Origin: Syntrophaceae bacterium
GTDB taxonomy: Bacteria; Desulfobacterota; Syntrophia; Syntrophales; UBA2185
Reading direction: 5' to 3'
Length of the DNA stretch: 64,000 bases
Assembly: GCA_003142295.1 (NCBI GenBank)
Contig: PLLV01000135.1
Location: forward strand, 3,795-67,794
In this document: piece after piece, positions 1-64,000 of the stretch
Position numbering within the stretch: position 1 is the first letter of the stretch
Layout: each line of letters starts with the position of its first letter
The notes under the pieces: model-generated
The model's input: only the letters and a program-made list of their open reading frames with translations
The model's database searches: none
What the model was told of the DNA's origin: nothing
Position numbers and translations under genes: made by a program

Positions 1-1090
1 CATCCCCCAGTTCTTCCGCGGTGATCCGCTGTATGTAGTCCACGAAGTACGATGCCTGGTGGACGGGGGCGCTACTACGTGGCCGGATCCGCACCGGCGC
101 GTTTGACGCCCTGTGGAACTCATCTTCCCGGATCATCTCAAGCTGGCGCATCCGCGCCAGAACTGCGTTGCGCCGCTCCTGCGCCGCCTTAGGGTTCCTT
201 AAGAGGGAGTACCGGTTCGGGGAGCGGATGATCCCGGCGAGTAGCGCCGACTCCTCAAGGGAAATATCCTTTGCCTGCTTCGAGAAATAGAATCCCGCCG
301 CCTCTTCGATGCCGTAGATCCCCCGGAGGCCCTCCTGCCCGAAGTAAATCTTGTTAAGGTACATCTCAAGGATCTGTTTTTTCGAGTACCGCAACTCAAG
401 AATGAGCGCGAGTTCCGCCTCGCGCAGTTTGCGCCCGAGGGTCTTCTTTGGGGAGAGGAAGAAGTTCTTCGCGAGTTGTTGAGTGATGGTGGAGCCGCCC
501 TGAGCGAACCGCTGCTCCTTGAGGTTGGTAAACAATGCCCGGCCGATCGCGAGGACGTCGATCCCGATATGGGAATAAAAGCGCGCGTCTTCAGACGCGA
601 TCACCGCATTCTGCAGGAAAGGAGAAATGGCGGAGAGGGTAACCGGGCGCCGGGACTCCATCTTCGGACCCATGATGCGGCCGATCTCCTCCGGTTCCAG
701 GTGGATCGATTCCAGCTGCACACCGGCCGGGGAGACCAGCGACACGACTCGCCCGTCGCGAACCACGATGTCCACCGGGCCGCTATCGTGGGAGGGTTTT
801 TCGGTTCCGTTGTCGCGGGGGAATATCTGGATATTCGCCCGCTCTTCGGAGAATGTCCCGGCTGTGGATGGCTTTCCCACGACTTTCCTGTAGGAGAGTC
901 TATGCAGTCGCTCGGCAAAGCGGAGATTCCCGAGGTGGTCCCCCTTACGGATCTCCGTGGGGCGGCCGTAAAGGATGGAGGGGGCTTCCCAGGCGTCCCC
1001 TGCAACCCCCCGACCTACCTTGTAGTACAGGTAGCCGATGTGGAGCAGCAGGGCCACTGCGAGGGATAGAAGGAGATATCTTCGGATCAA
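1..1090 (-). CDS. Penicillin-binding protein 1A family (transglycosylase/transpeptidase), N-terminal part; the 3' end lies beyond the window start
   Basis: Absent from the ORF track because it runs off the left edge. Hand translation of the minus strand gives a TM helix (YLLLSLAVALLLHIGYLYY), then GT51 motifs SEDARFYSHIGID and GGSTITQQLAKNFFLSPKKTLGRKLREAELALILELRYSKKQILEMYLNKIYFGQ. The start is tentatively TTG at 1090. Confidence 0.8.
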   Translation of the reverse strand, partial: MIRRYLLLSLAVALLLHIGYLYYKVGRGVAGDAWEAPSILYGRPTEIRKGDHLGNLRFAERLHRLSYRKVVGKPSTAGTFSEERANIQIFPRDNGTEKPSHDSGPVDIVVRDGRVVSLVSPAGVQLESIHLEPEEIGRIMGPKMESRRPVTLSAISPFLQNAVIASEDARFYSHIGIDVLAIGRALFTNLKEQRFAQGGSTITQQLAKNFFLSPKKTLGRKLREAELALILELRYSKKQILEMYLNKIYFGQEGLRGIYGIEEAAGFYFSKQAKDISLEESALLAGIIRSPNRYSLLRNPKAAQERRNAVLARMRQLEMIREDEFHRASNAPVRIRPRSSAPVHQASYFVDYIQRITAEELGD

Positions 1091-1156
1091 AGTGTCCTTC
1101 CCGCCGCTTCTATGAAGGGCCGAAGCGTCGCCATCACGACGATGATCTTGAATTTC

Positions 1157-1525
1157 TTATGTTGCAAATTGATAAGAACTTGTTTTTGCATAAGTTGAGG
1201 ATACGGAGTGGGGAACCTTTTTCAACACACTCGCGCATAACCATTCCCCGAATTCCACCCCCCGCTTTTGATACTCTAAAGGGCACGCGTGGCAGGAGGG
1301 GCAGAAATGACGCCGCTTGCAGGAGAATGCCAGGAGGTATTCACGTGTGCCCTTTAGGGTATGGCCGCATTCTTTGCATTTCACACGGGCAAACCCGTTG
1401 TGGATGTCGCCGCAATCCAGATACCGATAAATAACCTGCTGGACGTAAGGTCGACAGAATCCGTAGTACCTTGAGAAATGCGCATCATAGATACGAACAA
1501 AGGATTTATCGCCTAAATCCGGCAT
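1157..1525 (-). pseudogene. IS91-family transposase remnant (N-terminal zinc-binding domain only)
   Basis: The 122-aa ORF carries YLDCGDIHNGFARVKCKECGH...LLAFSCKRRHFCPSCH...QKRGVEFGEWL...VLKKVPH, typical of the Zn_Tnp_IS91 N-domain. The catalytic HUH/Y2 domain is missing and the sequence diverges after VPH. It is wedged between the PBP and radical SAM genes. Confidence 0.6.
1276..1357. repeat. 15-nt inverted repeat pair (14/15) inside the IS91 remnant
   Basis: ctaaagggcacgcgt (1276-1290) is the reverse complement of acgtgtgccctttag (1343-1357) apart from one mismatch. Each arm sits within an in-frame 18-nt insertion (TLKGTR / ACPLEY) relative to the family consensus as I recall it. Confidence 0.7.
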
Positions 1526-2817
1526 CCCTCTTCAAAGTATTTACGATTCATGAATCTCCCCAAGTTCAGGGCGAGGATTTCGAAGAAATCTTTTCTCTTT
1601 CCGGACAACCTTTTGGCTATTAAGGGAAGAGAATAAAACCTCTTGTAGGCAGTTATGTATCCCTCCATAAGCTGGCTTTCCGTCATGAGGGCGGGTTTAA
1701 ACACGACATGGTTGGCGTCATATCTTGACCAGTCCTTATGTAGAATGCGGCCGTCCTCCTCCATTTTTTTAAATAGGCGTGTTCCAGGAAAGGGGGTCAG
1801 GATATAGAAATTGGCGCCGCCAAGCCTGTTGTCCATGCAGAAGCTCAGGGTGCGATCAAAAACGCTTTCGTCATCATTATCCAGGCCGAACATAAACGAT
1901 CCGAAAATATTGATCCCTTTTTGATGCACGAGGGAAATGGATTCAGCATATTGTTCGACAATATTTATTTTCTCCTTTTTCATGGCCTTCAGGTTATCGG
2001 GATTAGTGCTCTCAAAACCGACAAAGATCCACTTGCAGCCGCTTCGGGCCGCTAAATCAAGGAGCTCGGGATTATGGGCCACCAGGACATCTCCTTGTCC
2101 GTACCAGCGTCTTTTGAGTGGGATCATTTTCTCAAACAGTTCCTTGGCCCGATTGGGATGTCCAAACATATTGTCGTCGATGAAGAGAATATCACCGGGA
2201 GGCATGGACTTAATTCCTTCGATAACCTCCTCGACGGGGCGGAGACGAAATTTATGACCCCAGAACTGGCTTACGGAACAGTACTCGCAGTCGTGGGGAC
2301 AGCCACGGGCCGTTTCCATGATGTTTCTGAAGGAATACCGCCCCTCCTTGAGAAGATCAAGAGGAGGAGTGGGTAGGCCATAGAGGTTATGGAGTTGTTC
2401 CGCCCTATATTTCTTTTTCAGTACACCATTGAAAAAGTCCGTAAAAAGCCCTTCTATGATCCCTTCAGATTCCCCGATAACTAATGAATCTGCATAACGA
2501 GCTGCCTCGTCGGGCAGGAAAAACACGTGAACGCCCCCCATGACCACGGGAATGCCGCGCTTTCGAAAAAGTTCGGCGATTTCATATCCCCGTAGGGCCG
2601 TTGACGTCATGATAGTGATGCCAACAAGATCGGCGGGGACCTCTTCATCAATGTCTTCAATGTTTTCATCGATGATGCGAACCTCGAAGTATTTCCTTGC
2701 GTAGGCGGCGATAACCAGCAGATTCAACTGGGCAACTGATGATTTTCGTCTCCTCGTGGAACGACAGCTATCCTTCAGAGCGGCAGGATGTATTAACAGT
2801 AATAGGGGTTTTTTCAT
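1513..2817 (-). CDS. B12-binding-domain radical SAM protein (class B)
   Basis: 434 aa. The N-terminal Rossmann-like B12-binding region (DLVGITIMTSTA, VVMGGVH) is followed by the radical SAM cluster motif CPHDCEYC. Confidence 0.85.
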   Translation of the reverse strand: MKKPLLLLIHPAALKDSCRSTRRRKSSVAQLNLLVIAAYARKYFEVRIIDENIEDIDEEVPADLVGITIMTSTALRGYEIAELFRKRGIPVVMGGVHVFFLPDEAARYADSLVIGESEGIIEGLFTDFFNGVLKKKYRAEQLHNLYGLPTPPLDLLKEGRYSFRNIMETARGCPHDCEYCSVSQFWGHKFRLRPVEEVIEGIKSMPPGDILFIDDNMFGHPNRAKELFEKMIPLKRRWYGQGDVLVAHNPELLDLAARSGCKWIFVGFESTNPDNLKAMKKEKINIVEQYAESISLVHQKGINIFGSFMFGLDNDDESVFDRTLSFCMDNRLGGANFYILTPFPGTRLFKKMEEDGRILHKDWSRYDANHVVFKPALMTESQLMEGYITAYKRFYSLPLIAKRLSGKRKDFFEILALNLGRFMNRKYFEEGCRI

Positions 2818-2858
2818 GGTAGCCTATTCTCTCAGTTAACGAGGTAATAAGAATGTAA

Positions 2859-3086
2859 TTTGAGTCGAGTATACCGGTGGTTTCTCCAGATACTACAGGT
2901 TGTGGTTTGTTTTTTCCGATAACCACCTTGTTTAGCGACGGTGCCACAATATGTCATCCATGTATACATTGGCCCCAAACCTTCACATAGCTGCCCATAC
3001 ATATCATAATTCTCGATGAAACAGCACTAATGATGACGGGTTGAAAACCTGCATATTCATCGAGATTGACGATTTGTGGATAACAG
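2859..3086 (-). promoter_or_regulatory. Copy E of the recurrent promoter/leader cassette (upstream of the radical SAM gene)
   Basis: Minus-strand reading: CTGTTATCCACAAATCGTCAA...TCGATGA, hairpin GGTT/AACC, ATCATT, TTAGTG-16 nt-TATGAT. There is also a leader segment at 2859-2898 shared with copy A. Confidence 0.5.
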
Positions 3087-3300
3087 TCAATAAAGATTAC
3101 TGTTTGAAAGGCTGGATCTCCGTCAGAATTGCCGTATGCTTTGTTACAGAAAGTTATGAGGACTCTCGTTAACCCAGGATGACTCACGCTAAGATTAAGA
3201 CGAGAATGCAAAATTGCCGATGGAAGCACTAAACTAAGTGCTAAGTGGCGGCGCGTAGAGACTGCGGTCAAAACCGAACCGCATGGTTACGCCGCCTGCA

Positions 3301-4494
3301 TCAGTGCCGGGCCATAAGGTGCTGAACCGCCTTTTCCAGGCCGTCCAAAGTCAGTTCGAACATGGGAAAGACCTGGTGGATCATGCCGACAGTAAAGGTG
3401 TGGCGCCAGTCAAGCTCAGGCTGGGGATTGAGCCATACGGAATGGCGAAAGATATTGGCGAGATATTTCAGACGCTCCAGGCCGGTTCCGACCTCCACCT
3501 GGTCGATGTATATCGCCCCGTTCGTGTGGATCAGCTCATAGGGGGCCATACTCGCATCGCCAACGATGATCAGCCGCGTCTCCGGATCCTTGCGGATAAA
3601 CTCTTCAATAGGCTCCGGTTTGTAGCGTCGTTGCGGGTCCTGCCAGACACGGCTGTAAATGGTGTTATGGAAGAAGTAGATTTTCAAATCCTTGAACTGG
3701 CTCCGGGCATAATGGAACAGGGTCTGCACGACTTCGACATAGGGGTCCATGGACCAGCCGCCGTTGTCGATCATGAGGATGATTTTGAGACGGTCCGATA
3801 ACCGACGGTCGAAGATGATCTCGATTTCTCCGGCGTTGCGCATTGTCTCATAGATGGTCTCATCCACATTTACCAGATCTTTTGGACCGGAGGGAATCAT
3901 CCGGCGCAGCCGCTTCAAGGCCTCGCCCATCTGCACCTCTGTCAGGGGGCCTTCCTGGGAATAATCCTTATATCGCCTTTCCATGGCCACTTTGACGGCC
4001 GATTTGTTTCGGGACTGCCCGCCCACGCGCATCCCGCCTGGATGATAGCCTGAATGTCCGACCGGTGAGGTGCCTCCCGTGCCGATCCATCGGTTTCCCC
4101 CGTGATGGGCTTCCGTCTGATCCTTAAGCCGGTCAAGAAAATATTGGATAAGCTCTTCGGGCGTCATCTTTTTCAGTTTTGATTCGTCCAGACCAAGGGC
4201 CTCAGCGATTTGCTCCGGGTTCTTCAGCCATTCTTCCAGTAGCGCCTTCACGATCTCCGTGAGCTCGATCTCTTCCGGCGCCCGCAGGGCAATGCCGCGG
4301 AAGAAATGCGCGAAGACCTGATCATACATATCGAAATAACGCTCGCTCTTTACGAGGATTGCACGGGCGGTCGTGTAAAAATCATCGACGGACTGGATAA
4401 TGCCAAGGCTCAAAGCCTTCTGCAGCCGCAAAAAAGACGTGGGCGACATGGGAAGCCCCCGCTCACGCAGCTTATAAAAGAATTCGATAAACAA
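3301..4494 (-). CDS. VWA-domain protein, CoxE-like (partner of the MoxR ATPase)
   Basis: 397 aa, immediately downstream of the MoxR-type AAA gene with a 12-nt gap. The C-terminal half has a VWA-like MIDAS context (LMIDNGGWSMDP, IIVGDASMAP). Confidence 0.7.
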   Translation of the reverse strand: MFIEFFYKLRERGLPMSPTSFLRLQKALSLGIIQSVDDFYTTARAILVKSERYFDMYDQVFAHFFRGIALRAPEEIELTEIVKALLEEWLKNPEQIAEALGLDESKLKKMTPEELIQYFLDRLKDQTEAHHGGNRWIGTGGTSPVGHSGYHPGGMRVGGQSRNKSAVKVAMERRYKDYSQEGPLTEVQMGEALKRLRRMIPSGPKDLVNVDETIYETMRNAGEIEIIFDRRLSDRLKIILMIDNGGWSMDPYVEVVQTLFHYARSQFKDLKIYFFHNTIYSRVWQDPQRRYKPEPIEEFIRKDPETRLIIVGDASMAPYELIHTNGAIYIDQVEVGTGLERLKYLANIFRHSVWLNPQPELDWRHTFTVGMIHQVFPMFELTLDGLEKAVQHLMARH

Positions 4495-4506
4495 ATCCGG
4501 TTCCTC

Positions 4507-5355
4507 TCAGCGCATCCTCGCCGCCTGCTGGGCGGCAGCAGCCAGATCAGCGCTCTTCTTGAAAAGGATGCCCAAATAGGGCGTGTTTCCCCGGGTGAGC
4601 GATTTCAAATGCATATCGGGGTCCGTCTTCAAGGCGCGAATCCAGTTGATCAGTTCCCGCGTGGCCGGCTTCTTTTCGATCCCCTTGAAATCCCTCAGGC
4701 GGTAGAAGGCCTCGATGCACGCCTCGGAGAGATCCCTGCTGAGATTGGGGAAATGAACACCCACAATGAGCCGCATCGTCCCGACATCGGGAAAGGCGAT
4801 GTGATGAAAATTGCAGCGGCCCAAAAAGGGATCGGAGAGGTCCTTCTTCGCGTTGGATGTAATGATGATCACCGGCCGGTGGCGCGCCGTAACGGTCTTG
4901 TCAATTTCTATGATATCGAACTGCATCTGGTCGAGAACGTCGAGCATGTCGTCCTGAAAATCGCTGTCGGCCTTGTCGATCTCGTCGATTAGCAGCACCG
5001 TCCGCAGGTCCGATACAAAGGCCTGGCCGATTTTCCCCATCCGGATGTATTCCTCGATATTGCTGACATCCCGCTTGGAATCCCCGAAGCGGCTGTCGTT
5101 CAGGCGCGTCAGTGTATCGTATTGATACAGGGCGTCCACAAGCTTCATGCTGGACTTCACGTTCAGCACGATCAGGGGCATCTTCAGGCTTTCGGCAATG
5201 GCGTGGGCGAGCATTGTCTTGCCCGTGCCCGGCTCGCCCTTGAGCAGGAGCGGCATTTCCAGGGCTATGGAGACATTCACAACCTTTGCCAACTCGTCAT
5301 CGAGAATGTATTTGGACCCGCCGCGAAAAGAATTGCTATCTGTGCTCATACACAA
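4507..5355 (-). CDS. MoxR-family AAA+ ATPase (CoxD-like)
   Basis: 282 aa with Walker A GEPGTGKT and Walker B LLIDEIDKA. Size and neighbourhood are typical of MoxR/VWA pairs. Confidence 0.85.
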   Translation of the reverse strand: MCMSTDSNSFRGGSKYILDDELAKVVNVSIALEMPLLLKGEPGTGKTMLAHAIAESLKMPLIVLNVKSSMKLVDALYQYDTLTRLNDSRFGDSKRDVSNIEEYIRMGKIGQAFVSDLRTVLLIDEIDKADSDFQDDMLDVLDQMQFDIIEIDKTVTARHRPVIIITSNAKKDLSDPFLGRCNFHHIAFPDVGTMRLIVGVHFPNLSRDLSEACIEAFYRLRDFKGIEKKPATRELINWIRALKTDPDMHLKSLTRGNTPYLGILFKKSADLAAAAQQAARMR

Positions 5356-5483
5356 ACTCCTTTTATAACTACGACGTTAAACGCCGGATATTTTTTGAAT
5401 CATGCCTTCCTATTTCATCTGTGGAAAAATTACCAGCTTTTTTTCATTAGACACGGTCAATAATGCCTTCATATCTGACCAAA

Positions 5484-6224
5484 TTACCGAAGAGACCTGA
5501 GGATTGCATCCTTTGTCTTTTCCATAGCGGAGAGCTTGACTTCCATGGTCATTGTTGACTCGTAGCCCTTCTCCTTAAGAAGGGTAAATATCCGCCGGTA
5601 GTCCACGGCGCCATCTCCGAGGGGCAGATGGAAGTCATCCTTTGGTGAAGTGCCGCCGCGGTTGTCATGAACATGAACATGCTCTATCCAGGGGAAACAG
5701 TTTTCGATGAAGCCGAAAGATGTGTTCTCCCTGGACAGAAGCTGACCGTGGCCTATGTCCAAAGTCATTTTCAAGTCGGGAACGTTATGAAACATAGGCA
5801 TAAAATTATAATAACGCTCACTGAGATTCTCGATGCATAAAATGACGCCCGCGTTCCTGGCAGAAGCGACCATCTCCGACGCCAACTCGATCTTTCGGGA
5901 GGCCGCTTCGTGCGAAACATACCTTTCGTCCATCCAGAAATGGAATGTTCCCTTCGTGATGCCAAGCGCTCCCGACAGGTCGAAGAGTCTCTTCATGCGG
6001 AGAACAAATCGCTCCTCAAGAATCTTTGCATCAAAGGCGTCATCTTCATTTGGATAATGGGCAATATAGGTGATACCATAAAGGGTCTTCAGTCTTAAGA
6101 GTTCGTCAAGCTCACGCTCGACATCTTCCGGGACATAAAGCGAAATCTCGGCAAAAGGATATCCGAGTTTTCCAACTTCGTGAATCTGTTCTATCGAGTG
6201 AGCTCTCCCGCCGATGATGAACAT
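5484..6224 (-). CDS. Sugar phosphate isomerase/epimerase (xylose-isomerase-like TIM barrel)
   Basis: 246 aa. It carries the metal-ligand style motifs IENL...DIGH...HVHVHDN...H.PLGDG characteristic of the AP_endonuc_2 family. Confidence 0.7.
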   Translation of the reverse strand: MFIIGGRAHSIEQIHEVGKLGYPFAEISLYVPEDVERELDELLRLKTLYGITYIAHYPNEDDAFDAKILEERFVLRMKRLFDLSGALGITKGTFHFWMDERYVSHEAASRKIELASEMVASARNAGVILCIENLSERYYNFMPMFHNVPDLKMTLDIGHGQLLSRENTSFGFIENCFPWIEHVHVHDNRGGTSPKDDFHLPLGDGAVDYRRIFTLLKEKGYESTMTMEVKLSAMEKTKDAILRSLR

Positions 6225-6577
6225 CCTGCATCCACCTGATGCCTTTCTTTAGGATTTGATTTGAATAGACCGGTCCCTCCTGCACGGCAGGTTGAGGTTT
6301 GTATACTCCGGCCATTTCTGGACCGTAGATATATCAAACCTGAGCAGAAGATGCATTTCAATTATTATGGACTATGACAAGCGAACTGTCTCATGCGCCG
6401 CTATCAATTGTCTAAACATAGAGGATTCGGACGATTTTAGGAAATGTAACTTATAGAACGAATTGTCTTGACTTTGTCCAAATTGAGAGTAGTCTAAATA
6501 TAAGACCATGTAATAGACATCACTGAAAAAGTTGATGAGCCCCCTTCCCATATAGAGAAACAAAGAAACTATTAAAG

Positions 6578-6615
6578 CCCTGTCCATTACAATGAGACAG
6601 GGTTTTTTGTTTTTG
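6578..6615 (+). terminator. Orphan intrinsic terminator on the plus strand
   Basis: CCCTGTC-cattacaatga-GACAGGG is followed by TTTTTTGTTTTT. No annotated plus-strand gene ends here. Confidence 0.5.
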
Positions 6616-6624
6616 GGGTGGATA

Positions 6625-6765
6625 AGAATTCAGGGGCATTGAATTCGGTAGCGAGCGCATTCCCCGTAGCTTGCTGCGGGGTAAGCGAGCGAATGACGAA
6701 CGATACTATTCCCTAAGAATCGAAGATTCTCCGCAGCTTGCTGCGGAGAGCTTCAAATTGTACAT
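6625..6765. repeat. Palindromic REP-like elements (GCAGC-AAGCT type)
   Basis: gaattcaggggcattgaattc, ccccgtagcttgctgcgggg and ctccgcagcttgctgcggag. A related copy, ccccgcggcttgccgc, lies at about 60865-60890. Confidence 0.6.
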
Positions 6766-6791
6766 GATATTTATGACAAGGAGGGTACAAA

Positions 6792-7100
6792 GTGAATATA
6801 CACCTGATCGAACATACGAATAATTTTGCCAAGCTGTCAGATAATGTATGGGAAAGTGGTTGGTGGACACTGGATGAAAATAAAGCTCAAAAACTGGTTG
6901 GGGGTGAGATTTTTTTTCATAAAAAGAAACAAGAGCCTTCCTTTTATGGTGGAACCATACTGGGGTATAGAGTGGAGCAAGATGGACAGTATGAGGGGAA
7001 GATTATTTTCAAGCTCCAACATAAGAAATCATGTAGAGATGTCAGGACAGACAAATCCGGATGGTCTAAGGAGATGAAGATAATAGGGATGGAACAGTGA
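6792..7100 (+). CDS. Hypothetical protein (102 aa, GTG start)
   Basis: The ORF has GAGGG 6-10 nt upstream and lies in an AT-richer island flanked by REP clusters. I recognised no motif. Confidence 0.45.
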   Translation: MNIHLIEHTNNFAKLSDNVWESGWWTLDENKAQKLVGGEIFFHKKKQEPSFYGGTILGYRVEQDGQYEGKIIFKLQHKKSCRDVRTDKSGWSKEMKIIGMEQ

Positions 7101-7119
7101 GTCGAAAAGGATAAAGACC

Positions 7120-7500
7120 ATGGCTGAAGATTTGATGGACTATTGGGTGAGACTTATAAAGCCGATTTTCCCGACGAACGCCTGGATTGTTTCACAGTTC
7201 TCCGACAACGATCATATAATACAAATTGATTGGAACATCGACAACAATACAAAGCGATCAAACAAGCGCTCCAAGAAAATTCAGATAATAATCAAAGAGG
7301 ATGCAATTGACCAGTATCTCGACAAGAACAAGCAGGATCGTGAATTATATGGTGACACACTAAAGCAATTTATTGGCGAGCGGTATAATCATTTTAATCC
7401 TGATAACGATGCCCTCACGAACAGATCTGTACGCACGGAGAAATGGTTAGTCTCAAAGGATATCCTTAATACATTGACCCCCTCCCATAGCTTGATGTAA
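7120..7500 (+). CDS. Hypothetical protein (126 aa)
   Basis: The ORF lies 19 nt downstream of the previous one on the same strand. It is lysine/asparagine-rich with no recognisable motif. Confidence 0.45.
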   Translation: MAEDLMDYWVRLIKPIFPTNAWIVSQFSDNDHIIQIDWNIDNNTKRSNKRSKKIQIIIKEDAIDQYLDKNKQDRELYGDTLKQFIGERYNHFNPDNDALTNRSVRTEKWLVSKDILNTLTPSHSLM

Positions 7501-7584
7501 CTTTTAAAGATATAGTTCTGCGGTCAACACAACTCTCAATGTCCACACCCTCAATCCAATCCCTTGACAAATAATTCTTCAATC

Positions 7585-7683
7585 TGTCATTCCCGCCCCC
7601 GCGCGGAGCCTGCCCTCGAATGTCTTTATCGGGGGGCGGGAATCCGACCACCCCCTGTCATTCCCGCGCAGGCGGGAATCCAG
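7585..7683. repeat. REP family 1 (cattcccgc..gcgggaatcc stem-loops), two units
   Basis: The long unit at 7585-7647 is an inverted copy of the element at 19526-19582 (gagcctgccctcgaatgtc core). The short unit is tgtcattcccgcgcaggcgggaatccag at 7656-7683. Confidence 0.8.
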
Positions 7684-7806
7684 TGTTTTTCCAATCGTTG
7701 AACAAGATGTAATAGTCTTTTCCAAAGTTCCAAGATATAATGCGGTGTGAAACGGGCAATTATCAAAGAGTACTCACTATATCTAAATCATCCGGAGGAA
7801 AGAGAG

Positions 7807-8475
7807 ATGAAAATACTGGGTATAAACGCCAGCCCAAAGGGCTCTAAGAGCGAGACCCTGAAGTTGGTCAAGGCAGTTCTGAATGGGGCGAAATCTAAAG
7901 GCTTCAAGGTGGAACTGGTGGAGCTCTGCAAGTTGAATATAGAATACTGCAACGCCTGCGGGGTATGTTACAAGAAAGGAAAATGCGTGAAGAGAGACGA
8001 CTTTCAGTTCCTCTATAAGAAGCTACTGGCCGCTGACGGTCTGGTTATGGGATCCCCGAACTACTTCAGGTCGGTCACCGCCCAGATGAAGACCGTGATA
8101 GACCGCATGGCCGACGCTGTCCACTGTCAGCTTCTGACGGGTAAGTACAGCGTCAACGTAGCCACCTCCGGAGGCCCCGGTCAGTATCGGCAGGTCACGG
8201 AGTACTTGAATGAGATCATGCTCAACTTCGGGTCCTTCGTTACCGGAAGCACAGGGGTATCCATAAGATCGGGTCCAAGGGCTTTGGAGAACGCCGGGAA
8301 AAAGGCCTTCCAGCTCGGCTGCGCACTGGCAGAGGATATCAAGGCCGGGAAGGATTACAGAAAGCAGAGAAGGCGGCAGGAGAAAAACAGAAAGTACTTT
8401 CAAAATCTGGTGAAGATGTACAAGGACGAGTGGATCCACGAATACAAATATTGGGACAAGAAGAACTGGCAGTAA
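7807..8475 (+). CDS. Iron-sulfur flavoprotein / NADPH-dependent FMN reductase family
   Basis: MKILGINASPKG flavodoxin-like N-terminus and compact Cys motif CNACGVCYKKGKC (CxxCxxCx5C). The start was moved to the ATG at 7807, which has GGAGGAAAGAG upstream. Confidence 0.8.
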   Translation: MKILGINASPKGSKSETLKLVKAVLNGAKSKGFKVELVELCKLNIEYCNACGVCYKKGKCVKRDDFQFLYKKLLAADGLVMGSPNYFRSVTAQMKTVIDRMADAVHCQLLTGKYSVNVATSGGPGQYRQVTEYLNEIMLNFGSFVTGSTGVSIRSGPRALENAGKKAFQLGCALAEDIKAGKDYRKQRRRQEKNRKYFQNLVKMYKDEWIHEYKYWDKKNWQ

Positions 8476-8503
8476 TGAAATGAGGACGCTTACATTATTG
8501 TGT

Positions 8504-8650
8504 GCCATTCCCGCATTTCATACTGTCATTCCCGCGGAGGCGGGAATCCAGAATATCTTACTTACCCCTCGTCTCTTGCTCCTTGCATCTTTCACTTTGT
8601 CATTTCGACCCCTTCGTTTACTCAAGGTAAACTCCGGGAGAAATCTTGCT
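8504..8650. repeat. REP family 1 unit plus REP family 2 unit (gtcatttcgacccctt...)
   Basis: tgtcattcccgcggaggcgggaatccag (family 1). tgtcatttcgaccccttcgtttactcaaggtaaactccgggagaaatc (family 2, also seen at 36003-36130 and 14008-14050). Confidence 0.75.
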
Positions 8651-8873
8651 GCCATTTCTAATTGTTTCACCTACAAAAGTCACACTTAGCTGCATCATTG
8701 AGAATCAATGATAACCGTTTGAAAGTTAGCATTGTAGCCCTTATAGAGTGAATATACCTTATTGCCCTGTCCAGTTTTGGGGAAGAGTTAGAACTGCATT
8801 TTTCCCGCCTTTTCAAATAGGCACAACCTGTTCTTTTATCGTTCTGAAGACATTGGTTATTCCTGGAGCATCC

Positions 8874-11180
8874 TTATTTCTCATTACCGATTATCTGGAA
8901 TGCCGCCCAGTAAAACGGGTGGGCGTATCTGCTTTTGATTTGAAGTTGAGCCTGTATCAGGGCCTCCCGCTTGTCATATCTGGACAGGTTGTCATAGAAC
9001 TGGCGCATGAGGTCGGATGTCGCCTGATCATCAACTTTCCATAAGGTGGCCACAACTGCCGTGCTTCCGGCGTAAAGAAACCCACGCGTCAAGCCCACAA
9101 CATCATCGCCATTGGAAATCTTGCCCAGTCCCGTTTCGCACGCGCTCAAAGTCACAAGATCGGCGTCAATTCTTATGGAATAGAGTTTATCCGTCGTCAA
9201 TACTCCGTTGTTTTCACTATCCCCGGAAAGTAGAATGGCTGATTTCAGTGAATCATCAGGATCGAATTTTCCGTGTGTGGCGAAATGAATATAATTGAAG
9301 TCTTTGCCATATTTTCTGAAGGCTGTTTCTGTTGCCTGCTGGCGTAAAAAAAGTCTGGATTTAGCCACACTCTTTGCTACTTCAATAGCCTCGTTTTGAG
9401 CATATTTAAGGTCATAATCAGGATTGCCGAGATCGGGATTGCCAAAAACAAGGATTGAAGAATGTTTTGGAGTCTTGGAGAGACGGAGATATTTAATGAT
9501 ACTGCTACTTGGCAACAGGCGGATGTTATGACGCTCAATGAGATAACCTTTTCCGTCGCTGAGAACATTGAAAGGAAGATAATGCAATGCGCCGTGGGGC
9601 ACTATAATCAGGTTGCGATCTTTGAGACTTCCTTCAATCGGTTTTATCAGTTTCGCGTATAAACGCCGGCTTAACTCAAGATAACCTTCCGAACCGGGCC
9701 TCTGCAAAGACGCTCGCAATTCGCTGATTTCGAGCCCCAGATTTTCGCTGCTCGACCTGAAAGCTGTGAGAAGATTACGTGAGAGCACAAAAATGAATAA
9801 ATCTTTTCCTTCATAATAATACTCAACAAGAGTCTCGTTGCTGGGTATTGCAGACCGGATATCGACGGAGGAAAAGGAGCGCACACTAACAAGAGAAGCC
9901 AACTCGGGCGATTGTTCTATCAGTTTATCTCTATTTTTTATCTCGATGCTCCTGAGCTTAGATTTATCTATTGACTCATCACGCACCCGCAATTCCGCTT
10001 CCGTTTTGACACCATCATCCAGAAGCGCCTGCACCGCCTTTGTATCGCCGTCCTTTATCGCAAAGTCCTTTTTGGAAGCCAGCATGTCTACCAGCGCCCG
10101 TGCTTTTGACCGCTCCACATACTCGAAAGCAGGCTCGAACTGGCCCTCCGCGCAAAGACAATGCACAAGCCGGAAGTAAACACCCTGCTTATCCCCCACA
10201 AAGCCTATTTTACTCGCCTCGGTATTGATGCTCGCCCGTTCTTGTTCGATAATATCCACAGCCTTGCGGTAGAACATGACGGCGTTCTTCAGATTTCCTT
10301 CTTTTTCTTCAATCCTGCCCCGGTCAAAAAGAATCATCCAGTAGATTTCGCCGTTGTCTTTGGTCTGCGGCAATTGCAAAAGGGCATCATATCCCGACTT
10401 TGCCTCATTGACTTGGCCTGTTTCCATGAGGCATTTGTTCAGCATGAAATCTTTGGGGAGTTTCTGAAACGTATGCAGCGCTTTGCTTTCCCGCCTGATG
10501 GCATTTAGTGCTCGTGGATAATCTTTCAAGCCCAGGTAAATCCTGGCCAGGGCCACATCCCTGTCGATTGTCAGATAGGGATGTGTCAAGTCGCCTTTGT
10601 CCATCCGCTGGGCTGCCTGTAGAGCCTTTTCCCTATCCCCGTTCAGGGCATAAGCAAGCCCCATCACACCAAGTACGCGGATCTGGGTCGTTTTTTCCAT
10701 GTTGCTCAAGGGAACCATGACATATGCCTTCTTGGCCTCTTCAATTGCCCTGGCATATTGTCCAAGCTCTAAATAAGCCTGCGCTCGCAGTAAAAAGGGC
10801 CAGGAGCTTATCTCCCAGAACACAAGGGCCATCCGGGCATACATCTCCCGCGGCGCAGTGCCATGTAACGGATCTCTCCCGACCGTTTTATCCAGATCGA
10901 TTCCGTGTTTGTCTCCGCTACGGATATTCGCTTCAAGACGATCACAGCATTCAAAAAGCTTGTCGTAACGTTTTAACGCTGAATATGCATCGCACAGCGG
11001 CCGCAATTGGGCCGAATTGGCAATACCCGTCTCCCTGATTTCCGACTCGACCAGTTTCGCGACTTCTCCATAGTTGGCAGAATATACGAGACTTTCACGC
11101 TCAGCAACCGTGGCACATCCAGTCAATAGGATAAGGATAAGCATTACTGGCAATGTGGAATATTTCATTCCGGGCCTCAA
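8874..11180 (-). CDS. TPR-repeat CHAT-domain protease, predicted lipoprotein
   Basis: Lipobox LLTGC follows a signal peptide (an alternative start MKYSTL lies at 11168). TPR-like helical repeats fill the middle. The C-terminal CHAT His/Cys context reads HFATHGKF ... LVTLSACETGLG ... GFLYAGSTAVVATLW. Confidence 0.8.
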   Translation of the reverse strand: MRPGMKYSTLPVMLILILLTGCATVAERESLVYSANYGEVAKLVESEIRETGIANSAQLRPLCDAYSALKRYDKLFECCDRLEANIRSGDKHGIDLDKTVGRDPLHGTAPREMYARMALVFWEISSWPFLLRAQAYLELGQYARAIEEAKKAYVMVPLSNMEKTTQIRVLGVMGLAYALNGDREKALQAAQRMDKGDLTHPYLTIDRDVALARIYLGLKDYPRALNAIRRESKALHTFQKLPKDFMLNKCLMETGQVNEAKSGYDALLQLPQTKDNGEIYWMILFDRGRIEEKEGNLKNAVMFYRKAVDIIEQERASINTEASKIGFVGDKQGVYFRLVHCLCAEGQFEPAFEYVERSKARALVDMLASKKDFAIKDGDTKAVQALLDDGVKTEAELRVRDESIDKSKLRSIEIKNRDKLIEQSPELASLVSVRSFSSVDIRSAIPSNETLVEYYYEGKDLFIFVLSRNLLTAFRSSSENLGLEISELRASLQRPGSEGYLELSRRLYAKLIKPIEGSLKDRNLIIVPHGALHYLPFNVLSDGKGYLIERHNIRLLPSSSIIKYLRLSKTPKHSSILVFGNPDLGNPDYDLKYAQNEAIEVAKSVAKSRLFLRQQATETAFRKYGKDFNYIHFATHGKFDPDDSLKSAILLSGDSENNGVLTTDKLYSIRIDADLVTLSACETGLGKISNGDDVVGLTRGFLYAGSTAVVATLWKVDDQATSDLMRQFYDNLSRYDKREALIQAQLQIKSRYAHPFYWAAFQIIGNEK

Positions 11181-11200
11181 ATCATCGTATACCGTGGATG

Positions 11201-11818
11201 TTATCTGCCCTTGATATTTAGGCCAGTCGACATTTTTTGGATCTGAGGTACGGCCAGTAATTCCTTTGTCCAGTCACCGACAAGGGTAGCCATCGCAGAC
11301 GGTATAACTTTTTCGTATCTGTAACGCAACTCAATCGGGGATTCAACCTTGCGCGACGTCAGGTTGCTCCGCCATATTTCGGCACCATTTGTATCCAAAG
11401 CCCGAAAGGTTCCATTGAGGATGAAATATCCAACAGGGTCTGGCCTACAGCCAAGTTTGTATGCAAGCTCAGTAAATTCAGCCTGAATAATTAAATCATT
11501 GCCTTCTGCGACCGGACGCTTGACCGGCGTCACCTGTTTGAAAACCTGGCTCAATGTGCCCTGAACGGCTTCCGCAAAAATCTCTCCATATCTACTCGGC
11601 GCCAATCCCCTGGCGGCAAAGCCGCATCCGTCTTTAAGACGGGTTCCTTCCGTATAATTCCGCGTGGACTCAGGTATGTATAGGGCTACTCTTAAGGGCG
11701 ACTTGTCTAAAATCATGGTGTCGGGCAACTCGGTTTGGAGTTGGACATCGTGCCTTACGCAACCACAAAAAACAGCACTGATCATGAAAACAAATGCTAA
11801 AAAAAGTATCTTTTTCAT
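11201..11818 (-). CDS. Hypothetical lipoprotein (205 aa), likely co-transcribed with the CHAT gene
   Basis: MKKILFLAFVFMISAVFCGC signal/lipobox with GGAGG 7 nt upstream of the ATG at 11818. There is a 20-nt gap to the CHAT gene. Confidence 0.6.
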   Translation of the reverse strand: MKKILFLAFVFMISAVFCGCVRHDVQLQTELPDTMILDKSPLRVALYIPESTRNYTEGTRLKDGCGFAARGLAPSRYGEIFAEAVQGTLSQVFKQVTPVKRPVAEGNDLIIQAEFTELAYKLGCRPDPVGYFILNGTFRALDTNGAEIWRSNLTSRKVESPIELRYRYEKVIPSAMATLVGDWTKELLAVPQIQKMSTGLNIKGR

Positions 11819-12126
11819 ATGCTCCTCCTTTATTTGCATGATTGTATTCTTATGCCTTCCCTCGAAACCCAAACCTCGAAGGACTCAAAATCCAGATTCG
11901 AATGATGCCTTGTTTCCGAACTTTTTTATCATCCTTCGAGCCGAGTAAAAAGTCAAGGGCTGCGTTATTGATTATGATTTAAAAGTGAGTACGTCGTTAA
12001 AAATTATCAGGTACTCACTTTCAGGAAGAACGCAATGAGTCCATTTTCTCATAAGTAGGACATTATTCTAGGCGGTCAAAGCGTGCAAATCCATCAGCGG
12101 GTCAACGTCCTATCAAGTCTCAACGT

Positions 12127-13524
12127 TCACATCGGTCCTCTGTACCTGAATGCTCTTCTGAATCCTTGCTCTTCTGCCTCTTTTACAGTTGCGCAGTAAA
12201 ATTCGCCACGCTTGCTATCAATTGTTGTGCGGTCATATTGCTGGTCGAACGGCAGGTGGTAAATCTTGGTGCCGTCCTTCCAAGAGACGTTACATTTGAT
12301 GCAGGGGTAGTTCTGATCCAATTTGAAGTTCTCGTACAGTTCTATTTCTAATTGACTGGAGAATCGTCTAGCCAAGTCGGACAACTCTGTCGCGGTGTAG
12401 AAGAGCGCCCTGACCGTATGGTGGGGATTGGCATCGCGATATTGAAAAACTGTTCCGAAGAACTGGAAAATATGCTTTTCGTAAATGGTACGGAATTGTG
12501 ACCAGTTCTTGCACTGGATAATGAGAAACTCACCATCTTTCTTGCAGATCAAATCACGACCCAAGTCCTCAAATCCTTTGAAGATGCCAACGTATTCGAC
12601 ATCATACCCATCTCTTTCGTAAAGGTATCCGACATACCGCTCGTAGATGCGGCCTATCAACCACTTTGACTTCGACCTATTCCAAAAGCGATTCATAGCG
12701 AGTTGGTTTCGCTCAGCCGTAGACAGTTTACGATATTCTTCTTTGGTCAGGAATCCGGTAACGGCATCTTCGATTTCCTCCTCAGAATATTCATCTAAGA
12801 GGTTACGCCCCTGCTTCTCCGCATCGTCCACTTCTTCTTTTAAATCCACTAGGAACGGGGCGATATACTCGTAGTATTCAATCAAGTATTCGGCTCTTTT
12901 TGCTCTCCGTTCTGCGTCTCTCCTCAATTTCGAGTATTGTTTTACAATTTCCGCCGCTTTGAAGGCAGGCTGTGCTTTCTTGTGGAGGTAGTTGATCAAG
13001 CCTTGCTCCTGCAACGCGAAATACTCGTCATACGCTTTTGCCAGCCACGGGAATCCCAGTTGCCTCTCCTTAGCCATCTGCAAGACTGCTTCTTTGTCCC
13101 TCTGTAGTTCACCAAGCGTTTGCCTCTCAAATGATTCAAAGCTCTGCCCATGGTCAGAACGCTTCAGGTAATTGATGGAGTGTTCAAGGCTAACTTTCTG
13201 CTCCTGAATCAGCAACAGAAGGTCTTCAAGCTCTTTTTTTTTGGTTTCGTAGTAACCCACGTTCAGATGTCCTTTATAATACAAATGGGCAATGAGGGGA
13301 TTGACTGCATCGGAGGAATTGTCCGCGATACCTGCTTCGTCTTGGTACAAGCACACATCCACAGAGCGGGCATGTGGTGTACCCCTGAGGAGCAAGGCGT
13401 CTTGCAAGGGACAGAATGTTCTTACGCTCTCTATCTGTGTCAAAATCATCAAGCACTTCGTGGGCCGCGCGATCCCTAATACGTTGGAGGTACCGATTGA
13501 TGTGCCCTGCGACATAAATGACAC
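12127..13524 (-). CDS. Mrr-type (Mrr_cat) restriction endonuclease-fold protein with a long coiled-coil region; the 5' limit is uncertain
   Basis: GRIYERYVGYLYERDGYDVEY...GRDLICKKDGEFLIIQCKNW matches the Mrr_cat D-(x)n-QxK core. The C-terminal KIYHLPFDQQYDRTTI...GEFYCATVKEAEEQGFRRA resembles the HxPGxxYY-type tail of nuclease-associated proteins. The first roughly 70 codons of the ORF overlap the zinc-ribbon ORF and look non-coding. Confidence 0.7.
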   Translation of the reverse strand: MSFMSQGTSIGTSNVLGIARPTKCLMILTQIESVRTFCPLQDALLLRGTPHARSVDVCLYQDEAGIADNSSDAVNPLIAHLYYKGHLNVGYYETKKKELEDLLLLIQEQKVSLEHSINYLKRSDHGQSFESFERQTLGELQRDKEAVLQMAKERQLGFPWLAKAYDEYFALQEQGLINYLHKKAQPAFKAAEIVKQYSKLRRDAERRAKRAEYLIEYYEYIAPFLVDLKEEVDDAEKQGRNLLDEYSEEEIEDAVTGFLTKEEYRKLSTAERNQLAMNRFWNRSKSKWLIGRIYERYVGYLYERDGYDVEYVGIFKGFEDLGRDLICKKDGEFLIIQCKNWSQFRTIYEKHIFQFFGTVFQYRDANPHHTVRALFYTATELSDLARRFSSQLEIELYENFKLDQNYPCIKCNVSWKDGTKIYHLPFDQQYDRTTIDSKRGEFYCATVKEAEEQGFRRAFRYRGPM

Positions 13525-13558
13525 AGAAGAGAACGACGGCTATCCATACGATTCTCAC
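13274..13558 (-). CDS. Small membrane-anchored protein with a topoisomerase-type C4 zinc ribbon (possibly the detached N-terminus of the Mrr-type gene)
   Basis: 94 aa with an N-terminal TM helix (IVWIAVVLFCVIYVAG), then CPLCGCVLVPRRSRYRGQFLRCSQSPHC. It overlaps the next ORF by 251 nt in another frame. Confidence 0.5.
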   Translation of the reverse strand: MRIVWIAVVLFCVIYVAGHINRYLQRIRDRAAHEVLDDFDTDRERKNILSLARRLAPQGYTTCPLCGCVLVPRRSRYRGQFLRCSQSPHCPFVL

Positions 13559-13591
13559 TGATCGTCACCTTGCGGGATATACCCGCATTTG

Positions 13592-13741
13592 TTTGAGTCG
13601 AGGATGCCAGTATCTCTCGATACTATAGTTTGACGTTGATTTGTATTGTCCATAACATAATTATCGAGGAAATAAAATCAATGATAACGGATTGTAATCC
13701 CGTATCCTCGTCGAGGAGGACTATTTGTGGCCAACAGGAAG
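13592..13741 (-). promoter_or_regulatory. Copy A of the recurrent promoter/leader cassette (upstream of the zinc-ribbon/Mrr locus)
   Basis: Minus-strand reading: CTTCCTGTTGGCCACAAATAGTC..CTCGACGAGGAT, hairpin GGATT/AATCC, ATCATTGATT, TTGATT-16 nt-TATGTT. The leader TTTGAGTCGAG..GATACTATAG at 13592-13628 is shared with copy E. Confidence 0.55.
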
Positions 13742-13842
13742 AAATAATCCGCATTTTTTATTTTCTTTTCGAACTCTATAATTCAAGATAATTGCCGCAT
13801 TTTTCATCCTTATCATTGTGCTATTCAGGTATTGGTAAGAGG

Positions 13843-14220
13843 ACTGGTTTCCCGATCAGGTCGGGAATGACGGCGGGAAGGTTTACGTCTTAAAAAGAGA
13901 CTGGATTCCCGCTTGCGCGGGAATGACAGTGAAGACACGGGAATGATAAAATCGAGGAAAGCAGCGCAGTGTACACAACACCTTGCGTCAGTTTTTTCTT
14001 GATAAGATTTCTCCCTTCGGTCGAAATGACATGGGGGGATTGTCGAAATGATAAGGAGGGGTGATTCAACTGACAATGGTGAATGTGTGTTGTTGAAAAT
14101 AGAGACTGGCTTCCCGATCAGAGCCCGGAATGACAGAAAATTAAGTCTGATACGGTAAAGATCAAAAACTGGATTCCCGCCTGCGCGGGAATGACATTAG
14201 AGATAAGGGAATGAAAGAGG
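13843..14220. repeat. Array of about 8 REP units (families 1 and 2, mixed orientation)
   Basis: ggtttcccgatcaggtcgggaatgac, ggattcccgcttgcgcgggaatgac, ttctcccttcggtcgaaatgac, gtcgaaatgat, ggcttcccgatcagagcccggaatgac, ggattcccgcctgcgcgggaatgac. Confidence 0.8.
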
Positions 14221-14239
14221 AGAGGGGGAAATGGAGAAG

Positions 14240-14971
14240 TTATGTATCAACACCGAGGTAGGCTTCACGGACGCGCGGGTCGCCGAGGAGTTCCTTGCCC
14301 GTCCCGGAAAGGATGATTCTTCCCGTTTCGAGCACGTAGGCGCGCGACGCGACGGACAGCGCCATGTGGGCGTTCTGTTCGACAAGGAGGATCGTGGTGC
14401 CCGCCCTATTGATATCGCAGAGCACCTGGAAGATGTCGCGCACCAGCACCGGCGCGAGCCCCATGGAAGGTTCGTCCAGAAGCATCATGCTGCTCCTGCT
14501 CATGAGCGCCCGTGCTACGGCCAGCATCTGCTGTTCTCCGCCCGAAAGCGTGCCGCCGAGCTGATCCTTTCTCTTCTGAAGCTGTGGGAAGATGCCGAAG
14601 GCCCGCTCATAATCCCCTGCGATCTCTCCCTTGTCTTTTCTCTGCCAGGTGGCGAGTTTGAGGTTTTCCATGACCGTCAGGTTTCCGAAGATGCCGCGTC
14701 CTTCCGGCACCTGCGCCATGCCCATGGCGACTATCCGGTGGGCGGCGACGCCGCGCATGTCCTGCTGCCTGTATGTTATCCGGCCGCTGTAAGGCACTAT
14801 GCCGGATATGGCGCGGAGTGTGGACGACTTGCCTGCACCGTTGGCGCCTATCAAGGTGACGATCTCGCCCTCGTTAACCTCCAGGGAAATATTATCCACG
14901 GCCTTTATGTTGCCGTAGGCGATAGTGAGATTCTCAATTGAGAGTATAATTCCGTTGGCGCCCATCAGCAC
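14240..14971 (-). CDS. livF: Branched-chain amino acid ABC transporter ATP-binding protein LivF
   Basis: 243 aa with Walker A GANGAGKS, signature LSGGEQQML and Walker B MMLLDEPS. It is the last gene of the liv-type operon and overlaps the livG stop. Confidence 0.9.
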   Translation of the reverse strand: MLMGANGIILSIENLTIAYGNIKAVDNISLEVNEGEIVTLIGANGAGKSSTLRAISGIVPYSGRITYRQQDMRGVAAHRIVAMGMAQVPEGRGIFGNLTVMENLKLATWQRKDKGEIAGDYERAFGIFPQLQKRKDQLGGTLSGGEQQMLAVARALMSRSSMMLLDEPSMGLAPVLVRDIFQVLCDINRAGTTILLVEQNAHMALSVASRAYVLETGRIILSGTGKELLGDPRVREAYLGVDT

Positions 14972-15732
14972 TGCACCTCGCCAAGGTATACCTCCAGAAC
15001 GCGCGGGTTATTCTGTATTTCCCGCGGCTGTCCCTCGGCAATCGTCTCACCGAAATCGAGGACCAGAAGCCTTTCGCAGATATTCATTACCAGGTGCATC
15101 TGATGCTCAATGAGGAGAATGGTCAGGTCGAACTCTTTCCTGATCCATTTGATAAATTCCATAAGCTGAGTAACCTCATTGGGATTCATGCCGGCGGCAG
15201 GTTCATCCAAGAGAAGCAGCTTCGGCCTTGTTGCCAAGGCTCTGGCAATTTCCAGTCTTCTCTGCAAACCGTAGGGGAGGTTTTTCGAGACTTCATCGGC
15301 GTACGCATCCAGTTTCAAGAAGGCAAGGAGATCCATGGAATGCCCGATGATCTCTTCCTCTTCTTTTTGGAAGCGGCCCACGTGGAGTAAGGCTTCGACG
15401 GGGCTGTACCTCACCCGCGCATAATGGGCGATGCGGACATTATCAAGCACCGAGAGTTCCTTGAAGAGGCGGATGTTCTGGAACGTGCGTGCGATGCCAA
15501 GGGCAGTGATCGTGCTCGGCGTCTTGCCGACGATCTCCGTACCTTCAAATGATATGCTCCCGTGCGTCGCTTTGTAGACGCCGGTAATCAGGTTGAAGAT
15601 TGTTGTCTTCCCTGCGCCGTTAGGGCCGATGATACCCACGAGTTCGTACGGCTCAAGGTTCAGGTTAAATTCGGAAACCGCGGCCAGTCCGTCAAAATAG
15701 TGCGTAACTTTCTCTGCTTTCAAGACGGACAT
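14965..15732 (-). CDS. livG: Branched-chain amino acid ABC transporter ATP-binding protein LivG
   Basis: 255 aa with GPNGAGKTT, LPYGLQRRLEIARAL and LLLLDEPAAG, plus the LivG-type C-terminal extension. Confidence 0.9.
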   Translation of the reverse strand: MSVLKAEKVTHYFDGLAAVSEFNLNLEPYELVGIIGPNGAGKTTIFNLITGVYKATHGSISFEGTEIVGKTPSTITALGIARTFQNIRLFKELSVLDNVRIAHYARVRYSPVEALLHVGRFQKEEEEIIGHSMDLLAFLKLDAYADEVSKNLPYGLQRRLEIARALATRPKLLLLDEPAAGMNPNEVTQLMEFIKWIRKEFDLTILLIEHQMHLVMNICERLLVLDFGETIAEGQPREIQNNPRVLEVYLGEVQC

Positions 15733-16751
15733 CAGGTACCTGCCTTCTTTTCACGCCAGAGCCTGCTTGCGAGCATGTCGCGCACAGGCACAAACCAGCG
15801 AAATTCCCGGAGTCCCATAATGCCTTTGGGCCGGTAGATCATCAGCAATACCAGTACGAGGGGCATGAAGACCATGCGCCAGATTCCCATGGGACGCAAG
15901 ACCTCTAATAATACCGTGTATACCGTAGCCCCGATGACGGAGCCGGCAATGGAGCCTATGCCTCCGAGATACACCATTATCAGAATGTCCGTTGATTTAA
16001 TTATATCAAAGGCGCGGGGGTTGATGAACTGCAGCAGGTGCGCAAAGAGTCCGCCTGCAATTCCAGCAAAGAAAGAAGAAACTGTAAAGGCGAGGACCTT
16101 TACATGATTCGTATTTACGCTCATCAGGTCGCTTGCCACCTCATCCTCACGGATCGAAAGGACACCCCTGCCGAAATTTGAGTATATCAGATTGCGTATG
16201 ACCCACACGGAAAGGAGAACCCAGAAGAATACCCAGGGAAGGGTAGAGAGCTTCTCCATGCCGAGAAAACCGCGCGGCCCGCCCAGGGCATCGATATTTT
16301 CAATGACGGACTTGACGATCATGCCGAAGGCGAGTGTGACGATGGCAAGATAGTCGCCCCTTGTTTTGAAGGATGGAAATGCGACAACCAGGCCGACAAC
16401 GCCTGCGGCCGCTCCGCCCGCGATGACAGCCACGGGAAATAACCATGCTGCCATATGTGCGGGAAAAACCTTTACGGTAAGAAAGGAAGCGACATACGCG
16501 CCGATGGCCATGAATCCCGCATGCCCCACGGAAAACTCTCCCATGTAGCCGTTTATAAGGTTGAGGCTCAATGTCAGGATGATATTGATACCTACGTACA
16601 TGATGATAAGCTGAACATAAGGATCGAGAAGCTCGAACTGCTGAATGACAAGGGAGAGCGCAAAGACGGAGATCATAATGGCCGGCAACAGCCAGCGCTT
16701 CGTCTCCAGCTTCTCCATAAATTGTTTTATGCGTGATGTGTTTATCATCAT
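15732..16751 (-). CDS. livM: Branched-chain amino acid ABC transporter permease LivM
   Basis: 339 aa, polytopic, in the usual operon position between livH and livG. Confidence 0.85.
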   Translation of the reverse strand: MMINTSRIKQFMEKLETKRWLLPAIMISVFALSLVIQQFELLDPYVQLIIMYVGINIILTLSLNLINGYMGEFSVGHAGFMAIGAYVASFLTVKVFPAHMAAWLFPVAVIAGGAAAGVVGLVVAFPSFKTRGDYLAIVTLAFGMIVKSVIENIDALGGPRGFLGMEKLSTLPWVFFWVLLSVWVIRNLIYSNFGRGVLSIREDEVASDLMSVNTNHVKVLAFTVSSFFAGIAGGLFAHLLQFINPRAFDIIKSTDILIMVYLGGIGSIAGSVIGATVYTVLLEVLRPMGIWRMVFMPLVLVLLMIYRPKGIMGLREFRWFVPVRDMLASRLWREKKAGT

Positions 16752-16756
16752 CTCTT

Positions 16757-16846
16757 GCTCACCCCCTTTTTGAAAGGGGGTCGGGGGGATTTTCTTTCCA
16801 TTCCTGTTGAAAAATCCCTCTCAATCTCCCTTTGCAAAAGGGAGAA
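16757..16846. repeat. REP family 3 (CCCCCTTT-loop-AAAGGGGG / CTCCCTTT-loop-AAAGGGAG) inside the liv operon
   Basis: cacccccttttttgaaagggggt and tctccctttgcaaaagggaga lie in the 103-nt livH-livM spacer. Confidence 0.8.
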
Positions 16847-16854
16847 ACACGTTC

Positions 16855-17730
16855 TCACACCTTCTGTGGGTGCGGTTTTCCGAGTATGCCGTAAGGCCTG
16901 AATATCAGTAATACCAATAAGAGTACAAAGGCTATAAAATCGCGATACGTGGAAGGTAAGAAGGCAACCACCATGATTTCCACTGTGCCGAGAATGTAAC
17001 CGCCGATCATGGCGCCGCGTATATTGCCTATACCGCCTACCACGGCGGCGATGAATGCCTTCCATCCCACCATAATCCCCATGTAGGGATCGATTACCGG
17101 ATATGCAAGAGCGTACATCACGCCCGCAGCGCCGCCGAGACTTGTGCCGATGGCAAAGGTAATGGAAATGATCATGTTCACCGGTACACCCATAAGGGGG
17201 ACAACCGTCTTGTCCCAGGATATGGCACGCATTGCCATACCCACCATGGTCCGTCTGACGATTACATCCAGAATCCACATAAGGACCAGGGAAAGAATGA
17301 TGACAAATACCTGCAGAGATGAGACGGATAGACCGAAGAATGTCCATGTCGTGTTTTCCAGGAGTTGGGGAATCTGCTTCGGGTACGGGTTTAAGGCGAG
17401 GGTAAAATTCTCCAGAAATAGGCCGACGCCAAGGGCTGTGATGATAGCGGAGACGCGCGGCGCCTGACGGAGCGGCTTATAAGCGAACCGCTCGATCACC
17501 ACGCCGAGGAACGCCACGCCGATCATGGAGAAGACAAGTACGGGAACAAAAGGGAGATGAAGGGATACAGCGGCAAAGAAGCAGAGAAATGCGCCGACCA
17601 TAAAGAGATCGCCGTGGGCGAAGTTTATCATGGTAAGTATGCCGTACACCATGGTGTAGCCCAGGGCAATCAATGCATAGATGCTGCCGACCTGGAGCGC
17701 ATTCAGTAGCTGCTGAAGGACGTATGTCAT
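16855..17730 (-). CDS. livH: Branched-chain amino acid ABC transporter permease LivH
   Basis: 291 aa, starting MTYVLQQLLNALQVGSIYALIALGYTMVYG, a typical LivH N-terminus. Confidence 0.9.
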   Translation of the reverse strand: MTYVLQQLLNALQVGSIYALIALGYTMVYGILTMINFAHGDLFMVGAFLCFFAAVSLHLPFVPVLVFSMIGVAFLGVVIERFAYKPLRQAPRVSAIITALGVGLFLENFTLALNPYPKQIPQLLENTTWTFFGLSVSSLQVFVIILSLVLMWILDVIVRRTMVGMAMRAISWDKTVVPLMGVPVNMIISITFAIGTSLGGAAGVMYALAYPVIDPYMGIMVGWKAFIAAVVGGIGNIRGAMIGGYILGTVEIMVVAFLPSTYRDFIAFVLLLVLLIFRPYGILGKPHPQKV

Positions 17731-17772
17731 TTAATTAGTGATGAAATGGATTTTATCTCTTTCTCACCCCCT

Positions 17773-17836
17773 TTGAAAAAGGGGGATCTGTAAGGAGAAA
17801 ACTATCTCCCTTTACAAAAGGGAGACTTATTAAGCC
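17773..17836. repeat. REP family 3, two units
   Basis: caccccctttgaaaaaggggga and tctccctttacaaaagggaga lie between the substrate-binding gene and livH. Confidence 0.8.
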
Positions 17837-17891
17837 ATAGAATTCCTATGGGTTGAAGCGCCTGCCGGTACGAGAATTTTTTGCAGTATCA

Positions 17892-19055
17892 TTAAGGGTT
17901 CGCAGTTGCGAAATACACGAATTTTCCGCCCTTGATTTGCACGATCACGGCGCTCTTTGTGGGATCGCCGGAGCCTTCCTTAAACTGCATATTCCCCGTC
18001 ACGCCCTCGTACTTCGGGATTTTAGCAAGGGCATCCCGGATTGAATCCCTGTCAAGCTTAGCGGCGGATTTGAGCGCCTGGAAGAGGAGGCCGAATGAGT
18101 CGTAAGTCAGAGCCGCCACATCGTCAGGCAGAGTTCCGTACTTCGCTTTGAATCCCTCGATAAACTTCGTTGCTACAGGTGTCGCCGCGTCGGCGGCATA
18201 GTGGGTGCTGAAATAGTATCCCTCGCAGTCGTTCCCGCAGAGCTTGTGCAGCTCCTGGGAGCCCCATGAATCGCTGCCCACAAAGGGCACGTTGATGCCC
18301 AGCCTCTTTGCCTGCTGGATCTGAAGCGGTATCTCGCTGTAGTAGTTCGGCAGAAATATCATGTCGGGCTGAGCTCTTTTGATTTTTGTGAGCTGTCCGG
18401 AGAAATCCTTGTCGTTTGTCGTATATGTTTCGAAGGCTACGACCTTGCCACCTGATTGCTCGAAAGTATCCTTGAATATCTCTGCGATGCCCTTGTTGTA
18501 TTCAGACGCAACGTCATAGAGGACGGCGGCATTCTTTACCTTAAGCGTTTCCAGCGCGAATTTCGCTACCACACGCCCCTGAAAAGGATCGATGAAGCAG
18601 GCGCGGAATACATACTTTTTCGGAGCATTCGTCTTCGCGTCCAGGGTAGTCTTCGGATTTGTCGACCAGGGTGTTATCATGACAACTTTAGAACTTTCCG
18701 CGATCTCCGAGGCAGGCAGCGCGTAACGAGTGGCATTCGGGCCGACGATCGCGTGAACCTTCTGCTGCGTGATCAGCTTCTGGGTAGCGGAAGCAGACTG
18801 GTCGGGTTTGCCGGCGTTGTCTTCAACAAAAAGCTCCACTTTGTATTTCTGTCCGGCTACATCGATTCCACCTGCGTCATTCACCTCTTTGACGGCCATC
18901 TCCGCTGCATTTTTACATGACTCACCTACAGCAGGCATATCGCCGGTCATTTCCGCATTTACCCCGATTCTGACAGTATTGCTTTTCTCGCCACAGGCCA
19001 CAGCGAGCAAAACTACACCAGCACATAAAAGAATCAAAAGGCCGAATTTTTTCAT
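17892..19055 (-). CDS. ABC transporter substrate-binding lipoprotein, LivJ/LivK (type I PBP) family
   Basis: 387 aa with signal peptide plus lipobox LAVAC and a Leu/Ile/Val-binding-protein-like sequence (IVGPNATRYAL, FLPNYY). It is the first gene of the liv operon. Confidence 0.85.
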   Translation of the reverse strand: MKKFGLLILLCAGVVLLAVACGEKSNTVRIGVNAEMTGDMPAVGESCKNAAEMAVKEVNDAGGIDVAGQKYKVELFVEDNAGKPDQSASATQKLITQQKVHAIVGPNATRYALPASEIAESSKVVMITPWSTNPKTTLDAKTNAPKKYVFRACFIDPFQGRVVAKFALETLKVKNAAVLYDVASEYNKGIAEIFKDTFEQSGGKVVAFETYTTNDKDFSGQLTKIKRAQPDMIFLPNYYSEIPLQIQQAKRLGINVPFVGSDSWGSQELHKLCGNDCEGYYFSTHYAADAATPVATKFIEGFKAKYGTLPDDVAALTYDSFGLLFQALKSAAKLDRDSIRDALAKIPKYEGVTGNMQFKEGSGDPTKSAVIVQIKGGKFVYFATANP

Positions 19056-19272
19056 ACTACCCTCCGTGCAATAATATTATTTGAAAAAGCGATGCTCAGA
19101 AGAATTTGTTTATTGATATTTATTGGAATTCCCCGTCAGGTGCGGGAAGTATAGGAGATGAGGTCATGTAAGTCAATATAATTTGGCGGCAATATTTGAC
19201 CGGCGCTTCCGTGCATTTCCCGAAAAGGCAGGGGGTATCTGGCACGCTCACTCATGACCGGGATTTGACGGC

Positions 19273-19482
19273 ATGATAGACATCGCTGATAATCTGCCCC
19301 GACAACCGCTCCAGGGATTCACTCAATCCCAGGGCCAGACCCTCGGGGCTATTTTCCTTATCACAGATCCCACGGAACATGAGCTTGAGAAATTAAAATA
19401 CGTGCGGAGGCTCTGTCAGTCCCTCGGTATCAAGGTATGGTATATCAACGAGGAACTGGAAAAGGCGCGCAAAAAAAAGTGA
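19273..19482 (+). CDS. Hypothetical small protein (69 aa)
   Basis: An isolated ORF between the liv promoter region and a REP unit, with no recognisable motif and no clear RBS. Confidence 0.25.
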   Translation: MIDIADNLPRQPLQGFTQSQGQTLGAIFLITDPTEHELEKLKYVRRLCQSLGIKVWYINEELEKARKKK

Positions 19483-19525
19483 GCGCCTGTAATATCTCAG
19501 CTTATTATGAAAATAGATTTTAAAA

Positions 19526-19582
19526 TGTCATTCCCGACCCCCGATAAGGACATTCGAGGGCAGGCTCTGATCGGGAATCCAG
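19526..19582. repeat. REP family 1, long unit
   Basis: tgtcattcccgacccccgataaggacattcgagggcaggctctgatcgggaatccag, an inverted copy of 7585-7647. Confidence 0.8.
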
Positions 19583-19653
19583 ATACTCCTGCATGTCACA
19601 TGACCATGCATCTCCATAATCCATTAACTTCAATTCCGTAACGAACAAAAAAC

Positions 19654-19710
19654 TTGACAGCATTATGGAGCGCATGTTATCTATCAAACGGTATAACTAA
19701 CTGGTTAGTT
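19654..19710 (+). promoter_or_regulatory. Sigma70-type promoter plus 16-bp palindromic operator upstream of the TetR gene
   Basis: TTGACA (19654-19659), 17 nt, TTATCT (19677-19682). A perfect palindrome AACTAAC-TG-GTTAGTT at 19695-19710 lies just downstream. Confidence 0.55.
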
Positions 19711-19739
19711 TACTATCGACTCTTTACGGAGGTGCAAGA

Positions 19740-20372
19740 ATGGACCTTCCATTGTCAGCCGGTAAAAAAAGCGGAACTGTTAAACGTATCCTCAAGGCCG
19801 CGGCAAGCGTCTTCTCGGAGTCCGGCTTTTCCGGGGCGCGGGTAGATGAGATTGCGAAGCGCGCAAGGGTCAATAAAGCCATGATTTATTATCATATTGG
19901 CGACAAGGAAAAGCTCTATGCGGAGGTCATCAGCAACGTTATCGGCAATACAGCGGAGATGATCGCCGGTAAGATAAGAGACATACGGGACCCTGAAGAA
20001 AAGCTCCGCGTCTATGTGCGCGCTTTTGCCCGCAATATAGATGATAACCCTCAAGTTGCTCCGGTCATGATGCGTGAAGTCGCCTCCGGAGGAAAGCACC
20101 TCCCGGAGGTGGTGGCGCGGGATATTTTCCGTATCGTAAATATGCTCAGGGGAATCCTTAAAGAGGGTGTGAAAAAGGGAATCTTCATAGAAACGGTTCC
20201 CTTCCTGATACACATAATGGTTATCGGAGCCATGATAACCTATAAAACCAGCGCGCCTATCAGGGCCAGGTATAACTGGCTGCCTGCGGGCATAAAGAGA
20301 TTGGACGATAGGATATCCGGTGATATTGCCGGTGAAATCGAAAAGCTCATTTTAAGAGCCGTGAAGAAATGA
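19740..20372 (+). CDS. TetR/AcrR family transcriptional regulator
   Basis: 210 aa. The N-terminal HTH ILKAAASVFSESGFSGARVDEIAKRARVNKAMIYYHIGDKEKLY heads the efflux operon, as ybiH/cecR does for ybhGFSR. Confidence 0.9.
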   Translation: MDLPLSAGKKSGTVKRILKAAASVFSESGFSGARVDEIAKRARVNKAMIYYHIGDKEKLYAEVISNVIGNTAEMIAGKIRDIRDPEEKLRVYVRAFARNIDDNPQVAPVMMREVASGGKHLPEVVARDIFRIVNMLRGILKEGVKKGIFIETVPFLIHIMVIGAMITYKTSAPIRARYNWLPAGIKRLDDRISGDIAGEIEKLILRAVKK

Positions 20373-20385
20373 AGGGAAGGGAAAT

Positions 20386-21723
20386 ATGCAGACGAAGAAT
20401 ATGAATTTAATATTTTCTGCGACGATATTGCTTTTCTGTATTACTTATGAGACAGCTCTATCTGCGGAAAGGCTGACTCTGCAACAGAGTATCGATCTGG
20501 CCCTAAGGCAGAGTGTTCTTATCCAGTCGGCCCAGGAAGGGGTAAAGGGGGCGGAAGCCCAGAAGCGAGAGGCTTTTACGGGATTTCTGCCAAAGTTCAG
20601 TACCTATTACAGTTACTCGAGGCTTAATGTGGACCCGACACTGACTGCTACCCTTCCGGGCACGGGTCCATTTACAATGATCACAGGGACAAAAGATAAT
20701 TACAGCTGGGCTGTGGAAGTGAAACAACCCATCTTTGCCGGCGGGGGGATCATCGCAAATTATGAGGCAGGCCGGCTCGGCCATGAAATCGCGTCACTGG
20801 AGGAAACGACAGTCGTTCAGGATATGGTCCAGGAGGTTAGAGTAGCCTATTTCAATGTTCTGAAGGCGGAGAGGGGCCTCGACGTGGCAAGACAATCGGT
20901 GGAGCAGCTCGACGCACACCGCAGTATGGCCCAGGATTTTTTTGATGTCGGTGTGATTCCCAAGAACGACCTCCTCCGTGCCGAGGTGGAGCTCGCGAAT
21001 GGCCGGCAGAATCTTATCAGGGCGGAAAACGCTGTGGAGATGGCAAAAGCGAAATTCAATACTGTCCTCCGGAGGGAAATCGATACACCGACTGAAGTAG
21101 AGGACATTCTCACCCTCAGGCCCTACGCCAGGACTTTCGATGAATGCCAGAAGCTTGCAATGGAAAACAGGCCGGAAGTTAAGTCCTATACCCGGAAAGT
21201 CGAACAGTCACAGAAACTGGTCAAACTGGCCAAGAGTGAATATCTCCCTTCTGTAAATGTGGTCGGCCACTTTGAACGCTACGGTGACAACGCCAATGTT
21301 AACGGAAGCCCCTATAGAAATCAGGACAACACGTATGTCATGGGGATGGCCACCTGGAATTTCTGGGAGTGGGGCAGAACAAAAAACCGGGTCGACGCAA
21401 GCCGCTCCCGGCAGAACCAGACAGCCTATGCTTTGGACAATATAAAAGATCAGGTCGCTCTCGAGGTCAAAAACGCCTGGTTGGCGCTCCATGAGGCCGA
21501 AAAACAGGTGGCGGTTACAAAAAAATCAATTGAGCAGGCAGATGAGAACTTCCGTGTCAGCAGAGAAAGATACCAGGAGCATGTAGGAACGTCAACGGAT
21601 GTCATCGATGCGCAAACCCTGCTGACAAAAGCGAAAACGGATTACTTCAATGCCTTAAGCGACTACAACATAAGCATAGCCAGACTGGAGAGGGCGATGG
21701 GTGTGCGGGAGGTTTTGCCGTGA
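20386..21723 (+). CDS. TolC-family outer membrane efflux protein
   Basis: 445 aa with a signal peptide and two OEP repeats (LTLQQSIDLALRQS..., ...DYFNALSDYNISIARLERAMG). Confidence 0.9.
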   Translation: MQTKNMNLIFSATILLFCITYETALSAERLTLQQSIDLALRQSVLIQSAQEGVKGAEAQKREAFTGFLPKFSTYYSYSRLNVDPTLTATLPGTGPFTMITGTKDNYSWAVEVKQPIFAGGGIIANYEAGRLGHEIASLEETTVVQDMVQEVRVAYFNVLKAERGLDVARQSVEQLDAHRSMAQDFFDVGVIPKNDLLRAEVELANGRQNLIRAENAVEMAKAKFNTVLRREIDTPTEVEDILTLRPYARTFDECQKLAMENRPEVKSYTRKVEQSQKLVKLAKSEYLPSVNVVGHFERYGDNANVNGSPYRNQDNTYVMGMATWNFWEWGRTKNRVDASRSRQNQTAYALDNIKDQVALEVKNAWLALHEAEKQVAVTKKSIEQADENFRVSRERYQEHVGTSTDVIDAQTLLTKAKTDYFNALSDYNISIARLERAMGVREVLP

Positions 21724-22730
21724 AGAAGAGGATAATCATCATAGTTTTTGTGGTTCTCCTTGTAGGTGTTGGCTCCCTGGTCTATTTTGGACAGTGGCAG
21801 TCCCAGCGAGGTGAACTTTATTATTCCGGGACGATTGAGGCAACTAATTCCAATCTCGCCTTCCAGGTAAGTGGACGCGTCATCAACGTGGCTGTCAGGG
21901 AAGGCTATGACGTCAAAAAGGATCAACTCCTTGCCGAGCTCGATCCCACTGAATTTCAGTCAAAGAAAGAGCAGGCACAGGCAAATCATGATCGGTCGAT
22001 CAATACACGGGATCAGATGGCCACAATGCTTAACATATACAAAAGCACCCTTCCTGCCGATGTGGTGAGGGCGGAGACAAATGTCACAAGCGCGCGAGAC
22101 GTCATGGATGATGCCCGGAAGAATTATCAGCGATACGAGCAATTATTCAAGAGAGGTGTTGTTACGGAAAAGGAAAGGGACTCCGTAAAGCTCGGCTATG
22201 ATACGGCTAAATCCAGGCTTGATGATATGGAAGCCGCCCTGAGACAGGCGAAGAGCAATCTGAAAAGGATTGAAGCAACGGAGAAGGAAATAGAGGCAGC
22301 CGTTTCCCAGATCAGACAGGCCAAAGCGGCTCGCGAACAGTCCGACATTCAATTGCAATATACCCGGTTACTCGCCCCCTACAACGGGATCATCACGAGC
22401 CGTAACGTTGAACCCGGAGAAGTGGTGAGCCCCGGCCGCGAGGTTCTGACCATGGCCGATCTGTCCACCGTGGATCTCAAGATATTCGTGGATGAGACGG
22501 AGATCGGAAAGGTGAAACCGGGACAGGATGTGGACGTGAAAATCGATACCTTTCCCAATAAGGTTTACAAAGGGAAGGTAACATTTATCTCACCTGAAGG
22601 TGAATTTACCCCTAAGATCATCCAGACCAAAAAAGAAAGGGTGAAACTGGTGTACCTCGTGAAGGTCTCCATTCCTAATCCTTCTTTCGAACTGAAGTCC
22701 GGCATGCCGGCGGACGCCTGGCTGCGATGA
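21720..22730 (+). CDS. HlyD-family membrane fusion protein (YbhG-like)
   Basis: 336 aa with an N-terminal TM helix, a coiled-coil hairpin and a C-terminal beta-barrel (LKSGMPADAWL). It overlaps the tolC-like stop. Confidence 0.9.
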   Translation: MKKRIIIIVFVVLLVGVGSLVYFGQWQSQRGELYYSGTIEATNSNLAFQVSGRVINVAVREGYDVKKDQLLAELDPTEFQSKKEQAQANHDRSINTRDQMATMLNIYKSTLPADVVRAETNVTSARDVMDDARKNYQRYEQLFKRGVVTEKERDSVKLGYDTAKSRLDDMEAALRQAKSNLKRIEATEKEIEAAVSQIRQAKAAREQSDIQLQYTRLLAPYNGIITSRNVEPGEVVSPGREVLTMADLSTVDLKIFVDETEIGKVKPGQDVDVKIDTFPNKVYKGKVTFISPEGEFTPKIIQTKKERVKLVYLVKVSIPNPSFELKSGMPADAWLR

Positions 22731-22860
22731 AAATCCCTCCCAACCTCCCTTTTAGAAAGGGAGGAGTTGATGCATCCACTCTTTGAAAAAAGCGGATTGA
22801 GGGGGATTTCTCAATGGGGATTTTCAAGTCTCCCCGGCTCCCTTTTTAAGAGGGAAGAAT
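22731..22860. repeat. REP family 3 cluster inside the efflux operon
   Basis: cctcccttttagaaagggagg, ctctttgaaaaaagcgg, ggggatttctcaatgggga and ggctccctttttaagagggaag lie in the 144-nt spacer between the hlyD-like gene and the first ABC ATPase gene. Confidence 0.75.
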
Positions 22861-22874
22861 AGAAGTTTCGGAGA

Positions 22875-23648
22875 GTGCCGACCATGGTCGCAGACAATAT
22901 ATCTTTCATTTCCATAAAGAATGTGTCCATGCGCTTTGGCGACGTGGAAGCAGTGCGCGATGTGACGCTATCCGTGGATGAGGGAACCATCTTCGGTCTC
23001 GTAGGGTCCGATGGGGCAGGAAAATCAACACTGCTTCGGATGGTAGCGACCATGATCCCGCCGGTATCAGGGAACATTCTGATCAGCACTCTGGACGTGG
23101 TCAGGGACAAACAGCGGGTAAAACCTTTGATCGGCTATATGCCGCAGCGTTTTGGCCTGTACCAGGACCTGACAGTTGAAGAAAACATGAAATTCTTCAT
23201 GGACGTTTTTAATGTCCCAAGGCAAGAACGTGCGCGGAGAAGGGAGAAGTACCTCGGATTTTCGAATCTGCTCCCCTTTGTCAATCGTCAGGCAGGCAAC
23301 CTCTCCGGCGGAATGAAACAGAAACTGGGATTGGCCTGCGTTCTGGCTCATGAACCGAAGGTGTTGATCCTCGATGAACCGACGAACGGCGTGGATCCTG
23401 TTTCGCGGCAGGAGTTCTGGGAAATACTCGCCCAGATGCGCGCGGATGGCATGACCATCATGGTTTCCACCGCTTATCTCGATGAGGGAGAAAAATGTGA
23501 CCGGCTGGCGCTGATGCATCGTTCCCGCATTCTTGACATTGCCGCGCCGCAAGAAATACGCGGCCGTTTCGTAAGCCTCGAAGAGGCCATGATCAACCGC
23601 ATCCAGGAAGTGGATAAGGAGATTGTTCATGATTCCTTCAAACGGTGA
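22875..23648 (+). CDS. ABC transporter ATP-binding protein (first YbhF-like half)
   Basis: 257 aa with GSDGAGKST, LSGGMKQKLGLA and VLILDEPT. Confidence 0.9.
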   Translation: MPTMVADNISFISIKNVSMRFGDVEAVRDVTLSVDEGTIFGLVGSDGAGKSTLLRMVATMIPPVSGNILISTLDVVRDKQRVKPLIGYMPQRFGLYQDLTVEENMKFFMDVFNVPRQERARRREKYLGFSNLLPFVNRQAGNLSGGMKQKLGLACVLAHEPKVLILDEPTNGVDPVSRQEFWEILAQMRADGMTIMVSTAYLDEGEKCDRLALMHRSRILDIAAPQEIRGRFVSLEEAMINRIQEVDKEIVHDSFKR

Positions 23649-24405
23649 GGCCGTATCTGTAACTGCTCTTGAAAAGCGATTCGGCGCCTTCGTTGCGGTG
23701 GATAAAATCACCTTCTCCGTAAAACGAGGAGAAATCTTCGGTTTCCTCGGGCCCAACGGTTCCGGGAAATCGACGACCATCCGCATGCTCTGCGGCATAC
23801 TGACTCCCACTTCCGGCAGCGGCCATGTAGCAGGACACGATATCGTAAGAGAGCCCGAGGAAATCAAAAAATCTATCGGGTACATGTCCCAGAAGTTTTC
23901 CCTCTATGAAGACTTAAGTCCTTACGAAAATATCCGATTCTATCTGGGCATCTACGCTGTGCCCGAGGACCAGTGGAAAGAGCGCATTGACTGGGTTCTG
24001 GATATGACACAGCTTGAGGAGGTGCGTAATCGATACACCCGGGAACTGCCGCAAGGCTGGCGTCAGCGTCTGGCCTTGGGCTGTGCCCTCCTCCACCGCC
24101 CGGACATCCTCTTTCTGGATGAACCCACATCGGGCGTGGATCCCATTACACGCCAGCACTTCTGGGATTTCATCCGTCAACTGGCTTCGGAGGGAATCAC
24201 GGTGTTTGTTACTACCCACTATATGGATGAAGCCCGGCATTGCGGGCGGATCGTGATGATCAATGAGGGCAAAATAGTTGCCGTCGGGAGTCCCGCGGAA
24301 ATCATTGCCGCAGCATGTCCGGGTCGTCCTGATGCCGACTTGAATGAAGCCTTTATCACCCTCATGTCTGGGAAAACAACTTCTGACGAGGTATCTCACC
24401 ATTGA
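23629..24405 (+). CDS. ABC transporter ATP-binding protein (second YbhF-like half)
   Basis: GPNGSGKST, a signature region and ILFLDEPTSG. The start is an ATG at 23629 (or TTG at 23623) and overlaps the preceding stop by about 20 nt. Confidence 0.9.
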   Translation: MIPSNGEAVSVTALEKRFGAFVAVDKITFSVKRGEIFGFLGPNGSGKSTTIRMLCGILTPTSGSGHVAGHDIVREPEEIKKSIGYMSQKFSLYEDLSPYENIRFYLGIYAVPEDQWKERIDWVLDMTQLEEVRNRYTRELPQGWRQRLALGCALLHRPDILFLDEPTSGVDPITRQHFWDFIRQLASEGITVFVTTHYMDEARHCGRIVMINEGKIVAVGSPAEIIAAACPGRPDADLNEAFITLMSGKTTSDEVSHH

Positions 24406-25535
24406 GACTGAGAAATATTCAAGCTGTCACCCGCAAGGAGTTCTATCATCTGATACGGGATTTCCGGAGCCTGTATCTGGCGTTTGCCCTTCCGCTGCTG
24501 CTCATTCTTCTCTTCGGCTATGCCCTGAGTCTTGATGTCGATAATGTGGAAACGGTCGTGGTGGATCATGACAATACAGATCTGAGCCGGGACTTCATAC
24601 AGCATATCGGCGCCTCCCCGTATTTTCATATTGGGGCTCACCTGCCCAATACAAAAGCCGCCACCGAATATTTAGACCGCGGGCGTGCAATACTTGCGAT
24701 CATAATACCCCCTAACTGGACAAGGGATATTCGTTCGGACCGTGCAGCTCAACTGCAGGTCCTTCTCGATGGAAGCGACCCCAGCTTTGCCAATATCACA
24801 AGGGGATATGTGAATGCCTTCATCTCACAGTACAATCAGAAACTGCTTGTTGCATTCCTTGACCGGCAGGGGATGGAGCAGATAAAGCCGCCTATCAATG
24901 GCAGGGTGCGCGTATGGTTTAACGAAGAACTGGAGAGCCGTAATTTCATAGTTCCCGGGATGATTGCCGTCATCATCATGATCGTGGGGGCCATGCTGAC
25001 CTCCCTGGTCATCGCCCGGGAATACGAGAACGGGACAATGGAAACGATCAAATCTCTTCCGCTCTCTGCCGGTGACTTGCTGATCGGCAAGGCGATCCCG
25101 TATTTCTTTGTAGGACTGACCGATGTCCTTATCTCCATTCTCATGGGGCAGGTTCTCTTCGGTGTCGTCATGAAGTCCAGCTTCTGGTTGATGATCTTAG
25201 CCTCTTCCATTTATCTATCCGTCGCCCTGACGTTGGGTATGCTCATTTCTTGCGTCACGAAAACTCAACTGCTTGCCAATCAGGGCGCCATTCTTCTGAC
25301 TTACCTTCCCTCACTGCTTCTGTCTAATTTCGTTTTCCCGGTGATCAATATGCCGAAGGTCCTGCAGCTCGTGACATACGTCGTTCCCGCCACCTATTAT
25401 GTCAATATTCTGAGCGGCTTATATCTGCGTAACCTCGGGCTCGCCCACCTGTGGCCGAGTTATTTAGTCATGATCTTCATGTTCGCCGTTCTCGCGGTCC
25501 TGAACTACGTGCTGCTGAAGAAGGAGGGGCTGTAA
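24402..25535 (+). CDS. ABC-2 type transporter permease (YbhS-like)
   Basis: 377 aa with an N-terminal TM, a large periplasmic loop and a C-terminal 5-TM ABC2_membrane_3 architecture. Confidence 0.85.
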   Translation: MRLRNIQAVTRKEFYHLIRDFRSLYLAFALPLLLILLFGYALSLDVDNVETVVVDHDNTDLSRDFIQHIGASPYFHIGAHLPNTKAATEYLDRGRAILAIIIPPNWTRDIRSDRAAQLQVLLDGSDPSFANITRGYVNAFISQYNQKLLVAFLDRQGMEQIKPPINGRVRVWFNEELESRNFIVPGMIAVIIMIVGAMLTSLVIAREYENGTMETIKSLPLSAGDLLIGKAIPYFFVGLTDVLISILMGQVLFGVVMKSSFWLMILASSIYLSVALTLGMLISCVTKTQLLANQGAILLTYLPSLLLSNFVFPVINMPKVLQLVTYVVPATYYVNILSGLYLRNLGLAHLWPSYLVMIFMFAVLAVLNYVLLKKEGL

Positions 25536-25536
25536 C

Positions 25537-26658
25537 ATGAACTGGCTTCGCATCCGGGAACTTGTACGTAAGGAGTTTATTCTCCTCTTCCGCCACAAGA
25601 GAAGCAGGCGCGTTCTCGTCGTTGCGCCGCTTATCCAGTTGCTGTTATTCGGATACGTCGTGAATTACGATATAAGTGTCATCCAGATCGCTATTCTTGA
25701 TCAGTCCCGCACACGGGAAAGCCGTATGGTCGCTGACGCCTTCAGCGCTAATAAAATCTTCAGGATTACGCAGGTTTTGCGGGACGACCGTGAACTGGAG
25801 CAGGCTCTATTAAATGCAAAGGTCGATATGGCCATCAAGATCGGACCTGATCTGAGCAAAAAAATCAGAAAAGGAGAAACGGCGGAAGTTCAAATCATTG
25901 CCGATGGGACCATGAGCAACATGGCGTCCGTCCGGATAGCTTATTCCATGCTGGTCATTGAAAAGTTGAACCAGGACCTGCTCAAGGAGCTGTATCCCAG
26001 GCACATGGATTACGGTAAAATCGACGCGAGAATCAGAACGTGGTACAATCCAAACCTTGACAGTCAGTATTTCTTTGTTCCCGGCATCGTCGCCTTTGTG
26101 ATTATGCTGATCGCCCTGCTTTTGACCTCGATTGCCATCATCAAGGAAAAAGAGGCCGGTACAATTGAGCAGTTAATTGTGACTCCGTTAAAGCCTATCG
26201 AACTCATTGTGGGGAAAACGATCCCTTATATCATCATCTCAATCCTGCAGATGGTCGCGGTTACGGTTCTTGCCGTTGTCTGGTTTGAGATACCGCTATC
26301 CGGGAGCGTCATCCTGCTCTTTATTGCCACATGCCTCTTTCTTCTGAGCACCCTGGGTGTGGGCCTCTTTATCTCCACCGTTTCCTCAACACAGCAGCAG
26401 GCCATGATGACCACATTCTTCTTTATTCTTCCCTTCTTCATGCTAAGCGGCTTTGTCTTTCCCATTGTCAACATGCCGGTTGTCGTTCAATGGTTGACAT
26501 ACCTGAACCCTTTGAGGTATTTTCTGGTCATCATCAGGGGCATTTTCCTGAAAGGCATTGGTCTTGAAATTCTCTGGCCCCAGTATGCAGCGCTGACCGT
26601 TCTCGGCCTTATTGTGTTTACCGGCGCCGTAAGACGTTTCAGGAAACGGCTTGATTAA
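25537..26658 (+). CDS. ABC-2 type transporter permease (YbhR-like)
   Basis: 373 aa, a paralogue of the preceding permease (shared ...KE.E.GT.E....PL....L..GK..PY... motif). Confidence 0.85.
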   Translation: MNWLRIRELVRKEFILLFRHKRSRRVLVVAPLIQLLLFGYVVNYDISVIQIAILDQSRTRESRMVADAFSANKIFRITQVLRDDRELEQALLNAKVDMAIKIGPDLSKKIRKGETAEVQIIADGTMSNMASVRIAYSMLVIEKLNQDLLKELYPRHMDYGKIDARIRTWYNPNLDSQYFFVPGIVAFVIMLIALLLTSIAIIKEKEAGTIEQLIVTPLKPIELIVGKTIPYIIISILQMVAVTVLAVVWFEIPLSGSVILLFIATCLFLLSTLGVGLFISTVSSTQQQAMMTTFFFILPFFMLSGFVFPIVNMPVVVQWLTYLNPLRYFLVIIRGIFLKGIGLEILWPQYAALTVLGLIVFTGAVRRFRKRLD

Positions 26659-26674
26659 GGAAGGGGCAGGCATC

Positions 26675-27394
26675 ATGACAACTTCTGATTCTTCCCTAAA
26701 ATACAACCCTTTCGGAGAGCTGAAGAACTGCGTCGGATGCAGGCCGCTTCCTAAGCCGGCTTCCGCTTTCGCATCCAAATGTGAGCCGGAGCCTGCCGCT
26801 GATCCTGAAATTGAAGAAAAAGTTTTTCTGGAGGCCGTTCTGGATGTGAAACCAATACAGAGGGATAAATGCGCGGGGAATAAAATCAGGATCAAGCCGC
26901 CGGATGACGTCAAAGAGTCCCCTGAAGCGGCAATAGTCGGGCAGCTTACGAATCTCGTAAAATATGGAGAAGGTTTCGTAATTTCGGATACACCGGAGTA
27001 CATCGAGGGCACAGGCTATGATGTGCATCCGGAGTTTGCCGGGAGACTCCATCGTGGAGATTTTTCCATACAGGCCCACGTCGATCTTCACGGACAGAGC
27101 GTAGCGGAGGCAAAGAAAACATTCGAAGAGTTCTTGAAAGGGGCAGTCAAATCAGGCAGGAGGGCAGTTCTGATTGTCCACGGACGCGGTCTCTCTTCGC
27201 CCGGCGAACCGGTCCTGAAAAATAACGTCCGTGAGTGGCTTACCCGCGGTCACTGGCGCAAGTGGGTGATAGCCTTCTCAAGCGCGCAGTCTTATGACGG
27301 CGGCGCAGGCGCAACGTACATCCTCCTCCGCCACAGGCCGGTTTCAAAACGGTCAAGAAGGCAGGGCCCGGCCGCTCCATCAGTGCGCAAATGA
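26675..27394 (+). CDS. Smr-domain protein
   Basis: The C-terminus reads VDLHGQSVAEAKKTFEEFLKGAVKSGRRAVLIVHGRGLSS...VREWL (Smr/MutS2 C-terminal nuclease domain). The start is taken at the ATG at 26675, downstream of AAGGAAGGGG. Confidence 0.8.
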   Translation: MTTSDSSLKYNPFGELKNCVGCRPLPKPASAFASKCEPEPAADPEIEEKVFLEAVLDVKPIQRDKCAGNKIRIKPPDDVKESPEAAIVGQLTNLVKYGEGFVISDTPEYIEGTGYDVHPEFAGRLHRGDFSIQAHVDLHGQSVAEAKKTFEEFLKGAVKSGRRAVLIVHGRGLSSPGEPVLKNNVREWLTRGHWRKWVIAFSSAQSYDGGAGATYILLRHRPVSKRSRRQGPAAPSVRK

Positions 27395-27424
27395 TAAAAT
27401 CCATCGGGGAGGTGACATCCGGAG

Positions 27425-27865
27425 ATGACGCATACTTTTTTGTTTCAGGAGGGAGTCTGGATTGCCCGAGGCCATTACTTTGATGACATGGATCGAATTT
27501 TGCCGTTCGATGGAATGGTCAGAATCACGCACCTGGAAGGTTTGTGGCTGAATGAAGGGGAGGTGGAAATCAAGATGGGAGAAAATCCGATCAAGATCCA
27601 CAATCGTTATGAAATTATTCCTCTCGAAGAAGGCAAGAATCAGACGACCTGGGAATCCGTGAACCCTGACCTGGGAATTCTGCTGGGCCGGTTTATCATC
27701 GTTGCTGATACGATTATCTCCACCTGCCGCTCAGAAAAAGGTGAATACACCGGAGCCGAATTCCATATAAAAGTAAGTGATGTCCATTATAAGAATCGGG
27801 GTATTCTCTTAAAAGGAAATGACAAATTGTCATCCTGGAGCGTAGATCTGCAAAAATCATCTTAA
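27425..27865 (+). CDS. Hypothetical protein (146 aa)
   Basis: The ORF has GGGAGG upstream. It is beta-rich with no motif I recognise. Confidence 0.5.
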   Translation: MTHTFLFQEGVWIARGHYFDDMDRILPFDGMVRITHLEGLWLNEGEVEIKMGENPIKIHNRYEIIPLEEGKNQTTWESVNPDLGILLGRFIIVADTIISTCRSEKGEYTGAEFHIKVSDVHYKNRGILLKGNDKLSSWSVDLQKSS

Positions 27866-28003
27866 GGCTTATGAAAGTAGTCTTTTTCGGTGTCATAAAA
27901 CGTCTCAGAAAACGGCTTGATTAAGTAGGGTGTTTCCTGTAAATATCCTGAACATCTCATCCATAAAAAACTTCGCCGAAGCCTGGTCAATGGAGAAGGG
28001 ACA

Positions 28004-28987
28004 ATGCTGAAAGTCCTTGACGACGAATCCGCCATCAAAAGATACGGGCGACAGTTTATAAAATGCTTCAAACCTTTCATCGATGAAAAAATCCCTGTGA
28101 ATCTGGGCCATCCCGGCGCAACGGTCAAGGCAAAGGTCTTGTGGTCGGAGCGCCTCGGCATTTGGATGGTGCATGAGAAGATGTCGGGAAGCAGGTATGG
28201 GCATGCCTTCGGGGCGGAAAAACCGACGGGTTCATCTCATATCCCGATTACATGTGAAATCAATTTCCCCGCAAAGGGGATTGACAGGCGTATCGGCGGG
28301 GCGCTGGCGGAAGATCGCAATGGCCGAATATTCGTGGTGCACCGGGGCAGGATCGGCGGCGGCAAGGCCCTGTTCGATGACCATTACAGGGGCGTTTGGG
28401 CAATCATGGAAGACGGTTCCGCGGAAACTATGGTGGCTTTAATAGGCGTCCTGAATTCGCCCCGGTTTGTCAGGCAGGTCAGTCAATTTGTCCGCAAAGT
28501 TGACAGGATGAAAAATATTTTTTCGTCCCGGTCTCCTCAACTGGAAATGTCTTTTGACGAACTTCGTTTTCGCGAAGAGATCATCGGTGCGAGTTACAAG
28601 GGCCCATTAACTGATCCTGCGTCGATGTGCGACCACGGTTTAATTGTAAAGGATTTATACGATATACTTTCCCGCCTTGGTTTTAAAGCGGGGAATGACC
28701 CGGAACGGGACCTTCTTATTGCGAATGCCAGGCAAGAGATAAGGGCCGTCTTCGAAGTAACCACCGATGCATCAATACCAAGTATACGGTCTGCCGCTGC
28801 CCGACTGCTGCTCGCCAATACCGAACTCCCGAAGCAACCCCGTCTGATTCTCGCTGTCCCGGAGGCTATCGATGAAGCGCTCAATAGAAAACTAAAGAAA
28901 CTGGGCGTCGATGTGCTTGCATACAATTGGAAGCATGATCAGGCCGTCTTTCCCAGCCTTCAAAGTTTGATTTCCCCTAATCAATAA
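28004..28987 (+). CDS. Hypothetical protein (327 aa), possible nuclease-fold C-terminal half
   Basis: A long ORF directly upstream of relBE and the type IIG RM gene. The C-terminal segment LYDILSRLGFKAGNDPERDLLIANARQEIRAVFEVTTD loosely resembles a PD-(D/E)xK core but lacks the canonical Lys. Confidence 0.55.
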   Translation: MLKVLDDESAIKRYGRQFIKCFKPFIDEKIPVNLGHPGATVKAKVLWSERLGIWMVHEKMSGSRYGHAFGAEKPTGSSHIPITCEINFPAKGIDRRIGGALAEDRNGRIFVVHRGRIGGGKALFDDHYRGVWAIMEDGSAETMVALIGVLNSPRFVRQVSQFVRKVDRMKNIFSSRSPQLEMSFDELRFREEIIGASYKGPLTDPASMCDHGLIVKDLYDILSRLGFKAGNDPERDLLIANARQEIRAVFEVTTDASIPSIRSAAARLLLANTELPKQPRLILAVPEAIDEALNRKLKKLGVDVLAYNWKHDQAVFPSLQSLISPNQ

Positions 28988-29023
28988 AAGTTTCTCCGCA
29001 AATGGATAGCCATTTTTTTATTA

Positions 29024-29063
29024 TTGACACTTGTATGGCAGTGCTGTATATGTAACACATATA
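29024..29063 (+). promoter_or_regulatory. Promoter with overlapping 17-bp palindrome (likely RelB operator)
   Basis: TTGACA (29024-29029), 17 nt, TATATG. The palindrome TATATGT-aac-ACATATA at 29047-29063 overlaps the -10. Confidence 0.55.
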
Positions 29064-29087
29064 ATACACAGATGGTGGTGATCGCAA

Positions 29088-29306
29088 ATGGCAAAAGTTA
29101 TAAATGTGAGAGTATCAGACGATATCGTGAAGAGACTTGACAACCTATCCGCTAAGACCAGGAGACCGAAAAGCTTCTATATTAAAGACATGCTTGATAA
29201 ATACCTGGGAGACTACGAAGACGCTTATCTTGCTCTAGAAAGGCTCAGTGATAAGAACGCTAAGTATTATTCTACGGATGAGGTAGAAAAAATTCTTGAG
29301 CTATAA
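29088..29306 (+). CDS. relB: Ribbon-helix-helix antitoxin (RelB/CopG-like)
   Basis: 72 aa. The N-terminal beta-strand/helix pattern VINVRVSDDIVKRLDNLSAKTRRPKSFYIKDML fits an RHH antitoxin, and the gene overlaps the toxin gene by 11 nt. Confidence 0.8.
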   Translation: MAKVINVRVSDDIVKRLDNLSAKTRRPKSFYIKDMLDKYLGDYEDAYLALERLSDKNAKYYSTDEVEKILEL

Positions 29307-29559
29307 GGTTGTCTGGCATGAAAAAGCCCTTGATGATCTGAAGGGCATTGATAAGTCACAAGCCAAAGCTATCTTTGAAAAGGCCAAGAACTATCTCTCT
29401 AAGGATCCCTTGTCTCTTGGAAAACCCCTGAAAGGTATATTCAAGGGTCTGTATCGTTACAGGCTTGGCGATTATCGGGTTATTTATGCAATAGATAGAA
29501 AGGAAAAGTTAATTATAGTTCTCAAAATTGGAGATAGAAAAGACATTTACAGGTCGTAG
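29296..29559 (+). CDS. relE: RelE/ParE-family toxin (mRNA interferase)
   Basis: 87 aa with a TTG start. LKG...GLYRYRLGDYRVIYAIDRKEKLIIVLKIGDRKDIY is a canonical RelE/StbE C-terminus. Confidence 0.85.
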   Translation: MSYKVVWHEKALDDLKGIDKSQAKAIFEKAKNYLSKDPLSLGKPLKGIFKGLYRYRLGDYRVIYAIDRKEKLIIVLKIGDRKDIYRS

Positions 29560-29579
29560 GCCCAGGATGGATAAGATAG

Positions 29580-32500
29580 GTGGCAACTCCCAAAGAAATT
29601 ATTGATCTTGTTGATCGCTTTGACCGAAACCGCGAGGCTTACGAGTCAGGCGGCTACAATGAGACACAACTACGCCGGGAGTTTGTGGATCCATTCTTCA
29701 AGGTTCTCGGATGGGACGTGGACAACACGGCCGGTTATGCCGAAGTTTACAAAGATGTGATCCATGAAGACGCAATCAAGATAGGCGGCGCTACCAAAGC
29801 CCCCGATTATTCCTTCCGTATCGGTGGCATGCGGAAATTCTTTGTTGAAACGAAGAGACCCTCTGTCAACATCTCTGATGATCCCAGCCCCTCATATCAA
29901 CTGCGGCGTTACGCATGGTCCGCCAAACTTCCGCTGTCCATCCTCACCAATTTTGAGGAACTTGCAGTATATGATTGCACGGTAAAACCAAAGATCGCGG
30001 ATAAGGCCTCAACCGCGCGCATTATGCAATTCAATTACCGGCACTTCGAAAAAACCTGGGAAGAAATCTCTTCGATTTTTTCCAAGGATTCCGTTCTCAA
30101 AGGCTCCTTCGACCGGTATGCCAAATCTGCGAGCCGCAAAAAAGGAACTGCCAGCGTTGATGCTGCCTTCCTCTCCGAAATCGACACTTGGCGGCAGTCC
30201 CTGGCGCAGAATATCGCCCTCCGAAATCCAAAACTGACGCAACGTGAACTCAATTTCGCCGTAGGAAAGACGATTGACCGGATCATCTTCCTGCGCATCT
30301 GTGAAGACCGGGGGATTGAACCAAATGCCCAGCTTATGGCTCTTCAGAACGGCACGAATGTCTATCAACGTTTAATCCAGATTTATTACAACGCGGACGA
30401 CAAATACAATTCCGGTCTGTTTCATTTCAGGCATGAGAAAAACCGGTTTGAGCCGCCGGACGACCTGACTCTCAATCTTACCATCGATGATAGACACTTA
30501 AAGGATATCTTCAAGAGCCTTTACTATCCCGAAAGTCCCTATGAATTTTCCGTTCTTCCCGCCGATATCCTCGGTCAGATATATGAGCAATTCCTGGGCA
30601 AGGTCATCTACCTCACACCGGGGCACCGGGCCAAGGTGGAGGAAAAGCCGGAGGTCAAGAAGGCGGGAGGCGTCTATTACACGCCAACATATATCGTAGA
30701 TTATATCGTGAAGAATACGGTGGGAAAGCTTCTGGAAGGGAAGAAACCTGGGCCTCGCGGCAACGCAAGCAATCTTCGCATACTCGATCCTGCCTGCGGT
30801 TCCGGGTCTTTTCTCATCGGCGCTTATCAGTACCTCCTGGACTGGCACCGTGACCGCTATATCGGGGATGGCCAGGAGAAGTGGGCGAAGGGCAGGAATC
30901 CGGCTCTTTGCCAGGTCGTTCGCGGTGAATGGCGCCTGACAACGGCGGAGAGAAAACGCATCCTTCTCAATAACATCTATGGTGTGGACATCGATCCGCA
31001 GGCAGTGGAAGTGACGAAGCTCTCACTCCTTCTCAAAGTTCTCGAAGGAGAAAACGAACAAACCCTTGCCAATCAGATGAGGCTCTTCCATGAGCGTGCC
31101 CTTCCCGATCTCGGCAGCAACATCAAGTGCGGGAATTCCCTTATCGGCTCCGATTTCTATGACAATCAACAATTAAGCTTCTTTGACGATGAGGAACGCT
31201 ATCGTATAAATGTCTTTGACTGGGAAAAGGAATTTCCTGAAATCTTCAAAGAAGGCGGTTTCGACGCCGTCATCGGGAATCCGCCATATGTGCGCATTCA
31301 GGCGCTTAAAGAATGGGCGCCGTTGGAAGTAGAATTCTACAAAATATGTTACACATCCGCGAGCAAGGGAAACTATGACATATACGTGGTCTTCGTAGAA
31401 AAAGGCCTGAGCCTTTTAAACGACAAGGGGCGACTCGGTTTCATCCTTCCACACAAGTTTTTCAATGCCCAGTATGGAGAACCACTGCGTAGCTTGTTAG
31501 CTAAAGGCCATCACTTGGCGGAAGTAATTCATTTCGGTGATCAGCAGGTATTTGTTGGGGCGACGACGTACACCTGCCTTATGTTTCTGGACAAGGGCGG
31601 CGCTGAATCATGCAAATTTAAGAAGGTGGATGATCTGGCTGCGTGGCGAACCGACGGGAGCGGGACGGAAGGCATCATTTCTGCCCAAAATGTAAAGCCT
31701 GCGGAATGGCATTTTGCCGTCGGACGGGGAACGAAACTTTTTGAAAAACTCAGCCGAATACCGGTCAAGTTAGGCGATGTAGCTGATAAGATGGCACAGG
31801 GTATACGTACCAGCGCCAATGAAGTCTATGTTTTAGACACAATATCAGTTCATGGAAGTATGATTACTGCTTACTCCAAACAACTGAATCGAAACGTTGA
31901 GCTTGAGCGCAAAGCCGTATCACTGTTTTTACAGGGCCGGGAAATTAAACCATATCAAGTTTTACCTTCTGGCAAGGTTGTCATTATTCCTTATTGCACG
32001 AAAGATGGGATTACCAAGCTAATGAGCCAGAAAGAAATCGAAGATATTTTTCCGAAGACATTTAAATATCTTTTAGAGAATAAGACCTATCTGGAGAACC
32101 GCGAACATGGGCGAATGCGAGGTTCAGATTGGTTCGCTTATATTTACCCCAAAAATATTGTGTTTATGAAAACATGCAAGATATTAGTACCAGACATAGC
32201 TGATCGAGCGTGTTTTGCGCTTGATGAGAATGGCGAATATGCGTTTACAAGTGGTTACGGAATAACTTTAAAAATAAGTGTTATTGAATCACCGAGTTAT
32301 ATTTTGGGATTATTAAACAGTAATGTCTTAGACTTTTATCTTAGACGCATTAGTACTACCTTACGAGGAGGATTTTTTCGTTACTTCACACAATTCATCG
32401 CACAGCTTCCTATCCGTACCATCGACTTCTCAAATTCCGCAGATAAAGCCCGCCACGACCGGATGGTTGCGTTGGTCGAGCAGATGCTTTCCCTCAATAA

Positions 32501-32657
32501 GAAACTGGCAGCCGCAAAAACCGAACACGACAAGACCACCCTCCAGCGCCAGATCGGCACTACCGACCGTCAGATTGACCGGCTCGTTTATGAACTTTAC
32601 GATCTGACGCCGGAAGAAATAAGGATTGTGGAGGACGATGCATCGGGGGAAAAATAG
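29580..32657 (+). CDS. Type IIG restriction-modification enzyme (fused PD-(D/E)xK nuclease + N6-adenine methyltransferase + TRD; Eco57I/COG1002-like)
   Basis: 1025 aa with a GTG start. The N-terminal nuclease core reads YNETQLRREFVDPFFKVLGWDV...APDYSFRIGG..FFVETKRP. SAM motif I is ILDPACGSGSFL and motif IV is VIGNPPYV. A long C-terminal target-recognition region follows. Confidence 0.85.
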   Translation: MATPKEIIDLVDRFDRNREAYESGGYNETQLRREFVDPFFKVLGWDVDNTAGYAEVYKDVIHEDAIKIGGATKAPDYSFRIGGMRKFFVETKRPSVNISDDPSPSYQLRRYAWSAKLPLSILTNFEELAVYDCTVKPKIADKASTARIMQFNYRHFEKTWEEISSIFSKDSVLKGSFDRYAKSASRKKGTASVDAAFLSEIDTWRQSLAQNIALRNPKLTQRELNFAVGKTIDRIIFLRICEDRGIEPNAQLMALQNGTNVYQRLIQIYYNADDKYNSGLFHFRHEKNRFEPPDDLTLNLTIDDRHLKDIFKSLYYPESPYEFSVLPADILGQIYEQFLGKVIYLTPGHRAKVEEKPEVKKAGGVYYTPTYIVDYIVKNTVGKLLEGKKPGPRGNASNLRILDPACGSGSFLIGAYQYLLDWHRDRYIGDGQEKWAKGRNPALCQVVRGEWRLTTAERKRILLNNIYGVDIDPQAVEVTKLSLLLKVLEGENEQTLANQMRLFHERALPDLGSNIKCGNSLIGSDFYDNQQLSFFDDEERYRINVFDWEKEFPEIFKEGGFDAVIGNPPYVRIQALKEWAPLEVEFYKICYTSASKGNYDIYVVFVEKGLSLLNDKGRLGFILPHKFFNAQYGEPLRSLLAKGHHLAEVIHFGDQQVFVGATTYTCLMFLDKGGAESCKFKKVDDLAAWRTDGSGTEGIISAQNVKPAEWHFAVGRGTKLFEKLSRIPVKLGDVADKMAQGIRTSANEVYVLDTISVHGSMITAYSKQLNRNVELERKAVSLFLQGREIKPYQVLPSGKVVIIPYCTKDGITKLMSQKEIEDIFPKTFKYLLENKTYLENREHGRMRGSDWFAYIYPKNIVFMKTCKILVPDIADRACFALDENGEYAFTSGYGITLKISVIESPSYILGLLNSNVLDFYLRRISTTLRGGFFRYFTQFIAQLPIRTIDFSNSADKARHDRMVALVEQMLSLNKKLAAAKTEHDKTTLQRQIGTTDRQIDRLVYELYDLTPEEIRIVEDDASGEK

Positions 32658-32667
32658 AGGAAAGCAA

Positions 32668-32967
32668 ATGATTATGCCAGCAGAATACCAACTCATGATT
32701 GCGTTGGCCACTGTTATATGTAGCGGGCTTGTGTCTGCAATTGTCACTTATAAGCTAAATTCACAAAAAGACGAGAGACTCTTATTGAGGCAGAAGTTGG
32801 AAGAGCTAAACCTTTCTCTAATTCGCTATTGTAATGACTTAGGCAGTCGTTCTCTTATATATTCTTCAGTTATGGTAGGCAAAATTAGCTACGACCAAGC
32901 AAATGTACAGATGTCCAAAATGCTAAAAAAGAGGAAAAAAGCTATGATAAAGTTTCAATGCTTGTAA
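32668..32967 (+). CDS. Small membrane-anchored protein (about 99 aa)
   Basis: An ATG at 32668 follows GAGGAAAGC. There is one TM helix (LMIALATVICSGLVSAIVTY), then a helical region. The gene is AT-rich. Confidence 0.4.
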   Translation: MIMPAEYQLMIALATVICSGLVSAIVTYKLNSQKDERLLLRQKLEELNLSLIRYCNDLGSRSLIYSSVMVGKISYDQANVQMSKMLKKRKKAMIKFQCL

Positions 32968-33200
32968 ATATCTATTTCTCTCATTTTAATACCTATCTTG
33001 AGAATATTTTCAAAATAAGGGACGAGGAAAACGAAATTATACTTGACTTCAAGAAACATTATCAACGTGCAGGTAAACCCAGCCAAGATCATTTTAACAT
33101 AATATGTATCACCAGTGAAAAAATGGACAAAGCTGAAGCAGCTTTTATGAATGCAATACAGAGAGAAGCCGCGAAAATAAGAAGATTCAAGTTCCAATAG
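32958..33200 (+). CDS. Small hypothetical protein (80 aa), possibly the continuation of the previous ORF
   Basis: It overlaps the previous ORF by 10 nt in another frame, just after an A-rich tract (aaaaaagaggaaaaaag, 32926-32942). Confidence 0.3.
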   Translation: MLVNIYFSHFNTYLENIFKIRDEENEIILDFKKHYQRAGKPSQDHFNIICITSEKMDKAEAAFMNAIQREAAKIRRFKFQ

Positions 33201-33305
33201 AATGTGAGTAATATCTCGAGATGCGATAACAGTTACTGAATTCGAGGCACATTACGACCAGTAAGGTATCTCTATTTGAGATAAACCTTGACGAGGATGC
33301 ACAGG

Positions 33306-34958
33306 TCAAATAAACTGTTCTGCCTTCGCAGATGTTCCAGCGCCTTTTAGCAGGAGAGGATTATATTTAATTCGAATTCTGTGGAAAGTTGCGTCTGGTT
33401 TCTCTATTGTAACAGGCCCTTTGTTTTTCCATCTTGAAAACCATTCGGCTTGCAAAATAAGATTCTTATCGGCCCATCCTTCCGCAAATAGAGATCTCAA
33501 TCGCTTGTCTTGAGCATAAAATCTTATCCAAATGCAGTTGGGCCTTCCTTTAAACCATCCCTTGTCACCAAAGCTACGTCTCTTTATCTGATATTTCCTT
33601 AAAGTTCTTATTGCATGCCTCAAAATGTCTTTTAGAACTGTATCGGTAATTGTCCCTCGTTCATTCAAGATGACATGAGCTTGAAACCGGCGAATCGATT
33701 CCGTGCTCCGGTTTTCAATTGTTCGAATATGATACCTTGAATAAAGTACTTTTAGACCGCGGTTGCGCCATTCATCAACAAATTGTTGCCTTGTAGTTTG
33801 CCAAAATGGTTTTGCGAGACTTCTCATAACGTAGATTTTTCTGCGCAGGTTTGAAGCATCGAACCAGAGTAAGCTTGACTCAAGTACTTCCCGAATGCAG
33901 TCTTCGAACTCCTCGTTTCCGATGATTGCTTTTCTGAGTCTGTTAGCATTTATAAATAATGCTGGTGATACTTCCTTGCCACAATCTAAAATAATAGCGA
34001 TGCGATCATAGTTCTGCCCACCGAATTTCAAAGCATGCCAAGCCAAACTAAGGCCATCAAACATTTGGCTTATACGAGAGAGGGTCTTAATCTGGCAAGA
34101 TACATTCAATTGTTTCCTATCGTTTACAGTTGTACTTTCTGTCATCGATAAAATTTTGAATCCATGATGAGAACTGCTTGCATCTATGAATAAATATCTA
34201 AGCCCCAGGGGCAGTCTCTCCAAGCGACTCGCCATTTCATTGTGATGCGCAGACAAGAAAAGCAAGAGCGCGATTAAAATGGAGTGACACGTATCAACCA
34301 AGTTGTCGAATAATTCGGCAAGCTCATATGGAAAAAGCACCAATGGCTCTTTTGCGCGGTCTTTGTACTCAATTTCAGACAACTTGAAAGATATGGACCC
34401 ATGAGAAATAGCATTTCTAACAGTTGAGGAAAAACCGGAGCAAAGACTATCCAGTCCGTTGCTTCTTAAAGCATCGATCTGTTTGGATAAACTAAAGCTC
34501 AAATAGTCTTTCTTTTGTATTTTTTCAAGAACACCGAGTGGAATTCGGATCAGATGATTCAAAACGTGTTCGCAGTATCTTTGGTATTCAGGGTGCCAGA
34601 TTGATTCAATTTGAGAAAGGCTCGAGGGGTCGTCCAATTTTAGTTGATCCTCATTGTTCCAACTACTTCCTTCACGAATTAAAGAAAAGATCGCGTGACT
34701 CAGGTTAATATTTTTATCGAAAATTACCTCAAGAGTCTTATCTGCGTTATCCTGAAAGAAATTTAATAGAGCATCAATACATTTCGGGTCGTAGTATTTT
34801 AAAGGCCTAGTAGATGCAAAACGGTACAGTGAAAGGTGATAGTCATTGAAATGGCTCTCCTCAATCCAGCCACTAAAACATTTTCGAACCTGCTGCCCTC
34901 TTAGACATTTCTGAGCTTTGCATATTTGGTGGTTAGCAAGGAATTCGTTTAGTAGCAT
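33306..34958 (-). CDS. Hypothetical 550-aa protein with an RNxxxH (HEPN-like) motif
   Basis: A long uninterrupted ORF in the most AT-rich stretch of the window, convergent with the RM gene. The motif SSTVRNAISHGS fits the HEPN Rx4-6H signature, and I recognised nothing else. Confidence 0.6.
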   Translation of the reverse strand: MLLNEFLANHQICKAQKCLRGQQVRKCFSGWIEESHFNDYHLSLYRFASTRPLKYYDPKCIDALLNFFQDNADKTLEVIFDKNINLSHAIFSLIREGSSWNNEDQLKLDDPSSLSQIESIWHPEYQRYCEHVLNHLIRIPLGVLEKIQKKDYLSFSLSKQIDALRSNGLDSLCSGFSSTVRNAISHGSISFKLSEIEYKDRAKEPLVLFPYELAELFDNLVDTCHSILIALLLFLSAHHNEMASRLERLPLGLRYLFIDASSSHHGFKILSMTESTTVNDRKQLNVSCQIKTLSRISQMFDGLSLAWHALKFGGQNYDRIAIILDCGKEVSPALFINANRLRKAIIGNEEFEDCIREVLESSLLWFDASNLRRKIYVMRSLAKPFWQTTRQQFVDEWRNRGLKVLYSRYHIRTIENRSTESIRRFQAHVILNERGTITDTVLKDILRHAIRTLRKYQIKRRSFGDKGWFKGRPNCIWIRFYAQDKRLRSLFAEGWADKNLILQAEWFSRWKNKGPVTIEKPDATFHRIRIKYNPLLLKGAGTSAKAEQFI

Positions 34959-35287
34959 TGATTCTAAGATATATCTTGTGGTCTTAAACTAAGGAGTATT
35001 ATAGATGGATACTACCCCAATTTCTTCTTACCCATTGATTGGCGAGTTCTGCATGCGAAAACGGGATACAACATTGTGCGGTAGTTTACATCGTGATAAA
35101 AAATAAATCATTATAAATCTTATATAATACCATTCATGGGGAGATTGCATCAAACACGAACGTCCGATTCTGGTTAACCTGACAGCTCATGCGGCAATTA
35201 ATGATTCCCAAAGATCGAACGGTTCGTGTATGGATTGACGGAAGAAGAGATAAGTATTGTCGAATGCAGATAGAATAAGAGAAACGC

Positions 35288-35980
35288 ATGGAAAAGTTCC
35301 ACTGTTTTGCCCATCGCGGTGCATCAGGGCATGAACCGGAAAACACGCTATCAGCAGTGGAGAAAGCCATTGATCTGGGCGCTGATTGGATTGAAGTAGA
35401 TGTGTATGCCGTCAAAGGTGAGTTGATTGTCATACACGATGAACGACTCGATCGTACGACAAACGATACCGGTTATGTCAGAGATAAATCGCTCGCCTAC
35501 CTGCGCTCCCTCGATGCGGGGAAAGGTCAGCGTATCCCCATCCTCCGTGAGGTCCTTGACTCTGTAGACCGCAGAGCAGGGATAAATATCGAGTTGAAAG
35601 GTCCTAAGACCGAGGGATTGGCGGTTTCCCTGATCGAAGAGTATGTCAAGGAGCGGCAATGGAATTATGAACAGTTTGCAGTATCATCATTCAACCGCCG
35701 CCAATTGATAAAAGTTAAGAAACTCAATCCCCATATCAGGATCGGTATTCTCATAGATCTTCCCCGGCGCCACTACGCGATATTTGCCCGGCGATATGAT
35801 GCGTACTCTGTACACGTTCAAATCGATCTCGCCAGTGCACGATTTATTGCGCGTGCCCACGAGCGTGGACTCAAGGTATTTGTGTATACAGTTAATAACC
35901 CTGAAGACATTGATAGATTGCAGGTATTGGGAGTTGACGGGATATTTACTGACTTTCCCGAACTCGTCGTCAAGAGATAA
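35288..35980 (+). CDS. Glycerophosphodiester phosphodiesterase (GDPD family)
   Basis: 230 aa. HRGASGHEPENTLSA...IEVDV...IHDERLDRTTN are the hallmark GDPD catalytic motifs. Confidence 0.9.
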   Translation: MEKFHCFAHRGASGHEPENTLSAVEKAIDLGADWIEVDVYAVKGELIVIHDERLDRTTNDTGYVRDKSLAYLRSLDAGKGQRIPILREVLDSVDRRAGINIELKGPKTEGLAVSLIEEYVKERQWNYEQFAVSSFNRRQLIKVKKLNPHIRIGILIDLPRRHYAIFARRYDAYSVHVQIDLASARFIARAHERGLKVFVYTVNNPEDIDRLQVLGVDGIFTDFPELVVKR

Positions 35981-36002
35981 CGACCTTTACAAAGTTTCAT
36001 AT

Positions 36003-36130
36003 TGTCATTTCGACCCCTTCGCATTCACTCATGATAAATTCCACGAATAAGGCTAATAAGGATTTCTCCCGGAGTTTACCCTGAGTAAACCGAAGGGGTC
36101 GAAATGACACGGTGGGTAGAAATGACACGC
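36003..36130. repeat. REP family 2, inverted pair
   Basis: tgtcatttcgaccccttcg ... cgaaggggtcgaaatgaca, plus gtagaaatgacac. Confidence 0.8.
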
Positions 36131-36207
36131 GGAATCAGAAAGAGCCGCCGCAGCCTCCGTAACCCCGAAGGAAGAGGGGATTATGGATGGCTGCGACGGT
36201 GGGTGTG

Positions 36208-37152
36208 TCAGAAGCTTAAGGTAACAGTCAGGCCGCCGTAAACGTAACTGCTATCGTTATCGGCCGGATTAGTCAATTTGCCACGGGCCTTAATCTCATT
36301 TTTTGCATCGCTCGATAGGGGGAAGGAGTAGGAAACTGTCGGGGCCACGGTTAGATACTTTACCACATTTATAGGGAGGCTCGCCGTGAGCACACCGTCA
36401 TGGAAATTACTGAACTTGTCGTTTGTCGCCTGATAATTGTTATCAAACTTTGGATACCCGCCATACGATGCATTAACACCATAGAGGGTCGCATCGGCAT
36501 AGTCGCTGAGGAGATAACTGGCGGATGCACCCAGTTGTAGAGAAACGGTTTTGTTGAATTCAAAAGTATGGGAAATCCCCAACAGGAAATAATACTGGTG
36601 ATAATGATCAATTTCCTTATAGGCAGTCAAAGTCGGCGTAAGGAGCGTATTAAGACCCAGAGTGACAAATATTTCCTGTGAATCAAGAGGTTTTGCGGCA
36701 CCGGCATTCGGAGCCTGCAAGCCATAATAAATGTAACCAAGACCGGCATTTAAAATACCAAAAGTTTTGGTATAAGAGAGAGTAAGATCCGTTTCCGTCC
36801 AGGTGCTGGAATAACTGGCGTTTGTTGTCGAGTAGGGCTTTGTATCAATGTTTCCCCATATATTGGCGCTAAACCCTTTATAACCAACTGTCAGGGAAGG
36901 TTGAACTACAATGCTGTTTTTGGTGTTTTCATATCCCCGCCATACATATTTTGACAAACCGGAAATGGATAACGAACCGGTGGGTTTTTCTTCCGCAGGT
37001 GCAGCCGGAGCAGGAGCCTCTGTTGCAGGGGCAGGAGTTGCTGCTGCGGGTTTCTGATCCTCAGCCAAAATGGAGGCCACACCCACTGTCAGTAAGAGCA
37101 AAGTCACAATCACACTTAAAAAAGCATTTCTCACGAAGATATATCTTTTCAT
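36208..37152 (-). CDS. Putative outer-membrane beta-barrel protein (TorF/Gcw_chp-like porin)
   Basis: A signal peptide is followed by an Ala/Pro-rich linker and alternating beta-strand pattern (YVWRGYENT..VVQPSLTVGYKGFSANIWGN), with a C-terminal aromatic residue (LSF). The start is an ATG at 37152 with GGAGG upstream. Confidence 0.6.
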   Translation of the reverse strand: MKRYIFVRNAFLSVIVTLLLLTVGVASILAEDQKPAAATPAPATEAPAPAAPAEEKPTGSLSISGLSKYVWRGYENTKNSIVVQPSLTVGYKGFSANIWGNIDTKPYSTTNASYSSTWTETDLTLSYTKTFGILNAGLGYIYYGLQAPNAGAAKPLDSQEIFVTLGLNTLLTPTLTAYKEIDHYHQYYFLLGISHTFEFNKTVSLQLGASASYLLSDYADATLYGVNASYGGYPKFDNNYQATNDKFSNFHDGVLTASLPINVVKYLTVAPTVSYSFPLSSDAKNEIKARGKLTNPADNDSSYVYGGLTVTLSF

Positions 37153-37488
37153 CACTATTCCTCCTGATTTGATTTTCGAAGTTTTGTAACTCAAAATATA
37201 TGCCAGATGGAAAAATATCTGCTAACATCTATAATCCATTGAATATGGAGGGTATTTGCCTTCTCTTGCTACGTACCGAGAATGCGATAAAGAAACATAA
37301 ATGTAATTTCTCTATGGAGTGATAACAAAATTGTATGTCAACCAGCGCAGTATAGACTGCAGGACGCAACCATTCACTTGATTAATGGAAGTTCTGCGAT
37401 CTATTTTTCCCTTGATAAGACGCTGGCGAATTGTTTATGGTACATTTACCTTCTTTCCATAAGAACTAATCCGCTTTGAGAGAAATAA

Positions 37489-38829
37489 ATGAACCTGTTA
37501 ACCAGTCCGCTTCTTACTGATCTTTACCAGTTGACCATGATGCAGGGTTATGTGGATGAGGACATGTGCAAAGAGGCAGCCTTTGAGTTCTATGTACGGA
37601 GCCTGCCCCCGAGTCGCGGTTTCCTGGTAGCGGCCGGTCTTGAGACGCTGCTTGCTTTACTCGAAGGGATGCGATTCACTGAAGAGGAACTGAAATACAT
37701 TGCAGGTACGGGCAGGTTTTCCAAAGACCTACTGGATTATCTGGCTAAATTCCGCTTCAGCGGCGATGTGTATGCCATGCCGGAAGGAACAGTATTTTTC
37801 GAAAACGAGCCTGTTGTGCGTGTAGTCGCCCCCATGCCGGAGGCTCAACTAATTGAGACCCGCCTGATTAATATCCTGCATTTCGAGGTCCTCATTGCAA
37901 GCAAAGCGGCCCGTTGCATGCTGGCCGCAGATGACAGAGCCGTTCTGATTGATTTCGGGGTGCGGCGATCTCACGGAGCCGAGGCCGGGCTCCTGGCGGC
38001 CCGGGCCTCATATATAACTGGCTTTGCGGGCACATCAACTGTGCTGGCGGAGCCCATCTTCGGGATACCTATCTTCGGAACGATGGCACATTCCTATGTT
38101 GAGGCCCATGAGGACGAGTTGGAGGCGTTTCTCAGTTTTGCCCGCGCGAATCCGAATAATACAACCCTTCTTATCGATACGTACGATGTCCATAAAGGCG
38201 CAAGAAAGGCAGTTGAAGCGGCGAAAAGATTAAAGGAGACAGGAATAAATGTTCGTGCCGTGCGCCTTGATAGCGGCGACCTGCTGGTACTGTCGAAAGA
38301 TGTCCGCCAGATCCTCGATCAGGACGGTTTAAAAGATGTACGCATCTTCGCGAGCGGCAATCTCGATGAGTACGCGATCCGTGATCTACTGTCTCAAGGG
38401 GCGCCCATAGACGGCTTTGGCGTGGGTACAAAATTAGATACCTCGGAAGACGCGCCGTACCTGGAATGCGCTTACAAGCTGATGGAGTATGCCGGTACGC
38501 CGCGCTTCAAGAAGTCACAGGGGAAAGCCACCATCCCCGGACGCAAACAGGTCTTTCGCCAGTTTGAAGACAAAACGATGGTTGGGGATATCCTGACCGT
38601 CGAAGGGGATGAGATAGAAGGAGTGCCGCTCCTCGCTAAGGTGATGGAGGGCGGCAGGAGAATTGTCGGACGGCAGGATTTAAAAGAGATCGCAAAGTAT
38701 ACACGGTCGCAGGTGAAATCCCTTCCGGCTCATTTCCAGAGACTGGAGACGACACCGCTATATCCCGTCAAAGTCTCTCCCGCATTATCCAGACTTGGAC
38801 AGGAACTTGAGCGATGGCTGGGTTTGTAA
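37489..38829 (+). CDS. pncB: Nicotinate phosphoribosyltransferase
   Basis: 446 aa. LLTDLYQLTMMQGY, FGVRR..G and GTMAHSYV are typical NAPRTase motifs. Confidence 0.9.
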   Translation: MNLLTSPLLTDLYQLTMMQGYVDEDMCKEAAFEFYVRSLPPSRGFLVAAGLETLLALLEGMRFTEEELKYIAGTGRFSKDLLDYLAKFRFSGDVYAMPEGTVFFENEPVVRVVAPMPEAQLIETRLINILHFEVLIASKAARCMLAADDRAVLIDFGVRRSHGAEAGLLAARASYITGFAGTSTVLAEPIFGIPIFGTMAHSYVEAHEDELEAFLSFARANPNNTTLLIDTYDVHKGARKAVEAAKRLKETGINVRAVRLDSGDLLVLSKDVRQILDQDGLKDVRIFASGNLDEYAIRDLLSQGAPIDGFGVGTKLDTSEDAPYLECAYKLMEYAGTPRFKKSQGKATIPGRKQVFRQFEDKTMVGDILTVEGDEIEGVPLLAKVMEGGRRIVGRQDLKEIAKYTRSQVKSLPAHFQRLETTPLYPVKVSPALSRLGQELERWLGL

Positions 38830-38851
38830 ACCTTTCGTGATACGTTGTTTC

Positions 38852-38889
38852 TGTCATTCCGAGGAGCTCCGCGACGAGGAATCTTGAGC
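38852..38889. repeat. REP-like stem-loop (family 1 variant)
   Basis: tgtcattccgaggagctccgcgacgaggaatcttgagc, located between the convergent pncB and pyrG genes. Confidence 0.6.
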
Positions 38890-38936
38890 TTTATCCTCAG
38901 TCAAGATGACAAAAAAAGAAAGTTTCTAAAAGTTCT

Positions 38937-40544
38937 CTATTTTTTCAGATTTTGCTTTAGAGCTGCACCGATAAATTTGCCGAAGAGCGGATGGGGGCTC
39001 GTAGGGCGCGATTTAAATTCGGGGTGAAACTGGCATCCCAGGAACCACGGGTGGTCTTTGATCTCGACAATTTCGACAAGGCGGCGATCAGGCGATGTTC
39101 CCGTAATATGCAGCCCCTTTTCCACAAGGATATCCCTGAAATTGTTGTTCAGTTCATAGCGGTGCCTGTGTCTTTCACTGATTTCACTGACGCCGTAAGC
39201 ATCAAATGCGAAAGATCCGGCCTCTAAAAGGCAGGCGTAAGCACCGAGCCTCATGGTTGCGCCCATCTCCGTGATGCCTCTCTGCTCGGGTAGATAATCG
39301 ATCACCGGATACTCGGTTCCCTTGTCAAATTCGGAACTGTTCGCCCTTTCGAGTCTGCATACGTGCCGGGCGAATTCTACGACGGCGAGCTGCATTCCCA
39401 GGCAGATGCCGAAATACGGAATCTTGTTCTCACGGGCAAATTGAATGGCAGTGATCATCCCCTCAATGCCCCTCTCTCCGAATCCTCCGGGCACAAGGAC
39501 GCCATCAGCGCCGTCAAGATGGTTACCTATGCCTTCTTTTTCAATCTTTTCCGAATCGACAAAACGCAGGTTTACCCGGCAGTCGTTTGCGATACCCCCG
39601 TGCACTAACGCTTCATTGAGGCTCTTGTAGGAATCTGTCAAATTTACATATTTGCCCACTATGGCAATACACACTTCGTGGGGAGGATTCTTAATCTTGT
39701 CTGCCACATCTTCCCATGCCTCCAGATGAGGCCTGCCGGTCCAGATGTTTAAGAGGTCGACAATTTTATTGTCCACCCCCTCCTTGTGAAAAACGATTGG
39801 CACTTCATAGATGCACGTCACATCCTTTGCCGTAAATACGGATGAAACTTCCACATTACAAAAAAGAGCTATCTTGGCCTTGATGTCTTCCGAGAGGAAA
39901 TCTTCCGTACGGCATAACAGAATATCCGGTTGGATACCGATTTCACGGAGGGCCTTCACACTGTGCTGCGTCGGTTTTGTCTTAACCTCCCCGGCGGTCT
40001 TTATGAAGGGGACCCATGTCAGGTGTATAAATATGGCGTTTTGTTTTCCGGCCTCGTTACGGAATTGTCTGATAGCTTCCAGAAAGGGCAGACTCTCAAT
40101 GTCTCCCACGGTTCCACCGATCTCCACGATGGCAACGTCGAACCCGGCGGCGCAGCTCTTGATGTAATCCTTGATTTCATTGGTAACATGGGGAATAACC
40201 TGCACCGTCTTGCCCAGATATTCCCCTTTCCTTTCCTTTGAAATTACCGAAAAATATACCTGACCCGACGTGAGATTGTTGCACTTCGCCATGCGGGTCG
40301 AGGTAAATCGCTCATAGTGCCCTAGGTCAAGGTCTGTTTCCGCGCCATCGTCCGTCACAAAAACCTCGCCATGCTGGAATGGGCTGAGGGTGCCGGGATC
40401 GACGTTGATATATGGATCCAGCTTTTGATTGGTCACCCTGAGACCCCGGCATTCAAGAAGGGCTCCAATAGAAGCAGATGCCAAACCTTTGCCGAGGGAA
40501 GAGAGAACGCCGCCCGTCACAAAAATAAATTTTGTCTTCTTCAT
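38937..40544 (-). CDS. pyrG: CTP synthase
   Basis: 535 aa. [20 protein letters not shown], the GATase triad context GICLGMQ and the HPEF motif are present. Confidence 0.95.
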
Positions 40545-40559
40545 GATTGCTCCTGAAAT

Positions 40560-43500
40560 TTATTTGGCCTGAGAGTTGCCGCCGTTCCCTGCCAGCGATT
40601 TTCTTATCTGACCCGCAATAACCTCCACCGTTTCGCCGAGGAGAACACCTGCGGATATATTTTCCAGATAGCGGTCATCCCACGGTAGATTATATTCGTT
40701 AACGAGATTGAGGATGTCGTTAAATTTGTAGCCTAAGACCTCTTTCTTTCCTTTCACGGAGAGTGATTCGTTAAATTCCACGTGGATCAAAAGCAAGCTC
40801 CCTACGCCTCCCCCGTCCCCGAGAAGGGGAATAACGACGATGGAAGCACCATCGGATTTTCCGCGGCCAATGTAGACTTGGCCGGTACTTACTATCGTCC
40901 TTTTGGTCCCCATGAGATTACTCGAACCTTCCGTCCTCGATTTCATCGTGAGTGAGATGCCCCCTCTGTCTTTTACAGTTATCGTCGATGTATCCACGGG
41001 ATTTCCTTCAGCGTCCAGATTATTAATACCATAGAGGGTATAGCCGTTCAACGTGGCAATGGCCGGCTGAATCCTTGCGATGGTCAATACATTCTTGGTG
41101 ACCATGGATTTGATCGAAAATTCGAGTTGTCGTAATATGTCAAAAATAATACCTCTGAGAAGCTGTTCCTTCCTGCTTGTTCCGACCGTCACTGTTTTCG
41201 CCTGATGTCTGATGGCGTCTATCGGTCTGGAAAGCTCATCTATCGAGTGGCCGAGAGAGATGTCAAGCATCTCGACCGGGGATGGCAGCCCCTCCTCACT
41301 CTTGAAATCGCTCCAGTAGTCTTCAAGGGGCAGTTTTCCGGCTGCATATTTAAGAAGAAGAACTATATCGGATATGGTATTCACATTAGTGAATGAAAAG
41401 GCGCCATCCGTTCTTTTTTGATTGAATTCAGTCGAGAAATCCCTGACCAGCTTCCGGTAATTTCTGTCGGCCAGCCTCTCGTAAATGGAATAATTTCTTT
41501 TCTCATGTTCCGCCATTATATGATCGAGATGACTCCTGAATTCCCGCAGAAAGATGGCATCTTCGTTAATGCTGCAGGCAGCATAATAACCCCATAGATG
41601 TCCGGCCAGGGTATTCAGGATTACAGGCATGGGCATTGCTGCCCTGGGTACCTCAACAACGGCATCGGCAACGCCGTCGAACCGGCCTTCACCTTCATCT
41701 GCAAAAACAACAACACCCGCCCTGTGCGCCTTGAAGATGGCTACATCTTTGATGATGTCTCCCGTCACAGTTTCCGGGCTGCCGGCTGCACAGACTATGA
41801 TGAGGGGTTCGGCAGACAGGTCAATATGCTTCTTATTTTCTATAAAATCTGACGATATCGTTTTATAACACAGCTCGCTCAGTTTTATCCTGATCTCATC
41901 TGCAGCCGCCTTATTAGGCCCGTCTCCCACGACGGCCCAGTACCTTCTCTTTTTTGCCAGTTGTTCGACTGATTGCTTGATTTGCCCTGTCTTCTCTATC
42001 ACCCTGTTCATCATGTTAGGCGCCTGTTCGAGGTTGTGAAGCTCATCTGCAATAAAGTCGTCGGAGACATTCTTCAGAAGCTGGGCAAGACAGAGTGCAA
42101 GGACATGACCCGCCACAACCTGGGAGTAAAATGCCTTGGTTGAAGCCACAGACATTTCTATGTCCCTGCCGTCGCTCGTATAAAAAACTCCGTTTGCCTT
42201 GGTGGTTATGTCAGATTGCCTCCTGTTGACAATGGCGATTACTGTCGCCCCCCGTTCCACAGCCATAGCTACGGCACGGTTGGTGTCTGTCGTCGTGCCC
42301 GACTGCGTGATGGGGATTACCAGCGTATCTTTCAGGTCATCCTCCAGGAAAAAGCCGCTCAATTCCGATGCGACCTTGGCGTCAATTTTGATGTGAGTGC
42401 CTTTCAGATATCTGTCCAGTCCGTCGGCAACAGCCTCTCCGGCAACGGCGGCAGTACCGTGACCGATTACGATAATTCTCTTGATCTCACCACCGGTGAG
42501 GGCCTGTCTCCACTTTTCCGGTATGATGTCCCGGCCAAGATTGAAGGTAACTGAATATCTTCCGTTTTCTTTTTTTGAGATTCTATATTTGCCGCGCAGG
42601 GTTTTTCTTACGGAGAGAGCTGCTTCAGATATTTCTTTTAGAAAATAGTGTGGGAAATTACCCCGATCTATATCGCGGGTGGTAATTTCTGCCTTCTGCA
42701 CGGAATCGTCTCCGATGCTGAAAGAAGTCCCGTCGTAAAAAAGCGCTCTGATCCCCGAAAGACCCCCTTGAGAGTTCTGCTCAAGGACAAATATCTGGCC
42801 TGACGCTTCAGGATCATCGGCTGAGGAAGGTCTTTCGCCGTCCATCTTCAGGAAAAAAGGAGTGCCCTCCACGAGGCCATAAAGTTCCGATGAAAATATA
42901 TACTCCTCAGGGGCAAGGCCTACATAAATGGATTGCCCGCTGCCCTTGAGGGCAAGAAACACCTTTCCCGGCTCCGTATTGCTGGTCATGGCAATGGCAT
43001 GGGAGCCTTCAAAGTCGTTTACAGCCAATCTGAACGCCTCAGCCAGATCATGCCCGGCAAGCAGATACTTTTCAATTTGTAGGGGGATGATCTTCGTGTC
43101 AGTCGTAATATGTGGAGCAATAAGGTCTTCTCCCTCTTCAATTGCATTTCGGAGGGATTGATAGTTGTCTATATCTCCGTTAAGGATAACGTTAATGAAC
43201 CAGCTTCCCTCGCCATAGAAAGGGTAGTTTTTCACGATCTCCGGCCATGCAGCATCTTCATGGCCGCTGTTTCTGTTCATGGTAAAGTTATTAATCGGAT
43301 GGCAGTTTTCTTCCGTAATGGAACCCACTGATGCCCATCTTGTGTGGGATATTGACGTCTCAAATTCTGTCTCCTGCCTGGATAATTCATAGAATACCTT
43401 GTCGTGGGAGATGAATTTTCTCAGATCCCTGACATTTTGACCGAGCTCGCCGATGATGGATGATGTCTTGTACACGAATGCGAGATCAATCCCTTTGCCC

Positions 43501-44468
43501 AGCGTACGATTCATGGATGGGATCGCGTGAGAGAGACAGATTGAACCATTGATAAGGTCGCCTGCGCGGATTCTCGCGGAATAATCATCATACAGGCCTT
43601 TCTCTTTGAGCACTTTCAGGATATTCTCAAATGAGGCCGTGTCATGGAGCCTGAAGGATATCTGCATCCCCGCCGAATCTCTTCCCCGTACCTCCAACCT
43701 GTCGAGGCAGTTCAGAAGAAAATTTATTTTCTTATATTTTATAAATGATTCGGGAGATATTTCTTTGACGCTGCCCGCTCCCGAGAGCCCCCTGATTTTT
43801 TCTATATTCTCGAGTACATCTTTCTCGAGACCCCAGATAATATCCTTCATCAGGATATGTCTGCTGTTTATCGTTTCCGTCTCCTCTGTCGGAAAGTTGC
43901 CGGCGTTTTCTTCAAGGCATTTTTCTTCGTTCAGGAAAAATGCCTTCATCTCTTCCGTAAGGTCTGAAAGTTGTTCGGCCGTGAGGGGCTTGAAATAGAT
44001 TTCCTGAAATGCGACGTCTGTCTTTAACTGGAAAAGCGTTTTTTCCATTTCCTGCAGATATCGGCCGCCCCCCAGATATTGGCCAGGTGTTACAGAACCG
44101 GCAAGCAGCGCCTTCATGTTATTTTTCCCGACGTCCCGGAAGAGCTGGGTAAGCTTCTTTATGAGATTGCCTTCTTCACGTTTGCCAACCCCTTTAATTG
44201 CCAGGATGCCGGCGAACCCGCAGCAGACGACATCACGAATTAGCGGGAAGAAGACTATCGAGTATTCGGGAACCGCGTATACATTAACGCCAACATGGAT
44301 CTTCCATTTCTTCAGATAGCTGATTATTTCAGCGTACCATTGTCTTAATATCTGCATATAATAATTATCAAAGTCCCGATCTCGTTTAATTGATGGCGTC
44401 AGGAATTGCAGGATGGCAAATGGATTAATGCTGCATGGATGACGTGATCTACAATGTTCTTTAGCCAT
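40560..44468 (-). CDS. Giant GlmS-like protein: class-II (Ntn) glutamine amidotransferase + two SIS domains + extra N- and C-terminal regions
   Basis: 1302-aa ORF. CGFAGILAIKG and RGRDSAGMQISF resemble the GlmS Cys1 and RGYDSAG motifs. The SIS-type segments are VIGHGTAAVAGE and ITQSGTTTDT. About 300 C-terminal residues have no motif. The likely true start is the ATG at 44357, because the ORF otherwise overlaps the upstream gene by 70 nt. Confidence 0.75.
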   Translation of the reverse strand: MAKEHCRSRHPCSINPFAILQFLTPSIKRDRDFDNYYMQILRQWYAEIISYLKKWKIHVGVNVYAVPEYSIVFFPLIRDVVCCGFAGILAIKGVGKREEGNLIKKLTQLFRDVGKNNMKALLAGSVTPGQYLGGGRYLQEMEKTLFQLKTDVAFQEIYFKPLTAEQLSDLTEEMKAFFLNEEKCLEENAGNFPTEETETINSRHILMKDIIWGLEKDVLENIEKIRGLSGAGSVKEISPESFIKYKKINFLLNCLDRLEVRGRDSAGMQISFRLHDTASFENILKVLKEKGLYDDYSARIRAGDLINGSICLSHAIPSMNRTLGKGIDLAFVYKTSSIIGELGQNVRDLRKFISHDKVFYELSRQETEFETSISHTRWASVGSITEENCHPINNFTMNRNSGHEDAAWPEIVKNYPFYGEGSWFINVILNGDIDNYQSLRNAIEEGEDLIAPHITTDTKIIPLQIEKYLLAGHDLAEAFRLAVNDFEGSHAIAMTSNTEPGKVFLALKGSGQSIYVGLAPEEYIFSSELYGLVEGTPFFLKMDGERPSSADDPEASGQIFVLEQNSQGGLSGIRALFYDGTSFSIGDDSVQKAEITTRDIDRGNFPHYFLKEISEAALSVRKTLRGKYRISKKENGRYSVTFNLGRDIIPEKWRQALTGGEIKRIIVIGHGTAAVAGEAVADGLDRYLKGTHIKIDAKVASELSGFFLEDDLKDTLVIPITQSGTTTDTNRAVAMAVERGATVIAIVNRRQSDITTKANGVFYTSDGRDIEMSVASTKAFYSQVVAGHVLALCLAQLLKNVSDDFIADELHNLEQAPNMMNRVIEKTGQIKQSVEQLAKKRRYWAVVGDGPNKAAADEIRIKLSELCYKTISSDFIENKKHIDLSAEPLIIVCAAGSPETVTGDIIKDVAIFKAHRAGVVVFADEGEGRFDGVADAVVEVPRAAMPMPVILNTLAGHLWGYYAACSINEDAIFLREFRSHLDHIMAEHEKRNYSIYERLADRNYRKLVRDFSTEFNQKRTDGAFSFTNVNTISDIVLLLKYAAGKLPLEDYWSDFKSEEGLPSPVEMLDISLGHSIDELSRPIDAIRHQAKTVTVGTSRKEQLLRGIIFDILRQLEFSIKSMVTKNVLTIARIQPAIATLNGYTLYGINNLDAEGNPVDTSTITVKDRGGISLTMKSRTEGSSNLMGTKRTIVSTGQVYIGRGKSDGASIVVIPLLGDGGGVGSLLLIHVEFNESLSVKGKKEVLGYKFNDILNLVNEYNLPWDDRYLENISAGVLLGETVEVIAGQIRKSLAGNGGNSQAK

Positions 44469-45616
44469 GCCGTTCCCATGATTGACGCATCTCTATCCAG
44501 GCCCTGAATGACTCTTATGTAATCGCTTTCATTTTTCATTCTGTTATGAATGACTTTGATGAATGAGTCCCGGTTCTTCAGATCAGAAGATACTTCTTTT
44601 CCGGCGCTGAAAGTCTCCTCAAGCCTCGGCCAATTTTCGCTCAATTCCTTTTTCTGTTTGAGAAGCCCTTCATGTGTGCTTTTTTTCACGGCATCCCTGC
44701 CCAGCTCTATCGATGTTTCCATTTTTTCAGACAGGTCTTTGAATCGCTTCAATCTTTCATCAATGGCAATTTCAAGTTTGTCCATGGCCCCGGCATACAG
44801 CTCCCCGCCCATATGCTCCTGTTGAAAAAAAGGTTGCCGGACGTGGACATACCACTGTCTTAAGGCTAAGAGGTTGGCGATGTAGCAGATGTTATTATAG
44901 ACGCGATGCTTGATATTTCTGTAAAAACCCACGCGAAAGGATTTGTCTTCGATGGAGATGTCACTTTCCGTTATTAATCTATTTCCTTCAGGATAATCCC
45001 TCCTGCAAACTACTCCCGCCGCGATCACGCTGCCATAACCGATTCTGACAGGACCGACCAGACCTCCCTGACCCCCCAAGAAAATGGGCGGTTGGTTCAA
45101 CATGACGCCTCTGGGTACGTCGCCGATGAGTGAAGGTGTGGCCTTATCCTGATTGGGTGTGTAATTGAAATGTATATAGGAGCTTCCGACTTCGCTGTGA
45201 TTTTTCCGGCTTGTTCCGCCTGCCATGAAACAGTCACAAAAGTTGATGAGGCTGCCCAGGGTTACAAACGGGAAAAGTATGGTCTGCTTTAATCCGACTG
45301 CATGATTCGCATTAGCCTCTTCTTCTAAAATACATCCTTCACGGACCTGCGCGCCGCATGCCACGGCTGCCTTTCCCAGAAAGACAGATGATTTGAAAAA
45401 TCCCCCTCTCAGCTCGACGTGCGGTCCGGTTTGACAATCGACGATGGTTGCCGGCGCTTCATATCCCAGCTTGGTTCCCCGAGAAATCAGGGTTTTTGAC
45501 CCATATATCCTTGTTCCGGGATATATTACTACACCGTCGCCGGAAATCCTCTCCAGAACTATTTCTTCCCCGACATCTATAGAAAAGGGGCTCGGTATAT
45601 GGACCCCCTTTTCCAT
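44399..45616 (-). CDS. Left-handed beta-helix (hexapeptide-repeat) protein with a helical C-terminal domain
   Basis: Hexapeptide-like repeats run through GTRIYGSKTLISRGTKLG...GAQVREGCILEEEANANHAVGLKQTILFP...GGQGGLVGPVRIGYGSVIAAGVV. The start was moved to the ATG at 45616 (MEKGVHIP), 25 nt after the Fis-like stop. Confidence 0.65.
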   Translation of the reverse strand: MEKGVHIPSPFSIDVGEEIVLERISGDGVVIYPGTRIYGSKTLISRGTKLGYEAPATIVDCQTGPHVELRGGFFKSSVFLGKAAVACGAQVREGCILEEEANANHAVGLKQTILFPFVTLGSLINFCDCFMAGGTSRKNHSEVGSSYIHFNYTPNQDKATPSLIGDVPRGVMLNQPPIFLGGQGGLVGPVRIGYGSVIAAGVVCRRDYPEGNRLITESDISIEDKSFRVGFYRNIKHRVYNNICYIANLLALRQWYVHVRQPFFQQEHMGGELYAGAMDKLEIAIDERLKRFKDLSEKMETSIELGRDAVKKSTHEGLLKQKKELSENWPRLEETFSAGKEVSSDLKNRDSFIKVIHNRMKNESDYIRVIQGLDRDASIMGTAWLKNIVDHVIHAALIHLPSCNS

Positions 45617-45641
45617 CAATTTAACTATGTTATGTGACAGG

Positions 45642-45956
45642 CTAACTTTTATTTTCACGACTGATGCCCAGCTTGGCCATTTTTTTCTGGAATGTGTTTC
45701 TGTTGATTCCAAGGTAATTGGCTGCAGCACTCTTGACATGACCGTTCCGCTTGAGGGCAATTTTGAAAAGACATCTTTCAACCATGATTAAAACTTCTTC
45801 ATGCAATCTGCTTTTCCTTTTTTTCCCGTCACCGACTGAACAGAGGACTGTAGAAATGTCTTCAAGCTTTTTTTCCATATTCTCTTCAATAAGCGAATAT
45901 GGCTTTGCCTGAACATTTTGATCGACAGCTACAGATTTTGTTTTCTTGCGTTTCAT
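45642..45956 (-). CDS. Fis-family DNA-binding protein
   Basis: 104 aa with a C-terminal HTH_8 motif, ALKRNGHVKSAAANYLGINRNTFQKKMAKLGI. Confidence 0.8.
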   Translation of the reverse strand: MKRKKTKSVAVDQNVQAKPYSLIEENMEKKLEDISTVLCSVGDGKKRKSRLHEEVLIMVERCLFKIALKRNGHVKSAAANYLGINRNTFQKKMAKLGISRENKS

Positions 45957-46048
45957 AATAACGACGCGCCCTTTCTCCCATGCTTTTGTCGTGAAGAAAG
46001 TCTGATGACTCTTAACCTAGCTTATAACTTTTTACAAGATCAGAAAAT

Positions 46049-46567
46049 TTACGAGGTAAACAGTTTTATTATTATGATCCCTGCAAGAACCATAGCCGTA
46101 AACCATGTCATAATGATATCCGACCTATTCTTTGCAGGATGTTCAATCTGTCTCCTGACTTCTTCTTCCACTTTTTCATTGTCCATGTGAGCGACAACAT
46201 CACTGACGAGAGTGGAAAACTTTTCATATGTATTGGATAGAATATAAAATCCCTTCACTGTAGTCAACAGGAGATATACCCTTTTTCTGAGGATCAGAGC
46301 GCCAAGATGAGTGATATCCTCCCAGCGGAGTTCTTTTTTCCGCATGAATTTCCTGATCATGATGCCCTGGTCTCCCGTTTGGACCATGCGAAATGAAGAT
46401 TCGAAGAGAACATAAAGAACGGGTATGAAAATCGCAGTAAGTAATATTCTTTCTAATTTCGACCCCACCAGGAAGTACGACAGCAGGAGAAGGAAGAAGA
46501 GGAGAATAAAATCAGCGAAAAAGGGAAATAAAAACGATCTTCTTATTCTGTAGACGTTTTGATACAT
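46049..46567 (-). CDS. Hypothetical membrane protein (possible bacterial PH-domain protein)
   Basis: 172 aa with two N-terminal TM helices, a soluble domain and a C-terminal TM helix. Confidence 0.5.
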   Translation of the reverse strand: MYQNVYRIRRSFLFPFFADFILLFFLLLLSYFLVGSKLERILLTAIFIPVLYVLFESSFRMVQTGDQGIMIRKFMRKKELRWEDITHLGALILRKRVYLLLTTVKGFYILSNTYEKFSTLVSDVVAHMDNEKVEEEVRRQIEHPAKNRSDIIMTWFTAMVLAGIIIIKLFTS

Positions 46568-46601
46568 AGCTTCTATGGGTAGATAGATGCGGATCTCTCA
46601 T

Positions 46602-47081
46602 TTACGCATCTCTAATGAAGAGACCGCTTTTGCCACCATGTTTTGTGATTAATTTGATGTCCGAAAGGACTATGTTTTTATCGGCAGATTTGCACATATC
46701 GTAAATTGTGAGAGCCGCAACGCTGACGGCGGTCATGGCCTCCATCTCCACCCCTGTTCTACCCACAGTCTGCACTGTCGCTTCAATGGTGATTTCACCC
46801 AGATCCGCATCTTTCGTAAACCTTATGTCAATACCTGTCAATTCCAAGGGGTGACACATAGGGATCATTTCGCTTGTTTTCTTAGCTGCCATGATCCCCG
46901 CAATCTTGGCTACAACAAAGACATCTCCCTTGGGTATCTCTCCCCTTTCGATGAGACTCAGTGTCTTTTTCTTCATGAGGACTTTCCCCCGGGCAACGGC
47001 CTTTCGTACGGACCGTTCCTTTGCCGTCACATCAATCATCCTGGCCTTGCCTTTTTCATCGAAGTGGGAGAACTTAGTCAT
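46602..47081 (-). CDS. moaC: Cyclic pyranopterin monophosphate synthase MoaC
   Basis: SHFDEKGKARMIDV..K..T.R.A.A, IPMCHPL and GVEMEAMTA are MoaC hallmarks. The start is taken at the ATG at 47081. Confidence 0.9.
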   Translation of the reverse strand: MTKFSHFDEKGKARMIDVTAKERSVRKAVARGKVLMKKKTLSLIERGEIPKGDVFVVAKIAGIMAAKKTSEMIPMCHPLELTGIDIRFTKDADLGEITIEATVQTVGRTGVEMEAMTAVSVAALTIYDMCKSADKNIVLSDIKLITKHGGKSGLFIRDA

Positions 47082-47248
47082 ACTGATTTTCTGAACCTCG
47101 TTGCGAGAAGTTGTACCGAAATTAGCATAGCCCCTTTGCCCAGTCAAGAGAGTTAAAAAAATACTTTTCTGAAAGAAATGTCTTGCCATGAAATAACTTA
47201 TTTAATAGTATTTTCGCCCACTCTTGAGAAAATTTCGGGGAGCACGAA

Positions 47249-48304
47249 TTGATTGTAAAGGTCAACAGCAGCGCCGTTGTCGGTGTAGATTCGTATCCAG
47301 TCGATGTGGAAGTAGATATATCACCGGGACTTCCTCAATTTTTAACGGTGGGACTTCCTGATGTCGCAGTCAAGGAAAGCAAAGACAGAATCAAGGCAGC
47401 CATAAAAAATTCCGGCTACAAATTCCCCAAGAACCACGTTACCGTAAATCTCGCACCTGCCGACATTAAAAAAGAAGGAACCGGTTTCGATCTTCCCATT
47501 GCAGTAGGCATTTTGACAGGCGAAGGCTGTATTGAGTTAAAGGACACCCTCGATTACATGCTCATCGGAGAACTGTCCTTGGACGGAAGCATCAAGGGGG
47601 TTGATGGAGTCCTTTCCGCGGCCCTTCTGGCAAAGGAAATGGGGAAGAGGGGCATCATCGTGGCAAGGGAAAACGCCAACGAAGCCGCCATGGTGGAAGC
47701 TGTCGAAGTGATTCCTGTTGATACCCTTTCCGACGTCGTTGAATTTCTTAACGGCAGGAAGAAAATAATACCGCTAACGCTTGATATAGCTGATCTATTC
47801 AATAAGAGCTGCAATTATCCCTTCGATTTCAGCGAGATCCGCGGTCAGGAGCACGCAAAAAGGGCATTGGAAGTTGCCGCAGCGGGGGGTCATAATATAA
47901 TAATGATAGGTCCGCCGGGTTCAGGAAAGACGATGCTGGCACAGAGGCTCCCTACCATACTTCCCGGCCTTACTTTTCCTGAGGCAATTGATATTACGAA
48001 GATATTTTCTGTGACGGGACTGCTCAACAAGAGAGAGACTATTTTAGGGACAAGACCGTTTCGAGCTCCCCACCATACAATTTCAGATGCCGGACTCGTG
48101 GGGGGAGGACACACTCCCAGACCGGGAGAGATCAGCCTCGCCCATCACGGCGTCTTGTTCCTCGATGAGCTGCCGGAATTCAAGAGAAATGTCCTTGAGG
48201 CATTGAGACAACCTTTGGAGGATGGACATGTCACGATCACGAGGTCTTCCATTACTGCCACATATCCGGCAAGATTTATGCTTGTGGCGGCCATGAACCC
48301 CTGA
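47249..48304 (+). pseudogene. comM: comM/yifB (Mg-chelatase-like AAA+ competence protein), 3'-truncated by insertion
   Basis: 351 aa with a Lon-protease-like N-domain ([18 protein letters not shown]) and AAA+ Walker [10 protein letters not shown]. It ends at ...[13 protein letters not shown], whereas the family normally continues CPCG... for about 150 more residues. Confidence 0.75.
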
Positions 48305-49784
48305 AGCCGCGTTGCCCAGATGTCGTCAATTCGGAAGACGAAGGGAGGTAGCAGAGGTTGATGGTCACGTCTTCAGTACCTACAATAATTTTCTCAGTGA
48401 TGTTCTCCATGATTTTTCTCTTTTCATTATCAGTGAATTCGGGCCAGCGGGAATAAAGGTCTTTTGCTTGATTGAGGATCTGATCGCTTGAAAGGTACTG
48501 AATCTTCAAGAAATCAATCTCTCCTTGGAGTTCGGGAAGCTGATCCTCCATTTGTTGACGTCTCTCCTCCAAAGGCTTATATAAGCTTCCGAAGGTTTTG
48601 GAGTCTATAGTGTCATCAATGTAAGACCTGTATACCTTCTCCATCTCCCGCTCAATCTTCCGTTTCTCCTCTGTTAGGGCTTGCAAGAGATCCTCTTTTT
48701 CTTTAATTACATGATCGGCTTTGTTCAAGTAGCCGGTAATCTCGGATGATGAGAAGAAGAATGTCTTGAGCTGGTGATGGAAAATCTCTTCCAAATCGGC
48801 TGTGCCGATCTTGTTACGGCACTTGTAGCAGGTGTACTTGGGGGAATTGGAAGGTACATACATCTTGTTATCGCAACCACAAAAAACAAAACCGGTAAAG
48901 AGGTGGACGGCCTTGCGGCTCGGCCTTTTATTTTTCTTTTCCTGTTCGTCCAGAATATAGTTGCACGCCTCCCAAAGCTCCTGCGAAACAATAGGCTCCA
49001 CTTGACTGAGGACCCATTCTTCTTTAGGCTTTAAGACCCATTTCTTGTTTTCTCCGAGGCTTCTGGTATAGTTTGCTCGATAAATTCCTTTGGCTGTTGA
49101 GTCTCTTAAAAGTCTCTCGATAGTCGTATCGGAGAATTTCGCCCCTTTCCGGGTGCGATAGCCCTTTTCGTTGAGAAGTCGCGCTACTGTCTTTTTCCTG
49201 CGATGCTCCAAGAAAAGCTCATAGATCAACTTTCTTATCGGTGCTTCGGTCGGGTTGGGAATCAGCTTTCTATCGACCCATTGGTAACCTAAAGAGGCAT
49301 GACCGCCGAGGGGTTTACCGAGCTTAGCCCTTATAGGAACGGAGGCGGCAACCCTTTCGGAGATTTCTTCCCTCTCCCACTGGGCCATTGCGGCGATCAT
49401 GGTATAGAAGAGCCGTCCAGCAGGGGTTGAGGTATCAATCGATTCCTGAAGAGAGATCAGATCGGCGTTGTTTTCCCGGAATATATCGGCGAATTCCAGG
49501 AGTTCCCTGGTGTTTCTGGCCAATCGGGCAAGCTTCGAGAAGACAAGGCCGGTGATACGGCCACTTCTCACATCCTGGAGCATTCTTTGTGTTTCAGGAA
49601 GGTTGATAACAGACTTTCCGCTTATAGCCTCAAGATGGTAAACCTCTTTGATCTGCCAGCTTTTAGACTCGGCATAATAGCGGGCTCGTTTCTCATGGTG
49701 TTCCGGGCTCTCGCCTCTGGCTTGGTCTTCGGTGGAAACACGTATCCAGATGCCTACAGCTTTCGATTCGTTCTTTACCATCAT
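48276..49784 (-). CDS. Large serine recombinase (resolvase N-domain + recombinase domain + zinc ribbon + coiled coil)
   Basis: 502 aa. [13 protein letters not shown] holds the catalytic Ser, RLARN.REL is the resolvase core, and [21 protein letters not shown] is the zinc ribbon. The last 9 codons are antisense to comM codons. Confidence 0.9.
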
Positions 49785-49975
49785 AACAATCTCACCGAAA
49801 CGGTTGGAGGGATGTTCTCTTCGTGCATTAAATTATCCCGGTCTTTGAAAAAGTCAATCAATAATTGTCGGTTCAAGTACGGAGATTCCAAATGAGCTGA
49901 ATGGTCTTCAGAGGAGGGCAGCGGAGTATTTGTTCTCACTTAGGAACTCGAAAAGCAGCCAGTTGTCGTAAATAT

Positions 49976-50401
49976 TTAATCGAACATCTCCTTGACGACC
50001 CAGTAAAGAAAATCACTGGGACTCATGATTCGCGTCTTGTCATAATGGGCCATAGGGAAATGCTTCCTGTTGCCCGTTATGAGGTAGTGGGCCTTAGCCT
50101 CCAATGCGCATTCCAAGAATTTATTGTCTTCAGGATCGATCTTGATAACATTGATCCGCGTTGATGGTGATACCCAAGAAGATTTCCGCTTAATGGATAG
50201 CAAAGCTTTTCTGACGTTTGCCTGATCCAGGCTTTGAAATTTCTCCCGTGACAAAACGCCTTTGTATTCGGCAAAAATCTCCTCGGTCACGCACAGTTGG
50301 ATGTGGCCTTCCAAGACGAGAGACAGTACCAGCGCCGGGGCGCTGCCCTCTTTAAGCAGAGCCGAGATGATGACGTTGGTGTCGAGGACTACCCTGATCA
50401 C
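49976..50401 (-). CDS. PIN-domain toxin (TIGR00305-like)
   Basis: 141 aa. VVLDTNVIISAL... carries the first acidic residue, followed by ...LITGNRKHF. The gene overlaps the antitoxin gene by 4 nt. Confidence 0.8.
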   Translation of the reverse strand: MIRVVLDTNVIISALLKEGSAPALVLSLVLEGHIQLCVTEEIFAEYKGVLSREKFQSLDQANVRKALLSIKRKSSWVSPSTRINVIKIDPEDNKFLECALEAKAHYLITGNRKHFPMAHYDKTRIMSPSDFLYWVVKEMFD

Positions 50402-50694
50402 TTGGCCCTGCCTCCTTTCTTTCTGGTTTTCCGAAAGGCTTTGATTTCCGCTTCAATCTCGGTATCGCGCAGACGGTCAAGACCCGCTTCCTTTGCGCTG
50501 ATCTGGATCTTGGTCATCAGCTTGGGCTGCTTAACGATGTTTTTGAGATAATCCTTGACACCGAGAATCACCACCTTGGGTTTGCCTCGGCGACTGACCA
50601 AAAAGCGGACGTTTTTCTTTTCCGCCTCATTCATAATTCTGCCAAATTGAGTCCTGGCAGATAGGGCGTTGATTAAAGTTGTCATTGGTTGCAC
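50398..50694 (-). CDS. Phd/YefM-type antitoxin
   Basis: 98 aa. ALSARTQFGRIMNEAEKKNVRFLVSRRGKPKVVILGVKDY fits a Phd/YefM N-domain and the gene lies upstream of the PIN gene. Confidence 0.75.
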   Translation of the reverse strand: MQPMTTLINALSARTQFGRIMNEAEKKNVRFLVSRRGKPKVVILGVKDYLKNIVKQPKLMTKIQISAKEAGLDRLRDTEIEAEIKAFRKTRKKGGRAK

Positions 50695-50869
50695 CTCCTT
50701 TCTAAACTCATTAGTTCACTAATTACTTCGTATTTTTTTATTATAGGGAGATGCCACTATTTGTCAAACTATATTTTCTTCACAATGGATATCAGCGAGG
50801 TAAACATAAAGATAAAAGGAGATGTTTAAGACATCTCCTTTTTGTTGGTTATTGTTTGGGTGCACAATT

Positions 50870-51853
50870 CTAAGCATCCCAATTTCTCAGTTGTTCTCCT
50901 GGCAGCGCGATCACCTTCCCGCCGATTCTTTCCATCTCCAGGCTGTTCTCCCAGCTTTTTTCGCTCTGGGCGGCCCTTGTAACGGCGTTGGCGATGCCGT
51001 ACTGGTCGGCCTCCGGCTCCGCCCCGAAGGCCATGAGGATGTTCGCCTTCTGGTCTTCGCTGAGGCGGTAGTGCTCCACCACGTTGCTGATCACCCGCTG
51101 GGGATTTCTGACCTTGATCTCCGTCGATTCCCGGAGCGCCTGAACGATCTCACCGAACCTGCCGAAAAGCTCCCTGATCGACCGCCGTATGGAGAGATAG
51201 ACCGTCTCGTCAAATCCGTTATCGCCGTTTCCGAGATGGATCTGCCGCGCGGCGAATTCCTCCATGACCATGCCGTTGGTGCACTGGACCCGGAACGTCC
51301 GGGGCTCGATCCTCAGCGCGCGATGCCCGGTCTCGGAATTGACCAAGAGCAATCCTCCGGTGATCAGATCGTCTTTATGCCTGACGAAATCCCGGAGCCT
51401 GTCGCTTTTCACCTTGAGGTTCATTTCCGTCTCGGAAAGATAGCAGCCTTCCACCTCCGCCTCGTGGGCCTGGAGTTCGTTCAACGAGCAGTAGAGTACG
51501 TCCAGGTGATCGATGATCCGGTATCTCTCGCTGAGAAATGCCCGGACGGAATCGCCGAGGCCCCGAATGAAGACGTCTTTGGATGAACGCTTGAACCATG
51601 TATTCACGTTCTCGATCAGAAGCTCCGGCGCTTCGTTCTCCATCTTTGAATAATATCTCACCGGGATCTCCAACCGCTCGGCAATCTGATTGTGGCAGGG
51701 CCGGGTGATTGAAAAATGGTTATCGTTCCCATTCAAGTGAAGTCTCGTGCGACTTTCATTCAGGATCATCTCCAATCGAGATGATTCGATCTTTTGATCC
51801 CACTTGAGCGGCTTTTGCCTTTCCAGCTCTTCCATTAGCTCTTGCAGTTTCAT
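50870..51853 (-). CDS. DUF932-like protein (phage/plasmid-associated)
   Basis: 327 aa. The overall pattern (...RAFLSERYRIIDH...LLLVNSETGHRALRIEPRTFRVQCTNGMV...) matches my recollection of the DUF932/TIGR03299 family found on integrative elements. Confidence 0.55.
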   Translation of the reverse strand: MKLQELMEELERQKPLKWDQKIESSRLEMILNESRTRLHLNGNDNHFSITRPCHNQIAERLEIPVRYYSKMENEAPELLIENVNTWFKRSSKDVFIRGLGDSVRAFLSERYRIIDHLDVLYCSLNELQAHEAEVEGCYLSETEMNLKVKSDRLRDFVRHKDDLITGGLLLVNSETGHRALRIEPRTFRVQCTNGMVMEEFAARQIHLGNGDNGFDETVYLSIRRSIRELFGRFGEIVQALRESTEIKVRNPQRVISNVVEHYRLSEDQKANILMAFGAEPEADQYGIANAVTRAAQSEKSWENSLEMERIGGKVIALPGEQLRNWDA

Positions 51854-52116
51854 GGTTGTCCTCCTTCGTTAGATTTTTCTGGTTTAAAGGGTAAATCCAG
51901 TTGTTCCAGATTCGAGGATGGCAATTCTCTAACCTCAATTTGGCCCTCTTCATTGATTGAGATCTTCAGACCTCCGGTGACCATTTCACCCTTCCCTTCG
52001 CTCAAGAGGGAAGCCCTGATCTCATCTTCAAGGGTCTCCAGGGTTTCGACCATCCGCCTCCGGAAGACCAGGCTTTTGACCCTTTGATAAAGCTTCCTCC
52101 GCCTCACGCCCATCAC
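51850..52116 (-). CDS. Hypothetical small protein
   Basis: 88-aa ORF (alternative start MVETLETL at 52053) that overlaps the start of the DUF932 gene by 4 nt. Confidence 0.4.
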   Translation of the reverse strand: MMGVRRRKLYQRVKSLVFRRRMVETLETLEDEIRASLLSEGKGEMVTGGLKISINEEGQIEVRELPSSNLEQLDLPFKPEKSNEGGQP

Positions 52117-52234
52117 CTCCGTTTAGTGCATGCTCCAAGATTCGATTGACCAAAACAGTCATTCGTATTCCCTCCGCCTTGGCCACCTTATAGAGCAACG
52201 GAATCAAATCTTCTTTTATTTTTGGACTGTACAT
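52028..52234 (-). CDS. Hypothetical small protein, possible RHH-type DNA binder
   Basis: 68 aa with a strong RBS (AGGAGGGGC 6 nt upstream). The N-terminal pattern YSPKIKEDLIPLLYKVAKAEGIRMTVLVNRILEHAL resembles a ribbon-helix-helix. Confidence 0.5.
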   Translation of the reverse strand: MYSPKIKEDLIPLLYKVAKAEGIRMTVLVNRILEHALNGGDGREAEEALSKGQKPGLPEADGRNPGDP

Positions 52235-52256
52235 ATGCCCCTCCTTTTTTGTCCCT

Positions 52257-52433
52257 TCAGTCTATAGGGACCTTCTGGTTAAGGTTATTCCAGCTGGTTC
52301 TTCTGATTTTAATCCCTCCGCACTTTTTGCTGTTTTTGTGACAGCACTTCCGACAGTGCTCCAAGCCCCATACTTGTACGTTCCAGCATTCGGAACTCAG
52401 GTTTTTGGAATGAATGATCCTTGTCTTCATCAT
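52257..52433 (-). CDS. Cys-rich micro-protein (58 aa; below the ORF-track cutoff)
   Basis: Hand translation gives MMKTRIIHSKNLSSECWNVQVWGLEHCRKCCHKNSKKCGGIKIRRTSWNNLNQKVPID, with AAGGAG 6 nt upstream. Confidence 0.4.
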   Translation of the reverse strand: MMKTRIIHSKNLSSECWNVQVWGLEHCRKCCHKNSKKCGGIKIRRTSWNNLNQKVPID

Positions 52434-52442
52434 TGCTCCTTT

Positions 52443-52607
52443 TCACAAATAGCAGTTGTGGCAGATCACTTGGCCGTCTGCCAAGAACACAGCGGTATTC
52501 GACAGTGGATGAAACGGCGTCCATCGATGACCGCAATCAAGCAAAAACTTCTTGCCTTTCAACAAGCGCAAAAAAAAGCTGTGCGCCTCATAAACTACTT
52601 CTTTCAT
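52443..52607 (-). CDS. Zinc-ribbon-like micro-protein (54 aa; below the ORF-track cutoff)
   Basis: Hand translation gives MKEVVYEAHSFFLRLLKGKKFLLDCGHRWTPFHPLSNTAVFLADGQVICHNCYL (CxH...CxxC), with AAGGGGGT upstream. Confidence 0.4.
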   Translation of the reverse strand: MKEVVYEAHSFFLRLLKGKKFLLDCGHRWTPFHPLSNTAVFLADGQVICHNCYL

Positions 52608-52995
52608 TTTCTCTTACCCCCTTTCTTTTGGATTTTAAATGTGCTGATTGATCCAGCATACTTCTGGTATCTTCAGCATACGGGGGGTTGAATAAATGAT
52701 AAGAAGGGTGATTTTGCCAGTCCAGGCAATGCCTCGAAATATTGTGAAAAGAATGGGCCTATTTCTGAGACGGAAAGAGAGAATGGATTGGGTGAGGATT
52801 TAAAGACGCAACAAAGATTGGCTGCCTATGGCGGATTTGACCTCACGGTCAATATCAAATCGGGTTCTGAATGGGATTCTTGGCTTCACCTACAACTGTT
52901 TGGTGGTATGCTTTCATCATGACCGATGATTACGGATCGAAAGAGCGTAACGTATAAATCAGCCGACGACAAAGGAGGTCGGTTGGGTTTTTTTG

Positions 52996-54207
52996 TTAGA
53001 TAGCCCCCAGAATCAACTTTGACCATTCGGGATGCCCGTTGTATATCAAATGTCGAATGATTCTCTCTGCGAGACAAGAATATTCTTTAAATCTATTTCT
53101 CACTCTGTCTATTTTTATCCCATTATTCTTACAAAGAGAACCACTGTGCGCTACTTGACACCTATATTTATAGATGTCTCTAAGCTGACAATAGATGATG
53201 TGTCGATCATCACCATCTTTCCCGATAAGCCAACTGCCACGAAGACGGAAAGACTGTGAGAGTTGATCGTTGTTCACGTTGTCGTCGAGAAGCGCCATTT
53301 CTAATGCGATACCCAGATCAAGAATCTTATCTTCTATTTGATCCCGTCGCTTCGCTTGAGATAGGCGAGACAAAGCTCTAGTCATTCTTGGCTTATCATC
53401 AAGTGGCAATGCACCAAAGGCATCCACAAGGCTATGAATTTCACTTACGCTATCTTCAGAAAGTTTCAATGACCTGCGGCCAATAATGTCATATATTGGT
53501 GAGCCACCCCCCGACCCACCAAACATGCCTATTGGCATATCTGATAAAGCATATGATGTTGAATAATAGGGGATGCACGAAACACCATCAATAGCATTAA
53601 GCAAAAGAGCGATCTCACTCAAACGCTGAGACGAATTCCAGAACTCTTCGTCCCTCATCTTCATCTGTTGAAAAGTTTCATCTCCTTTAACAGCCTTAGT
53701 TGTTTGGCATGTGCAGGTAATTGCTGCTTTAGGTTTGGGTGTTGGCTGCGGGAAATATTGAACGTCACGCTTCAGATAGTGCTGCTTATCCCGAGAATTA
53801 GGCATTTTGTGAACAGATTCAATCCGATATTCATTTCCTAAATCGAGCGTTCTTTCTACCTCTATTCCAAGCACCCACAAGGTATTTATTACTGAAACTT
53901 TATCTGAGTCTAGGAAAGTGTTTAGATTTTCTTCCGCAATATCTTGCCCATATTCGTGAATCGCCCATAAGAACCACATTGCGAGAGTCTTAATTTCGAA
54001 TCTAGTGGCATTGTTCCCATTAGAAATCATGTAGCCATCTAAAGCTTGAACTCTCGGATCTTCTCCGAGTGCTGCCAGCACTTGGGTGCCTACCTCTTCA
54101 TTTTCAATTAGTCTTGAATAACCTAAATAGAGTTGAGTTAGCCTGTCATCGACAGAAGCAACTTCGTCTATCTCTGGTCTTGGTATTTGAAGACGCCCTA
54201 TTTCCAT
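52996..54207 (-). CDS. HEPN-domain protein (Apea-like architecture), putative RNase toxin
   Basis: 403 aa. The C-terminal helical domain carries LRDIYKYRCQVAHSG (Rx4H, the Y..R...AHG style seen in HEPN families). The roughly 270-aa N-terminal domain is of unknown type. The gene is AT-rich. Confidence 0.6.
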   Translation of the reverse strand: MEIGRLQIPRPEIDEVASVDDRLTQLYLGYSRLIENEEVGTQVLAALGEDPRVQALDGYMISNGNNATRFEIKTLAMWFLWAIHEYGQDIAEENLNTFLDSDKVSVINTLWVLGIEVERTLDLGNEYRIESVHKMPNSRDKQHYLKRDVQYFPQPTPKPKAAITCTCQTTKAVKGDETFQQMKMRDEEFWNSSQRLSEIALLLNAIDGVSCIPYYSTSYALSDMPIGMFGGSGGGSPIYDIIGRRSLKLSEDSVSEIHSLVDAFGALPLDDKPRMTRALSRLSQAKRRDQIEDKILDLGIALEMALLDDNVNNDQLSQSFRLRGSWLIGKDGDDRHIIYCQLRDIYKYRCQVAHSGSLCKNNGIKIDRVRNRFKEYSCLAERIIRHLIYNGHPEWSKLILGAI

Positions 54208-54283
54208 TATTCACCATTTAACATGGAGCTAAGCGGCTGACAAAGTTGCACAGCGGATTTGTCTGTCCGACTTGAGCTGTAGG

Positions 54284-54973
54284 TTATGATTCTTCCTCAA
54301 TTGGATTTTTAATGAAATCTAAAAATAACTTACCAATTTCCGTTGTGCGATGGCTAATAACGCCACTATCCGATCTTTGAGTAGTAATAAGTGATCTTGA
54401 AGATAAATCCTTCCAAATGAAATCGAAGAAGCCTTTTTCTCTCAATTCGGAAAATTCGCTTCCGAGAGGGTCAATTCTGCTTATACAATTGTCAGCAGAA
54501 TTTCCCTTTTGCGTCTCACTATATGTTACTTGAACCTTGAAATATTCAATTGTTTTTAAATGCCAAACAGACAAAGTATCTATAAAAGACAAGAATAATT
54601 GTTGGAGAGATTCTTCCGGTGGATTAGGTAGTGCTGAATTTAGAATTGCACTTTTTAATGCCTCACGTTTTTCACGATTAATTGTTTTTATTGCAATCCG
54701 GGTAGCTTCTATTGCCGTGTCGATGAATCCATCGTTTTCCTGAAGCGATTCAAGCACTACTCCCATTTTTTCTTCAAGAGTTCCAAGTCCCATTCCAATC
54801 TCTTCCATCCATTGATTGCGTCTTTTCTCAAGAGATGGTGTAACGATTAACTTCAATAATTCTCCTGCAGCCGCACCAGCATAAGGAATGGCTCCTAGGC
54901 CAGCACGCGTCATTGCATGAATAACATCGCCAGCATCGAGCTCAGGTGGTTTGTATTTTTCTGACTTATTCAT
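54284..54973 (-). CDS. Hypothetical protein (229 aa), upstream partner of the HEPN gene
   Basis: Same strand, with a 76-nt gap to the HEPN gene and promoter cassette copy B upstream. It is helical and has no catalytic motif I recognise. Confidence 0.55.
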   Translation of the reverse strand: MNKSEKYKPPELDAGDVIHAMTRAGLGAIPYAGAAAGELLKLIVTPSLEKRRNQWMEEIGMGLGTLEEKMGVVLESLQENDGFIDTAIEATRIAIKTINREKREALKSAILNSALPNPPEESLQQLFLSFIDTLSVWHLKTIEYFKVQVTYSETQKGNSADNCISRIDPLGSEFSELREKGFFDFIWKDLSSRSLITTQRSDSGVISHRTTEIGKLFLDFIKNPIEEES

Positions 54974-55076
54974 TTTTCACTAAAACAATTAATACGGAAT
55001 GAGATATTGTTTTACCATCTGGAGGACGCTACTATATTAATAAAGCTTAAAAACGAACAATTCTTACGTACCTGCA

Positions 55077-55166
55077 ATATCATAATTTTGAAGAAATTAA
55101 CATCAATGATAACTGATTGAAATCCTGAATCTTCGTCGATCCAGTAGTTTTACTGACTTCAGGAAG
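55077..55166 (-). promoter_or_regulatory. Copy B of the recurrent promoter cassette (upstream of the 229-aa/HEPN pair)
   Basis: Minus-strand reading: CTTCCTGAAG...TCGACGAAGAT, hairpin, ATCATTGATG, TTGATG-16 nt-TATGAT. Confidence 0.55.
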
Positions 55167-55189
55167 ATGTTAATAAAATGAACCCATTC

Positions 55190-55223
55190 TTCAAAATAAG
55201 AAAAGGTGGGAGTTGTTCCCACC
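55190..55223 (-). terminator. Intrinsic terminator of the HU gene
   Basis: On the minus strand, GGTGGGA-acaac-TCCCACC is followed by TTTTCTTATTTTG, 48 nt after the hup stop. Confidence 0.7.
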
Positions 55224-55270
55224 CTCTCTTGTGTAATAGTGTGACTATTTGCAGTTTATTATAACTATAA

Positions 55271-55540
55271 TTATTTCACAGAATCTTTCAATGCCTTTCC
55301 AGCTGTAAACTTGGGGACCTTTTTGGCTGCAATCTTGATCGGTTTGCCGGTCTGAGGATTTCTTCCATTCCGTGCTGATCTCTTTGCAACCTTGAACGTC
55401 CCAAACCCGACGAGAGTCACCGTTTCTCCTTTCTTCAGCGACTTCTTAATTGTCCCAAGGACGGCATCTACGGCCTTTGCTGCTTCTGCCTTAGTACATG
55501 TAGATTTTGCGACCACATTGATGAGATCTCCTTTGTTCAT
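55271..55540 (-). CDS. hup: HU-family DNA-binding protein
   Basis: 89 aa. MNKGDLI...[42 protein letters not shown] is canonical HU. Confidence 0.95.
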
Positions 55541-55890
55541 ACTTTCATCCTCCTTTTTTTTAAATTAGTTTTGATCCGCAACAGGCGGCGGTAACGCCCT
55601 CTTTGGTGATGGCAAGTAATTGTATATGGAACACTCCGACCTTATTACTGGTTTCCGGATTATTAGAAAAGGTATTATACGAAATTTGGAAAAACAATAA
55701 TAATTGTAGTTATTCGTAAAACGTTTCCGACTCATTCTACCCTCCTTAATGATGATCCCAAAATATGCCAGAATCATTACATAAAAACTGGATCGGTTTT
55801 AGGGGGCAGGTCAATATGCGGCATGACCAATATGCGACAGGTCAGACTGTCCTCTGATATTATCGTCATTTTATTGACAAAATTTCAGTA

Positions 55891-56259
55891 TTATATGGCG
55901 TTTATTTTTTTAATCAATTCGCCAATAATAACAGGCTTGGCAATAAAGTTGCGTCCGCCGACAACACCACCACTTATTTTAATTTCTTCCTGTTTGATGA
56001 TGGCTGTTACAAATATAATGGGAATGGAGCTGGTAGCGGGATCCTCCGACAATTTCTCGGCTACAAGGGTGCCAGCCATATCGGGCATCATGATATCGAG
56101 CAGGATGAGATCCGGCTTCTGTGTCTTTGCTAGCCGTATCCCATCGTCTCCCCGCGTAGCTGTCATCACATGAAAGGTACTTTTCAACTCAAGCGATTTC
56201 TTTAAGGTGCGGCAAAAATATTCTTCATCATCTATAATAAGTATTCTTTTTGCGGTCAT
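55891..56259 (-). CDS. Single-domain response regulator (CheY-like receiver)
   Basis: 122 aa with ILIIDDE...PDLILLDIMMPDM...KP. Confidence 0.85.
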   Translation of the reverse strand: MTAKRILIIDDEEYFCRTLKKSLELKSTFHVMTATRGDDGIRLAKTQKPDLILLDIMMPDMAGTLVAEKLSEDPATSSIPIIFVTAIIKQEEIKISGGVVGGRNFIAKPVIIGELIKKINAI

Positions 56260-56278
56260 ATCATGATCTCCTTTATCA

Positions 56279-56647
56279 TTACCCCAGAAGCTGAATCATT
56301 TTCACCAAGACGCATGTTTCGATGTACTCGAGATTGAGGGGTTTGGTAATGTAGTCATCAGCGCCCAATTGAATTGCTCTTTTGGCCAGTTCTTCGTCGA
56401 TGACGGCTGTGACCATAATAACCACGATTTTGGAATCTATTTTTTTGATCTCCTTCAGGGTATCGATGCCGCCCATACCCGGCATGAGGATGTCGAGTAA
56501 TACGATATGAGGCCTAATATCTTTTACCTTTTGAATGGCCTGCAGGCCGCCCGTAGCAGTGTATACCTCATATTCTTTCGCTGCCAGGTACTTCTGCAAC
56601 AGTCTCACGATGTGGATTTCATCATCGACAACAAGTATTCTTTCCAT
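56279..56647 (-). CDS. Single-domain response regulator (CheY-like receiver)
   Basis: MERILVVDDE...PHIVLLDILMPGMGG...ITKP. The start is taken at the ATG at 56647, after the kinase stop. Confidence 0.85.
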   Translation of the reverse strand: MERILVVDDEIHIVRLLQKYLAAKEYEVYTATGGLQAIQKVKDIRPHIVLLDILMPGMGGIDTLKEIKKIDSKIVVIMVTAVIDEELAKRAIQLGADDYITKPLNLEYIETCVLVKMIQLLG

Positions 56648-56678
56648 AGGGATAACTCCCATCTCATTAGTTATTTTT

Positions 56679-59627
56679 TTAAATATCCGTTTGAAGGGGG
56701 AACCTGACATAAAAAGAAGCGCCCCCCCACTCATTGTTCTCCGCCCAGATCATGCCTCCGTGATCATGGACGATGCCGTACGATATGGAAAGCCCCAGTC
56801 CCGTTCCTTTTCCCTGTCCCTTGGTGGTAAAAAACGGATCAAAGATTTTCGACATATGTTCACTCTTGATACCCGTGCCGGTGTCGGCGATTGTTATTTT
56901 CAGTTGATCGTGATCCCCGAACACCGTTTCCTTCTCCGTTGTTATGCGCAACACTTTTTTCTCTTTCCCCTCCATGGCGGCCAAGGCGTTTGTAATCAGG
57001 TTCAGAATAACCTGCTCTATCTTTTCTCTGTCCATGGCGATTGCCGGCAAATCCGACTGGTATTGCACCTCTATTTCTACTCCCTCTATCTTCAACTGCG
57101 TTGCGTATAAAGTCAGAACATGGGCGATGACACCGTTGATATCGGCCGTGATCATCTTTTTTTCGGAGATGCGGGAAAACTGTTTGAGATTTTCCGCAAT
57201 GATGACGATGCGGCTGATTTGGGCCATGCAGACCTCTAATTCTTCCAGCACTTCGGGTGAGGGGTTTTCCATAGTCTGCAATATCTGCAATTCCAAGGAG
57301 ATGATACTCACGGGATTGAGGATCTCGTGGGCAACCCCGGCGGATAATCGACCCATGGACGCGAGCTTTTCCGACTGGAGCAACTGGTCTCTTGCATTTT
57401 GCAGGTCTCTTTCCACCTGATTCTTCTCGGTTACATCCTGCACGATCCCGACTATCCTGACGATCTTGCCGGTGTCATCAATGATGGGTTCCAGCAGTTG
57501 ACGGACGTCACACACCGCGCCGTCACACCGGACGATGCGATGTTCTATTTCGCTCGTTGCTCCTTCATGCATGGCTTTTTCAACGGCTTTTTTTACCATC
57601 TCTCTGTCCTCGGGAAAAACCAGCTCGGAGAAGGCTTCATAGGTTCCGTCAAACATCTGAGGCGTGGCCGCCCCTACGATCCGGGAAATCTCGTCGGAGC
57701 AGTACATGTCATCGCTTTCGATATTCCATTCCCAGTTTCCGATGTGGGCAATTCGCTGGGCCTCCGCCAAACTCAGATTGCTTTTCTTGAGAGATTCTTC
57801 TATCCGCTTCCGGTCCGTGAGATCGATGATGGCACCCCTCAATCCCACGGGCTTCCCTTCGCGGATGACGACGCTTGGAAAGATCAGAAACGGAAAGGTG
57901 CTGCCGTCTTTTCGAAGCCCCGTGTACTCAGATGGACCCTTCCATTCCCCATTCAACAGCCTCTGAATGTTCCCTGCCAGTTTTTCCTGATCATCTGGTA
58001 TAATCATCTGAAATCCATTCAGACTTTTTTCGAAATCGGGTTGCGTATATCCGAAGGTTTCGAAGATGGCGGGATTTGCGGAAGTGACATTGCCCTGAAT
58101 GTCGGTTTCGAACAACGAAATCGGCAGGAAATCGACCAGCTCCCTGTATTTTTTTTCGCTCTCTGCCAGCGTCTCCTCTATCCGTTTGCGTTCAGTGATG
58201 TCCCTTACAACGGCTGTTACACCAAGAATTTTACCCTCCCGAATAATTGGCGTACCAGTTACTTCCCCGATTTTTCTTGTCCCATCCTTTGCAATAAATT
58301 CATAAACCGCGCCCTTGACCTCCACACCTGAAAGGACTTGTATGACATCAGAGACTGCTCTCGTAAGGGATTCTAAAGTCAGGATATTTAAATCTTGGAT
58401 AGGCCTGTTGATCACTTCTTCGACTTTGTAGCCCAATTGTCTCTCGACACTTGGAGTTATACTTGAAATATTAAAATTACGATCGATTGTAAAGATGCCA
58501 TCAGAAGTGCTTTCAAAGGCTAACAGATATTTTTCTTCGCTCTCCCGCAGCGCCTCCTCCGCCCGCTTGCGCGCAGTGATGTCCCTGGCCACCGCCTGAA
58601 AACCGATGTTTTTATCATCCTTTGACAACAATTGAGCATTTTGCCCGATCCATTTTGTTGACCCATCCTGGACGATGATGGGGAACTCAAAGTATGTGCT
58701 CGGGATTTGCTCATCGTATTGCTTTTTGTAAAAAGCTTCGATCTCATCATGAAAGTCGGGTCGTACAAAGATAAGATAATGTTTCCCCACGATTTCCGAC
58801 CTGGGCCATCCCATGATGCGCTCGGCGACGGGATTCGCATAGGTGAAATAGCCCTTGAGATTAATTGAATAAATAATATCGCTGCTGTTTTCGACGAAGA
58901 GCCGGTATTTCTTTTCGCTCTCGATTAAAGCCTTCTCCGTCTGCTTGTGCTCACCCGTCTGGGTTTCGAGATCCTGGTTGGCGGTCTCAAGTTGCGCGGT
59001 TCTCCCAACAATTCCTGCCTCCAGATCTTCATTGAGTCTGAAGATATCCTTTTCGATCCCCTCTCGTTCGGCGTTTTCTTCCTGCAGCTGATCGTTGATC
59101 GCTTCCAGTTTTTCATTGGTCTCTTTCAGTGCCATTTCAGCCCGGCGTGAGTCCCGGATGAAAACGAAAAATACCCCCATGTCCATGGACAATGCGAGCA
59201 ATAGAATCAGACAGGTCTTTTTCAACAGTGGCCGCAGAGACTGATAAATTTCAAGTTTTCCTACAACAACCCCCGCATGCATTATGTCGGAGGATCGCAT
59301 GATAAGCGGTGATTCCAGATTGTCCGAGCTTTCAGCGACGATTTCATTTTTTGTGTTCACAACGCGCCGCGTTTCTGCATGTTCTGTACTCGGACGCTTG
59401 GAAAGATATTCCATGAGTCTGACGCGTTCGAATTGCCAGTACTTGGGATTTGTAACGACAATTTGCGTCATTATTCGTGAATTGATTTCCGCTTCACTTT
59501 CGAGGGTTCCTATCATATTTTGATAGGAAAGAAGAAAATAGCCGGTGAGAAGGAGGATCACGATGGTTCCGATCACCATTGCGAGAAGCCGAATAATAAA
59601 TTTCGATATGTTTTTGTTGTTTGGCAT
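56679..59627 (-). CDS. Multi-PAS sensor histidine kinase
   Basis: 982 aa with an N-terminal TM sensor region, a coiled coil, at least 4 PAS/PAC units (repeated VARDITARKRAEEAL-type junctions), the HisKA H-box SAGVAHEILNP and HATPase N/G boxes (NLITNA, DTGTGI, GKGTGLGLS). Confidence 0.9.
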   Translation of the reverse strand: MPNNKNISKFIIRLLAMVIGTIVILLLTGYFLLSYQNMIGTLESEAEINSRIMTQIVVTNPKYWQFERVRLMEYLSKRPSTEHAETRRVVNTKNEIVAESSDNLESPLIMRSSDIMHAGVVVGKLEIYQSLRPLLKKTCLILLLALSMDMGVFFVFIRDSRRAEMALKETNEKLEAINDQLQEENAEREGIEKDIFRLNEDLEAGIVGRTAQLETANQDLETQTGEHKQTEKALIESEKKYRLFVENSSDIIYSINLKGYFTYANPVAERIMGWPRSEIVGKHYLIFVRPDFHDEIEAFYKKQYDEQIPSTYFEFPIIVQDGSTKWIGQNAQLLSKDDKNIGFQAVARDITARKRAEEALRESEEKYLLAFESTSDGIFTIDRNFNISSITPSVERQLGYKVEEVINRPIQDLNILTLESLTRAVSDVIQVLSGVEVKGAVYEFIAKDGTRKIGEVTGTPIIREGKILGVTAVVRDITERKRIEETLAESEKKYRELVDFLPISLFETDIQGNVTSANPAIFETFGYTQPDFEKSLNGFQMIIPDDQEKLAGNIQRLLNGEWKGPSEYTGLRKDGSTFPFLIFPSVVIREGKPVGLRGAIIDLTDRKRIEESLKKSNLSLAEAQRIAHIGNWEWNIESDDMYCSDEISRIVGAATPQMFDGTYEAFSELVFPEDREMVKKAVEKAMHEGATSEIEHRIVRCDGAVCDVRQLLEPIIDDTGKIVRIVGIVQDVTEKNQVERDLQNARDQLLQSEKLASMGRLSAGVAHEILNPVSIISLELQILQTMENPSPEVLEELEVCMAQISRIVIIAENLKQFSRISEKKMITADINGVIAHVLTLYATQLKIEGVEIEVQYQSDLPAIAMDREKIEQVILNLITNALAAMEGKEKKVLRITTEKETVFGDHDQLKITIADTGTGIKSEHMSKIFDPFFTTKGQGKGTGLGLSISYGIVHDHGGMIWAENNEWGGASFYVRFPLQTDI

Positions 59628-59807
59628 ATTTGTTCAGTTTGCCGGTCTGCCAAAACATTCTCGTTCTTAATTATTTTCACCAGTACTTTTCAAAGCCGGA
59701 AAAAATGAATTAATGTTTTTTATAGTGTAAGGTTAGGATAGGAGCCAGGGGAAGGCAGGTCAATATAGAATAATATGTGACGAAATATATAGATAAAATC
59801 TATATTA

Positions 59808-60674
59808 CTATAGAGACAGAAGACAGGAACGAAGATTGGGTTCCCTCTTTTTTAAACCAAGTTTTTTTCTGATGCTATTCCGGTGTGTGTTCACGGTCCC
59901 TACGGTAACACACAGCAGTTTAGCGATATTTTTTGACGTCATGCCTCCTTTGACCATACTGGCCACTCGGATCTCCGTAGGGGTTAACTTCTTGTAGTTG
60001 GATGATATGTTGTTTAAAAAGGGGGAAACAATGTCTTTAAGATTCGATTCGAGAACGTTTAAATAGCATTTACCTCTTTCATCCAGATTATAGTTTTGCA
60101 ACTCCCTGATATAGGGGAGCACGAGTTCATTGATGTTTTGCTGCAGCTTTGCTTCCAGGTTCTTCAGATCTTCCCCCCGGCGTTTCAAGAAAACCCGAAG
60201 GGCGGTATTGGCTTCCTCAAGTTGCGCCGATCGCCGAGTCAGCTCTTCCTCCATTTGTTTAAGGGTGTTCTGGGCATGTTTGCGTTCGGTTATATCGTGA
60301 TTGATGCTGAGAACCAATTTTTCACCACGGACATCGATGCGTTCCGCTGAATAGATGCCCATCCGGATATCGCCGGATTTCGTCCGGTATTCGACCCTCT
60401 CATTATAAATAGCGCCTTTTGTTTTCAGAGACTGACAGATTCTTTCATAATTTTCCCGACTCAGAATGTTTAGTTCCGGAATGCTTCGCCCGACGATTTC
60501 TTCACGGGAGTAACCCGTAAAACGGATGAATCGGTGATTGACATCAAGAAACACATGGTCCTCAAACCTGTTGATAGCCATGAGGGACGGGCTCATAAAA
60601 AATATTCTTGACAAGAGTATATTTATTTTGTCCCGTTCCAATATTTCTATTTGTAATGCCTCACTGCTCTTCAT
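59808..60674 (-). CDS. PAS-domain LuxR/GerE-family transcriptional regulator
   Basis: 288 aa with an N-terminal PAS domain, a coiled coil and the C-terminal HTH LTPTEIRVASMVKGGMTSKNIAKLLCVTVGTVNTHRNSIRKKLGL. Confidence 0.85.
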   Translation of the reverse strand: MKSSEALQIEILERDKINILLSRIFFMSPSLMAINRFEDHVFLDVNHRFIRFTGYSREEIVGRSIPELNILSRENYERICQSLKTKGAIYNERVEYRTKSGDIRMGIYSAERIDVRGEKLVLSINHDITERKHAQNTLKQMEEELTRRSAQLEEANTALRVFLKRRGEDLKNLEAKLQQNINELVLPYIRELQNYNLDERGKCYLNVLESNLKDIVSPFLNNISSNYKKLTPTEIRVASMVKGGMTSKNIAKLLCVTVGTVNTHRNSIRKKLGLKKREPNLRSCLLSL

Positions 60675-60960
60675 CCGTTCCTCCAGCCTTTCCAGCCACG
60701 CTTTCCCATATCCTCCTTTGCCTGCTGCATCATATTAGTAGTATATATAAGTTTTTGCTACGGTAGGCGACCCAAAAGCGTGGCGCCCCATTCTGTCTCC
60801 GGCTTCTGTCCGTATTTTACCACAAATATGTCAAATTATCGTAACGGATTCTTAGCAAAATCCTTTGCAGAATACCCCGCGGCTTGCCGCATGAAGCTTC
60901 GCTGTTAAAATTTAACAGCCCAATAGGGATTTTGCTGTGACGGGCGACACCAAACGTAGC

Positions 60961-61045
60961 ATTTTAAAATAAATTTTCACATAAATGATTCCGGTTTTCA
61001 AACCCGCATCTTCGTTGATGTTGACGATTTGTGGATAACAGGAAG
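60961..61045 (-). promoter_or_regulatory. Copy D of the recurrent cassette (about 300 nt upstream of the PAS-LuxR gene)
   Basis: Minus-strand reading: CTTCCTGTTATCCACAAATCGTCAACATCAACGAAGAT, hairpin GGTTT/AAACC, ATCATTTATG. The 21-nt block TTGACGATTTGTGGATAACAG is identical to copy E. The -10 is less clear. Confidence 0.45.
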
Positions 61046-61281
61046 ACAGTTATTTTTGTCTTGTGCGGAAAAATAAACGGTTCAGGCTTGTAAGTTTCAA
61101 CTCGCATTCAATGATATCGTCTGGTGGTCTCGCTTCCTGCTTTGTATTTGCAATTGATAGAGCGTGATAAGTAAAAATGAAATGTGCCGGTAATTGGTGT
61201 CACATACTTATCAATGATTTTTATATTGGAATTGGAGTAATGATTACCATTTGTAATCAGTTTTAGAGTAACATTACTGTA

Positions 61282-62304
61282 TCAACGACAGCGTCCCTCG
61301 CCTTTAGCGATGTCTAACGCTTTGCATTTTCCCAACTCACACGCCTTTTGAGCATCATGGCAGCCCAGCTTGTTGTTGCCCTGAAGAAAATAAGCAATCC
61401 CCCTGTTGCTGTAGGCTTCGGCTAAATCAGGTTGTAAGCGGATAGCTTCATTATAATCTTCGATGGCTCGCTGATACTGGTCAAGTTTACCGTATGCATT
61501 CCCTCTGTTGTAGTATGCCATGTAATCTTTCGTCTGTAGGCGGATAGCTTTATTATAGTCTTCTATGGCACGCTGATACTGGCCAAGGCGAGTGTAAATA
61601 GCACCCCTGTTGCAGTAAGCCTCGGCATAATCCGGCTTCAGGTGGATGACTTCATTAAAGTCTTCGATGGCCCGCTGATGCTGGCCAAGGCCATAGTAAA
61701 CAACCCCTCGGTTGTAATAGGCCTCGGCATAATCCGGTTTCAAGCGGATTGCTTCATTAAAGACTTCAATGGCGCGTTGATACTGGCCGAGGTCATAGTA
61801 GGCCTTACCCCGGTTTTTATAGGCCTCAGCCAAGTCCGTCTTTAGGCGATTGGCTTCATTATAATCTGCGATTGCGCGCTGCTTTTGTCCAAGCTTATCG
61901 TAAGCATATCCCCGGTTGATGTAGGCATTGGCATAATTCGGTTTCAGCCGGATAGCTTCATTATAGTCCTCAATGGCACGTTGATACTGCCCAAGGGCAG
62001 CGTAAGTATATCCCCGGTTGCTATAGGCCATGGCATCATTCGGTTTCAGCCGGATGACCTGATTATAGTCTTCAATGGCACGTTGATATTGGCCGAGGTT
62101 AAAGTAACCATTCCCCCGGTTGCCGTAGGCGTCGGCATAATCTGGTTGCAGTTTAATGGCATTGTTCAAATATTCGATAGCCTTTTCTGGATCGTTATAT
62201 TTTAATTCGTCAGCCTTATTAAACCATTCGACTGCCGTTTCACACATTGCCGGGGTACAAAGAAATGTTAAAACAAGAAAGATGGGAAAAATAATTTTGC
62301 GCAT
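61282..62304 (-). CDS. Secreted TPR-repeat protein (9 near-identical 34-aa repeats)
   Basis: 340 aa with a signal peptide. The unit QYQRAIEDYNEAIRLKPDYAEAY.NRG occurs 9 times, followed by a Cys-rich C-terminus (CHDAQKACELGKC...GRC). Confidence 0.85.
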   Translation of the reverse strand: MRKIIFPIFLVLTFLCTPAMCETAVEWFNKADELKYNDPEKAIEYLNNAIKLQPDYADAYGNRGNGYFNLGQYQRAIEDYNQVIRLKPNDAMAYSNRGYTYAALGQYQRAIEDYNEAIRLKPNYANAYINRGYAYDKLGQKQRAIADYNEANRLKTDLAEAYKNRGKAYYDLGQYQRAIEVFNEAIRLKPDYAEAYYNRGVVYYGLGQHQRAIEDFNEVIHLKPDYAEAYCNRGAIYTRLGQYQRAIEDYNKAIRLQTKDYMAYYNRGNAYGKLDQYQRAIEDYNEAIRLQPDLAEAYSNRGIAYFLQGNNKLGCHDAQKACELGKCKALDIAKGEGRCR

Positions 62305-62327
62305 ATCCGCTCCTTTTATATTTTTAA

Positions 62328-62421
62328 ATTATCATCATAGTTATCGAGAAAATAATATTAATGATTACTAGTCGACGTCCGGCATTTTCGTCGAGACTGG
62401 ATGGTTGAGTAGTTCAGGAAG
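62328..62421 (-). promoter_or_regulatory. Copy C of the recurrent promoter cassette (upstream of the TPR gene)
   Basis: Minus-strand reading: CTTCCTGAAC...TCTCGACGAAAAT...ATCATTAATA, TTAATA-16 nt-TATGAT. The -10 lies 30 nt upstream of the ATG at 62304. Confidence 0.55.
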
Positions 62422-62574
62422 GTAGTTGTAGAGGTCGCCTGTTTCATTTACCTACAAATCCACGGAATTGATGATTGGAGAAAGCTGATGATTCCCAGTT
62501 GTAAAGACTAATATTCATCCCTCCGTGTTCCCCTCCACAACTAGGTTATATCTCAAATGGAAAAATAGCCGGTA

Positions 62575-63354
62575 TTAGACGCCGAATTGTTTCTCTATGA
62601 TTCTCCTCCACCCAAGACTTCTCATTTCATCAAAGGATAATTCACTAATACGATGACCCTCATACGTAAACACTTCATCTGGTGTAACCTCTCTATCATG
62701 AAACAGATTTAGGTATTCACGCCTGACAAATATTGCATTATAATTCACATTTGCTAATAGGCTATACTGCTTACGAATTGCAAGCTCTGTCATGGACGAG
62801 ATGCTTGTTCCAGTGTAATCTGTAATACCCCACATGGACGAAATGCTTGTTCCACTAATACCCCGCACAATTGGAGAGCCTGGTTTGTTTATACGTTTTA
62901 CTCCCGGTTTATCACGTATATTAATCTCAATTATGACAACTTTGGGCTGATACTTATCTAAAGATTGCCATACATGATAGTCATCCCCATCAACATCAAT
63001 TGACAGCAGATCGAATTGTTTTGGAATAGGGGTTAGACTTAAAACGTTATCGAGTTTATTTTCCCCTTCAGGCCTTACAAAAGCATTGATACAAATAGTG
63101 TCATACGCTTTCATATTTTCGCGCAAAAGATTATATTTTAATGGATCTGCTTCAATCATAACACCACGGTAAGTTTGCTGCGATATGAAGTAATATGTAT
63201 TACTTTCATGCTTGCCATCCCATGCTCCAAGTTCTACGCACCAACCTGTCTTATCAGGTATTTTTGACAAAACGAACGCCAATATTCCATCTTCACCATG
63301 TTGAGAAAAGAATGTTTTACGGTGGCTGAGTAACTTTTCAACTGTGTCTTTCAT
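62575..63354 (-). CDS. FkbM-family methyltransferase-like protein
   Basis: 259 aa. FSQHGEDGIL...VELGAWDG..SNT....Q.YRGVMIEADP and LLSIDVDGDD match the FkbM-type pattern. The gene contains an in-frame tandem duplication. Confidence 0.6.
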   Translation of the reverse strand: MKDTVEKLLSHRKTFFSQHGEDGILAFVLSKIPDKTGWCVELGAWDGKHESNTYYFISQQTYRGVMIEADPLKYNLLRENMKAYDTICINAFVRPEGENKLDNVLSLTPIPKQFDLLSIDVDGDDYHVWQSLDKYQPKVVIIEINIRDKPGVKRINKPGSPIVRGISGTSISSMWGITDYTGTSISSMTELAIRKQYSLLANVNYNAIFVRREYLNLFHDREVTPDEVFTYEGHRISELSFDEMRSLGWRRIIEKQFGV

Positions 63355-63476
63355 GGGGTGTCACGTTTTCCATTTGTAAAATTAGGAAACATGAAATTCT
63401 TTTTGTTGCTCCTCACCACTTGAAATGATGGATTAACTTGGCAAACAGGCATGACGAATTGGAAACATTGTACCCA

Positions 63477-64000
63477 TTAGTAAGCTTTTTGTTTTATTGC
63501 TAATAGCTTTACAGTGGCGCTATTACTCTGCAATGGTCCGACTTTCTTTTCTTTTAAAAATCTAATATCGAATGCATCCCTTAATTGCGCTTTGATAAAA
63601 CCATGTGGTGGTAAATCAAGATAATTTCCCCCATGACTACCTATTGTCTCTATAAATAGATAACCTCCTATTTTGAGGGACTTTAGAAAAAATCCTATTA
63701 ACCTACAATGAAAGAAATGAACATTTATTATTGCTCCCAGAGATTCATCTTCAAATGGCCATGGGTCATTTATTAAATCTAATTGCATTGTAGTAAGTTG
63801 ATTAAAATAGTTGGGTTTTTCTAATGACAAGCTAATAGAGGATTTAATATATTCCAAGGCATCATTATCGATGTCAACACATAAAACGGGTACCCCGAAA
63901 GAGGCTATACAAGCGGCGTTTCTTCCATATCCGCATGCTACATCAACAATTGCACCATTTGAATTCAGAGCAATTTCTTCTGCAAACTTTGCTAAAATTT
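63477..64000 (-). CDS. Class I SAM-dependent methyltransferase, 5' end beyond the window
   Basis: The minus-strand frame stays open upstream of the listed 126-aa ORF to the window edge. It encodes ...AKFAEEIALNSNGAIVDVACGYGRNAACIASFGVPVLCVDIDNDALEYI (SAM motif I, DVACGYGR). Confidence 0.7.
   Translation of the reverse strand, partial: ILAKFAEEIALNSNGAIVDVACGYGRNAACIASFGVPVLCVDIDNDALEYIKSSISLSLEKPNYFNQLTTMQLDLINDPWPFEDESLGAIINVHFFHCRLIGFFLKSLKIGGYLFIETIGSHGGNYLDLPPHGFIKAQLRDAFDIRFLKEKKVGPLQSNSATVKLLAIKQKAY

Follow-up and report, generated by a model that had tools for sequence, protein, structure and literature searches.

A promoter-like unit, sometimes followed by a leader, precedes many unrelated genes in a Syntrophaceae bacterium and its relatives

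Many unrelated genes of a Syntrophaceae bacterium and its relatives are preceded by a promoter-like unit of about 95 bases, which is sometimes followed by a leader. Five copies of this unit (A to E), all on the minus strand, are present in the window, the 64,000-nucleotide stretch analyzed here (GCA_003142295.1 PLLV01000135.1:3795-67794). On sequence grounds, and with moderate confidence, the copies may be assigned to an old, lineage-restricted, dispersed family of promoter plus 5'-UTR cassettes in Syntrophales, belonging to the class of putative mobile promoters, in which the upstream module L would be a shared regulatory module.

Results

Detection and range of the family

A repeat search of the window placed A, B, C, D, and E in a single family, and the five copies align without gaps across about 90 nt. 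In an nhmmer search of the window alone they were recovered with E values of 1e-19 to 1e-32, in agreement with an earlier note on this DNA, which had reported at least five copies in one orientation at essentially the same coordinates. The pattern TCRAYGANNATNNNGGNNNNNNANNNNNNATCATT matches all five exactly, and 0.27 matches with up to three mismatches are expected from shuffles. Pattern scans and profile searches revealed 52 non-redundant copies outside the window, and all 31 metagenome matches to a 41-bit pattern proved to be genuine family members. Most of the copies come from MAGs of Syntrophales, Smithella, and Syntrophus or from metagenomes of peat or sediment; judged from these sequences, the taxonomic signal of the family is that of Syntrophales (Syntrophaceae and Smithellaceae relatives).

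Modules of the cassette

Module L comprises about 66 nt, from CTTCCTG through ATCATTGA, and is adjoined by module P (TTGATG, 16 nt, TATGAT). The optional leader, of about 130-150 nt and present in many copies, stops just 5' of the ribosome-binding site at CTCGACTCAA, a sharp end often located only a few bases from an AGGAG-type site. The modules were found as L alone (nine copies), L+P, L+P+leader, leader alone, and a tandem of a degenerate L-like module with L (L'-L). In the nine L-only copies homology stops right after ATCATTG(A), where other sequence is joined; reading of loci L075, L140, and L150 identified a different promoter-like site 3' of L (TTGACT, 17 nt, TATAGT; or TTGACA...). Leader-only fragments, likewise, are located behind other upstream sequence. 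Individual positions within L are invariant across genomes, and dyad-like features, TCAA-N10-TTGA and ATCA-T-TGAT, are present at or beside the -35 hexamer. L behaves like a detachable upstream module placed before several different sequences, some of which have promoter-like sites of their own, as would be expected of a shared operator or upstream activating sequence.

Copies in the window

All features described below are on the minus strand. Copy E spans 3001-3090, with a leader extending to 2856. Its module L (3029-3090; TTGACTG...ATCATT, with a perfect TTATCCACA) was detected by both nhmmer and the pattern scan, and its module P (3001-3030) consists of a -35-like TTAGTG (3030-3025), a 16-nt spacer, and a -10-like TATGAT (3008-3003). 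The full-length, conserved leader (2856-3003; nhmmer E = 3e-40) has its end, CTCGACTCAA, at 2869-2860, and the ATG of the B12-radical SAM gene (2817) lies 43 nt further. Directly 5' of E, in tandem, is the degenerate L-like module L' (3089-3152; E = 0.0065), which the earlier note had not remarked and whose subfamily is abundant in peat DNA (DNA depth 115-160).

Copy A (13652-13745) comprises module L at 13680-13745, with CTTCCTG at 13741-13735 and ATCATT at 13685-13680, and module P at 13652-13681, with TTGATT (13681-13676), a 16-nt spacer, and TATGTT (13659-13654). It is followed by a 3' remnant of the leader (13589-13641; nhmmer E = 2e-7), consisting of AGTATC-GAGA-GATACT and then CCTCGACTCAAA, which precedes a gene with an Mrr domain (12127-13524; Pfam). 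The leader previously recognized as common to A and E is genuine and represents the 3' end of the longer 130-150-nt leader family.

Copies B and C consist of L and P. Copy B (55077-55166), which has no leader, contains CTTCCTG (55166-55160), ATCATT (55110-55105), TTGATG (55106-55101), and TATGAT (55084-55079), and precedes an ORF at 54284-54973; an intrinsic-terminator-like hairpin is located at 55205-55223, about 40 nt 5' of this copy. Copy C (62332-62421), with CTTCCTG (62421-62415), ATCATT (62365-62360), TTAATA (62361-62356), and TATGAT (62339-62334), is followed 30 nt downstream by the ATG of the TPR gene (62304). In copy D (60956-61045) L is intact (61045-60984) and P is degenerate (TTTATG, 16 nt, AATGCT); the PAS-LuxR gene (59808-60674) begins about 280 nt downstream. 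The hexamer spacing of 16 nt noted earlier is found in all five copies, but the -10 hexamer of D (AATGCT) is degenerate. The 21-mer reported as common to D and E is CTGTTATCCACAAATCGTCAA and is present in both.

Several fragments were also detected. The partial copy reported earlier at 8695-8725 is genuine but weak (8701-8730; E = 0.004-0.008), comprising only the core TTCAA...TTATCATTGAT followed by an inverted TCAATGAT, while nothing was detectable by nhmmer at 35200-35245, where a degenerate copy had been considered possible. Two further elements had escaped comment: a leader-only fragment at 6254-6310 (E = 6e-7), containing the 3' part of the leader without L or P and located directly 5' of an AP_endonuc_2-type gene (5484-6224; Pfam), and a very weak, doubtful L-like remnant upstream of D (61201-61258; E = 0.09).

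Genes associated with the cassette

Each of the 45 copies for which this could be determined is followed, at a distance of about 20-570 nt, by an ORF on the same strand; none of the 45 is intragenic or in antisense orientation to the gene downstream. The proteins encoded downstream are mutually non-homologous except at orthologous loci (all-against-all BLASTP) and diverse in function (assigned by Pfam for genes in the window and by reading of the sequences at other loci). The 52 copies, together with the hexamers conserved in 33 copies, support the earlier description of a dispersed, orientation-locked, promoter-like cassette before unrelated genes. The proposed link to accessory or defense genes, on the other hand, fails across the family, since peptidases, transporters, HMG-CoA reductase, sensors, and others are also encoded downstream.

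The upstream neighbor is divergent in up to 8 of 35 copies, about 80% being co-directional, which indicates that the element is associated with the downstream rather than the upstream gene. No element was found within 10 kb on either side of close and distant homologues of the radical SAM gene, and the cassette is therefore not bound to particular genes. The TPR homologue in L061, which shares about 60-63% amino-acid identity in the aligned, repeat-containing stretches and is likely orthologous, also has an element directly upstream.

Promoter-like module and transcription

The hexamers are near-invariant in the 33 P-containing copies (T32 T33 G26 A30 T32 G23 and T29 A27 T29 G32 A27 T29), and the spacing between them is fixed at 16 nt, within the 16-18 nt accepted for sigma-70-type promoters. 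A sigma-70 scan detects copies B and C; isolated sigma-70-like matches arise readily by chance, with 24 observed versus 14.7 expected in 7.7 kb. Conservation along P is nearly uniform, the spacer included, a pattern that would fit common descent as well as promoter function.

Three peat metatranscriptomes yielded contigs in which L and P of paralogous copies are flanked on both sides by unrelated sequence. Such contigs imply either at least occasional transcription of L and P, whether through read-through or from a more upstream start, or the presence of DNA in the libraries. With copy A as a probe, the RNA/DNA ratio climbs downstream of P in these contigs, which are unstranded, assembled, and possibly include DNA.

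RNA secondary structure

A short hairpin with covarying arms had been proposed in L. Among 47 copies the proposed pairs are no commoner than after shuffling; pair -13/-6, for example, forms in 18 of 47 copies versus 17.9 expected. The leader folds also lack covariation, the observed values being reached in 86 and 327 of 500 shuffles (13 leaders, giving limited power), and the suggestion of a structured RNA or hairpin-binding protein is accordingly not borne out. The leader consensus can be folded as a long rod with several G-U pairs, and minimum-free-energy z-scores of the leader are mixed, from -2.95 to +0.44. The RNAalifold consensus (13 sequences) is at -2.4 kcal/mol. L+P folds no more stably than shuffled sequence in four of the five window copies. 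Rfam 15 gave no match in the window at gathering thresholds, and only noise at E <= 10 over 2780-3120.

Age and mobility

The window copies are 52-71% identical to one another over 93 nt (A versus B, 81% over 63 nt) and 70-85% identical to copies from other genomes. Copies within the genome are thus no more alike than copies between genomes, which argues against a recent burst. Direct signs of transposition are absent: when the consensus is inspected, CTTCCTG... at one end of the element and ...CTCGACTCAA or ...TATGATATG at the other do not form inverted repeats, and no target-site duplications flank the 18 copies with a recognized 3' end; a MITE or Correia-type element was rejected for lack of both features. 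No transposase is associated, the only nearby IS-related ORF being a 122-aa Zn_Tnp_IS91 fragment. A tandem P/L duplication is present in a paralogue, 17 of the 52 copies are found no more than 480 nt from a contig start, a position to be expected of repeats that break assemblies, and DNA depth, when summed, points to tens of copies per genome equivalent.

Discussion

The closest parallel is provided by putative mobile promoters (Matus-Garcia, Nijveen and van Passel 2012; summarized in PMC3575422), highly similar non-coding sequences before non-homologous genes of one genome, for which the criterion is an identity of 80% or more across 50 nt or more (PMC3575422). They are sometimes common to several taxa, mostly without an Rfam match, and mobilized by an unknown mechanism; the survey took in complete genomes available in 2011. 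Correia, ERIC, and REPIN are also named in PMC3575422. The present family likewise combines similar upstream non-coding sequence, non-paralogous downstream genes, and the absence of an Rfam match, and A and B exceed the identity threshold. It differs in that most pairs are more diverged, the unit is clearly modular (L, P, leader), and, coming from uncultured Syntrophales, it has no match found to anything known.

Other known systems resemble the family in part. The pneumococcal BOX element is a modular intergenic repeat (boxA, boxB, boxC) located near gene starts, which is transcribed and can carry or affect promoters. As in BOX, ERIC, and Correia elements, the short modules occur in fixed order, with optional presence, in intergenic positions near gene starts, as expected of a modular repeat; unlike them, the present element has no terminal inverted repeats, no duplication of TA or another target, and no supported RNA secondary structure, and is strictly co-oriented with the downstream gene. 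A composite operator-promoter regulon with an upstream activating sequence would account for a conserved module before different sequences, some with promoter-like sites of their own, and for the dyad-like features, but about 66 bp are conserved here instead of the usual 14-20 bp, and the genes have no common theme. Integron attC arrays also present co-oriented repeats between unrelated genes, and C and D are separated by one gene (1376 nt); however, the other spacings are 6-41 kb, and the repeats, which contain a promoter motif, lie 5' of genes. Inspection of the consensus found no RYYYAAC/GTTRRRY cores (GTTATCC misfits GTTRRRY), so attC sites were rejected; the attC-type imperfect palindrome with extrahelical bases is absent from the element, and no integron integrase was found among about 30 window ORFs scanned.

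It is possible, though unlikely, that the whole cassette is transcribed as an intergenic or 5'-UTR RNA element with a post-transcriptional role, such as in processing, stability, translation control, or factor binding, the sigma-70-like hexamers being incidental. The metatranscriptome contigs, which cover L and P at depths comparable to DNA, and the foldable leader would agree with such a role, as would the mostly co-directional upstream neighbors, which make read-through plausible. The same contigs, however, carry no strand information and may contain DNA, a divergent upstream gene leaves just 30-290 nt for another promoter, and the wide range of leader z-scores, the shuffled-level folding of L+P, and the lack of covariation and of Rfam matches speak against an RNA function. 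Improbable, too, is a decaying non-autonomous mobile or recombining repeat of the BOX, ERIC, or Correia kind, devoid of any designed regulatory role, in which the orientation bias would reflect tolerated insertions. The 5'- and 3'-truncated forms, the tandem L' and P/L duplications, the copy number and contig-start positions, the fairly uniform conservation of P, and the absence of the element near relatives' homologues of the same gene are in its favor. It is less readily reconciled with the absence of inverted repeats, target duplications, and transposase, with 45 of 45 copies outside genes and none antisense, with intra-genome copies no closer than inter-genome ones, with invariant L positions across genomes, and with the element preceding the diverged, likely orthologous TPR gene.

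A coding origin of L, as a remnant or live small ORF on the element strand (...SCYPQIVNLDEDAGFQSVIID...) or the opposite strand (...NDYGLKSCIFVEVDDLWITGR...), is very improbable and has been largely refuted. Second-codon positions are the most conserved in a 39-nt core, variation at several sites is synonymous in the reverse frame, and an in-frame ATG in copy A gives a 43-aa ORF. Yet every frame contains stops among 46 copies (4 to 32 in the core, 28 to 65 in the whole element), the dN/dS-like ratio is only 0.37-0.6 in the best frame, most copies lack a usable start, many synonymous sites are invariant, and the periodicity is absent outside the core.

In the favored reading as a promoter and 5'-UTR cassette, P would initiate transcription of the downstream gene, and L would serve as a detachable upstream regulatory platform for at least one lineage-specific DNA-binding protein, placing unrelated genes under common control. 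The leader would contribute a shared 5' UTR, and the modules would have a long history of duplication, truncation, and recombination without recent transposition. A mobile promoter and a common regulon are not mutually exclusive and are not separable with these data. More speculatively, and at rather long odds, L could be the platform of a putative Syntrophales-specific global regulator, joining, together with the leader, dozens of unrelated genes (restriction/defense, signaling, transport, metabolism) into one stimulon, with modules swapped between promoters; or the 130-150-nt leader could represent a new generic class of 5'-UTR riboregulator.

Even if it is merely a decaying repeat, the element is of practical concern because it breaks assemblies. 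If it is a working promoter with a shared upstream operator, it would be an example of regulatory DNA recurring as a portable part at unrelated genes, in a syntrophic lineage that is uncultured and important in peat carbon turnover and methane formation. In that case the L, P, and leader profiles would offer a sequence handle for defining a regulon straight from metagenomes, a route toward the cognate regulator, and candidate native promoters and 5' UTRs for the genetics of Syntrophales.

Five Copies of One Repeat in the Window

The window belongs to a peat-metagenome contig, has a G+C content of 47% and is ordinary chromosome, with pyrG, moaC and genes for NAPRTase, a Liv-type ABC transporter and a class A PBP. 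Scattered among these are accessory genes for an Eco57I-like type IIG restriction-modification enzyme, an Mrr-domain protein, PAS kinases and TPR proteins.

The five minus-strand copies (A–E) that the earlier note had recognized align without gaps over about 90 nt when anchored on ATCATT. The order of their parts is CTTCCTG, about 20 nt, TC(G/A)A(C/T)GA..AT, GG..T.CAA, ATCATT, a -35-like hexamer overlapping the 3' end of ATCATT, 16 nt, and TATGAT or TATGTT; in copy D the -10 hexamer is degenerate (AATGCT). The spacing of exactly 16 nt is kept in all five, and D and E do have the reported 21-mer in common. A repeat search of the window joins the five copies into one family of 63-nt units with 60–81% identity, and a profile search confined to the window returns them at E = 1e-19 to 1e-32. 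A degenerate 35-nt pattern matches all five exactly, compared with 0.27 matches in shuffled sequence with three mismatches permitted.

Modular Structure of the Element

Three modules make up the family: an upstream module L, a promoter-like core P (TTGATG, 16 nt, TATGAT) and an optional leader after P. L comprises about 66 nt with sharp borders at CTTCCTG and ATCATTG(A), and positions with little or no variation occur throughout it (TC.A.GAA.AT.C.GG..T.CAA....T.ATCATT.AT). A perfect DnaA-box-like 9-mer, TTATCCACA, lies in the 5' part of L in E (3071–3083) and D (61026–61038), both on the minus strand, and in about a third of all copies by hand count; the remaining copies keep only (T)CCACAA of it. 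Nine copies have L without P, and their homology ends directly after ATCATTG(A). In several of these, unlike downstream sequence carries a different promoter-like site, for example TTGACT, 17 nt, TATAGT at one locus outside the window (L075), and a TTGACA-containing module common to two others (L140 and L150).

P is present behind L in 33 of the 49 copies scored, with TTGATG in 16 copies and TATGAT in 24, a fixed spacing of 16 nt and a spacer that is also conserved. The leader (...TGTGAGGGGCTGGGGCCAACGGATACATGGTTGAAATACTGTGGCACCGCCGGGAAACCAGGCGGTAAACGGAGAAAACAAACATCAACCTGTAGTATCGGGAGAAACCGGTCTACTCGACTCAAA), 130–150 nt long and found in at least 17 copies, has an abrupt 3' end at CTCGACTCAA, in many cases with an AGGAG-type ribosome-binding site a few bases further on. 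It is complete in copy E, reduced to about its last 50 nt in A and absent from B, C and D. The 40-nt leader previously noted in A and E is real, but it is not the whole module, only its 3' end. At another outside locus (L152) the leader is broken off at GGTCTAGGAAC, and the sequence downstream of it (oriented positions ~2430–2560) has GGTGCAAGTCC and other features that may point to a cobalamin riboswitch.

The profile search of the window also detected a leader-only fragment (6254–6310) preceding the gene at 5484–6224, a core-only fragment (8701–8730) and a degenerate L-like module, L' (3089–3152, minus strand), in tandem upstream of E. There was no match at 35200–35245, where a possible degenerate copy had been proposed. 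In peat DNA, L' stands for a separate and abundant subfamily (depth summing to 115–160, 8–12 contigs per run); in RNA contigs its representation is 4–8 times below that of L. Among the fetched loci it is carried by none except other contigs of the same E locus.

Gene Context

A same-strand ORF, starting 20 to ~570 nt away, lies downstream of all 45 copies for which this could be determined, and these ORFs are mutually non-homologous, orthologous loci excepted. As judged from Pfam for the window genes and from our reading of the sequence at other loci, they encode type I and Mrr restriction components, a caspase-like protein and PAS, GGDEF and kinase sensors; MFS, DedA and AzlC transporters and a PstS-like protein; and an M24 peptidase, formamidase, SPFH protein, HMG-CoA reductase, dehydrogenases and GNATs. 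The set is not confined to defence, and the suggested link to defence-like genes fails for the family as a whole. On the upstream side the neighbouring gene is read in the same direction in 27 cases and divergently in up to 8, and this variation indicates that the element goes with its downstream gene.

Distribution, Age and Copy Number

A first pattern (34 bits), applied to species-representative genomes, was too loose: most of its 116 loci are chance matches, from which the true members were sorted by flank scoring. About 17 loci have flanks that also match the window copies, nearly all in Syntrophales, Smithellaceae, Syntrophus or "delta proteobacterium" MAGs; the few members in otherwise labelled bins are, in our view, mis-binned short contigs. 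A 41-bit pattern on metagenome contigs found 31 loci, all of them true members, and 52 copies remained after duplicate removal. The window PyrG is 83–87% identical to proteins named Syntrophaceae, Smithella and Syntrophus. Annotated plasmids and phages gave no match by blastn, and none of five pattern matches in viral contigs is a family member by flank scoring.

The window copies are mutually 52–71% identical, and each has a 70–85% match in another genome, so neither a recent burst within the genome nor homogenisation has taken place. The TPR gene behind copy C and that at L061, a locus outside the window, both have the element directly upstream and share ~60–63% amino-acid identity over aligned stretches; because these contain repeats, orthology is likely rather than certain. 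Together with the identity pattern, this arrangement shows that the family is old and retained. The window TPR gene (61282–62304) contains six or more tandem 102-nt units (34-aa TPR pairs; 61391–62200, minus strand; 69–74% identity), and the number of repeats varies, as its L061 homologue, at 603 aa, is the longer of the two. Homologues of the radical SAM gene behind E (89% and ~60% identity) occur in other contexts, with the element absent. The histidine kinase encoded between B and D (56679–59627) has no orthologue above ~69% identity (partial coverage), itself excepted, among 5.8 billion proteins; on this evidence the most cassette-rich part of the window, with B, D and C, appears strain-specific.

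In three peat metagenomes, the DNA contig depth summed over L exceeds that of local unique sequence 10- to 50-fold, suggesting tens of copies per genome equivalent, a rough figure since relatives contribute. For 17 copies a contig start is no more than 480 nt away, which is the pattern expected of an assembly-breaking repeat. A paralogue of copy A in two peat DNA runs (X1 and X2; joint 13699 to 13652) occupies a 650-nt contig with two successive copies of P and the 3' part of L, 30 nt apart, indicating that modules have been duplicated in tandem elsewhere in the community. Target-site duplications and inverted termini were absent at the copies examined; an 8-nt AAATGCGG repeat flanks copy A, with no recurrence at other copies.

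Other Features of the Window

A second, unrelated repeat family consists of short palindromes, (C)TGTCATTCCCGC....GCGGGAATCCAG, at 7578–7683, 8517–8551, 13900–13957, 14168–14225 and 19519–19541, which we take to resemble ATTCCC-N8-GGGAAT (dRS3/REP-like) units; the very high summed depth seen in both DNA and RNA contigs (up to 280 in X22) is due to them. G+C-rich hairpins, CTCCCTTT..AAAGGGAG, found where the Liv-type ABC transporter and efflux genes end (16750–16844, 17752–17824 and 22730–22763) look like a small family of terminator hairpins. The radical SAM gene is overlapped at its 3' end by a 122-aa ORF (1157–1525, minus strand) with zinc-binding Zn_Tnp_IS91 as its sole domain; this ORF is not followed by a Y2 transposase domain and probably represents either a fragment of an IS91-family element or a small protein in its own right. 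The fused type IIG enzyme (29580–32657, plus strand; 1025 aa; HSDR_N, Eco57I/N6_Mtase and TaqI_C domains) has no L/P cassette in front.

Transcripts, RNA Structure and Coding Potential

The RNA data come as contigs assembled, without strand information, from metatranscriptomes of the same peat study. Some hold L and P of paralogous copies, with unrelated sequence continuing to either side. With E as the probe, representation in RNA relative to DNA is higher for L than for L', P or the leader; with A, the RNA/DNA ratio climbs from 0–0.3 over L to ~0.5 over P and >2.5 over the 40 nt past P. L and P are thus sometimes present in RNA, through read-through or an upstream start, or else the libraries carry DNA; the contigs do not locate the start site. 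This presence is the main weakness of the promoter reading, and it is what a transcribed RNA element acting post-transcriptionally would display. Such an element is nevertheless rather unlikely in our judgement. The arm complementarity attributed to the L hairpin dissolves in 47 copies, where covariation is absent, candidate pairs occur at shuffled frequency and no T-to-C change at -12 has a compensating change at -7; the conserved feature is the sequence GGA(T/C)TTCAA rather than a stem. L plus P of the five copies have no common fold, with z-scores near zero except for E, which alone is more stable than shuffled sequence, owing to a private inverted repeat, TCTCGATGAA/TTCATCGAGA. The leader consensus can fold into a long rod with an inner hairpin, CCGCCGG-GAAA-CC(A)GGCGG, and some members beat shuffled sequence (MFE z-scores -2.95 to +0.44). 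In 13 leaders, tested with two hand-built hairpins, the full MFE rod and RNAalifold, consensus pairs are formed in 77–82% of cells, compensatory change is no greater than in shuffled sequence, the observed percentage paired is reached in 86/500 (hand-built hairpins) and 327/500 (full rod) shuffles, and RNAalifold predicts almost no structure. Rfam gave no match at gathering thresholds for the whole window and none meaningful at permissive E-values for E; no tRNA or tmRNA was found.

The 3-nt periodicity of a 39-nt core prompted a six-frame coding test, in which a dN/dS-like ratio of 0.37–0.6 was obtained for the best frame (...NDYGLKSCIFVEVDDLW...), one that lies on the reverse strand. Coding was rejected because stops occur in every frame and a start is missing in most copies, and a coding remnant is highly improbable. 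A decaying repeat without function, an account under which degenerate and partial copies would be expected, appears improbable for a family that is old and retained and keeps its place before genes.

Nature of the Element

The element is neither an attC site nor a MITE and belongs to no known RNA family. By inspection only, a sigma-54 promoter (the leader TGGCAC has no -12 element), an RfaH ops site (GGCGGTAA sits in a variable stretch), Fur and FNR/CRP boxes, dif/Xer sites and a T7-like promoter were also considered and set aside. The modular make-up is like that of BOX-type intergenic repeats, from which the element differs in having neither inverted termini nor a supported RNA structure. 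By operational definition (PMC3575422) the family falls among putative mobile promoters, as in the A–B pair, 81% identical over 63 nt before unrelated downstream genes. No prior description of the L/P/leader sequences was found in the searches made.

The repeat family is composed of modules, stands in strict position and orientation before unrelated genes, conserves sigma-70-like hexamers together with their spacing, is old and occurs mostly in Syntrophales. On balance, we lean towards regarding it as an old, dispersed, modular family of promoter and 5'-UTR cassettes. In these cassettes P would initiate transcription, L may serve as a protein-bound upstream regulatory platform, and the modules would have spread through duplication and recombination.

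Follow-up and report, generated by a model that had tools for sequence, protein, structure and literature searches.

A truncated comM gene and a convergent recombinase

The window, by which we mean the whole 64,000-nt stretch of DNA analysed here, contains a 5′ fragment of comM, a recombination-helicase gene, that converges on the gene for a large serine recombinase (LSR), followed by a run of putative cargo genes, all on the minus strand, that continues to the window's right edge (Table 1).

Table 1. Features at the comM locus of the window and of the adjoining island
Feature	Position	Strand	Description
comM 5′ fragment	47249..48304	+	351 aa; ChlI/Lon-like domain and first three quarters of AAA+ Mg_chelatase domain
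LSR	48276..49784	-	502 aa; integrated, tail-less form
attL core	48290..48315	.	comM half-site ends ...ATGAACCCC; crossover TG at 48302-48303
PIN_3 toxin	49976-50401	-	Pfam
PhdYeFM antitoxin	50398-50694	-	Pfam; 4-nt overlap with PIN_3 toxin
DUF932 protein	50870..51853	-	327 aa; Pfam
Four small ORFs	51850..52607	-	No family match
Protein pair	52996..54973	-	403 aa and 229 aa; no match in Pfam, PADLOC or NCBIfam
HU repeat	55163..55680	-	Near-identical repeat; HU gene at 55271-55540 inside it
Regulators	55891..60674	-	Two single-domain response regulators, 982-aa multi-PAS histidine kinase, PAS-LuxR regulator
TPR lipoprotein	61282..62304	-	340 aa
Methyltransferase-like ORFs	62575..64000	-	FkbM-type (weak match) and class-I methyltransferase-like

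The comM ORF ends with Pro351, and its TGA stop codon was created at the junction with the foreign DNA. Pfam recognised ChlI and positions 1-158 only of the 207 positions of Mg_chelatase. Intact comM genes in close relatives encode 516-528 aa, and 31 of the 32 relatives matching comM residues 1-351 or 2-351 contain open frames of 509-648 aa; the sole exception is genome G035, in which a related element occupies this comM codon. The truncation is therefore not natural, which removes the concern that orthologs simply end at residue 351. The sequence of the four closest relatives spans the break point (...AAMNPCPCGYYTDQ...), and all four keep the NPCPCG motif; the break lies within conserved codons. 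The window holds no comM 3′ part, but the search of the rest of the assembly suggested by the first-pass annotation located it on another contig, C8 (G000:C8:28612-29082, minus strand). Wide flanks fetched from genomes G010, G004 and G005 showed that the DNA to the left of window position 48303 is contiguous there with contig C8 from 29082 downward. The element is accordingly bounded by both halves of an otherwise conserved comM, and with intact genes and colinear flanks in relatives, the break at codon 351 and the LSR-borne element first read from the window alone are both confirmed.

We consider it extremely improbable that this arrangement is a binning or assembly artefact, with comM halves drawn from separate strains or a chimeric junction. 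The assembly comprises 250 contigs with 5% contamination, and sequencing depth is greater in the comM flank than in the island, so that strains without the island probably coexist. However, the bin contains a single 5′ part and a single 3′ part of comM, each 95-97% identical to the corresponding half of the G010 gene, and the same junction architecture recurs in 52 independent loci among the best 80 of 344 relatives found. The attL junction was also bridged, with 42 letters on the comM side, by Logan contigs of three runs from two studies, and is thus no chimera of this genome's assembler.

The recombinase and its attachment sites

The LSR matched the Pfam families Resolvase (PF00239, E 3.1e-31, residues 12-154) and Recombinase (PF07508, over cutoff, E 4.5e-21), and weakly Zn_ribbon_recom (PF13408, 22.6 bits against a cutoff of 25.3). 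Inspection by eye added four Cys residues and a long charged helical stretch at approximately 355-430, and we counted the zinc-ribbon and coiled-coil part as present on this basis. The nucleophilic serine of the resolvase-type catalytic domain was placed from the family's motif and is presumably correct. The best NCBIfam matches of the N-terminal 310 residues were CcrB/CcrC (148 and 112 bits); the LSR was rejected as a member of these families, since the scores are far under their equivalog cutoffs (900 bits) and CcrB/CcrC target another site, rlmH.

The LSR and comM genes overlap by 29 nt (48276-48304). Residues 1 to ~494 of the LSR are encoded by the element, and its frame then crosses attL, so that the last eight residues (RGSWPPQA) and the stop codon are the antisense of comM codons, the stop falling on the comM Phe-Met codons. 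The C-terminus would consequently differ in a free circle, as the first-pass annotation had predicted. That annotation had also singled out the antisense end of nine codons; the overlap is real, but it is no oddity of these codons: in this LSR family, the gene as a whole spans attP. The window LSR is 73% identical to a 644-aa protein joining LSR and HTH domains up to the residues QRGF (QRNF in the latter), after which the longer protein continues with IPALP.

The attP of the family has the form GGCAACGC-N5-TG-N5-GCGTTGCC, a palindrome within the LSR reading frame that falls at the codons Q-R-N-F/L | I-P-A-L-P. The element half-site of the window's attL is AAGCCGCGTTGCC (the P′ arm), within the LSR codons G-Q-R-G-F, and the layout is the same in G035 and in 10 other attL/attR pairs. 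In G035, a complete element occupies this comM codon and measures 30,753 bp; TG is common to both of its junctions, and its attP has perfect 7-bp inverted arms 5 bp from the TG. The TG lies at the same place in all 10 further pairs. In eight of them, NPCxCG is restored across this TG, which belongs to the first Cys codon; in L043 and L055, the remaining two, the comM 3′ part continues C-E-(E/D)-V without CxCG. The att sites of the family are thus dyad-symmetric with a 2-bp crossover. The same TG, combined with a different arm, also serves other element families.

The window's attL fits this pattern, and the attR of this genome (...GAAACCGCAGCCC-TG-CGGC...) fits it only with 6 bp missing: the hexamer CCCTGC is present once, whereas precise recombination predicts two copies. 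Because the right junction is 6 bp short of comM, the joined comM pieces give NPCG rather than NPCPCG, and excision would not rebuild the conserved motif.

A recombinase family cut by its own integration

The best 80 of the 344 relatives found were examined. The 52 loci mentioned above have a comM 5′ fragment that ends at residue 351 and converges on the LSR gene, and the LSR family using this comM site occurs across many phyla. Ten of the 80 loci instead contain an unsplit in-frame ORF of ~640 aa, consisting of the LSR and a tail with two HTH_3 domains at its end; both palindrome arms around a central CA were present in at least eight of these 10 genes. Database proteins of 644 and 681 aa that contain Resolvase and Recombinase domains also carry the fused tail. 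Since attP lies within the LSR reading frame, insertion severs this putative DNA-binding tail.

The severed tail is found at the far end of integrated elements. In G035, the right-end ORF contains two HTH_3 stretches (E 3.4e-21) and is in frame with the LSR across an in silico attP, giving a protein of 645 aa. A tail ORF of this IPALP type, adjoining the comM 3′ fragment and in frame with the LSR once attP is rebuilt, is present in G035 and in all 10 of the further genomes checked, where the tails showed 44-54% identity (E 1e-28 to 1e-45); a tail match on another contig from one of these genomes reached 1e-47. TTG in the att arm is conserved in 10 of the 11 tails with a placeable junction.

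The right end in this genome

Neither tblastn of 11 tails against the whole assembly nor a tail profile against the C8 ORF (E 0.076) detected the canonical tail, and no such ORF adjoins the comM 3′ fragment here. The right end on contig C8 instead holds an open 96-codon frame, in frame with the LSR, whose DNA includes a P-arm-like GCGGTTTC at the canonical spacing. The ORFs of this end are an HTH-like one of 54 aa and an orphan one of 381 aa. The 54-aa ORF had no family match, and no relatives of the C8-end ORFs were found when the 300 other genomes of the order, the related loci and the elements were compared. The C8 frame may represent a tail that has diverged but still works, with a functional attR, and the 6-bp shortfall may be older than the integration or result from a consensus error. 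With the bin 93% complete, the canonical tail could lie in the gap, for instance in the case of a tandem array. Taken together, the failure to find the canonical tail and the shortened right junction suggest that the island is probably locked in, or composite.

A composite or tandem island, in which the tail of the LSR element and an internal att site lie in the gap and the C8 end belongs to a second cassette, recombinase-less or unrelated, docked at the same site, is possible without being the favoured account. It would fit the lack of relatives of the C8-end ORFs in the genomes and loci compared, the use of the same TG with a different arm by other element families, and the position of both contig ends at graph branches. 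However, the 15.7 kb of the island that the window covers contain no second att-like site, no tail was found in the bin, and the 6-bp shortfall would be left unexplained.

Extent and cargo of the island

The comM parts are separated by at least 17.9 kb of strain-specific DNA; complete related elements measure ~30-56 kb. None of the 15.7 kb following the junction is syntenic in four close relatives, and contig C8 contributes a further 1.9 kb of foreign DNA before the comM 3′ end. The island leaves the window at 64000, 352 nt before the end of its contig, C207, and both C207 and C8 end at graph branches, so that the island is not closed. The initial delimitation of the element to 47249-55270 was therefore wrong, and, of the two options given with it, a right end beyond the window or a deleted one, the former was correct.

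Close to the LSR, one of the four small ORFs (52028-52234, 68 aa) shares 61% identity with a counterpart in the G035 element, and the pair of 403-aa and 229-aa proteins was found again in G010 (contig C40) at 83% DNA identity. This pair had been annotated as a HEPN module, which the searches of Pfam (E up to 0.01), PADLOC and NCBIfam did not support. An Rx4H motif was seen in the 403-aa protein by eye only.

All island content to the right of ~55.2 kb depends on the path chosen by the assembler across the 0.5-kb HU repeat, the other copy of which lies on contig C32 (G000:C32:1100-1640). The regulators that follow are strain-specific and probably island cargo. A short element of ~6.9 kb (48.3-55.2 kb), with the later DNA misjoined or recombined through the HU repeat with C32, is an unlikely alternative to the longer island. 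The two repeat copies are ~97% identical over ~0.5 kb with long exact runs, the Logan contigs from the probable source run are interrupted on either side of the repeat, the depth of which is about double, and the C32 copy also lies in strain-specific DNA, beside a tyrosine recombinase. Against a short element, neither contig has a comM 3′ part after the HU gene, and the TPR lipoprotein to the right of HU is 44% identical to the product of a TPR gene carried by the G035 element and has a similar signal peptide. The depths to the right of HU (8.3 and 11.5), albeit a weak measure, are also closer to that of the island (9.8) than to that of the comM flank (13.4-15.2), and complete relatives measure 30-56 kb.

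A model for integration and immobilisation

We consider it highly probable that a mobile island inserted itself, by means of its own LSR, into the ...AAMNP|CPCG... codons of comM, and we read the copy described here as immobilised. In this family, the free element encodes an enzyme of ~640 aa whose C-terminal tail consists of two HTH_3 domains. Upon integration, DNA is exchanged at the TG of the first Cys codon of comM, and the LSR gene is cut, removing a double-HTH tail of ~150 aa. The catalytic, recombinase, and zinc-ribbon and coiled-coil part remains at attL, ending eight codons into antisense comM, and the tail becomes a separate ORF at attR, 30-56 kb away. The present copy would have been immobilised by a small deletion and replacement of its right end, and comM would be permanently inactivated in this lineage. 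We infer that the tail is an accessory, regulatory or DNA-binding in role, that only the free element possesses, its function being a guess; the form of the enzyme would then report the state of the element.

A more far-reaching reading, which we regard as unlikely, treats the topology of the LSR gene as a device for directionality or state, with a tailed free form and a tail-less inserted form, and the window as a case of tail swapping rather than decay. The full enzyme with its double-HTH tail would then be made only from the free circle and would be needed for, or regulate, integration, and the enzyme of the inserted element would bear the host-encoded eight-residue end. The orphan tail, maybe translated from the TTG in the att arm, could act as a repressor or directionality factor when made separately, and a different HTH ORF in frame at attR would reflect exchange of tails between elements.

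It is very unlikely that the island is a reversible switch, as was first proposed, which by excision would rebuild comM and gate transformation-type recombination in the manner of skin, SPbeta and the comK prophage. The core domains of the LSR are intact, attL is canonical, and the junctions of complete relatives are precise, with most of the further pairs rebuilding NPCxCG. However, the rebuilt comM would here be 6 nt short and lack one Cys-Pro of NPCPCG, and neither the canonical tail nor a directionality factor was found. The LSR type occurs in only three of 301 genomes of the order, one at just 45% identity, and in none of 10 other members of the genus, a distribution that fits recent sporadic acquisition rather than a conserved developmental device. 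Moreover, two related elements carry their own intact comM, which suggests compensation for a lasting loss rather than switching. The switch thus has no support in this genome, and assembled contigs cannot show excision.

Relation to known systems

Durrant et al. (2022; PMC10083194) report that 12.4% of predicted site-specific LSRs target the Mg-chelatase/comM-type gene, in agreement with the first-pass description of comM as an insertion hotspot, and sr1WO of Wolbachia phage WO belongs to an LSR element targeting a comM/yifB-type gene (PMC9203015). LSR islands in comM are therefore a documented class, to which the present island belongs: it shares with these elements an LSR at one end, insertion inside comM and flanking gene halves. 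In contrast, a recombinase gene spanning attP or a detachable HTH tail is not mentioned in the excerpts of these two reports (PMC10083194, PMC9203015), and the supplementary tables of Durrant et al. may list family members as tail-less ORFs.

Like the LSRs described here, the 'suicidal' SSV-type tyrosine integrases of archaeal viruses and plasmids have attP inside the integrase frame (PMC7253208, PMC8371274), so that integration splits the gene between the two ends of the element. They differ in chemistry (tyrosine versus serine), superfamily and archaeal hosts. Furthermore, the SSV-type split disrupts the catalytic protein, whereas the attL part of the present family keeps all canonical LSR domains and loses an accessory tail.

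In BPs-type mycobacteriophages, attP lies in a coding sequence, and the integrated and free proteins differ at the C-terminus. Such integration-dependent immunity of BPs and its relatives (PMC4557955) is similar in that an attP inside a gene allows the element to sense its own state, although the gene cut there encodes the repressor and not the recombinase.

The match of the window LSR to the NCBIfam model for XisF was below cutoff (104 versus 375 bits). The skin element with SpoIVCA in sigK and the fdxN element with XisF are developmentally excised LSR elements, as are SPbeta with SprA in spsM (PMC5499854) and the A118-type prophage in comK (PMC3556126). As in these systems, the host gene is interrupted and in principle rebuildable by excision, but at the present locus there was no sign that excision is regulated, a directionality factor was not identified, and the right junction is imprecise.

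An LSR gene spanning attP, and a comM-site family with a double-HTH tail, were not met in the literature searched. The family represents LSRs whose docking site lies in their own gene, such that insertion itself alters the enzyme.

Interruption of comM by a recombinase-bearing island

The gene comM, which encodes the branch-migration helicase of natural transformation, is split in this genome after codon 351, and the Pfam Mg_chelatase match of the remaining 351-aa ORF covers only profile positions 1–158 of 207. A comM match was obtained in 36 of 40 relatives, 32 of which matched residues 1–351 or 2–351, and 31 of these 32 have open frames of 509–648 aa; the four closest (94–98% identical) read ...AAMNPCPCGYYTDQTRACRC... 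through the break point. A search of the assembly to which the window belongs, using the profiles PF13335 and PF01078, located the missing part of comM only on contig C8. In three relatives (G010, G004, and G005), the DNA left of window position 48303 is contiguous with C8 DNA from 29082 downward, at 88–97% identity. These data bear out the first-pass annotation, which had described comM as interrupted at codon 351 by an element carrying a large serine recombinase (LSR) and had proposed looking for intact comM in relatives and for its C-terminal part elsewhere in the assembly. An assembly chimera, which it had named as one contrary explanation, is at odds with Logan contigs from three peat-metagenome runs (two studies) that begin at 48262 and extend into the island; the junction was therefore not made by this assembly. 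One contig from an independent peat sample (run X3) tracks comM as far as 48300, beyond which its sequence is unrelated, matching neither the island nor the relatives' comM; it could represent a different junction or a different allele within this habitat.

The 502-aa ORF converging on the break is, by its Pfam domains, an LSR. It overlaps the comM ORF by 29 nt, and antisense comM encodes its final eight codons (RGSWPPQA) and its stop, so that the frame crosses the junction as had been noted from the sequence. The stop reads as the complement of the last two bases of a ComM Phe codon plus the A of the next Met codon, and would arise from either Phe codon.

The attachment site within the recombinase gene

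In a genome of the same order and another family (G035), comM is interrupted at the same codon by an element whose LSR is 76% identical, on a single 646-kb contig. Both junctions are present and share a TG, the distance from one TG to the other being 30,753 bp. The attachment site of the element rebuilt from them (attP) has perfect 7-bp inverted arms, GCAACGC and GCGTTGC, each 5 bp off the TG. Once the circle is rebuilt, the frame of the LSR runs stop-free into a 151-aa ORF of the other element end, giving 645 aa, and this ORF contains two HTH_3 stretches (E 3.4e-21). We refer to this C-terminal part, separated from the LSR by integration, as the tail. Ten continuous loci encode one gene of the form ...QRN(F/L)-IPALPF...-HTH-HTH, with both palindrome arms around a central CA in at least 8 of the 10 over the stretch examined. 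A large protein database yielded three matches in total, and in proteins of 644 and 681 aa the tail is joined to Resolvase and Recombinase domains; the 644-aa protein and the window LSR are 73% identical up to QRGF/QRNF and then diverge.

The tail adjoins the comM 3' fragment, on the opposite strand, in all 10 further genomes having an integrated copy on a long contig, where tblastn matched the tails at 44–54% identity (E 1e-28 to 1e-45, and 1e-47 on a second contig of one genome). Sixteen loci with a comM C-terminal match were examined in these genomes; 11 have the tail, and the other five are extra comM copies or junctions of a different kind. Joining the left and right junctions (attL and attR) rebuilds M-N-P-C-x-C-G across the TG of the first Cys codon in 8 of 10 pairs; in L043 and L055 the TG has the same position, but the comM 3' part goes on as C-E-(E/D)-V without CxCG. 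Element sizes, by arithmetic on the coordinates of related loci, range from about 30 to 56 kb. At the sequence level, these loci establish the insertion site, the crossover dinucleotide, a palindromic attP within the ORF, and two encoded forms of the protein.

Because the part remaining at attL retains all canonical LSR domains, we infer that the tail is accessory to the LSR. Fused to it only in the free form, the tail could tie expression or activity to the state of the element. Of the 11 tails with a placeable junction, 10 begin, once orphaned, at a TTG within the att arm, and separate translation is therefore conceivable.

Distribution and variant loci

The LSR family is common and crosses phyla. 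Its relatives number 344 among species-representative genomes, and the best 80 of these 344 (60–79% identical) come from Armatimonadota, Acidobacteriota, Bacteroidota, Aminicenantes, Dehalococcoidia, candidate-phyla-radiation groups, Eubacteriaceae, and several proteobacterial classes. At 52 of the best 80 loci, a comM 5' fragment ending at residue 351 converges on the LSR, and at 10 there is no comM nearby and the LSR ORF continues in frame. The tail is in a different frame at one locus, four run off the contig, two have the comM 3' part downstream on the same strand, and 11 are otherwise different. The layout of L111 and L117, in which the LSR is followed by the comM 3' part on the same strand, is one that the polarity of the TG crossover should forbid. 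The LSR was found in 3 of 301 genomes of the window's order, one at only 45% identity, and in none of 10 other members of its genus, a rarity that fits recent horizontal acquisition.

Several related loci depart from this plan. A complete extra comM lies immediately upstream of the LSR inside one related element (L048), and another, with a 530-codon open frame, lies between attL and attR at L132; such element-borne copies may compensate for the split gene. The comM 3' fragments of L124 (genome G045) and L133 (G049) adjoin a different arm (...TACATGCACGGG-TG-...) without the HTH tail, from which at least one other element family is read as exchanging at the same comM TG. At L045/L130 (G050:C2), the unit of tail and comM 3' part stands about 15 kb from attL, inverted relative to the comM 5' fragment, which suggests a later inversion. 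In a genome of the same genus (G007; L028 and L029), comM is broken otherwise: residues 1–222 and the rest are about 19.8 kb apart, with four IS110-family transposase ORFs (three of 494 aa), a PAS hybrid histidine kinase, and pyruvate kinase between them, and no LSR was found in that interval.

Extent and cargo of the island

The inserted DNA comprises at least 16.05 kb on C207, the contig that contains the window, and 1.88 kb on C8; the gap between them is not closed. Both contig ends are graph branches, and no contig continuing them was found; with C247 and C113 their overlap is limited to terminal 21-mers. Four close relatives have nothing syntenic with the 15.7 kb after the junction, except for a gene pair (403 and 229 aa; 83%, elsewhere in G010) and HU paralogues.

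Position 55270, taken in the first-pass annotation as the right limit, is merely the start of the HU gene, and the inserted DNA goes further. This gene, its upstream region, and a terminator hairpin form a 0.5-kb repeat about 97% identical to a copy on contig C32. The C32 copy adjoins a 279-aa tyrosine recombinase in DNA that is likewise strain-specific, the first 2.85 kb of C32 also being absent from the four relatives. The path of the window's contig through the repeat is an assembler decision. We provisionally assign the genes right of HU to the island because their segment depths (8.3–11.5, a weak measure) resemble that of the left island part (9.8) vs 13.4–15.2 for the comM flank, because the TPR lipoprotein is common to the G035 element, and because no comM 3' part follows HU. 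Contigs of metagenome run X1 give no cover past window 62.2 kb, which carries no weight as evidence.

The HEPN module named in the first-pass annotation found no profile support in Pfam, PADLOC, or NCBIfam. Six 102-nt repeats, which match the reference copy at 69–74% identity, make up the TPR lipoprotein gene; stretches of 130 or 309 nt are missing here from other samples' contigs, and the repeat number therefore varies between samples. The cargo of the G035 element is quite unlike that of the window island and includes SMODS and Cap15 domains, which we take to be a CBASS-type defence pair.

Features of the split comM, the island, and related loci (window positions unless a contig or locus is named)
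Feature	Position	Strand	Description
comM 5' fragment	47249-48304	+	351-aa ORF; Pfam ChlI and Mg_chelatase
LSR ORF	48276-49784	-	502 aa; Pfam Resolvase, Recombinase, weak Zn_ribbon_recom
comM 3' part	C8:28612-29127	-	
Inserted DNA, left	C207:52098-68146		
Inserted DNA, right	C8:29083-30958		
Cargo, left part			PIN_3/PhdYeFM toxin-antitoxin pair; DUF932; four small ORFs
Cargo, protein pair			403 and 229 aa, without family match
HU gene repeat	55163-55680		Gene, upstream region, terminator hairpin
HU gene repeat, second copy	G000:C32:1100-1640		In the window's own assembly (G000)
Cargo, right part			HU; two response regulators; multi-PAS histidine kinase; PAS-LuxR regulator
Cargo, far right			TPR lipoprotein; methyltransferase-like ORFs
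Repeats in TPR lipoprotein gene	61391-62200		
G035 element			SMODS (CD-NTase-type nucleotidyltransferase) and Cap15 domains; Swt1-like HEPN protein; toxin-antitoxin genes; TraG/TrwB-like coupling protein; ArdC-N domain; CHC2 zinc-finger protein; two further serine recombinases
Extra comM, L048	L048:2397-3923		
Extra comM, L132	G046:C23 ~554.9-556.3 kb		
Broken comM, G007	G007:C3:308571-329240		

The right end of this copy

The attL of the window is canonical (...AACCCC-TG-AAGCCGCGTTGCC). The junction on C8, corresponding to attR, reads ...GAAACCGCAGCCC-TG-CGGCTAT..., with canonical spacing and an arm only loosely like the canonical one (5 of 8 positions). The hexamer CCCTGC occurs once here, whereas precise exchange at the first TG predicts two in tandem by comparison with the relatives' comM; the rejoined comM pieces would therefore give NPCG, not NPCPCG. 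On C8, the reading frame into which the LSR would run has 96 open codons and ends in a 54-aa ORF, which looks by eye like a small HTH protein and has no family match in any profile library searched. A profile built from 11 tails did not recognize this frame (E 0.076), and tblastn of these tails against the assembly gave no match. A likeness of the frame to the canonical tail, seen by eye in an F...IP..P.YLK spacing, was dropped, since the profile search gives it no support. The next ORF on C8 (381 aa) is an orphan: 77 pattern matches included no confirmed relative, and it occurs in none of 300 other genomes of the order. Nor did tblastx find anything similar to the C8 right end in any of the attR and LSR loci retrieved.

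This genome's copy is thus without the right-end feature that defines the family. We slightly favor the view that one hexamer was lost by slippage and that the right end was replaced or decayed, leaving the island locked in. The main alternative, a composite island with its canonical tail in the unassembled gap, appears rather unlikely: no internal att site was found in the 15.7 kb of the island that lie within the window, the only good match to the attP pattern there being attL itself. That pattern matched twice in the window (0.4 expected by chance), the second time at 391, outside the island, and a repeat search returned only the internal TPR and PAS repeats and short chance pairs. With the copy read as locked in and a rejoined comM that would encode NPCG, the reversible switch envisaged in the first-pass annotation finds no support here, and comM is inactivated in this organism, probably permanently.

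Comparison with known systems

In the accessible text of Durrant et al. 2022 (PMC10083194), the magnesium-chelatase/ATP-dependent-protease gene is the target of 12.4% of predicted site-specific LSRs, and the accessible part of PMC9203015 describes sr1WO of phage WO as likewise targeting that gene in Wolbachia. LSR islands in comM thus form a known class, and the event seen here is of an ordinary kind. An integrase gene that spans its own attP is of an unusual and apparently undescribed kind; our literature search, which covered openly accessible full texts, found no description of a serine recombinase gene spanning attP. The nearest literature returned concerns SSV-type tyrosine integrases (accessible parts of PMC7253208 and PMC8371274). 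Those enzymes are archaeal and use tyrosine, whereas a domain-shedding serine integrase would be a bacterial counterpart with serine chemistry. In integration-dependent immunity, the gene that is cut is the repressor (PMC4557955, accessible part), and a tyrosine integrase of a Riemerella phage loses 43 bp upon insertion (PMC12169736, accessible part).

All integrated copies show the truncated LSR gene only, and surveys of inserted elements would therefore record as the enzyme a tail-less form, ending in eight host-encoded residues. Should the double-HTH tail influence activity, directionality, or expression, it goes unseen in integrase catalogues and in the tools derived from them. The shedding of a domain by a serine integrase on insertion would also offer a way to test directly whether an element senses its own state of integration.

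Follow-up and report, generated by a model that had tools for sequence, protein, structure and literature searches.

We find that two co-oriented genes in a Desulfobacterota genome (Syntrophaceae bacterium) are probably two independent single-gene accessory modules that came to lie side by side by chance, as cargo of an island that targets comM. The analysed stretch of DNA, hereafter the window, is 64,000 nucleotides long. Both genes are uncharacterised and probably defensive: the downstream one encodes a 403-aa protein that would act as a self-contained ApeA-like HEPN ribonuclease, and the other encodes a 229-aa protein that may be a separate Abi-alpha-like single-gene module, not an antitoxin or immunity factor of the HEPN protein. 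An earlier, sequence-only reading of the locus had instead proposed a toxin-immunity or two-gene abortive-infection (Abi) pair.

Two AT-rich genes on a comM-targeting island

Both open reading frames match the sequence exactly as first described, in coordinates, common orientation and 76-nt gap, and the two peptides quoted from them, LRDIYKYRCQVAHSG and GAIPYAGAAAGELLKLIVTPSLEKRRNQWMEEIG, are both present (Table 1). Their reported AT-richness also holds, with GC contents of 41.8% (403-aa gene) and 38.0% (229-aa gene) vs. 47.3% for the window. The genes lie to the right of comM, which is itself interrupted by a serine-recombinase island: the comM fragment terminates in ...AAMNP* and the recombinase gene abuts it, and together these two features (47249-49784) are the left end of the island. 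A motif search of all six frames of the 64-kb window did not find the 3' part of comM, so the far island boundary is not placed. The proposed mobile-island setting beside a PIN/Phd pair is borne out by the recombinase gene abutting comM and by Pfam matches at 49976-50694.

The pair had further been credited with its own promoter cassette and with a hairpin directly after the second stop codon. The cassette is a real repeat, present in the window as six aligned copies of ~90 nt, each 5' of a minus-strand gene, and the copy upstream of the 229-aa gene carries sigma-70-like boxes (TTGATG-16-TATGAT, 55106-55079); its promoter role is less secure, as promoter-like matches in the region are no commoner than in shuffles (8 vs. 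6.8). The hairpin exists but is weak (-8 kcal/mol, z = -1.26, with 21 of 200 shuffles equally stable), lacks a T-tract and drew no call in a terminator scan, and it is unconvincing as a terminator. Within the spacer between the two genes, scans for terminators and promoters returned zero matches, and its predicted fold was no more stable than shuffles.

Table 1 Features of the locus, in window coordinates
Feature	Position	Strand	Basis or remark
comM 5' fragment	47249-48304	+	Pfam Mg_chelatase/ChlI matches
Large serine recombinase gene	48276-49784	-	Pfam Resolvase/Recombinase matches
PIN toxin	49976-50401	-	Pfam match
Phd/YefM antitoxin	50398-50694	-	Pfam match
DUF932 protein	50870-51853	-	Pfam match
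Weak hairpin	52960-52985	-	3' of the 403-aa stop codon
403-aa gene	52996-54207	-	ORF; C-terminal HEPN domain; large uncharacterised family, proteins of ~400 aa
C-terminal HEPN domain, aa 251-403	52999-53457	-	All-helical in AF2 model
Codons R349-C-Q-V-A-H354, Rx4H signature, presumed catalytic	53146-53163	-	Read from sequence
N-terminal domain, aa 1-250	53458-54207	-	Helices and beta-sheet region (DSSP of AF2 model)
Spacer, 76 nt	54208-54283	-	Holds the 403-aa gene's ribosome-binding site
229-aa gene	54284-54973	-	ORF; uncharacterised widespread family, possibly a distant relative of Abi_alpha
Promoter-like repeat cassette, ~90 nt	55077-55166	-	Repeat family; 5' of the 229-aa gene

An ApeA-related HEPN domain in the 403-aa family

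A homolog search with the 403-aa protein returned 265 homologs, and an exhaustive search returned 5511, 1690 and 296 representatives at E<=1e-3, E<=1e-10 and E<=1e-30, respectively. Clustered at 50% identity, the family makes up hundreds of groups from many phyla; it was not found in IMG/VR. Scans of the protein against Pfam, PADLOC and NCBIfam returned no model at threshold. In its AF2 model (pLDDT 89.7), the C-terminal domain comprises helices 251-265, 272-287, 291-306, 316-328, 332-355 and 363-390, the fifth of which is predicted to hold the Rx4H motif. The sequence-only reading had taken an Rx4-6H motif as a HEPN signature. Three such motifs occur in the protein vs. 1.7 expected by chance, a count that by itself is not beyond chance, and the weight of the motif comes from its conservation: R349 and H354, along with Y346 and R281, never vary among the 91 relatives compared (26-51% identity), E303 is kept in 89, and the other two motifs are unconserved among the same sequences.

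Searching PDB with the profile of the 403 family gave ApeA (9hxj) as the best match (E 0.0049) and the sole one below E 0.1, in two collinear stretches that align Rx4H on Rx4H, with the family motif lying on ApeA's R-N-x-I-V-H. The HEPN domain of ApeA is split by an insertion of ~85-100 aa, whereas the corresponding blocks of the 403-aa protein are contiguous. When the C-terminal 160 aa were compared by hhalign with an ApeA HEPN profile of 19 sequences from which this insertion had been removed, the probability was 93-95% (E 4e-7 to 7e-8) with the two Rx4H motifs superimposed, a value that depends on a deletion chosen after viewing the HMMER alignment; either block alone gave 59-69%, and a reversed-sequence control gave 0.4%. 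The ApeA sequences had been gathered by back-translating a 69-aa Ec3ApeA fragment and searching E. coli genomes with the result by blastn; the fragment itself as query gave zero matches in the plasmid collection or the homolog index, and a single ApeA protein as query found no genome loci. Additionally, RefSeq gives the name 'HEPN domain-containing protein' to distant plasmid-borne relatives that align over the full length, and one of them matches the 403 family with an hhalign probability of 99.9%. Collectively, these comparisons support the HEPN assignment made for the C-terminal domain in the sequence-only reading, with ApeA's HEPN as nearest known relative.

No curated model tested recovered this relationship at threshold. 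The matches to Pfam HEPN_Apea and ApeA_NTD1 that had been expected for the 403-aa protein were not obtained: neither these nor any PADLOC model matched it at E<=1, none matched its relatives in sets of 90 and 91 sequences, and no Pfam HEPN-clan model scored above its curated threshold in the protein or in these relatives. Below threshold, HEPN_RiboL-PSP appeared in 2/90 and 2/91 relatives (best E 0.0077) and HEPN_MAE_28990 in 1/91; the 403-aa protein itself showed neither. A Foldseek search of the whole two-domain model against PDB returned nothing at E<0.7 and no HEPN structure. Matches of the C-terminal profile to ABL SH2 (E about 0.03) were rejected as spurious, having disappeared with a more diverse profile, and a PF26019 tag that had been precomputed for a few homologs was not reproduced by hmmscan, nor did we find a mention of it in the literature.

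The N-terminal ~250 aa are presumed to be a sensor or regulatory part. In this domain W78 is invariant and a GPFGGSGGG loop (aa 227-235) is conserved, and, as had been stated from the sequence, it matches nothing recognisable: no relatives were detected in Pfam, PADLOC, NCBIfam or, by Foldseek, PDB.

ApeA is a single-protein anti-phage system whose HEPN domain is an anticodon nuclease (PDB 9hxj, 9hxd; bioRxiv 10.64898/2026.01.26.701840). Like ApeA, the 403-aa protein is encoded by a stand-alone gene found in mobile and defence contexts, has a large non-catalytic N-terminal part, and ends in a HEPN domain with the signature IY..R....H.G whose core is homologous by profile comparison. This single gene, with relatives near restriction-modification, toxin-antitoxin (TA), retron and Abi genes and on a conjugative plasmid, has an ApeA-like organisation. 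The proteins differ in that the 403-aa protein is ~190 aa shorter (403 vs. about 590 aa) and in that its residues 1-250 reach an hhalign probability of only 1% against ApeA residues 1-318 (N-terminal and Mid). DARNA (PD-T7-3), another single-protein HEPN defence, acts in abortive infection by tRNA cleavage (bioRxiv 10.64898/2026.02.22.705581) and likewise joins a HEPN domain and a sensor domain in one polypeptide, but its HEPN lies at the N-terminus and is followed by a Pds5-like C-terminal domain, and no sequence similarity to the 403-aa protein was found.

By analogy with other HEPN enzymes, the domain carrying R349-x4-H354 would dimerise to form a composite RNase site, and the family-specific N-terminal ~250 aa would probably sense a signal or gate this site. 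Upon attack by phage or foreign DNA, the 403-aa protein may then cleave cellular RNA, with tRNA anticodon loops as a possible target (precedents being ApeA, DARNA and PrrC), and arrest growth in an abortive-infection outcome. Should the family prove to act as a defence RNase, it would add a large branch to the single-protein HEPN defences like ApeA, one that the Pfam, PADLOC and NCBIfam libraries searched here do not detect, and its different, compact sensor domain would make it a candidate for recognising a novel infection signal.

The 229-aa family and its possible distant likeness to Abi-alpha

The 229-aa protein has 161 homologs in our homolog search, with family members of 224-272 aa. Its predicted layout begins with a segment rich in Gly and Ala, continues with a helical core and ends in a winged-helix-like region; the AF2 model has a pLDDT of 79.8, and its fold matches to winged helices are weak and not significant (E 0.3-1). 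The protein itself returned no model at threshold in Pfam, PADLOC or NCBIfam, and Foldseek searches of the whole model against PDB and BFVD gave no significant match. As the sequence-only reading had held, the protein is not an MNT antitoxin: a nucleotidyltransferase match is absent, and among its relatives an NTase-conflict appears in 1 of 76, at a chance-level E of 0.071. Two further ideas were rejected, namely FAS death-domain matches to the family profile (E 0.25-0.3), which are insignificant and clash with the predicted strand-containing fold, and a transmembrane N-terminus, for which the 19-residue Kyte-Doolittle mean peaks at 1.36 and E and K occur in the segment.

Known systems offer one tentative relative. 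Abi-alpha (Pfam Abi_alpha PF14337, formerly DUF4393), with about 210-270 aa, is a single-gene Abi system of prophage 6 of E. faecalis V583 (PMC6356687), and Belisama (DUF2806) is a related system on an integron cassette (bioRxiv 10.1101/2024.07.02.601686). The 229-aa family resembles these in size (~230-270 aa), in its mostly helical make-up and in being carried singly by a prophage, by plasmids and by an integron cassette, with solo occurrences on a Vibrio integron cassette, as a Pseudomonas prophage moron beside a recombinase and on a B. cereus plasmid; the family is also present on 2 IMG/VR contigs. Abi_alpha is matched by 5 of 76 family members (best E 7.1e-5), but the 229-aa protein itself has no Abi_alpha match at E<=1, and DUF6616, of unknown function, is matched more often (20 of 76). 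Bacillus homologs in phage and plasmid collections provided no link from the family to an annotated Abi-alpha protein. These matches weakly suggest that the 229-aa family is a distant relative of Abi_alpha, in which case it would extend a poorly understood group far outside Firmicutes. Neither this outcome nor an active defence RNase in the 403-aa family would overturn current views.

Partners or chance neighbours

Surveyed across genomes, the two families almost never co-occur, which comes close to the outcome that the sequence-only reading had named as refuting it. A 229-aa gene lies within 10 kb of the 403-family gene in 1 of 36 genomes, the latter being solitary in the other 35, and a 403-aa gene lies near the 229-family gene in 1 of 58 genomes, on the identical contig. 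The partner is missing even beside close homologs: 403-aa homologs at 91%, 88% and 78% identity adjoin, respectively, a retron-like STM3845 and RT pair, an AlbA_2 protein with BrnT/A, and an unknown gene, and a 75% identical 229-aa homolog is preceded by GmrSD with no HEPN gene after it. At the nucleotide level, homology with 403-only loci begins at 54237, 54225 or 54217 and homology with one 229-only locus stops at 54230, in each case inside the spacer, and the mobile unit of the 403-aa gene runs from ~20-30 nt 5' of its ATG through the stop codon. Judged by these breakpoints, the spacer is a seam joining two gene-sized units that move separately, and an obligate two-gene system is not supported by the comparison.

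One rival is a lineage-specific two-gene system, in which a co-transcribed 229-aa protein regulates, senses for or neutralises the HEPN protein (as toxin-immunity or two-component Abi). A 2.25-kb block comprising the cassette, both genes and the spacer recurs at locus L038 with 83% nucleotide identity, and the pair was judged, by contigs of matching length, to be present in metagenomic relatives as well (P0004/P0126, P0006/P0128). In the window and at L038 the two genes are probably co-transcribed, since they share orientation, lack an intervening terminator and have a spacer that is ~87% conserved. The arrangement also recalls HepT/MntA (HEPN-MNT, type VII TA), in which a HEPN Rx4H RNase likewise has an adjacent upstream gene; here, however, the upstream protein lacks a nucleotidyltransferase signature, the HEPN protein exceeds HepT threefold in size, and the two genes do not co-occur. 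Against such a system stand the single shared adjacency, nearest homologs of each gene that exist without the other, the breakpoints within the spacer, and the solitary life of both families, including on an integron cassette and as a prophage moron, and we consider it quite unlikely. Note additionally that co-oriented, closely spaced gene pairs in defence islands may, as this case cautions, be two independent systems.

The 229-aa family might alternatively be a shared upstream regulator or adaptor with interchangeable downstream effectors, of which the 403-aa HEPN protein is one. Approximately 14 of 58 loci have an effector-like same-strand gene 0-118 nt downstream, and downstream genes include TIR_2, Cap4_nuclease with SAVED, NYN, PIN, DUF5677, several Rx4H proteins, two DUF6932 nucleotidyltransferases and SLFN_AlbA_2 at 55 nt, with a second SLFN_AlbA_2 (L078) at 179 nt; a winged-helix-like C-terminus is also predicted. 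Upstream neighbours, however, likewise resemble effectors (ThsB_TIR twice, SNase, MauJ, Rx4H proteins), so a defence-island neighbourhood fits better than an ordered operon. There is no conserved neighbour family, the 229-aa gene is solitary in its integron cassette, prophage and plasmids, 403-family genes almost never have it nearby, and the winged-helix matches are insignificant, making this arrangement unlikely. A broader version, to which we give a similarly small chance, is that the 229-aa family is an unrecognised, widespread front-end, with a conserved Gly/Ala-rich N-terminus, a helical core and a more variable winged-helix-like C-terminus, for swappable effectors encoded just downstream that could be HEPN, TIR, NYN, PIN, Cap4-SAVED or Schlafen-like, so that the window could be one instance of a modular two-gene architecture, and that, separately, the 403-aa family is a new, large class of compact sensor-RNases that resemble ApeA and bind their ligand through a domain of a new type.

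TA toxins are numerous among HEPN proteins (10.64898/2026.02.22.705581), and the 403-aa protein could be one that is countered by the product of an unannotated small ORF, by an RNA or by a gene located elsewhere; some homologs do have small genes beside them, such as DUF4926 and DUF433 (L095) or a 113-aa ORF (L097). Yet flanking genes are not conserved across loci, the gene moves alone, an Rfam search of the whole window gave zero RNA matches, and the protein is 3x the size of a minimal HepT, with a large N-terminal domain of its own like self-regulated ApeA, and a TA toxin is accordingly very unlikely. Most improbable of all is the absence of any conflict function, with both genes ordinary hypothetical cargo and Rx4H not a nuclease site. 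Curated family matches are absent, and at one locus of the 403 family (L096) the surrounding genes are housekeeping ones, with defence genes absent. Rx4H is nonetheless unchanged in 91 divergent sequences, in a domain homologous to an already proven antiviral HEPN nuclease, and both families are patchy, cross-phylum and carried on islands, plasmids, prophage and integron cassettes. Both lie near genes of restriction-modification, TA, retron and Abi systems; 403-family genes occur with type I restriction-modification and MazE/PIN at one locus, with an AAA_15/21 ATPase, DUF4238 and RT at another, and elsewhere with putAbiC on a conjugative plasmid.

Two genes on a comM-integrated island

The two AT-rich genes that the sequence-only reading had proposed as an abortive-infection or toxin-immunity pair are indeed present, 76 nt apart, with GC contents of 38.0% (229-aa gene) and 41.8% (403-aa gene) vs. 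47.3% for the window. The "promoter cassette" described 5' of the 229-aa gene is a genuine repeated element of ~90 nt with six copies in the window, the copy at this gene including a sigma-70-like match; the hairpin after the 403-aa stop codon exists but is weak, not rising above shuffled sequence (z = -1.26). The island's recombinase gene is followed by a PIN/Phd pair and then a DUF932 gene. No frame of the window contains the 3' part of comM: either the island, whose far boundary was not found, extends beyond 64 kb, or the comM 3' part was lost. The 403-aa gene is separated from the DUF932 operon by ~740 nt (52250-52990) that contain short overlapping ORFs only, with no Rfam match.

Features of the window, with coordinates
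Feature	Position	Strand	Remark
comM, truncated at ...AAMNP	47249-48304	+	left of the gene pair
Large serine recombinase gene	48276-49784	-	first gene of the island that cuts comM
403-aa ORF	52996-54207	-	
229-aa ORF	54284-54973	-	
~90-nt cassette copies	3000-3163, 13651-13751, 55076-55176, 60955-61055, 62331-62431		ranges given for the six copies
REP-like palindromic repeats	7598-7643, 8521-8566, 13900-13957, 14154-14225, 19530-19575	both orientations	

Because no terminator or promoter match was found between the 229-aa and 403-aa genes, and because the spacer is ~87% conserved with a pair-bearing contig of another Syntrophaceae genome (L038), the two genes are probably co-transcribed in this genome. 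As a two-gene system, the proposal is not supported by comparative sequence data on four independent counts (two censuses, the closest relatives and nucleotide homology), and the pairing is a local arrangement rather than a conserved system. In a census of the 403-aa family with one genome per species, a 229-family gene lay within 10 kb in 1 of 36 loci (Syntrophaceae MAG L002, 81% identity), with upstream DNA too short for judgement in about four; the corresponding 229-family census found a 403-family gene in 1 of 58 loci, L038, which is the same contig as L002. The closest homologs of either gene occur without the other: upstream of the 91%, 88% and 78% identical 403-aa homologs are, respectively, a retron-like STM3845 and reverse transcriptase pair, an AlbA_2 protein with a BrnT/BrnA pair, and an unknown 384-aa gene, while the 75% identical 229-aa homolog sits after GmrSD, with no 403-family protein encoded in the 436 nt past it. 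At the nucleotide level, 403-only loci are homologous to the window from 54237, 54225 or 54217 to 52990, 52984 or 52929 (92-94% identity for two of them), a 229-only locus matches across 54988-54230, and the pair-bearing locus matches across 55173-52929; the limits of the single-gene loci thus make the 76-nt spacer the seam of two separately moving gene-sized units. What remains are two uncharacterised, widely distributed single-gene families, probably defensive: a compact HEPN variant that is ApeA-like and has a new N-terminal domain (403 aa) and a remote Abi-alpha relative (229 aa).

The 403-aa family and its HEPN domain

No Pfam, PADLOC or NCBIfam model matched the 403-aa protein. An indexed search returned 265 homologs, and an exhaustive search yielded, as representatives of 50%-identity clusters, 5511 at E <= 1e-3, 1690 at 1e-10 and 296 at 1e-30, with the family present in Desulfobacterota, Nitrospirota, Cyanobacteria, Actinomycetota, Chloroflexota, Planctomycetota, Acidobacteriota, Saccharibacteria, Bacteroidota and several Pseudomonadota classes. 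Across 91 relatives (26-51% identity), the sole invariant residues are W78, R281, Y346, R349 and H354, with D297 and E303 near-invariant; the protein has three Rx4-6H strings vs. 1.7 expected by chance, and R349-x4-H354 is the only conserved one. Its AlphaFold2 model (pLDDT 89.7) comprises a mixed alpha/beta N-terminal domain (aa 1-250), bearing W78 and a conserved GPFGGSGGG loop, and an all-helical region (aa 251-403), and Foldseek of the whole model against the PDB returned nothing significant.

On four lines of evidence we conclude that the C-terminal domain is, as suggested earlier, HEPN, its nearest characterised relative being the HEPN core of ApeA, a single-protein HEPN anticodon nuclease of anti-phage defence (bioRxiv 10.64898/2026.01.26.701840). 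ApeA ranks first in profile searches of PDB sequences, at E 0.024 with the family's C-terminal profile and E 0.0049 with a diverse full-length profile (nothing else < 0.1), and aligns over two collinear stretches that place the family's YRSQVAHSG over ApeA's YRTRNNIVHSG. For hhalign, a back-translated aligned fragment led us to ApeA genes in P2-like prophage hotspots of E. coli, and 19 relatives from other genomes were added to the profile. The two conserved blocks separately gave probabilities of 59% (E 9e-5) and 20% (E 1e-3), and the Rx4H block alone gave 69% upon deleting the first block. With ApeA's ~85-aa insertion between the blocks removed, one alignment spans 130 columns at 93-95% probability (E 4e-7 to 7e-8), a favourable figure since the deletion was picked after the HMMER alignment was seen; controls gave 0.4% (reversed query) and 25-69% (equal-sized deletions at other positions). 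In agreement, three distant relatives detected on plasmids by tblastn have the RefSeq name "HEPN domain-containing protein". One of them, a 422-aa protein encoded beside putAbiC on a conjugative plasmid of Cupriavidus, aligns full-length with the family at 99.9% hhalign probability. In addition, a few relatives show sub-threshold Pfam matches to HEPN_RiboL-PSP and HEPN_MAE_28990.

Although the HEPN cores are homologous, ApeA's N-terminal and Mid domains show no similarity to the N-terminal 250 aa of the 403-aa protein (probability 1%), which is also ~190 aa shorter and lacks ApeA's HEPN insertion. We therefore place it outside the ApeA family as currently defined, and conclude by analogy that it would work like ApeA. 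The best-supported account, which we hold to be reasonably probable, is a self-contained sensor-RNase: by likeness to other HEPN enzymes, the R349/H354 active site would arise from pairing of HEPN domains, the N-terminal domain particular to this family would hold the protein off until an infection cue, and RNA cleavage would bring about growth arrest, with tRNA anticodon loops as a candidate target by precedent of ApeA, DARNA and PrrC. The domain layout, the invariant motif, the HEPN-core homology to ApeA, the solitary mobile distribution and the spacer seam are observations; catalysis, substrate, trigger and phenotype are inferred.

In other genomes, 403-family genes lie near a type I restriction-modification system accompanied by MazE/PIN and DUF433, near a reverse transcriptase, DUF4238 and an AAA_15/AAA_21 ATPase, next to putAbiC (on a conjugative plasmid) and next to a retron-like pair; one locus has nothing but housekeeping genes around it. 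A search of IMG/VR viral contigs returned no member of the family. Such a distribution is that of a single-gene module, for defence or addiction, that is cellular and moves horizontally. The STM3845-family and RVT_1 reverse transcriptase genes of L109, the locus of the 91% identical homolog, occupy 3888-5937, 63 nt 5' of that homolog. Separately, within a P2-like prophage hotspot of E. coli EC416, the Ec3ApeA-like gene (L117, 1551-3304) is annotated as ORFs of 195 and 372 aa, while strain SC516 carries the related gene (L118) as a single 583-aa ORF; a frameshift or an annotation error may account for the split.

The 229-aa family

None of the 161 homologs of the 229-aa protein carries a Pfam domain. 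Its model (pLDDT 79.8) has four parts: a low-confidence, moderately hydrophobic Gly/Ala-rich N-terminus, which does not clearly form a membrane helix; a long helix; a helical bundle; and a helix-helix-helix-strand-strand-helix C-terminus with weak winged-helix fold matches (E 0.3-1). When 76 members were each scanned against Pfam, 5 matched Abi_alpha (best E 7.1e-5) and 20 matched DUF6616 (best E 7.6e-4). Members occur as one cassette of a Vibrio europaeus integron-like array, as a moron in a Pseudomonas phage, adjoining its recombinase in opposite orientation, on plasmids of Bacillus cereus, Planktothrix and Hymenobacter, and on two IMG/VR contigs. The prophage and integron-cassette settings match those of Abi-alpha, an E. 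faecalis abortive-infection protein encoded by a single prophage gene and causing premature lysis (PMC6356687), and of Belisama, an Abi-alpha-like DUF2806 cassette and anti-phage system of Vibrio integrons (bioRxiv 10.1101/2024.07.02.601686). The Vibrio array (L107, 1-8582) is punctuated by DUF3265 mini-ORFs and contains a RelE/Phd pair.

Across 58 genomes, conflict genes often border 229-family genes on both sides (TIR_2, Cap4_nuclease with SAVED, NYN, PIN, SLFN_AlbA_2 and DUF6932 downstream; ThsB_TIR, SNase and MauJ upstream), and no conserved partner was found among these neighbours. Such surroundings could suggest a modular "front-end" working with a variable effector, which we regard as improbable; the simplest reading is a stand-alone, Abi-alpha-like module resident in defence islands. 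In individual loci, a Cap4_nuclease and SAVED protein begins 7 nt past the 229-family gene (L051, 10682-12136), and a HEPN_RiboL-PSP-like gene and a Ribonuc_L-PSP gene, part of a hypothetical-gene block, lie just 5' of it (L098, 5451-7421).

Repeats elsewhere in the window

Every cassette copy (6/6) sits 5' of a minus-strand gene, and the copies, which flank the comM junction on both sides, terminate in ...ATAATTATGATAT, with a perfect DnaA-box-like TTATCCACA in those at 3029 and 60984. A tandem 102-nt periodicity at 61391-62200 (six overlapping 300-nt copies, 69-74% identical) falls within a 340-aa ORF (61282-62304), implying a protein of 34-residue repeats. GC-rich palindromes (ATTCCCGC...GCGGGAAT) recur at scattered sites, as REP elements do.
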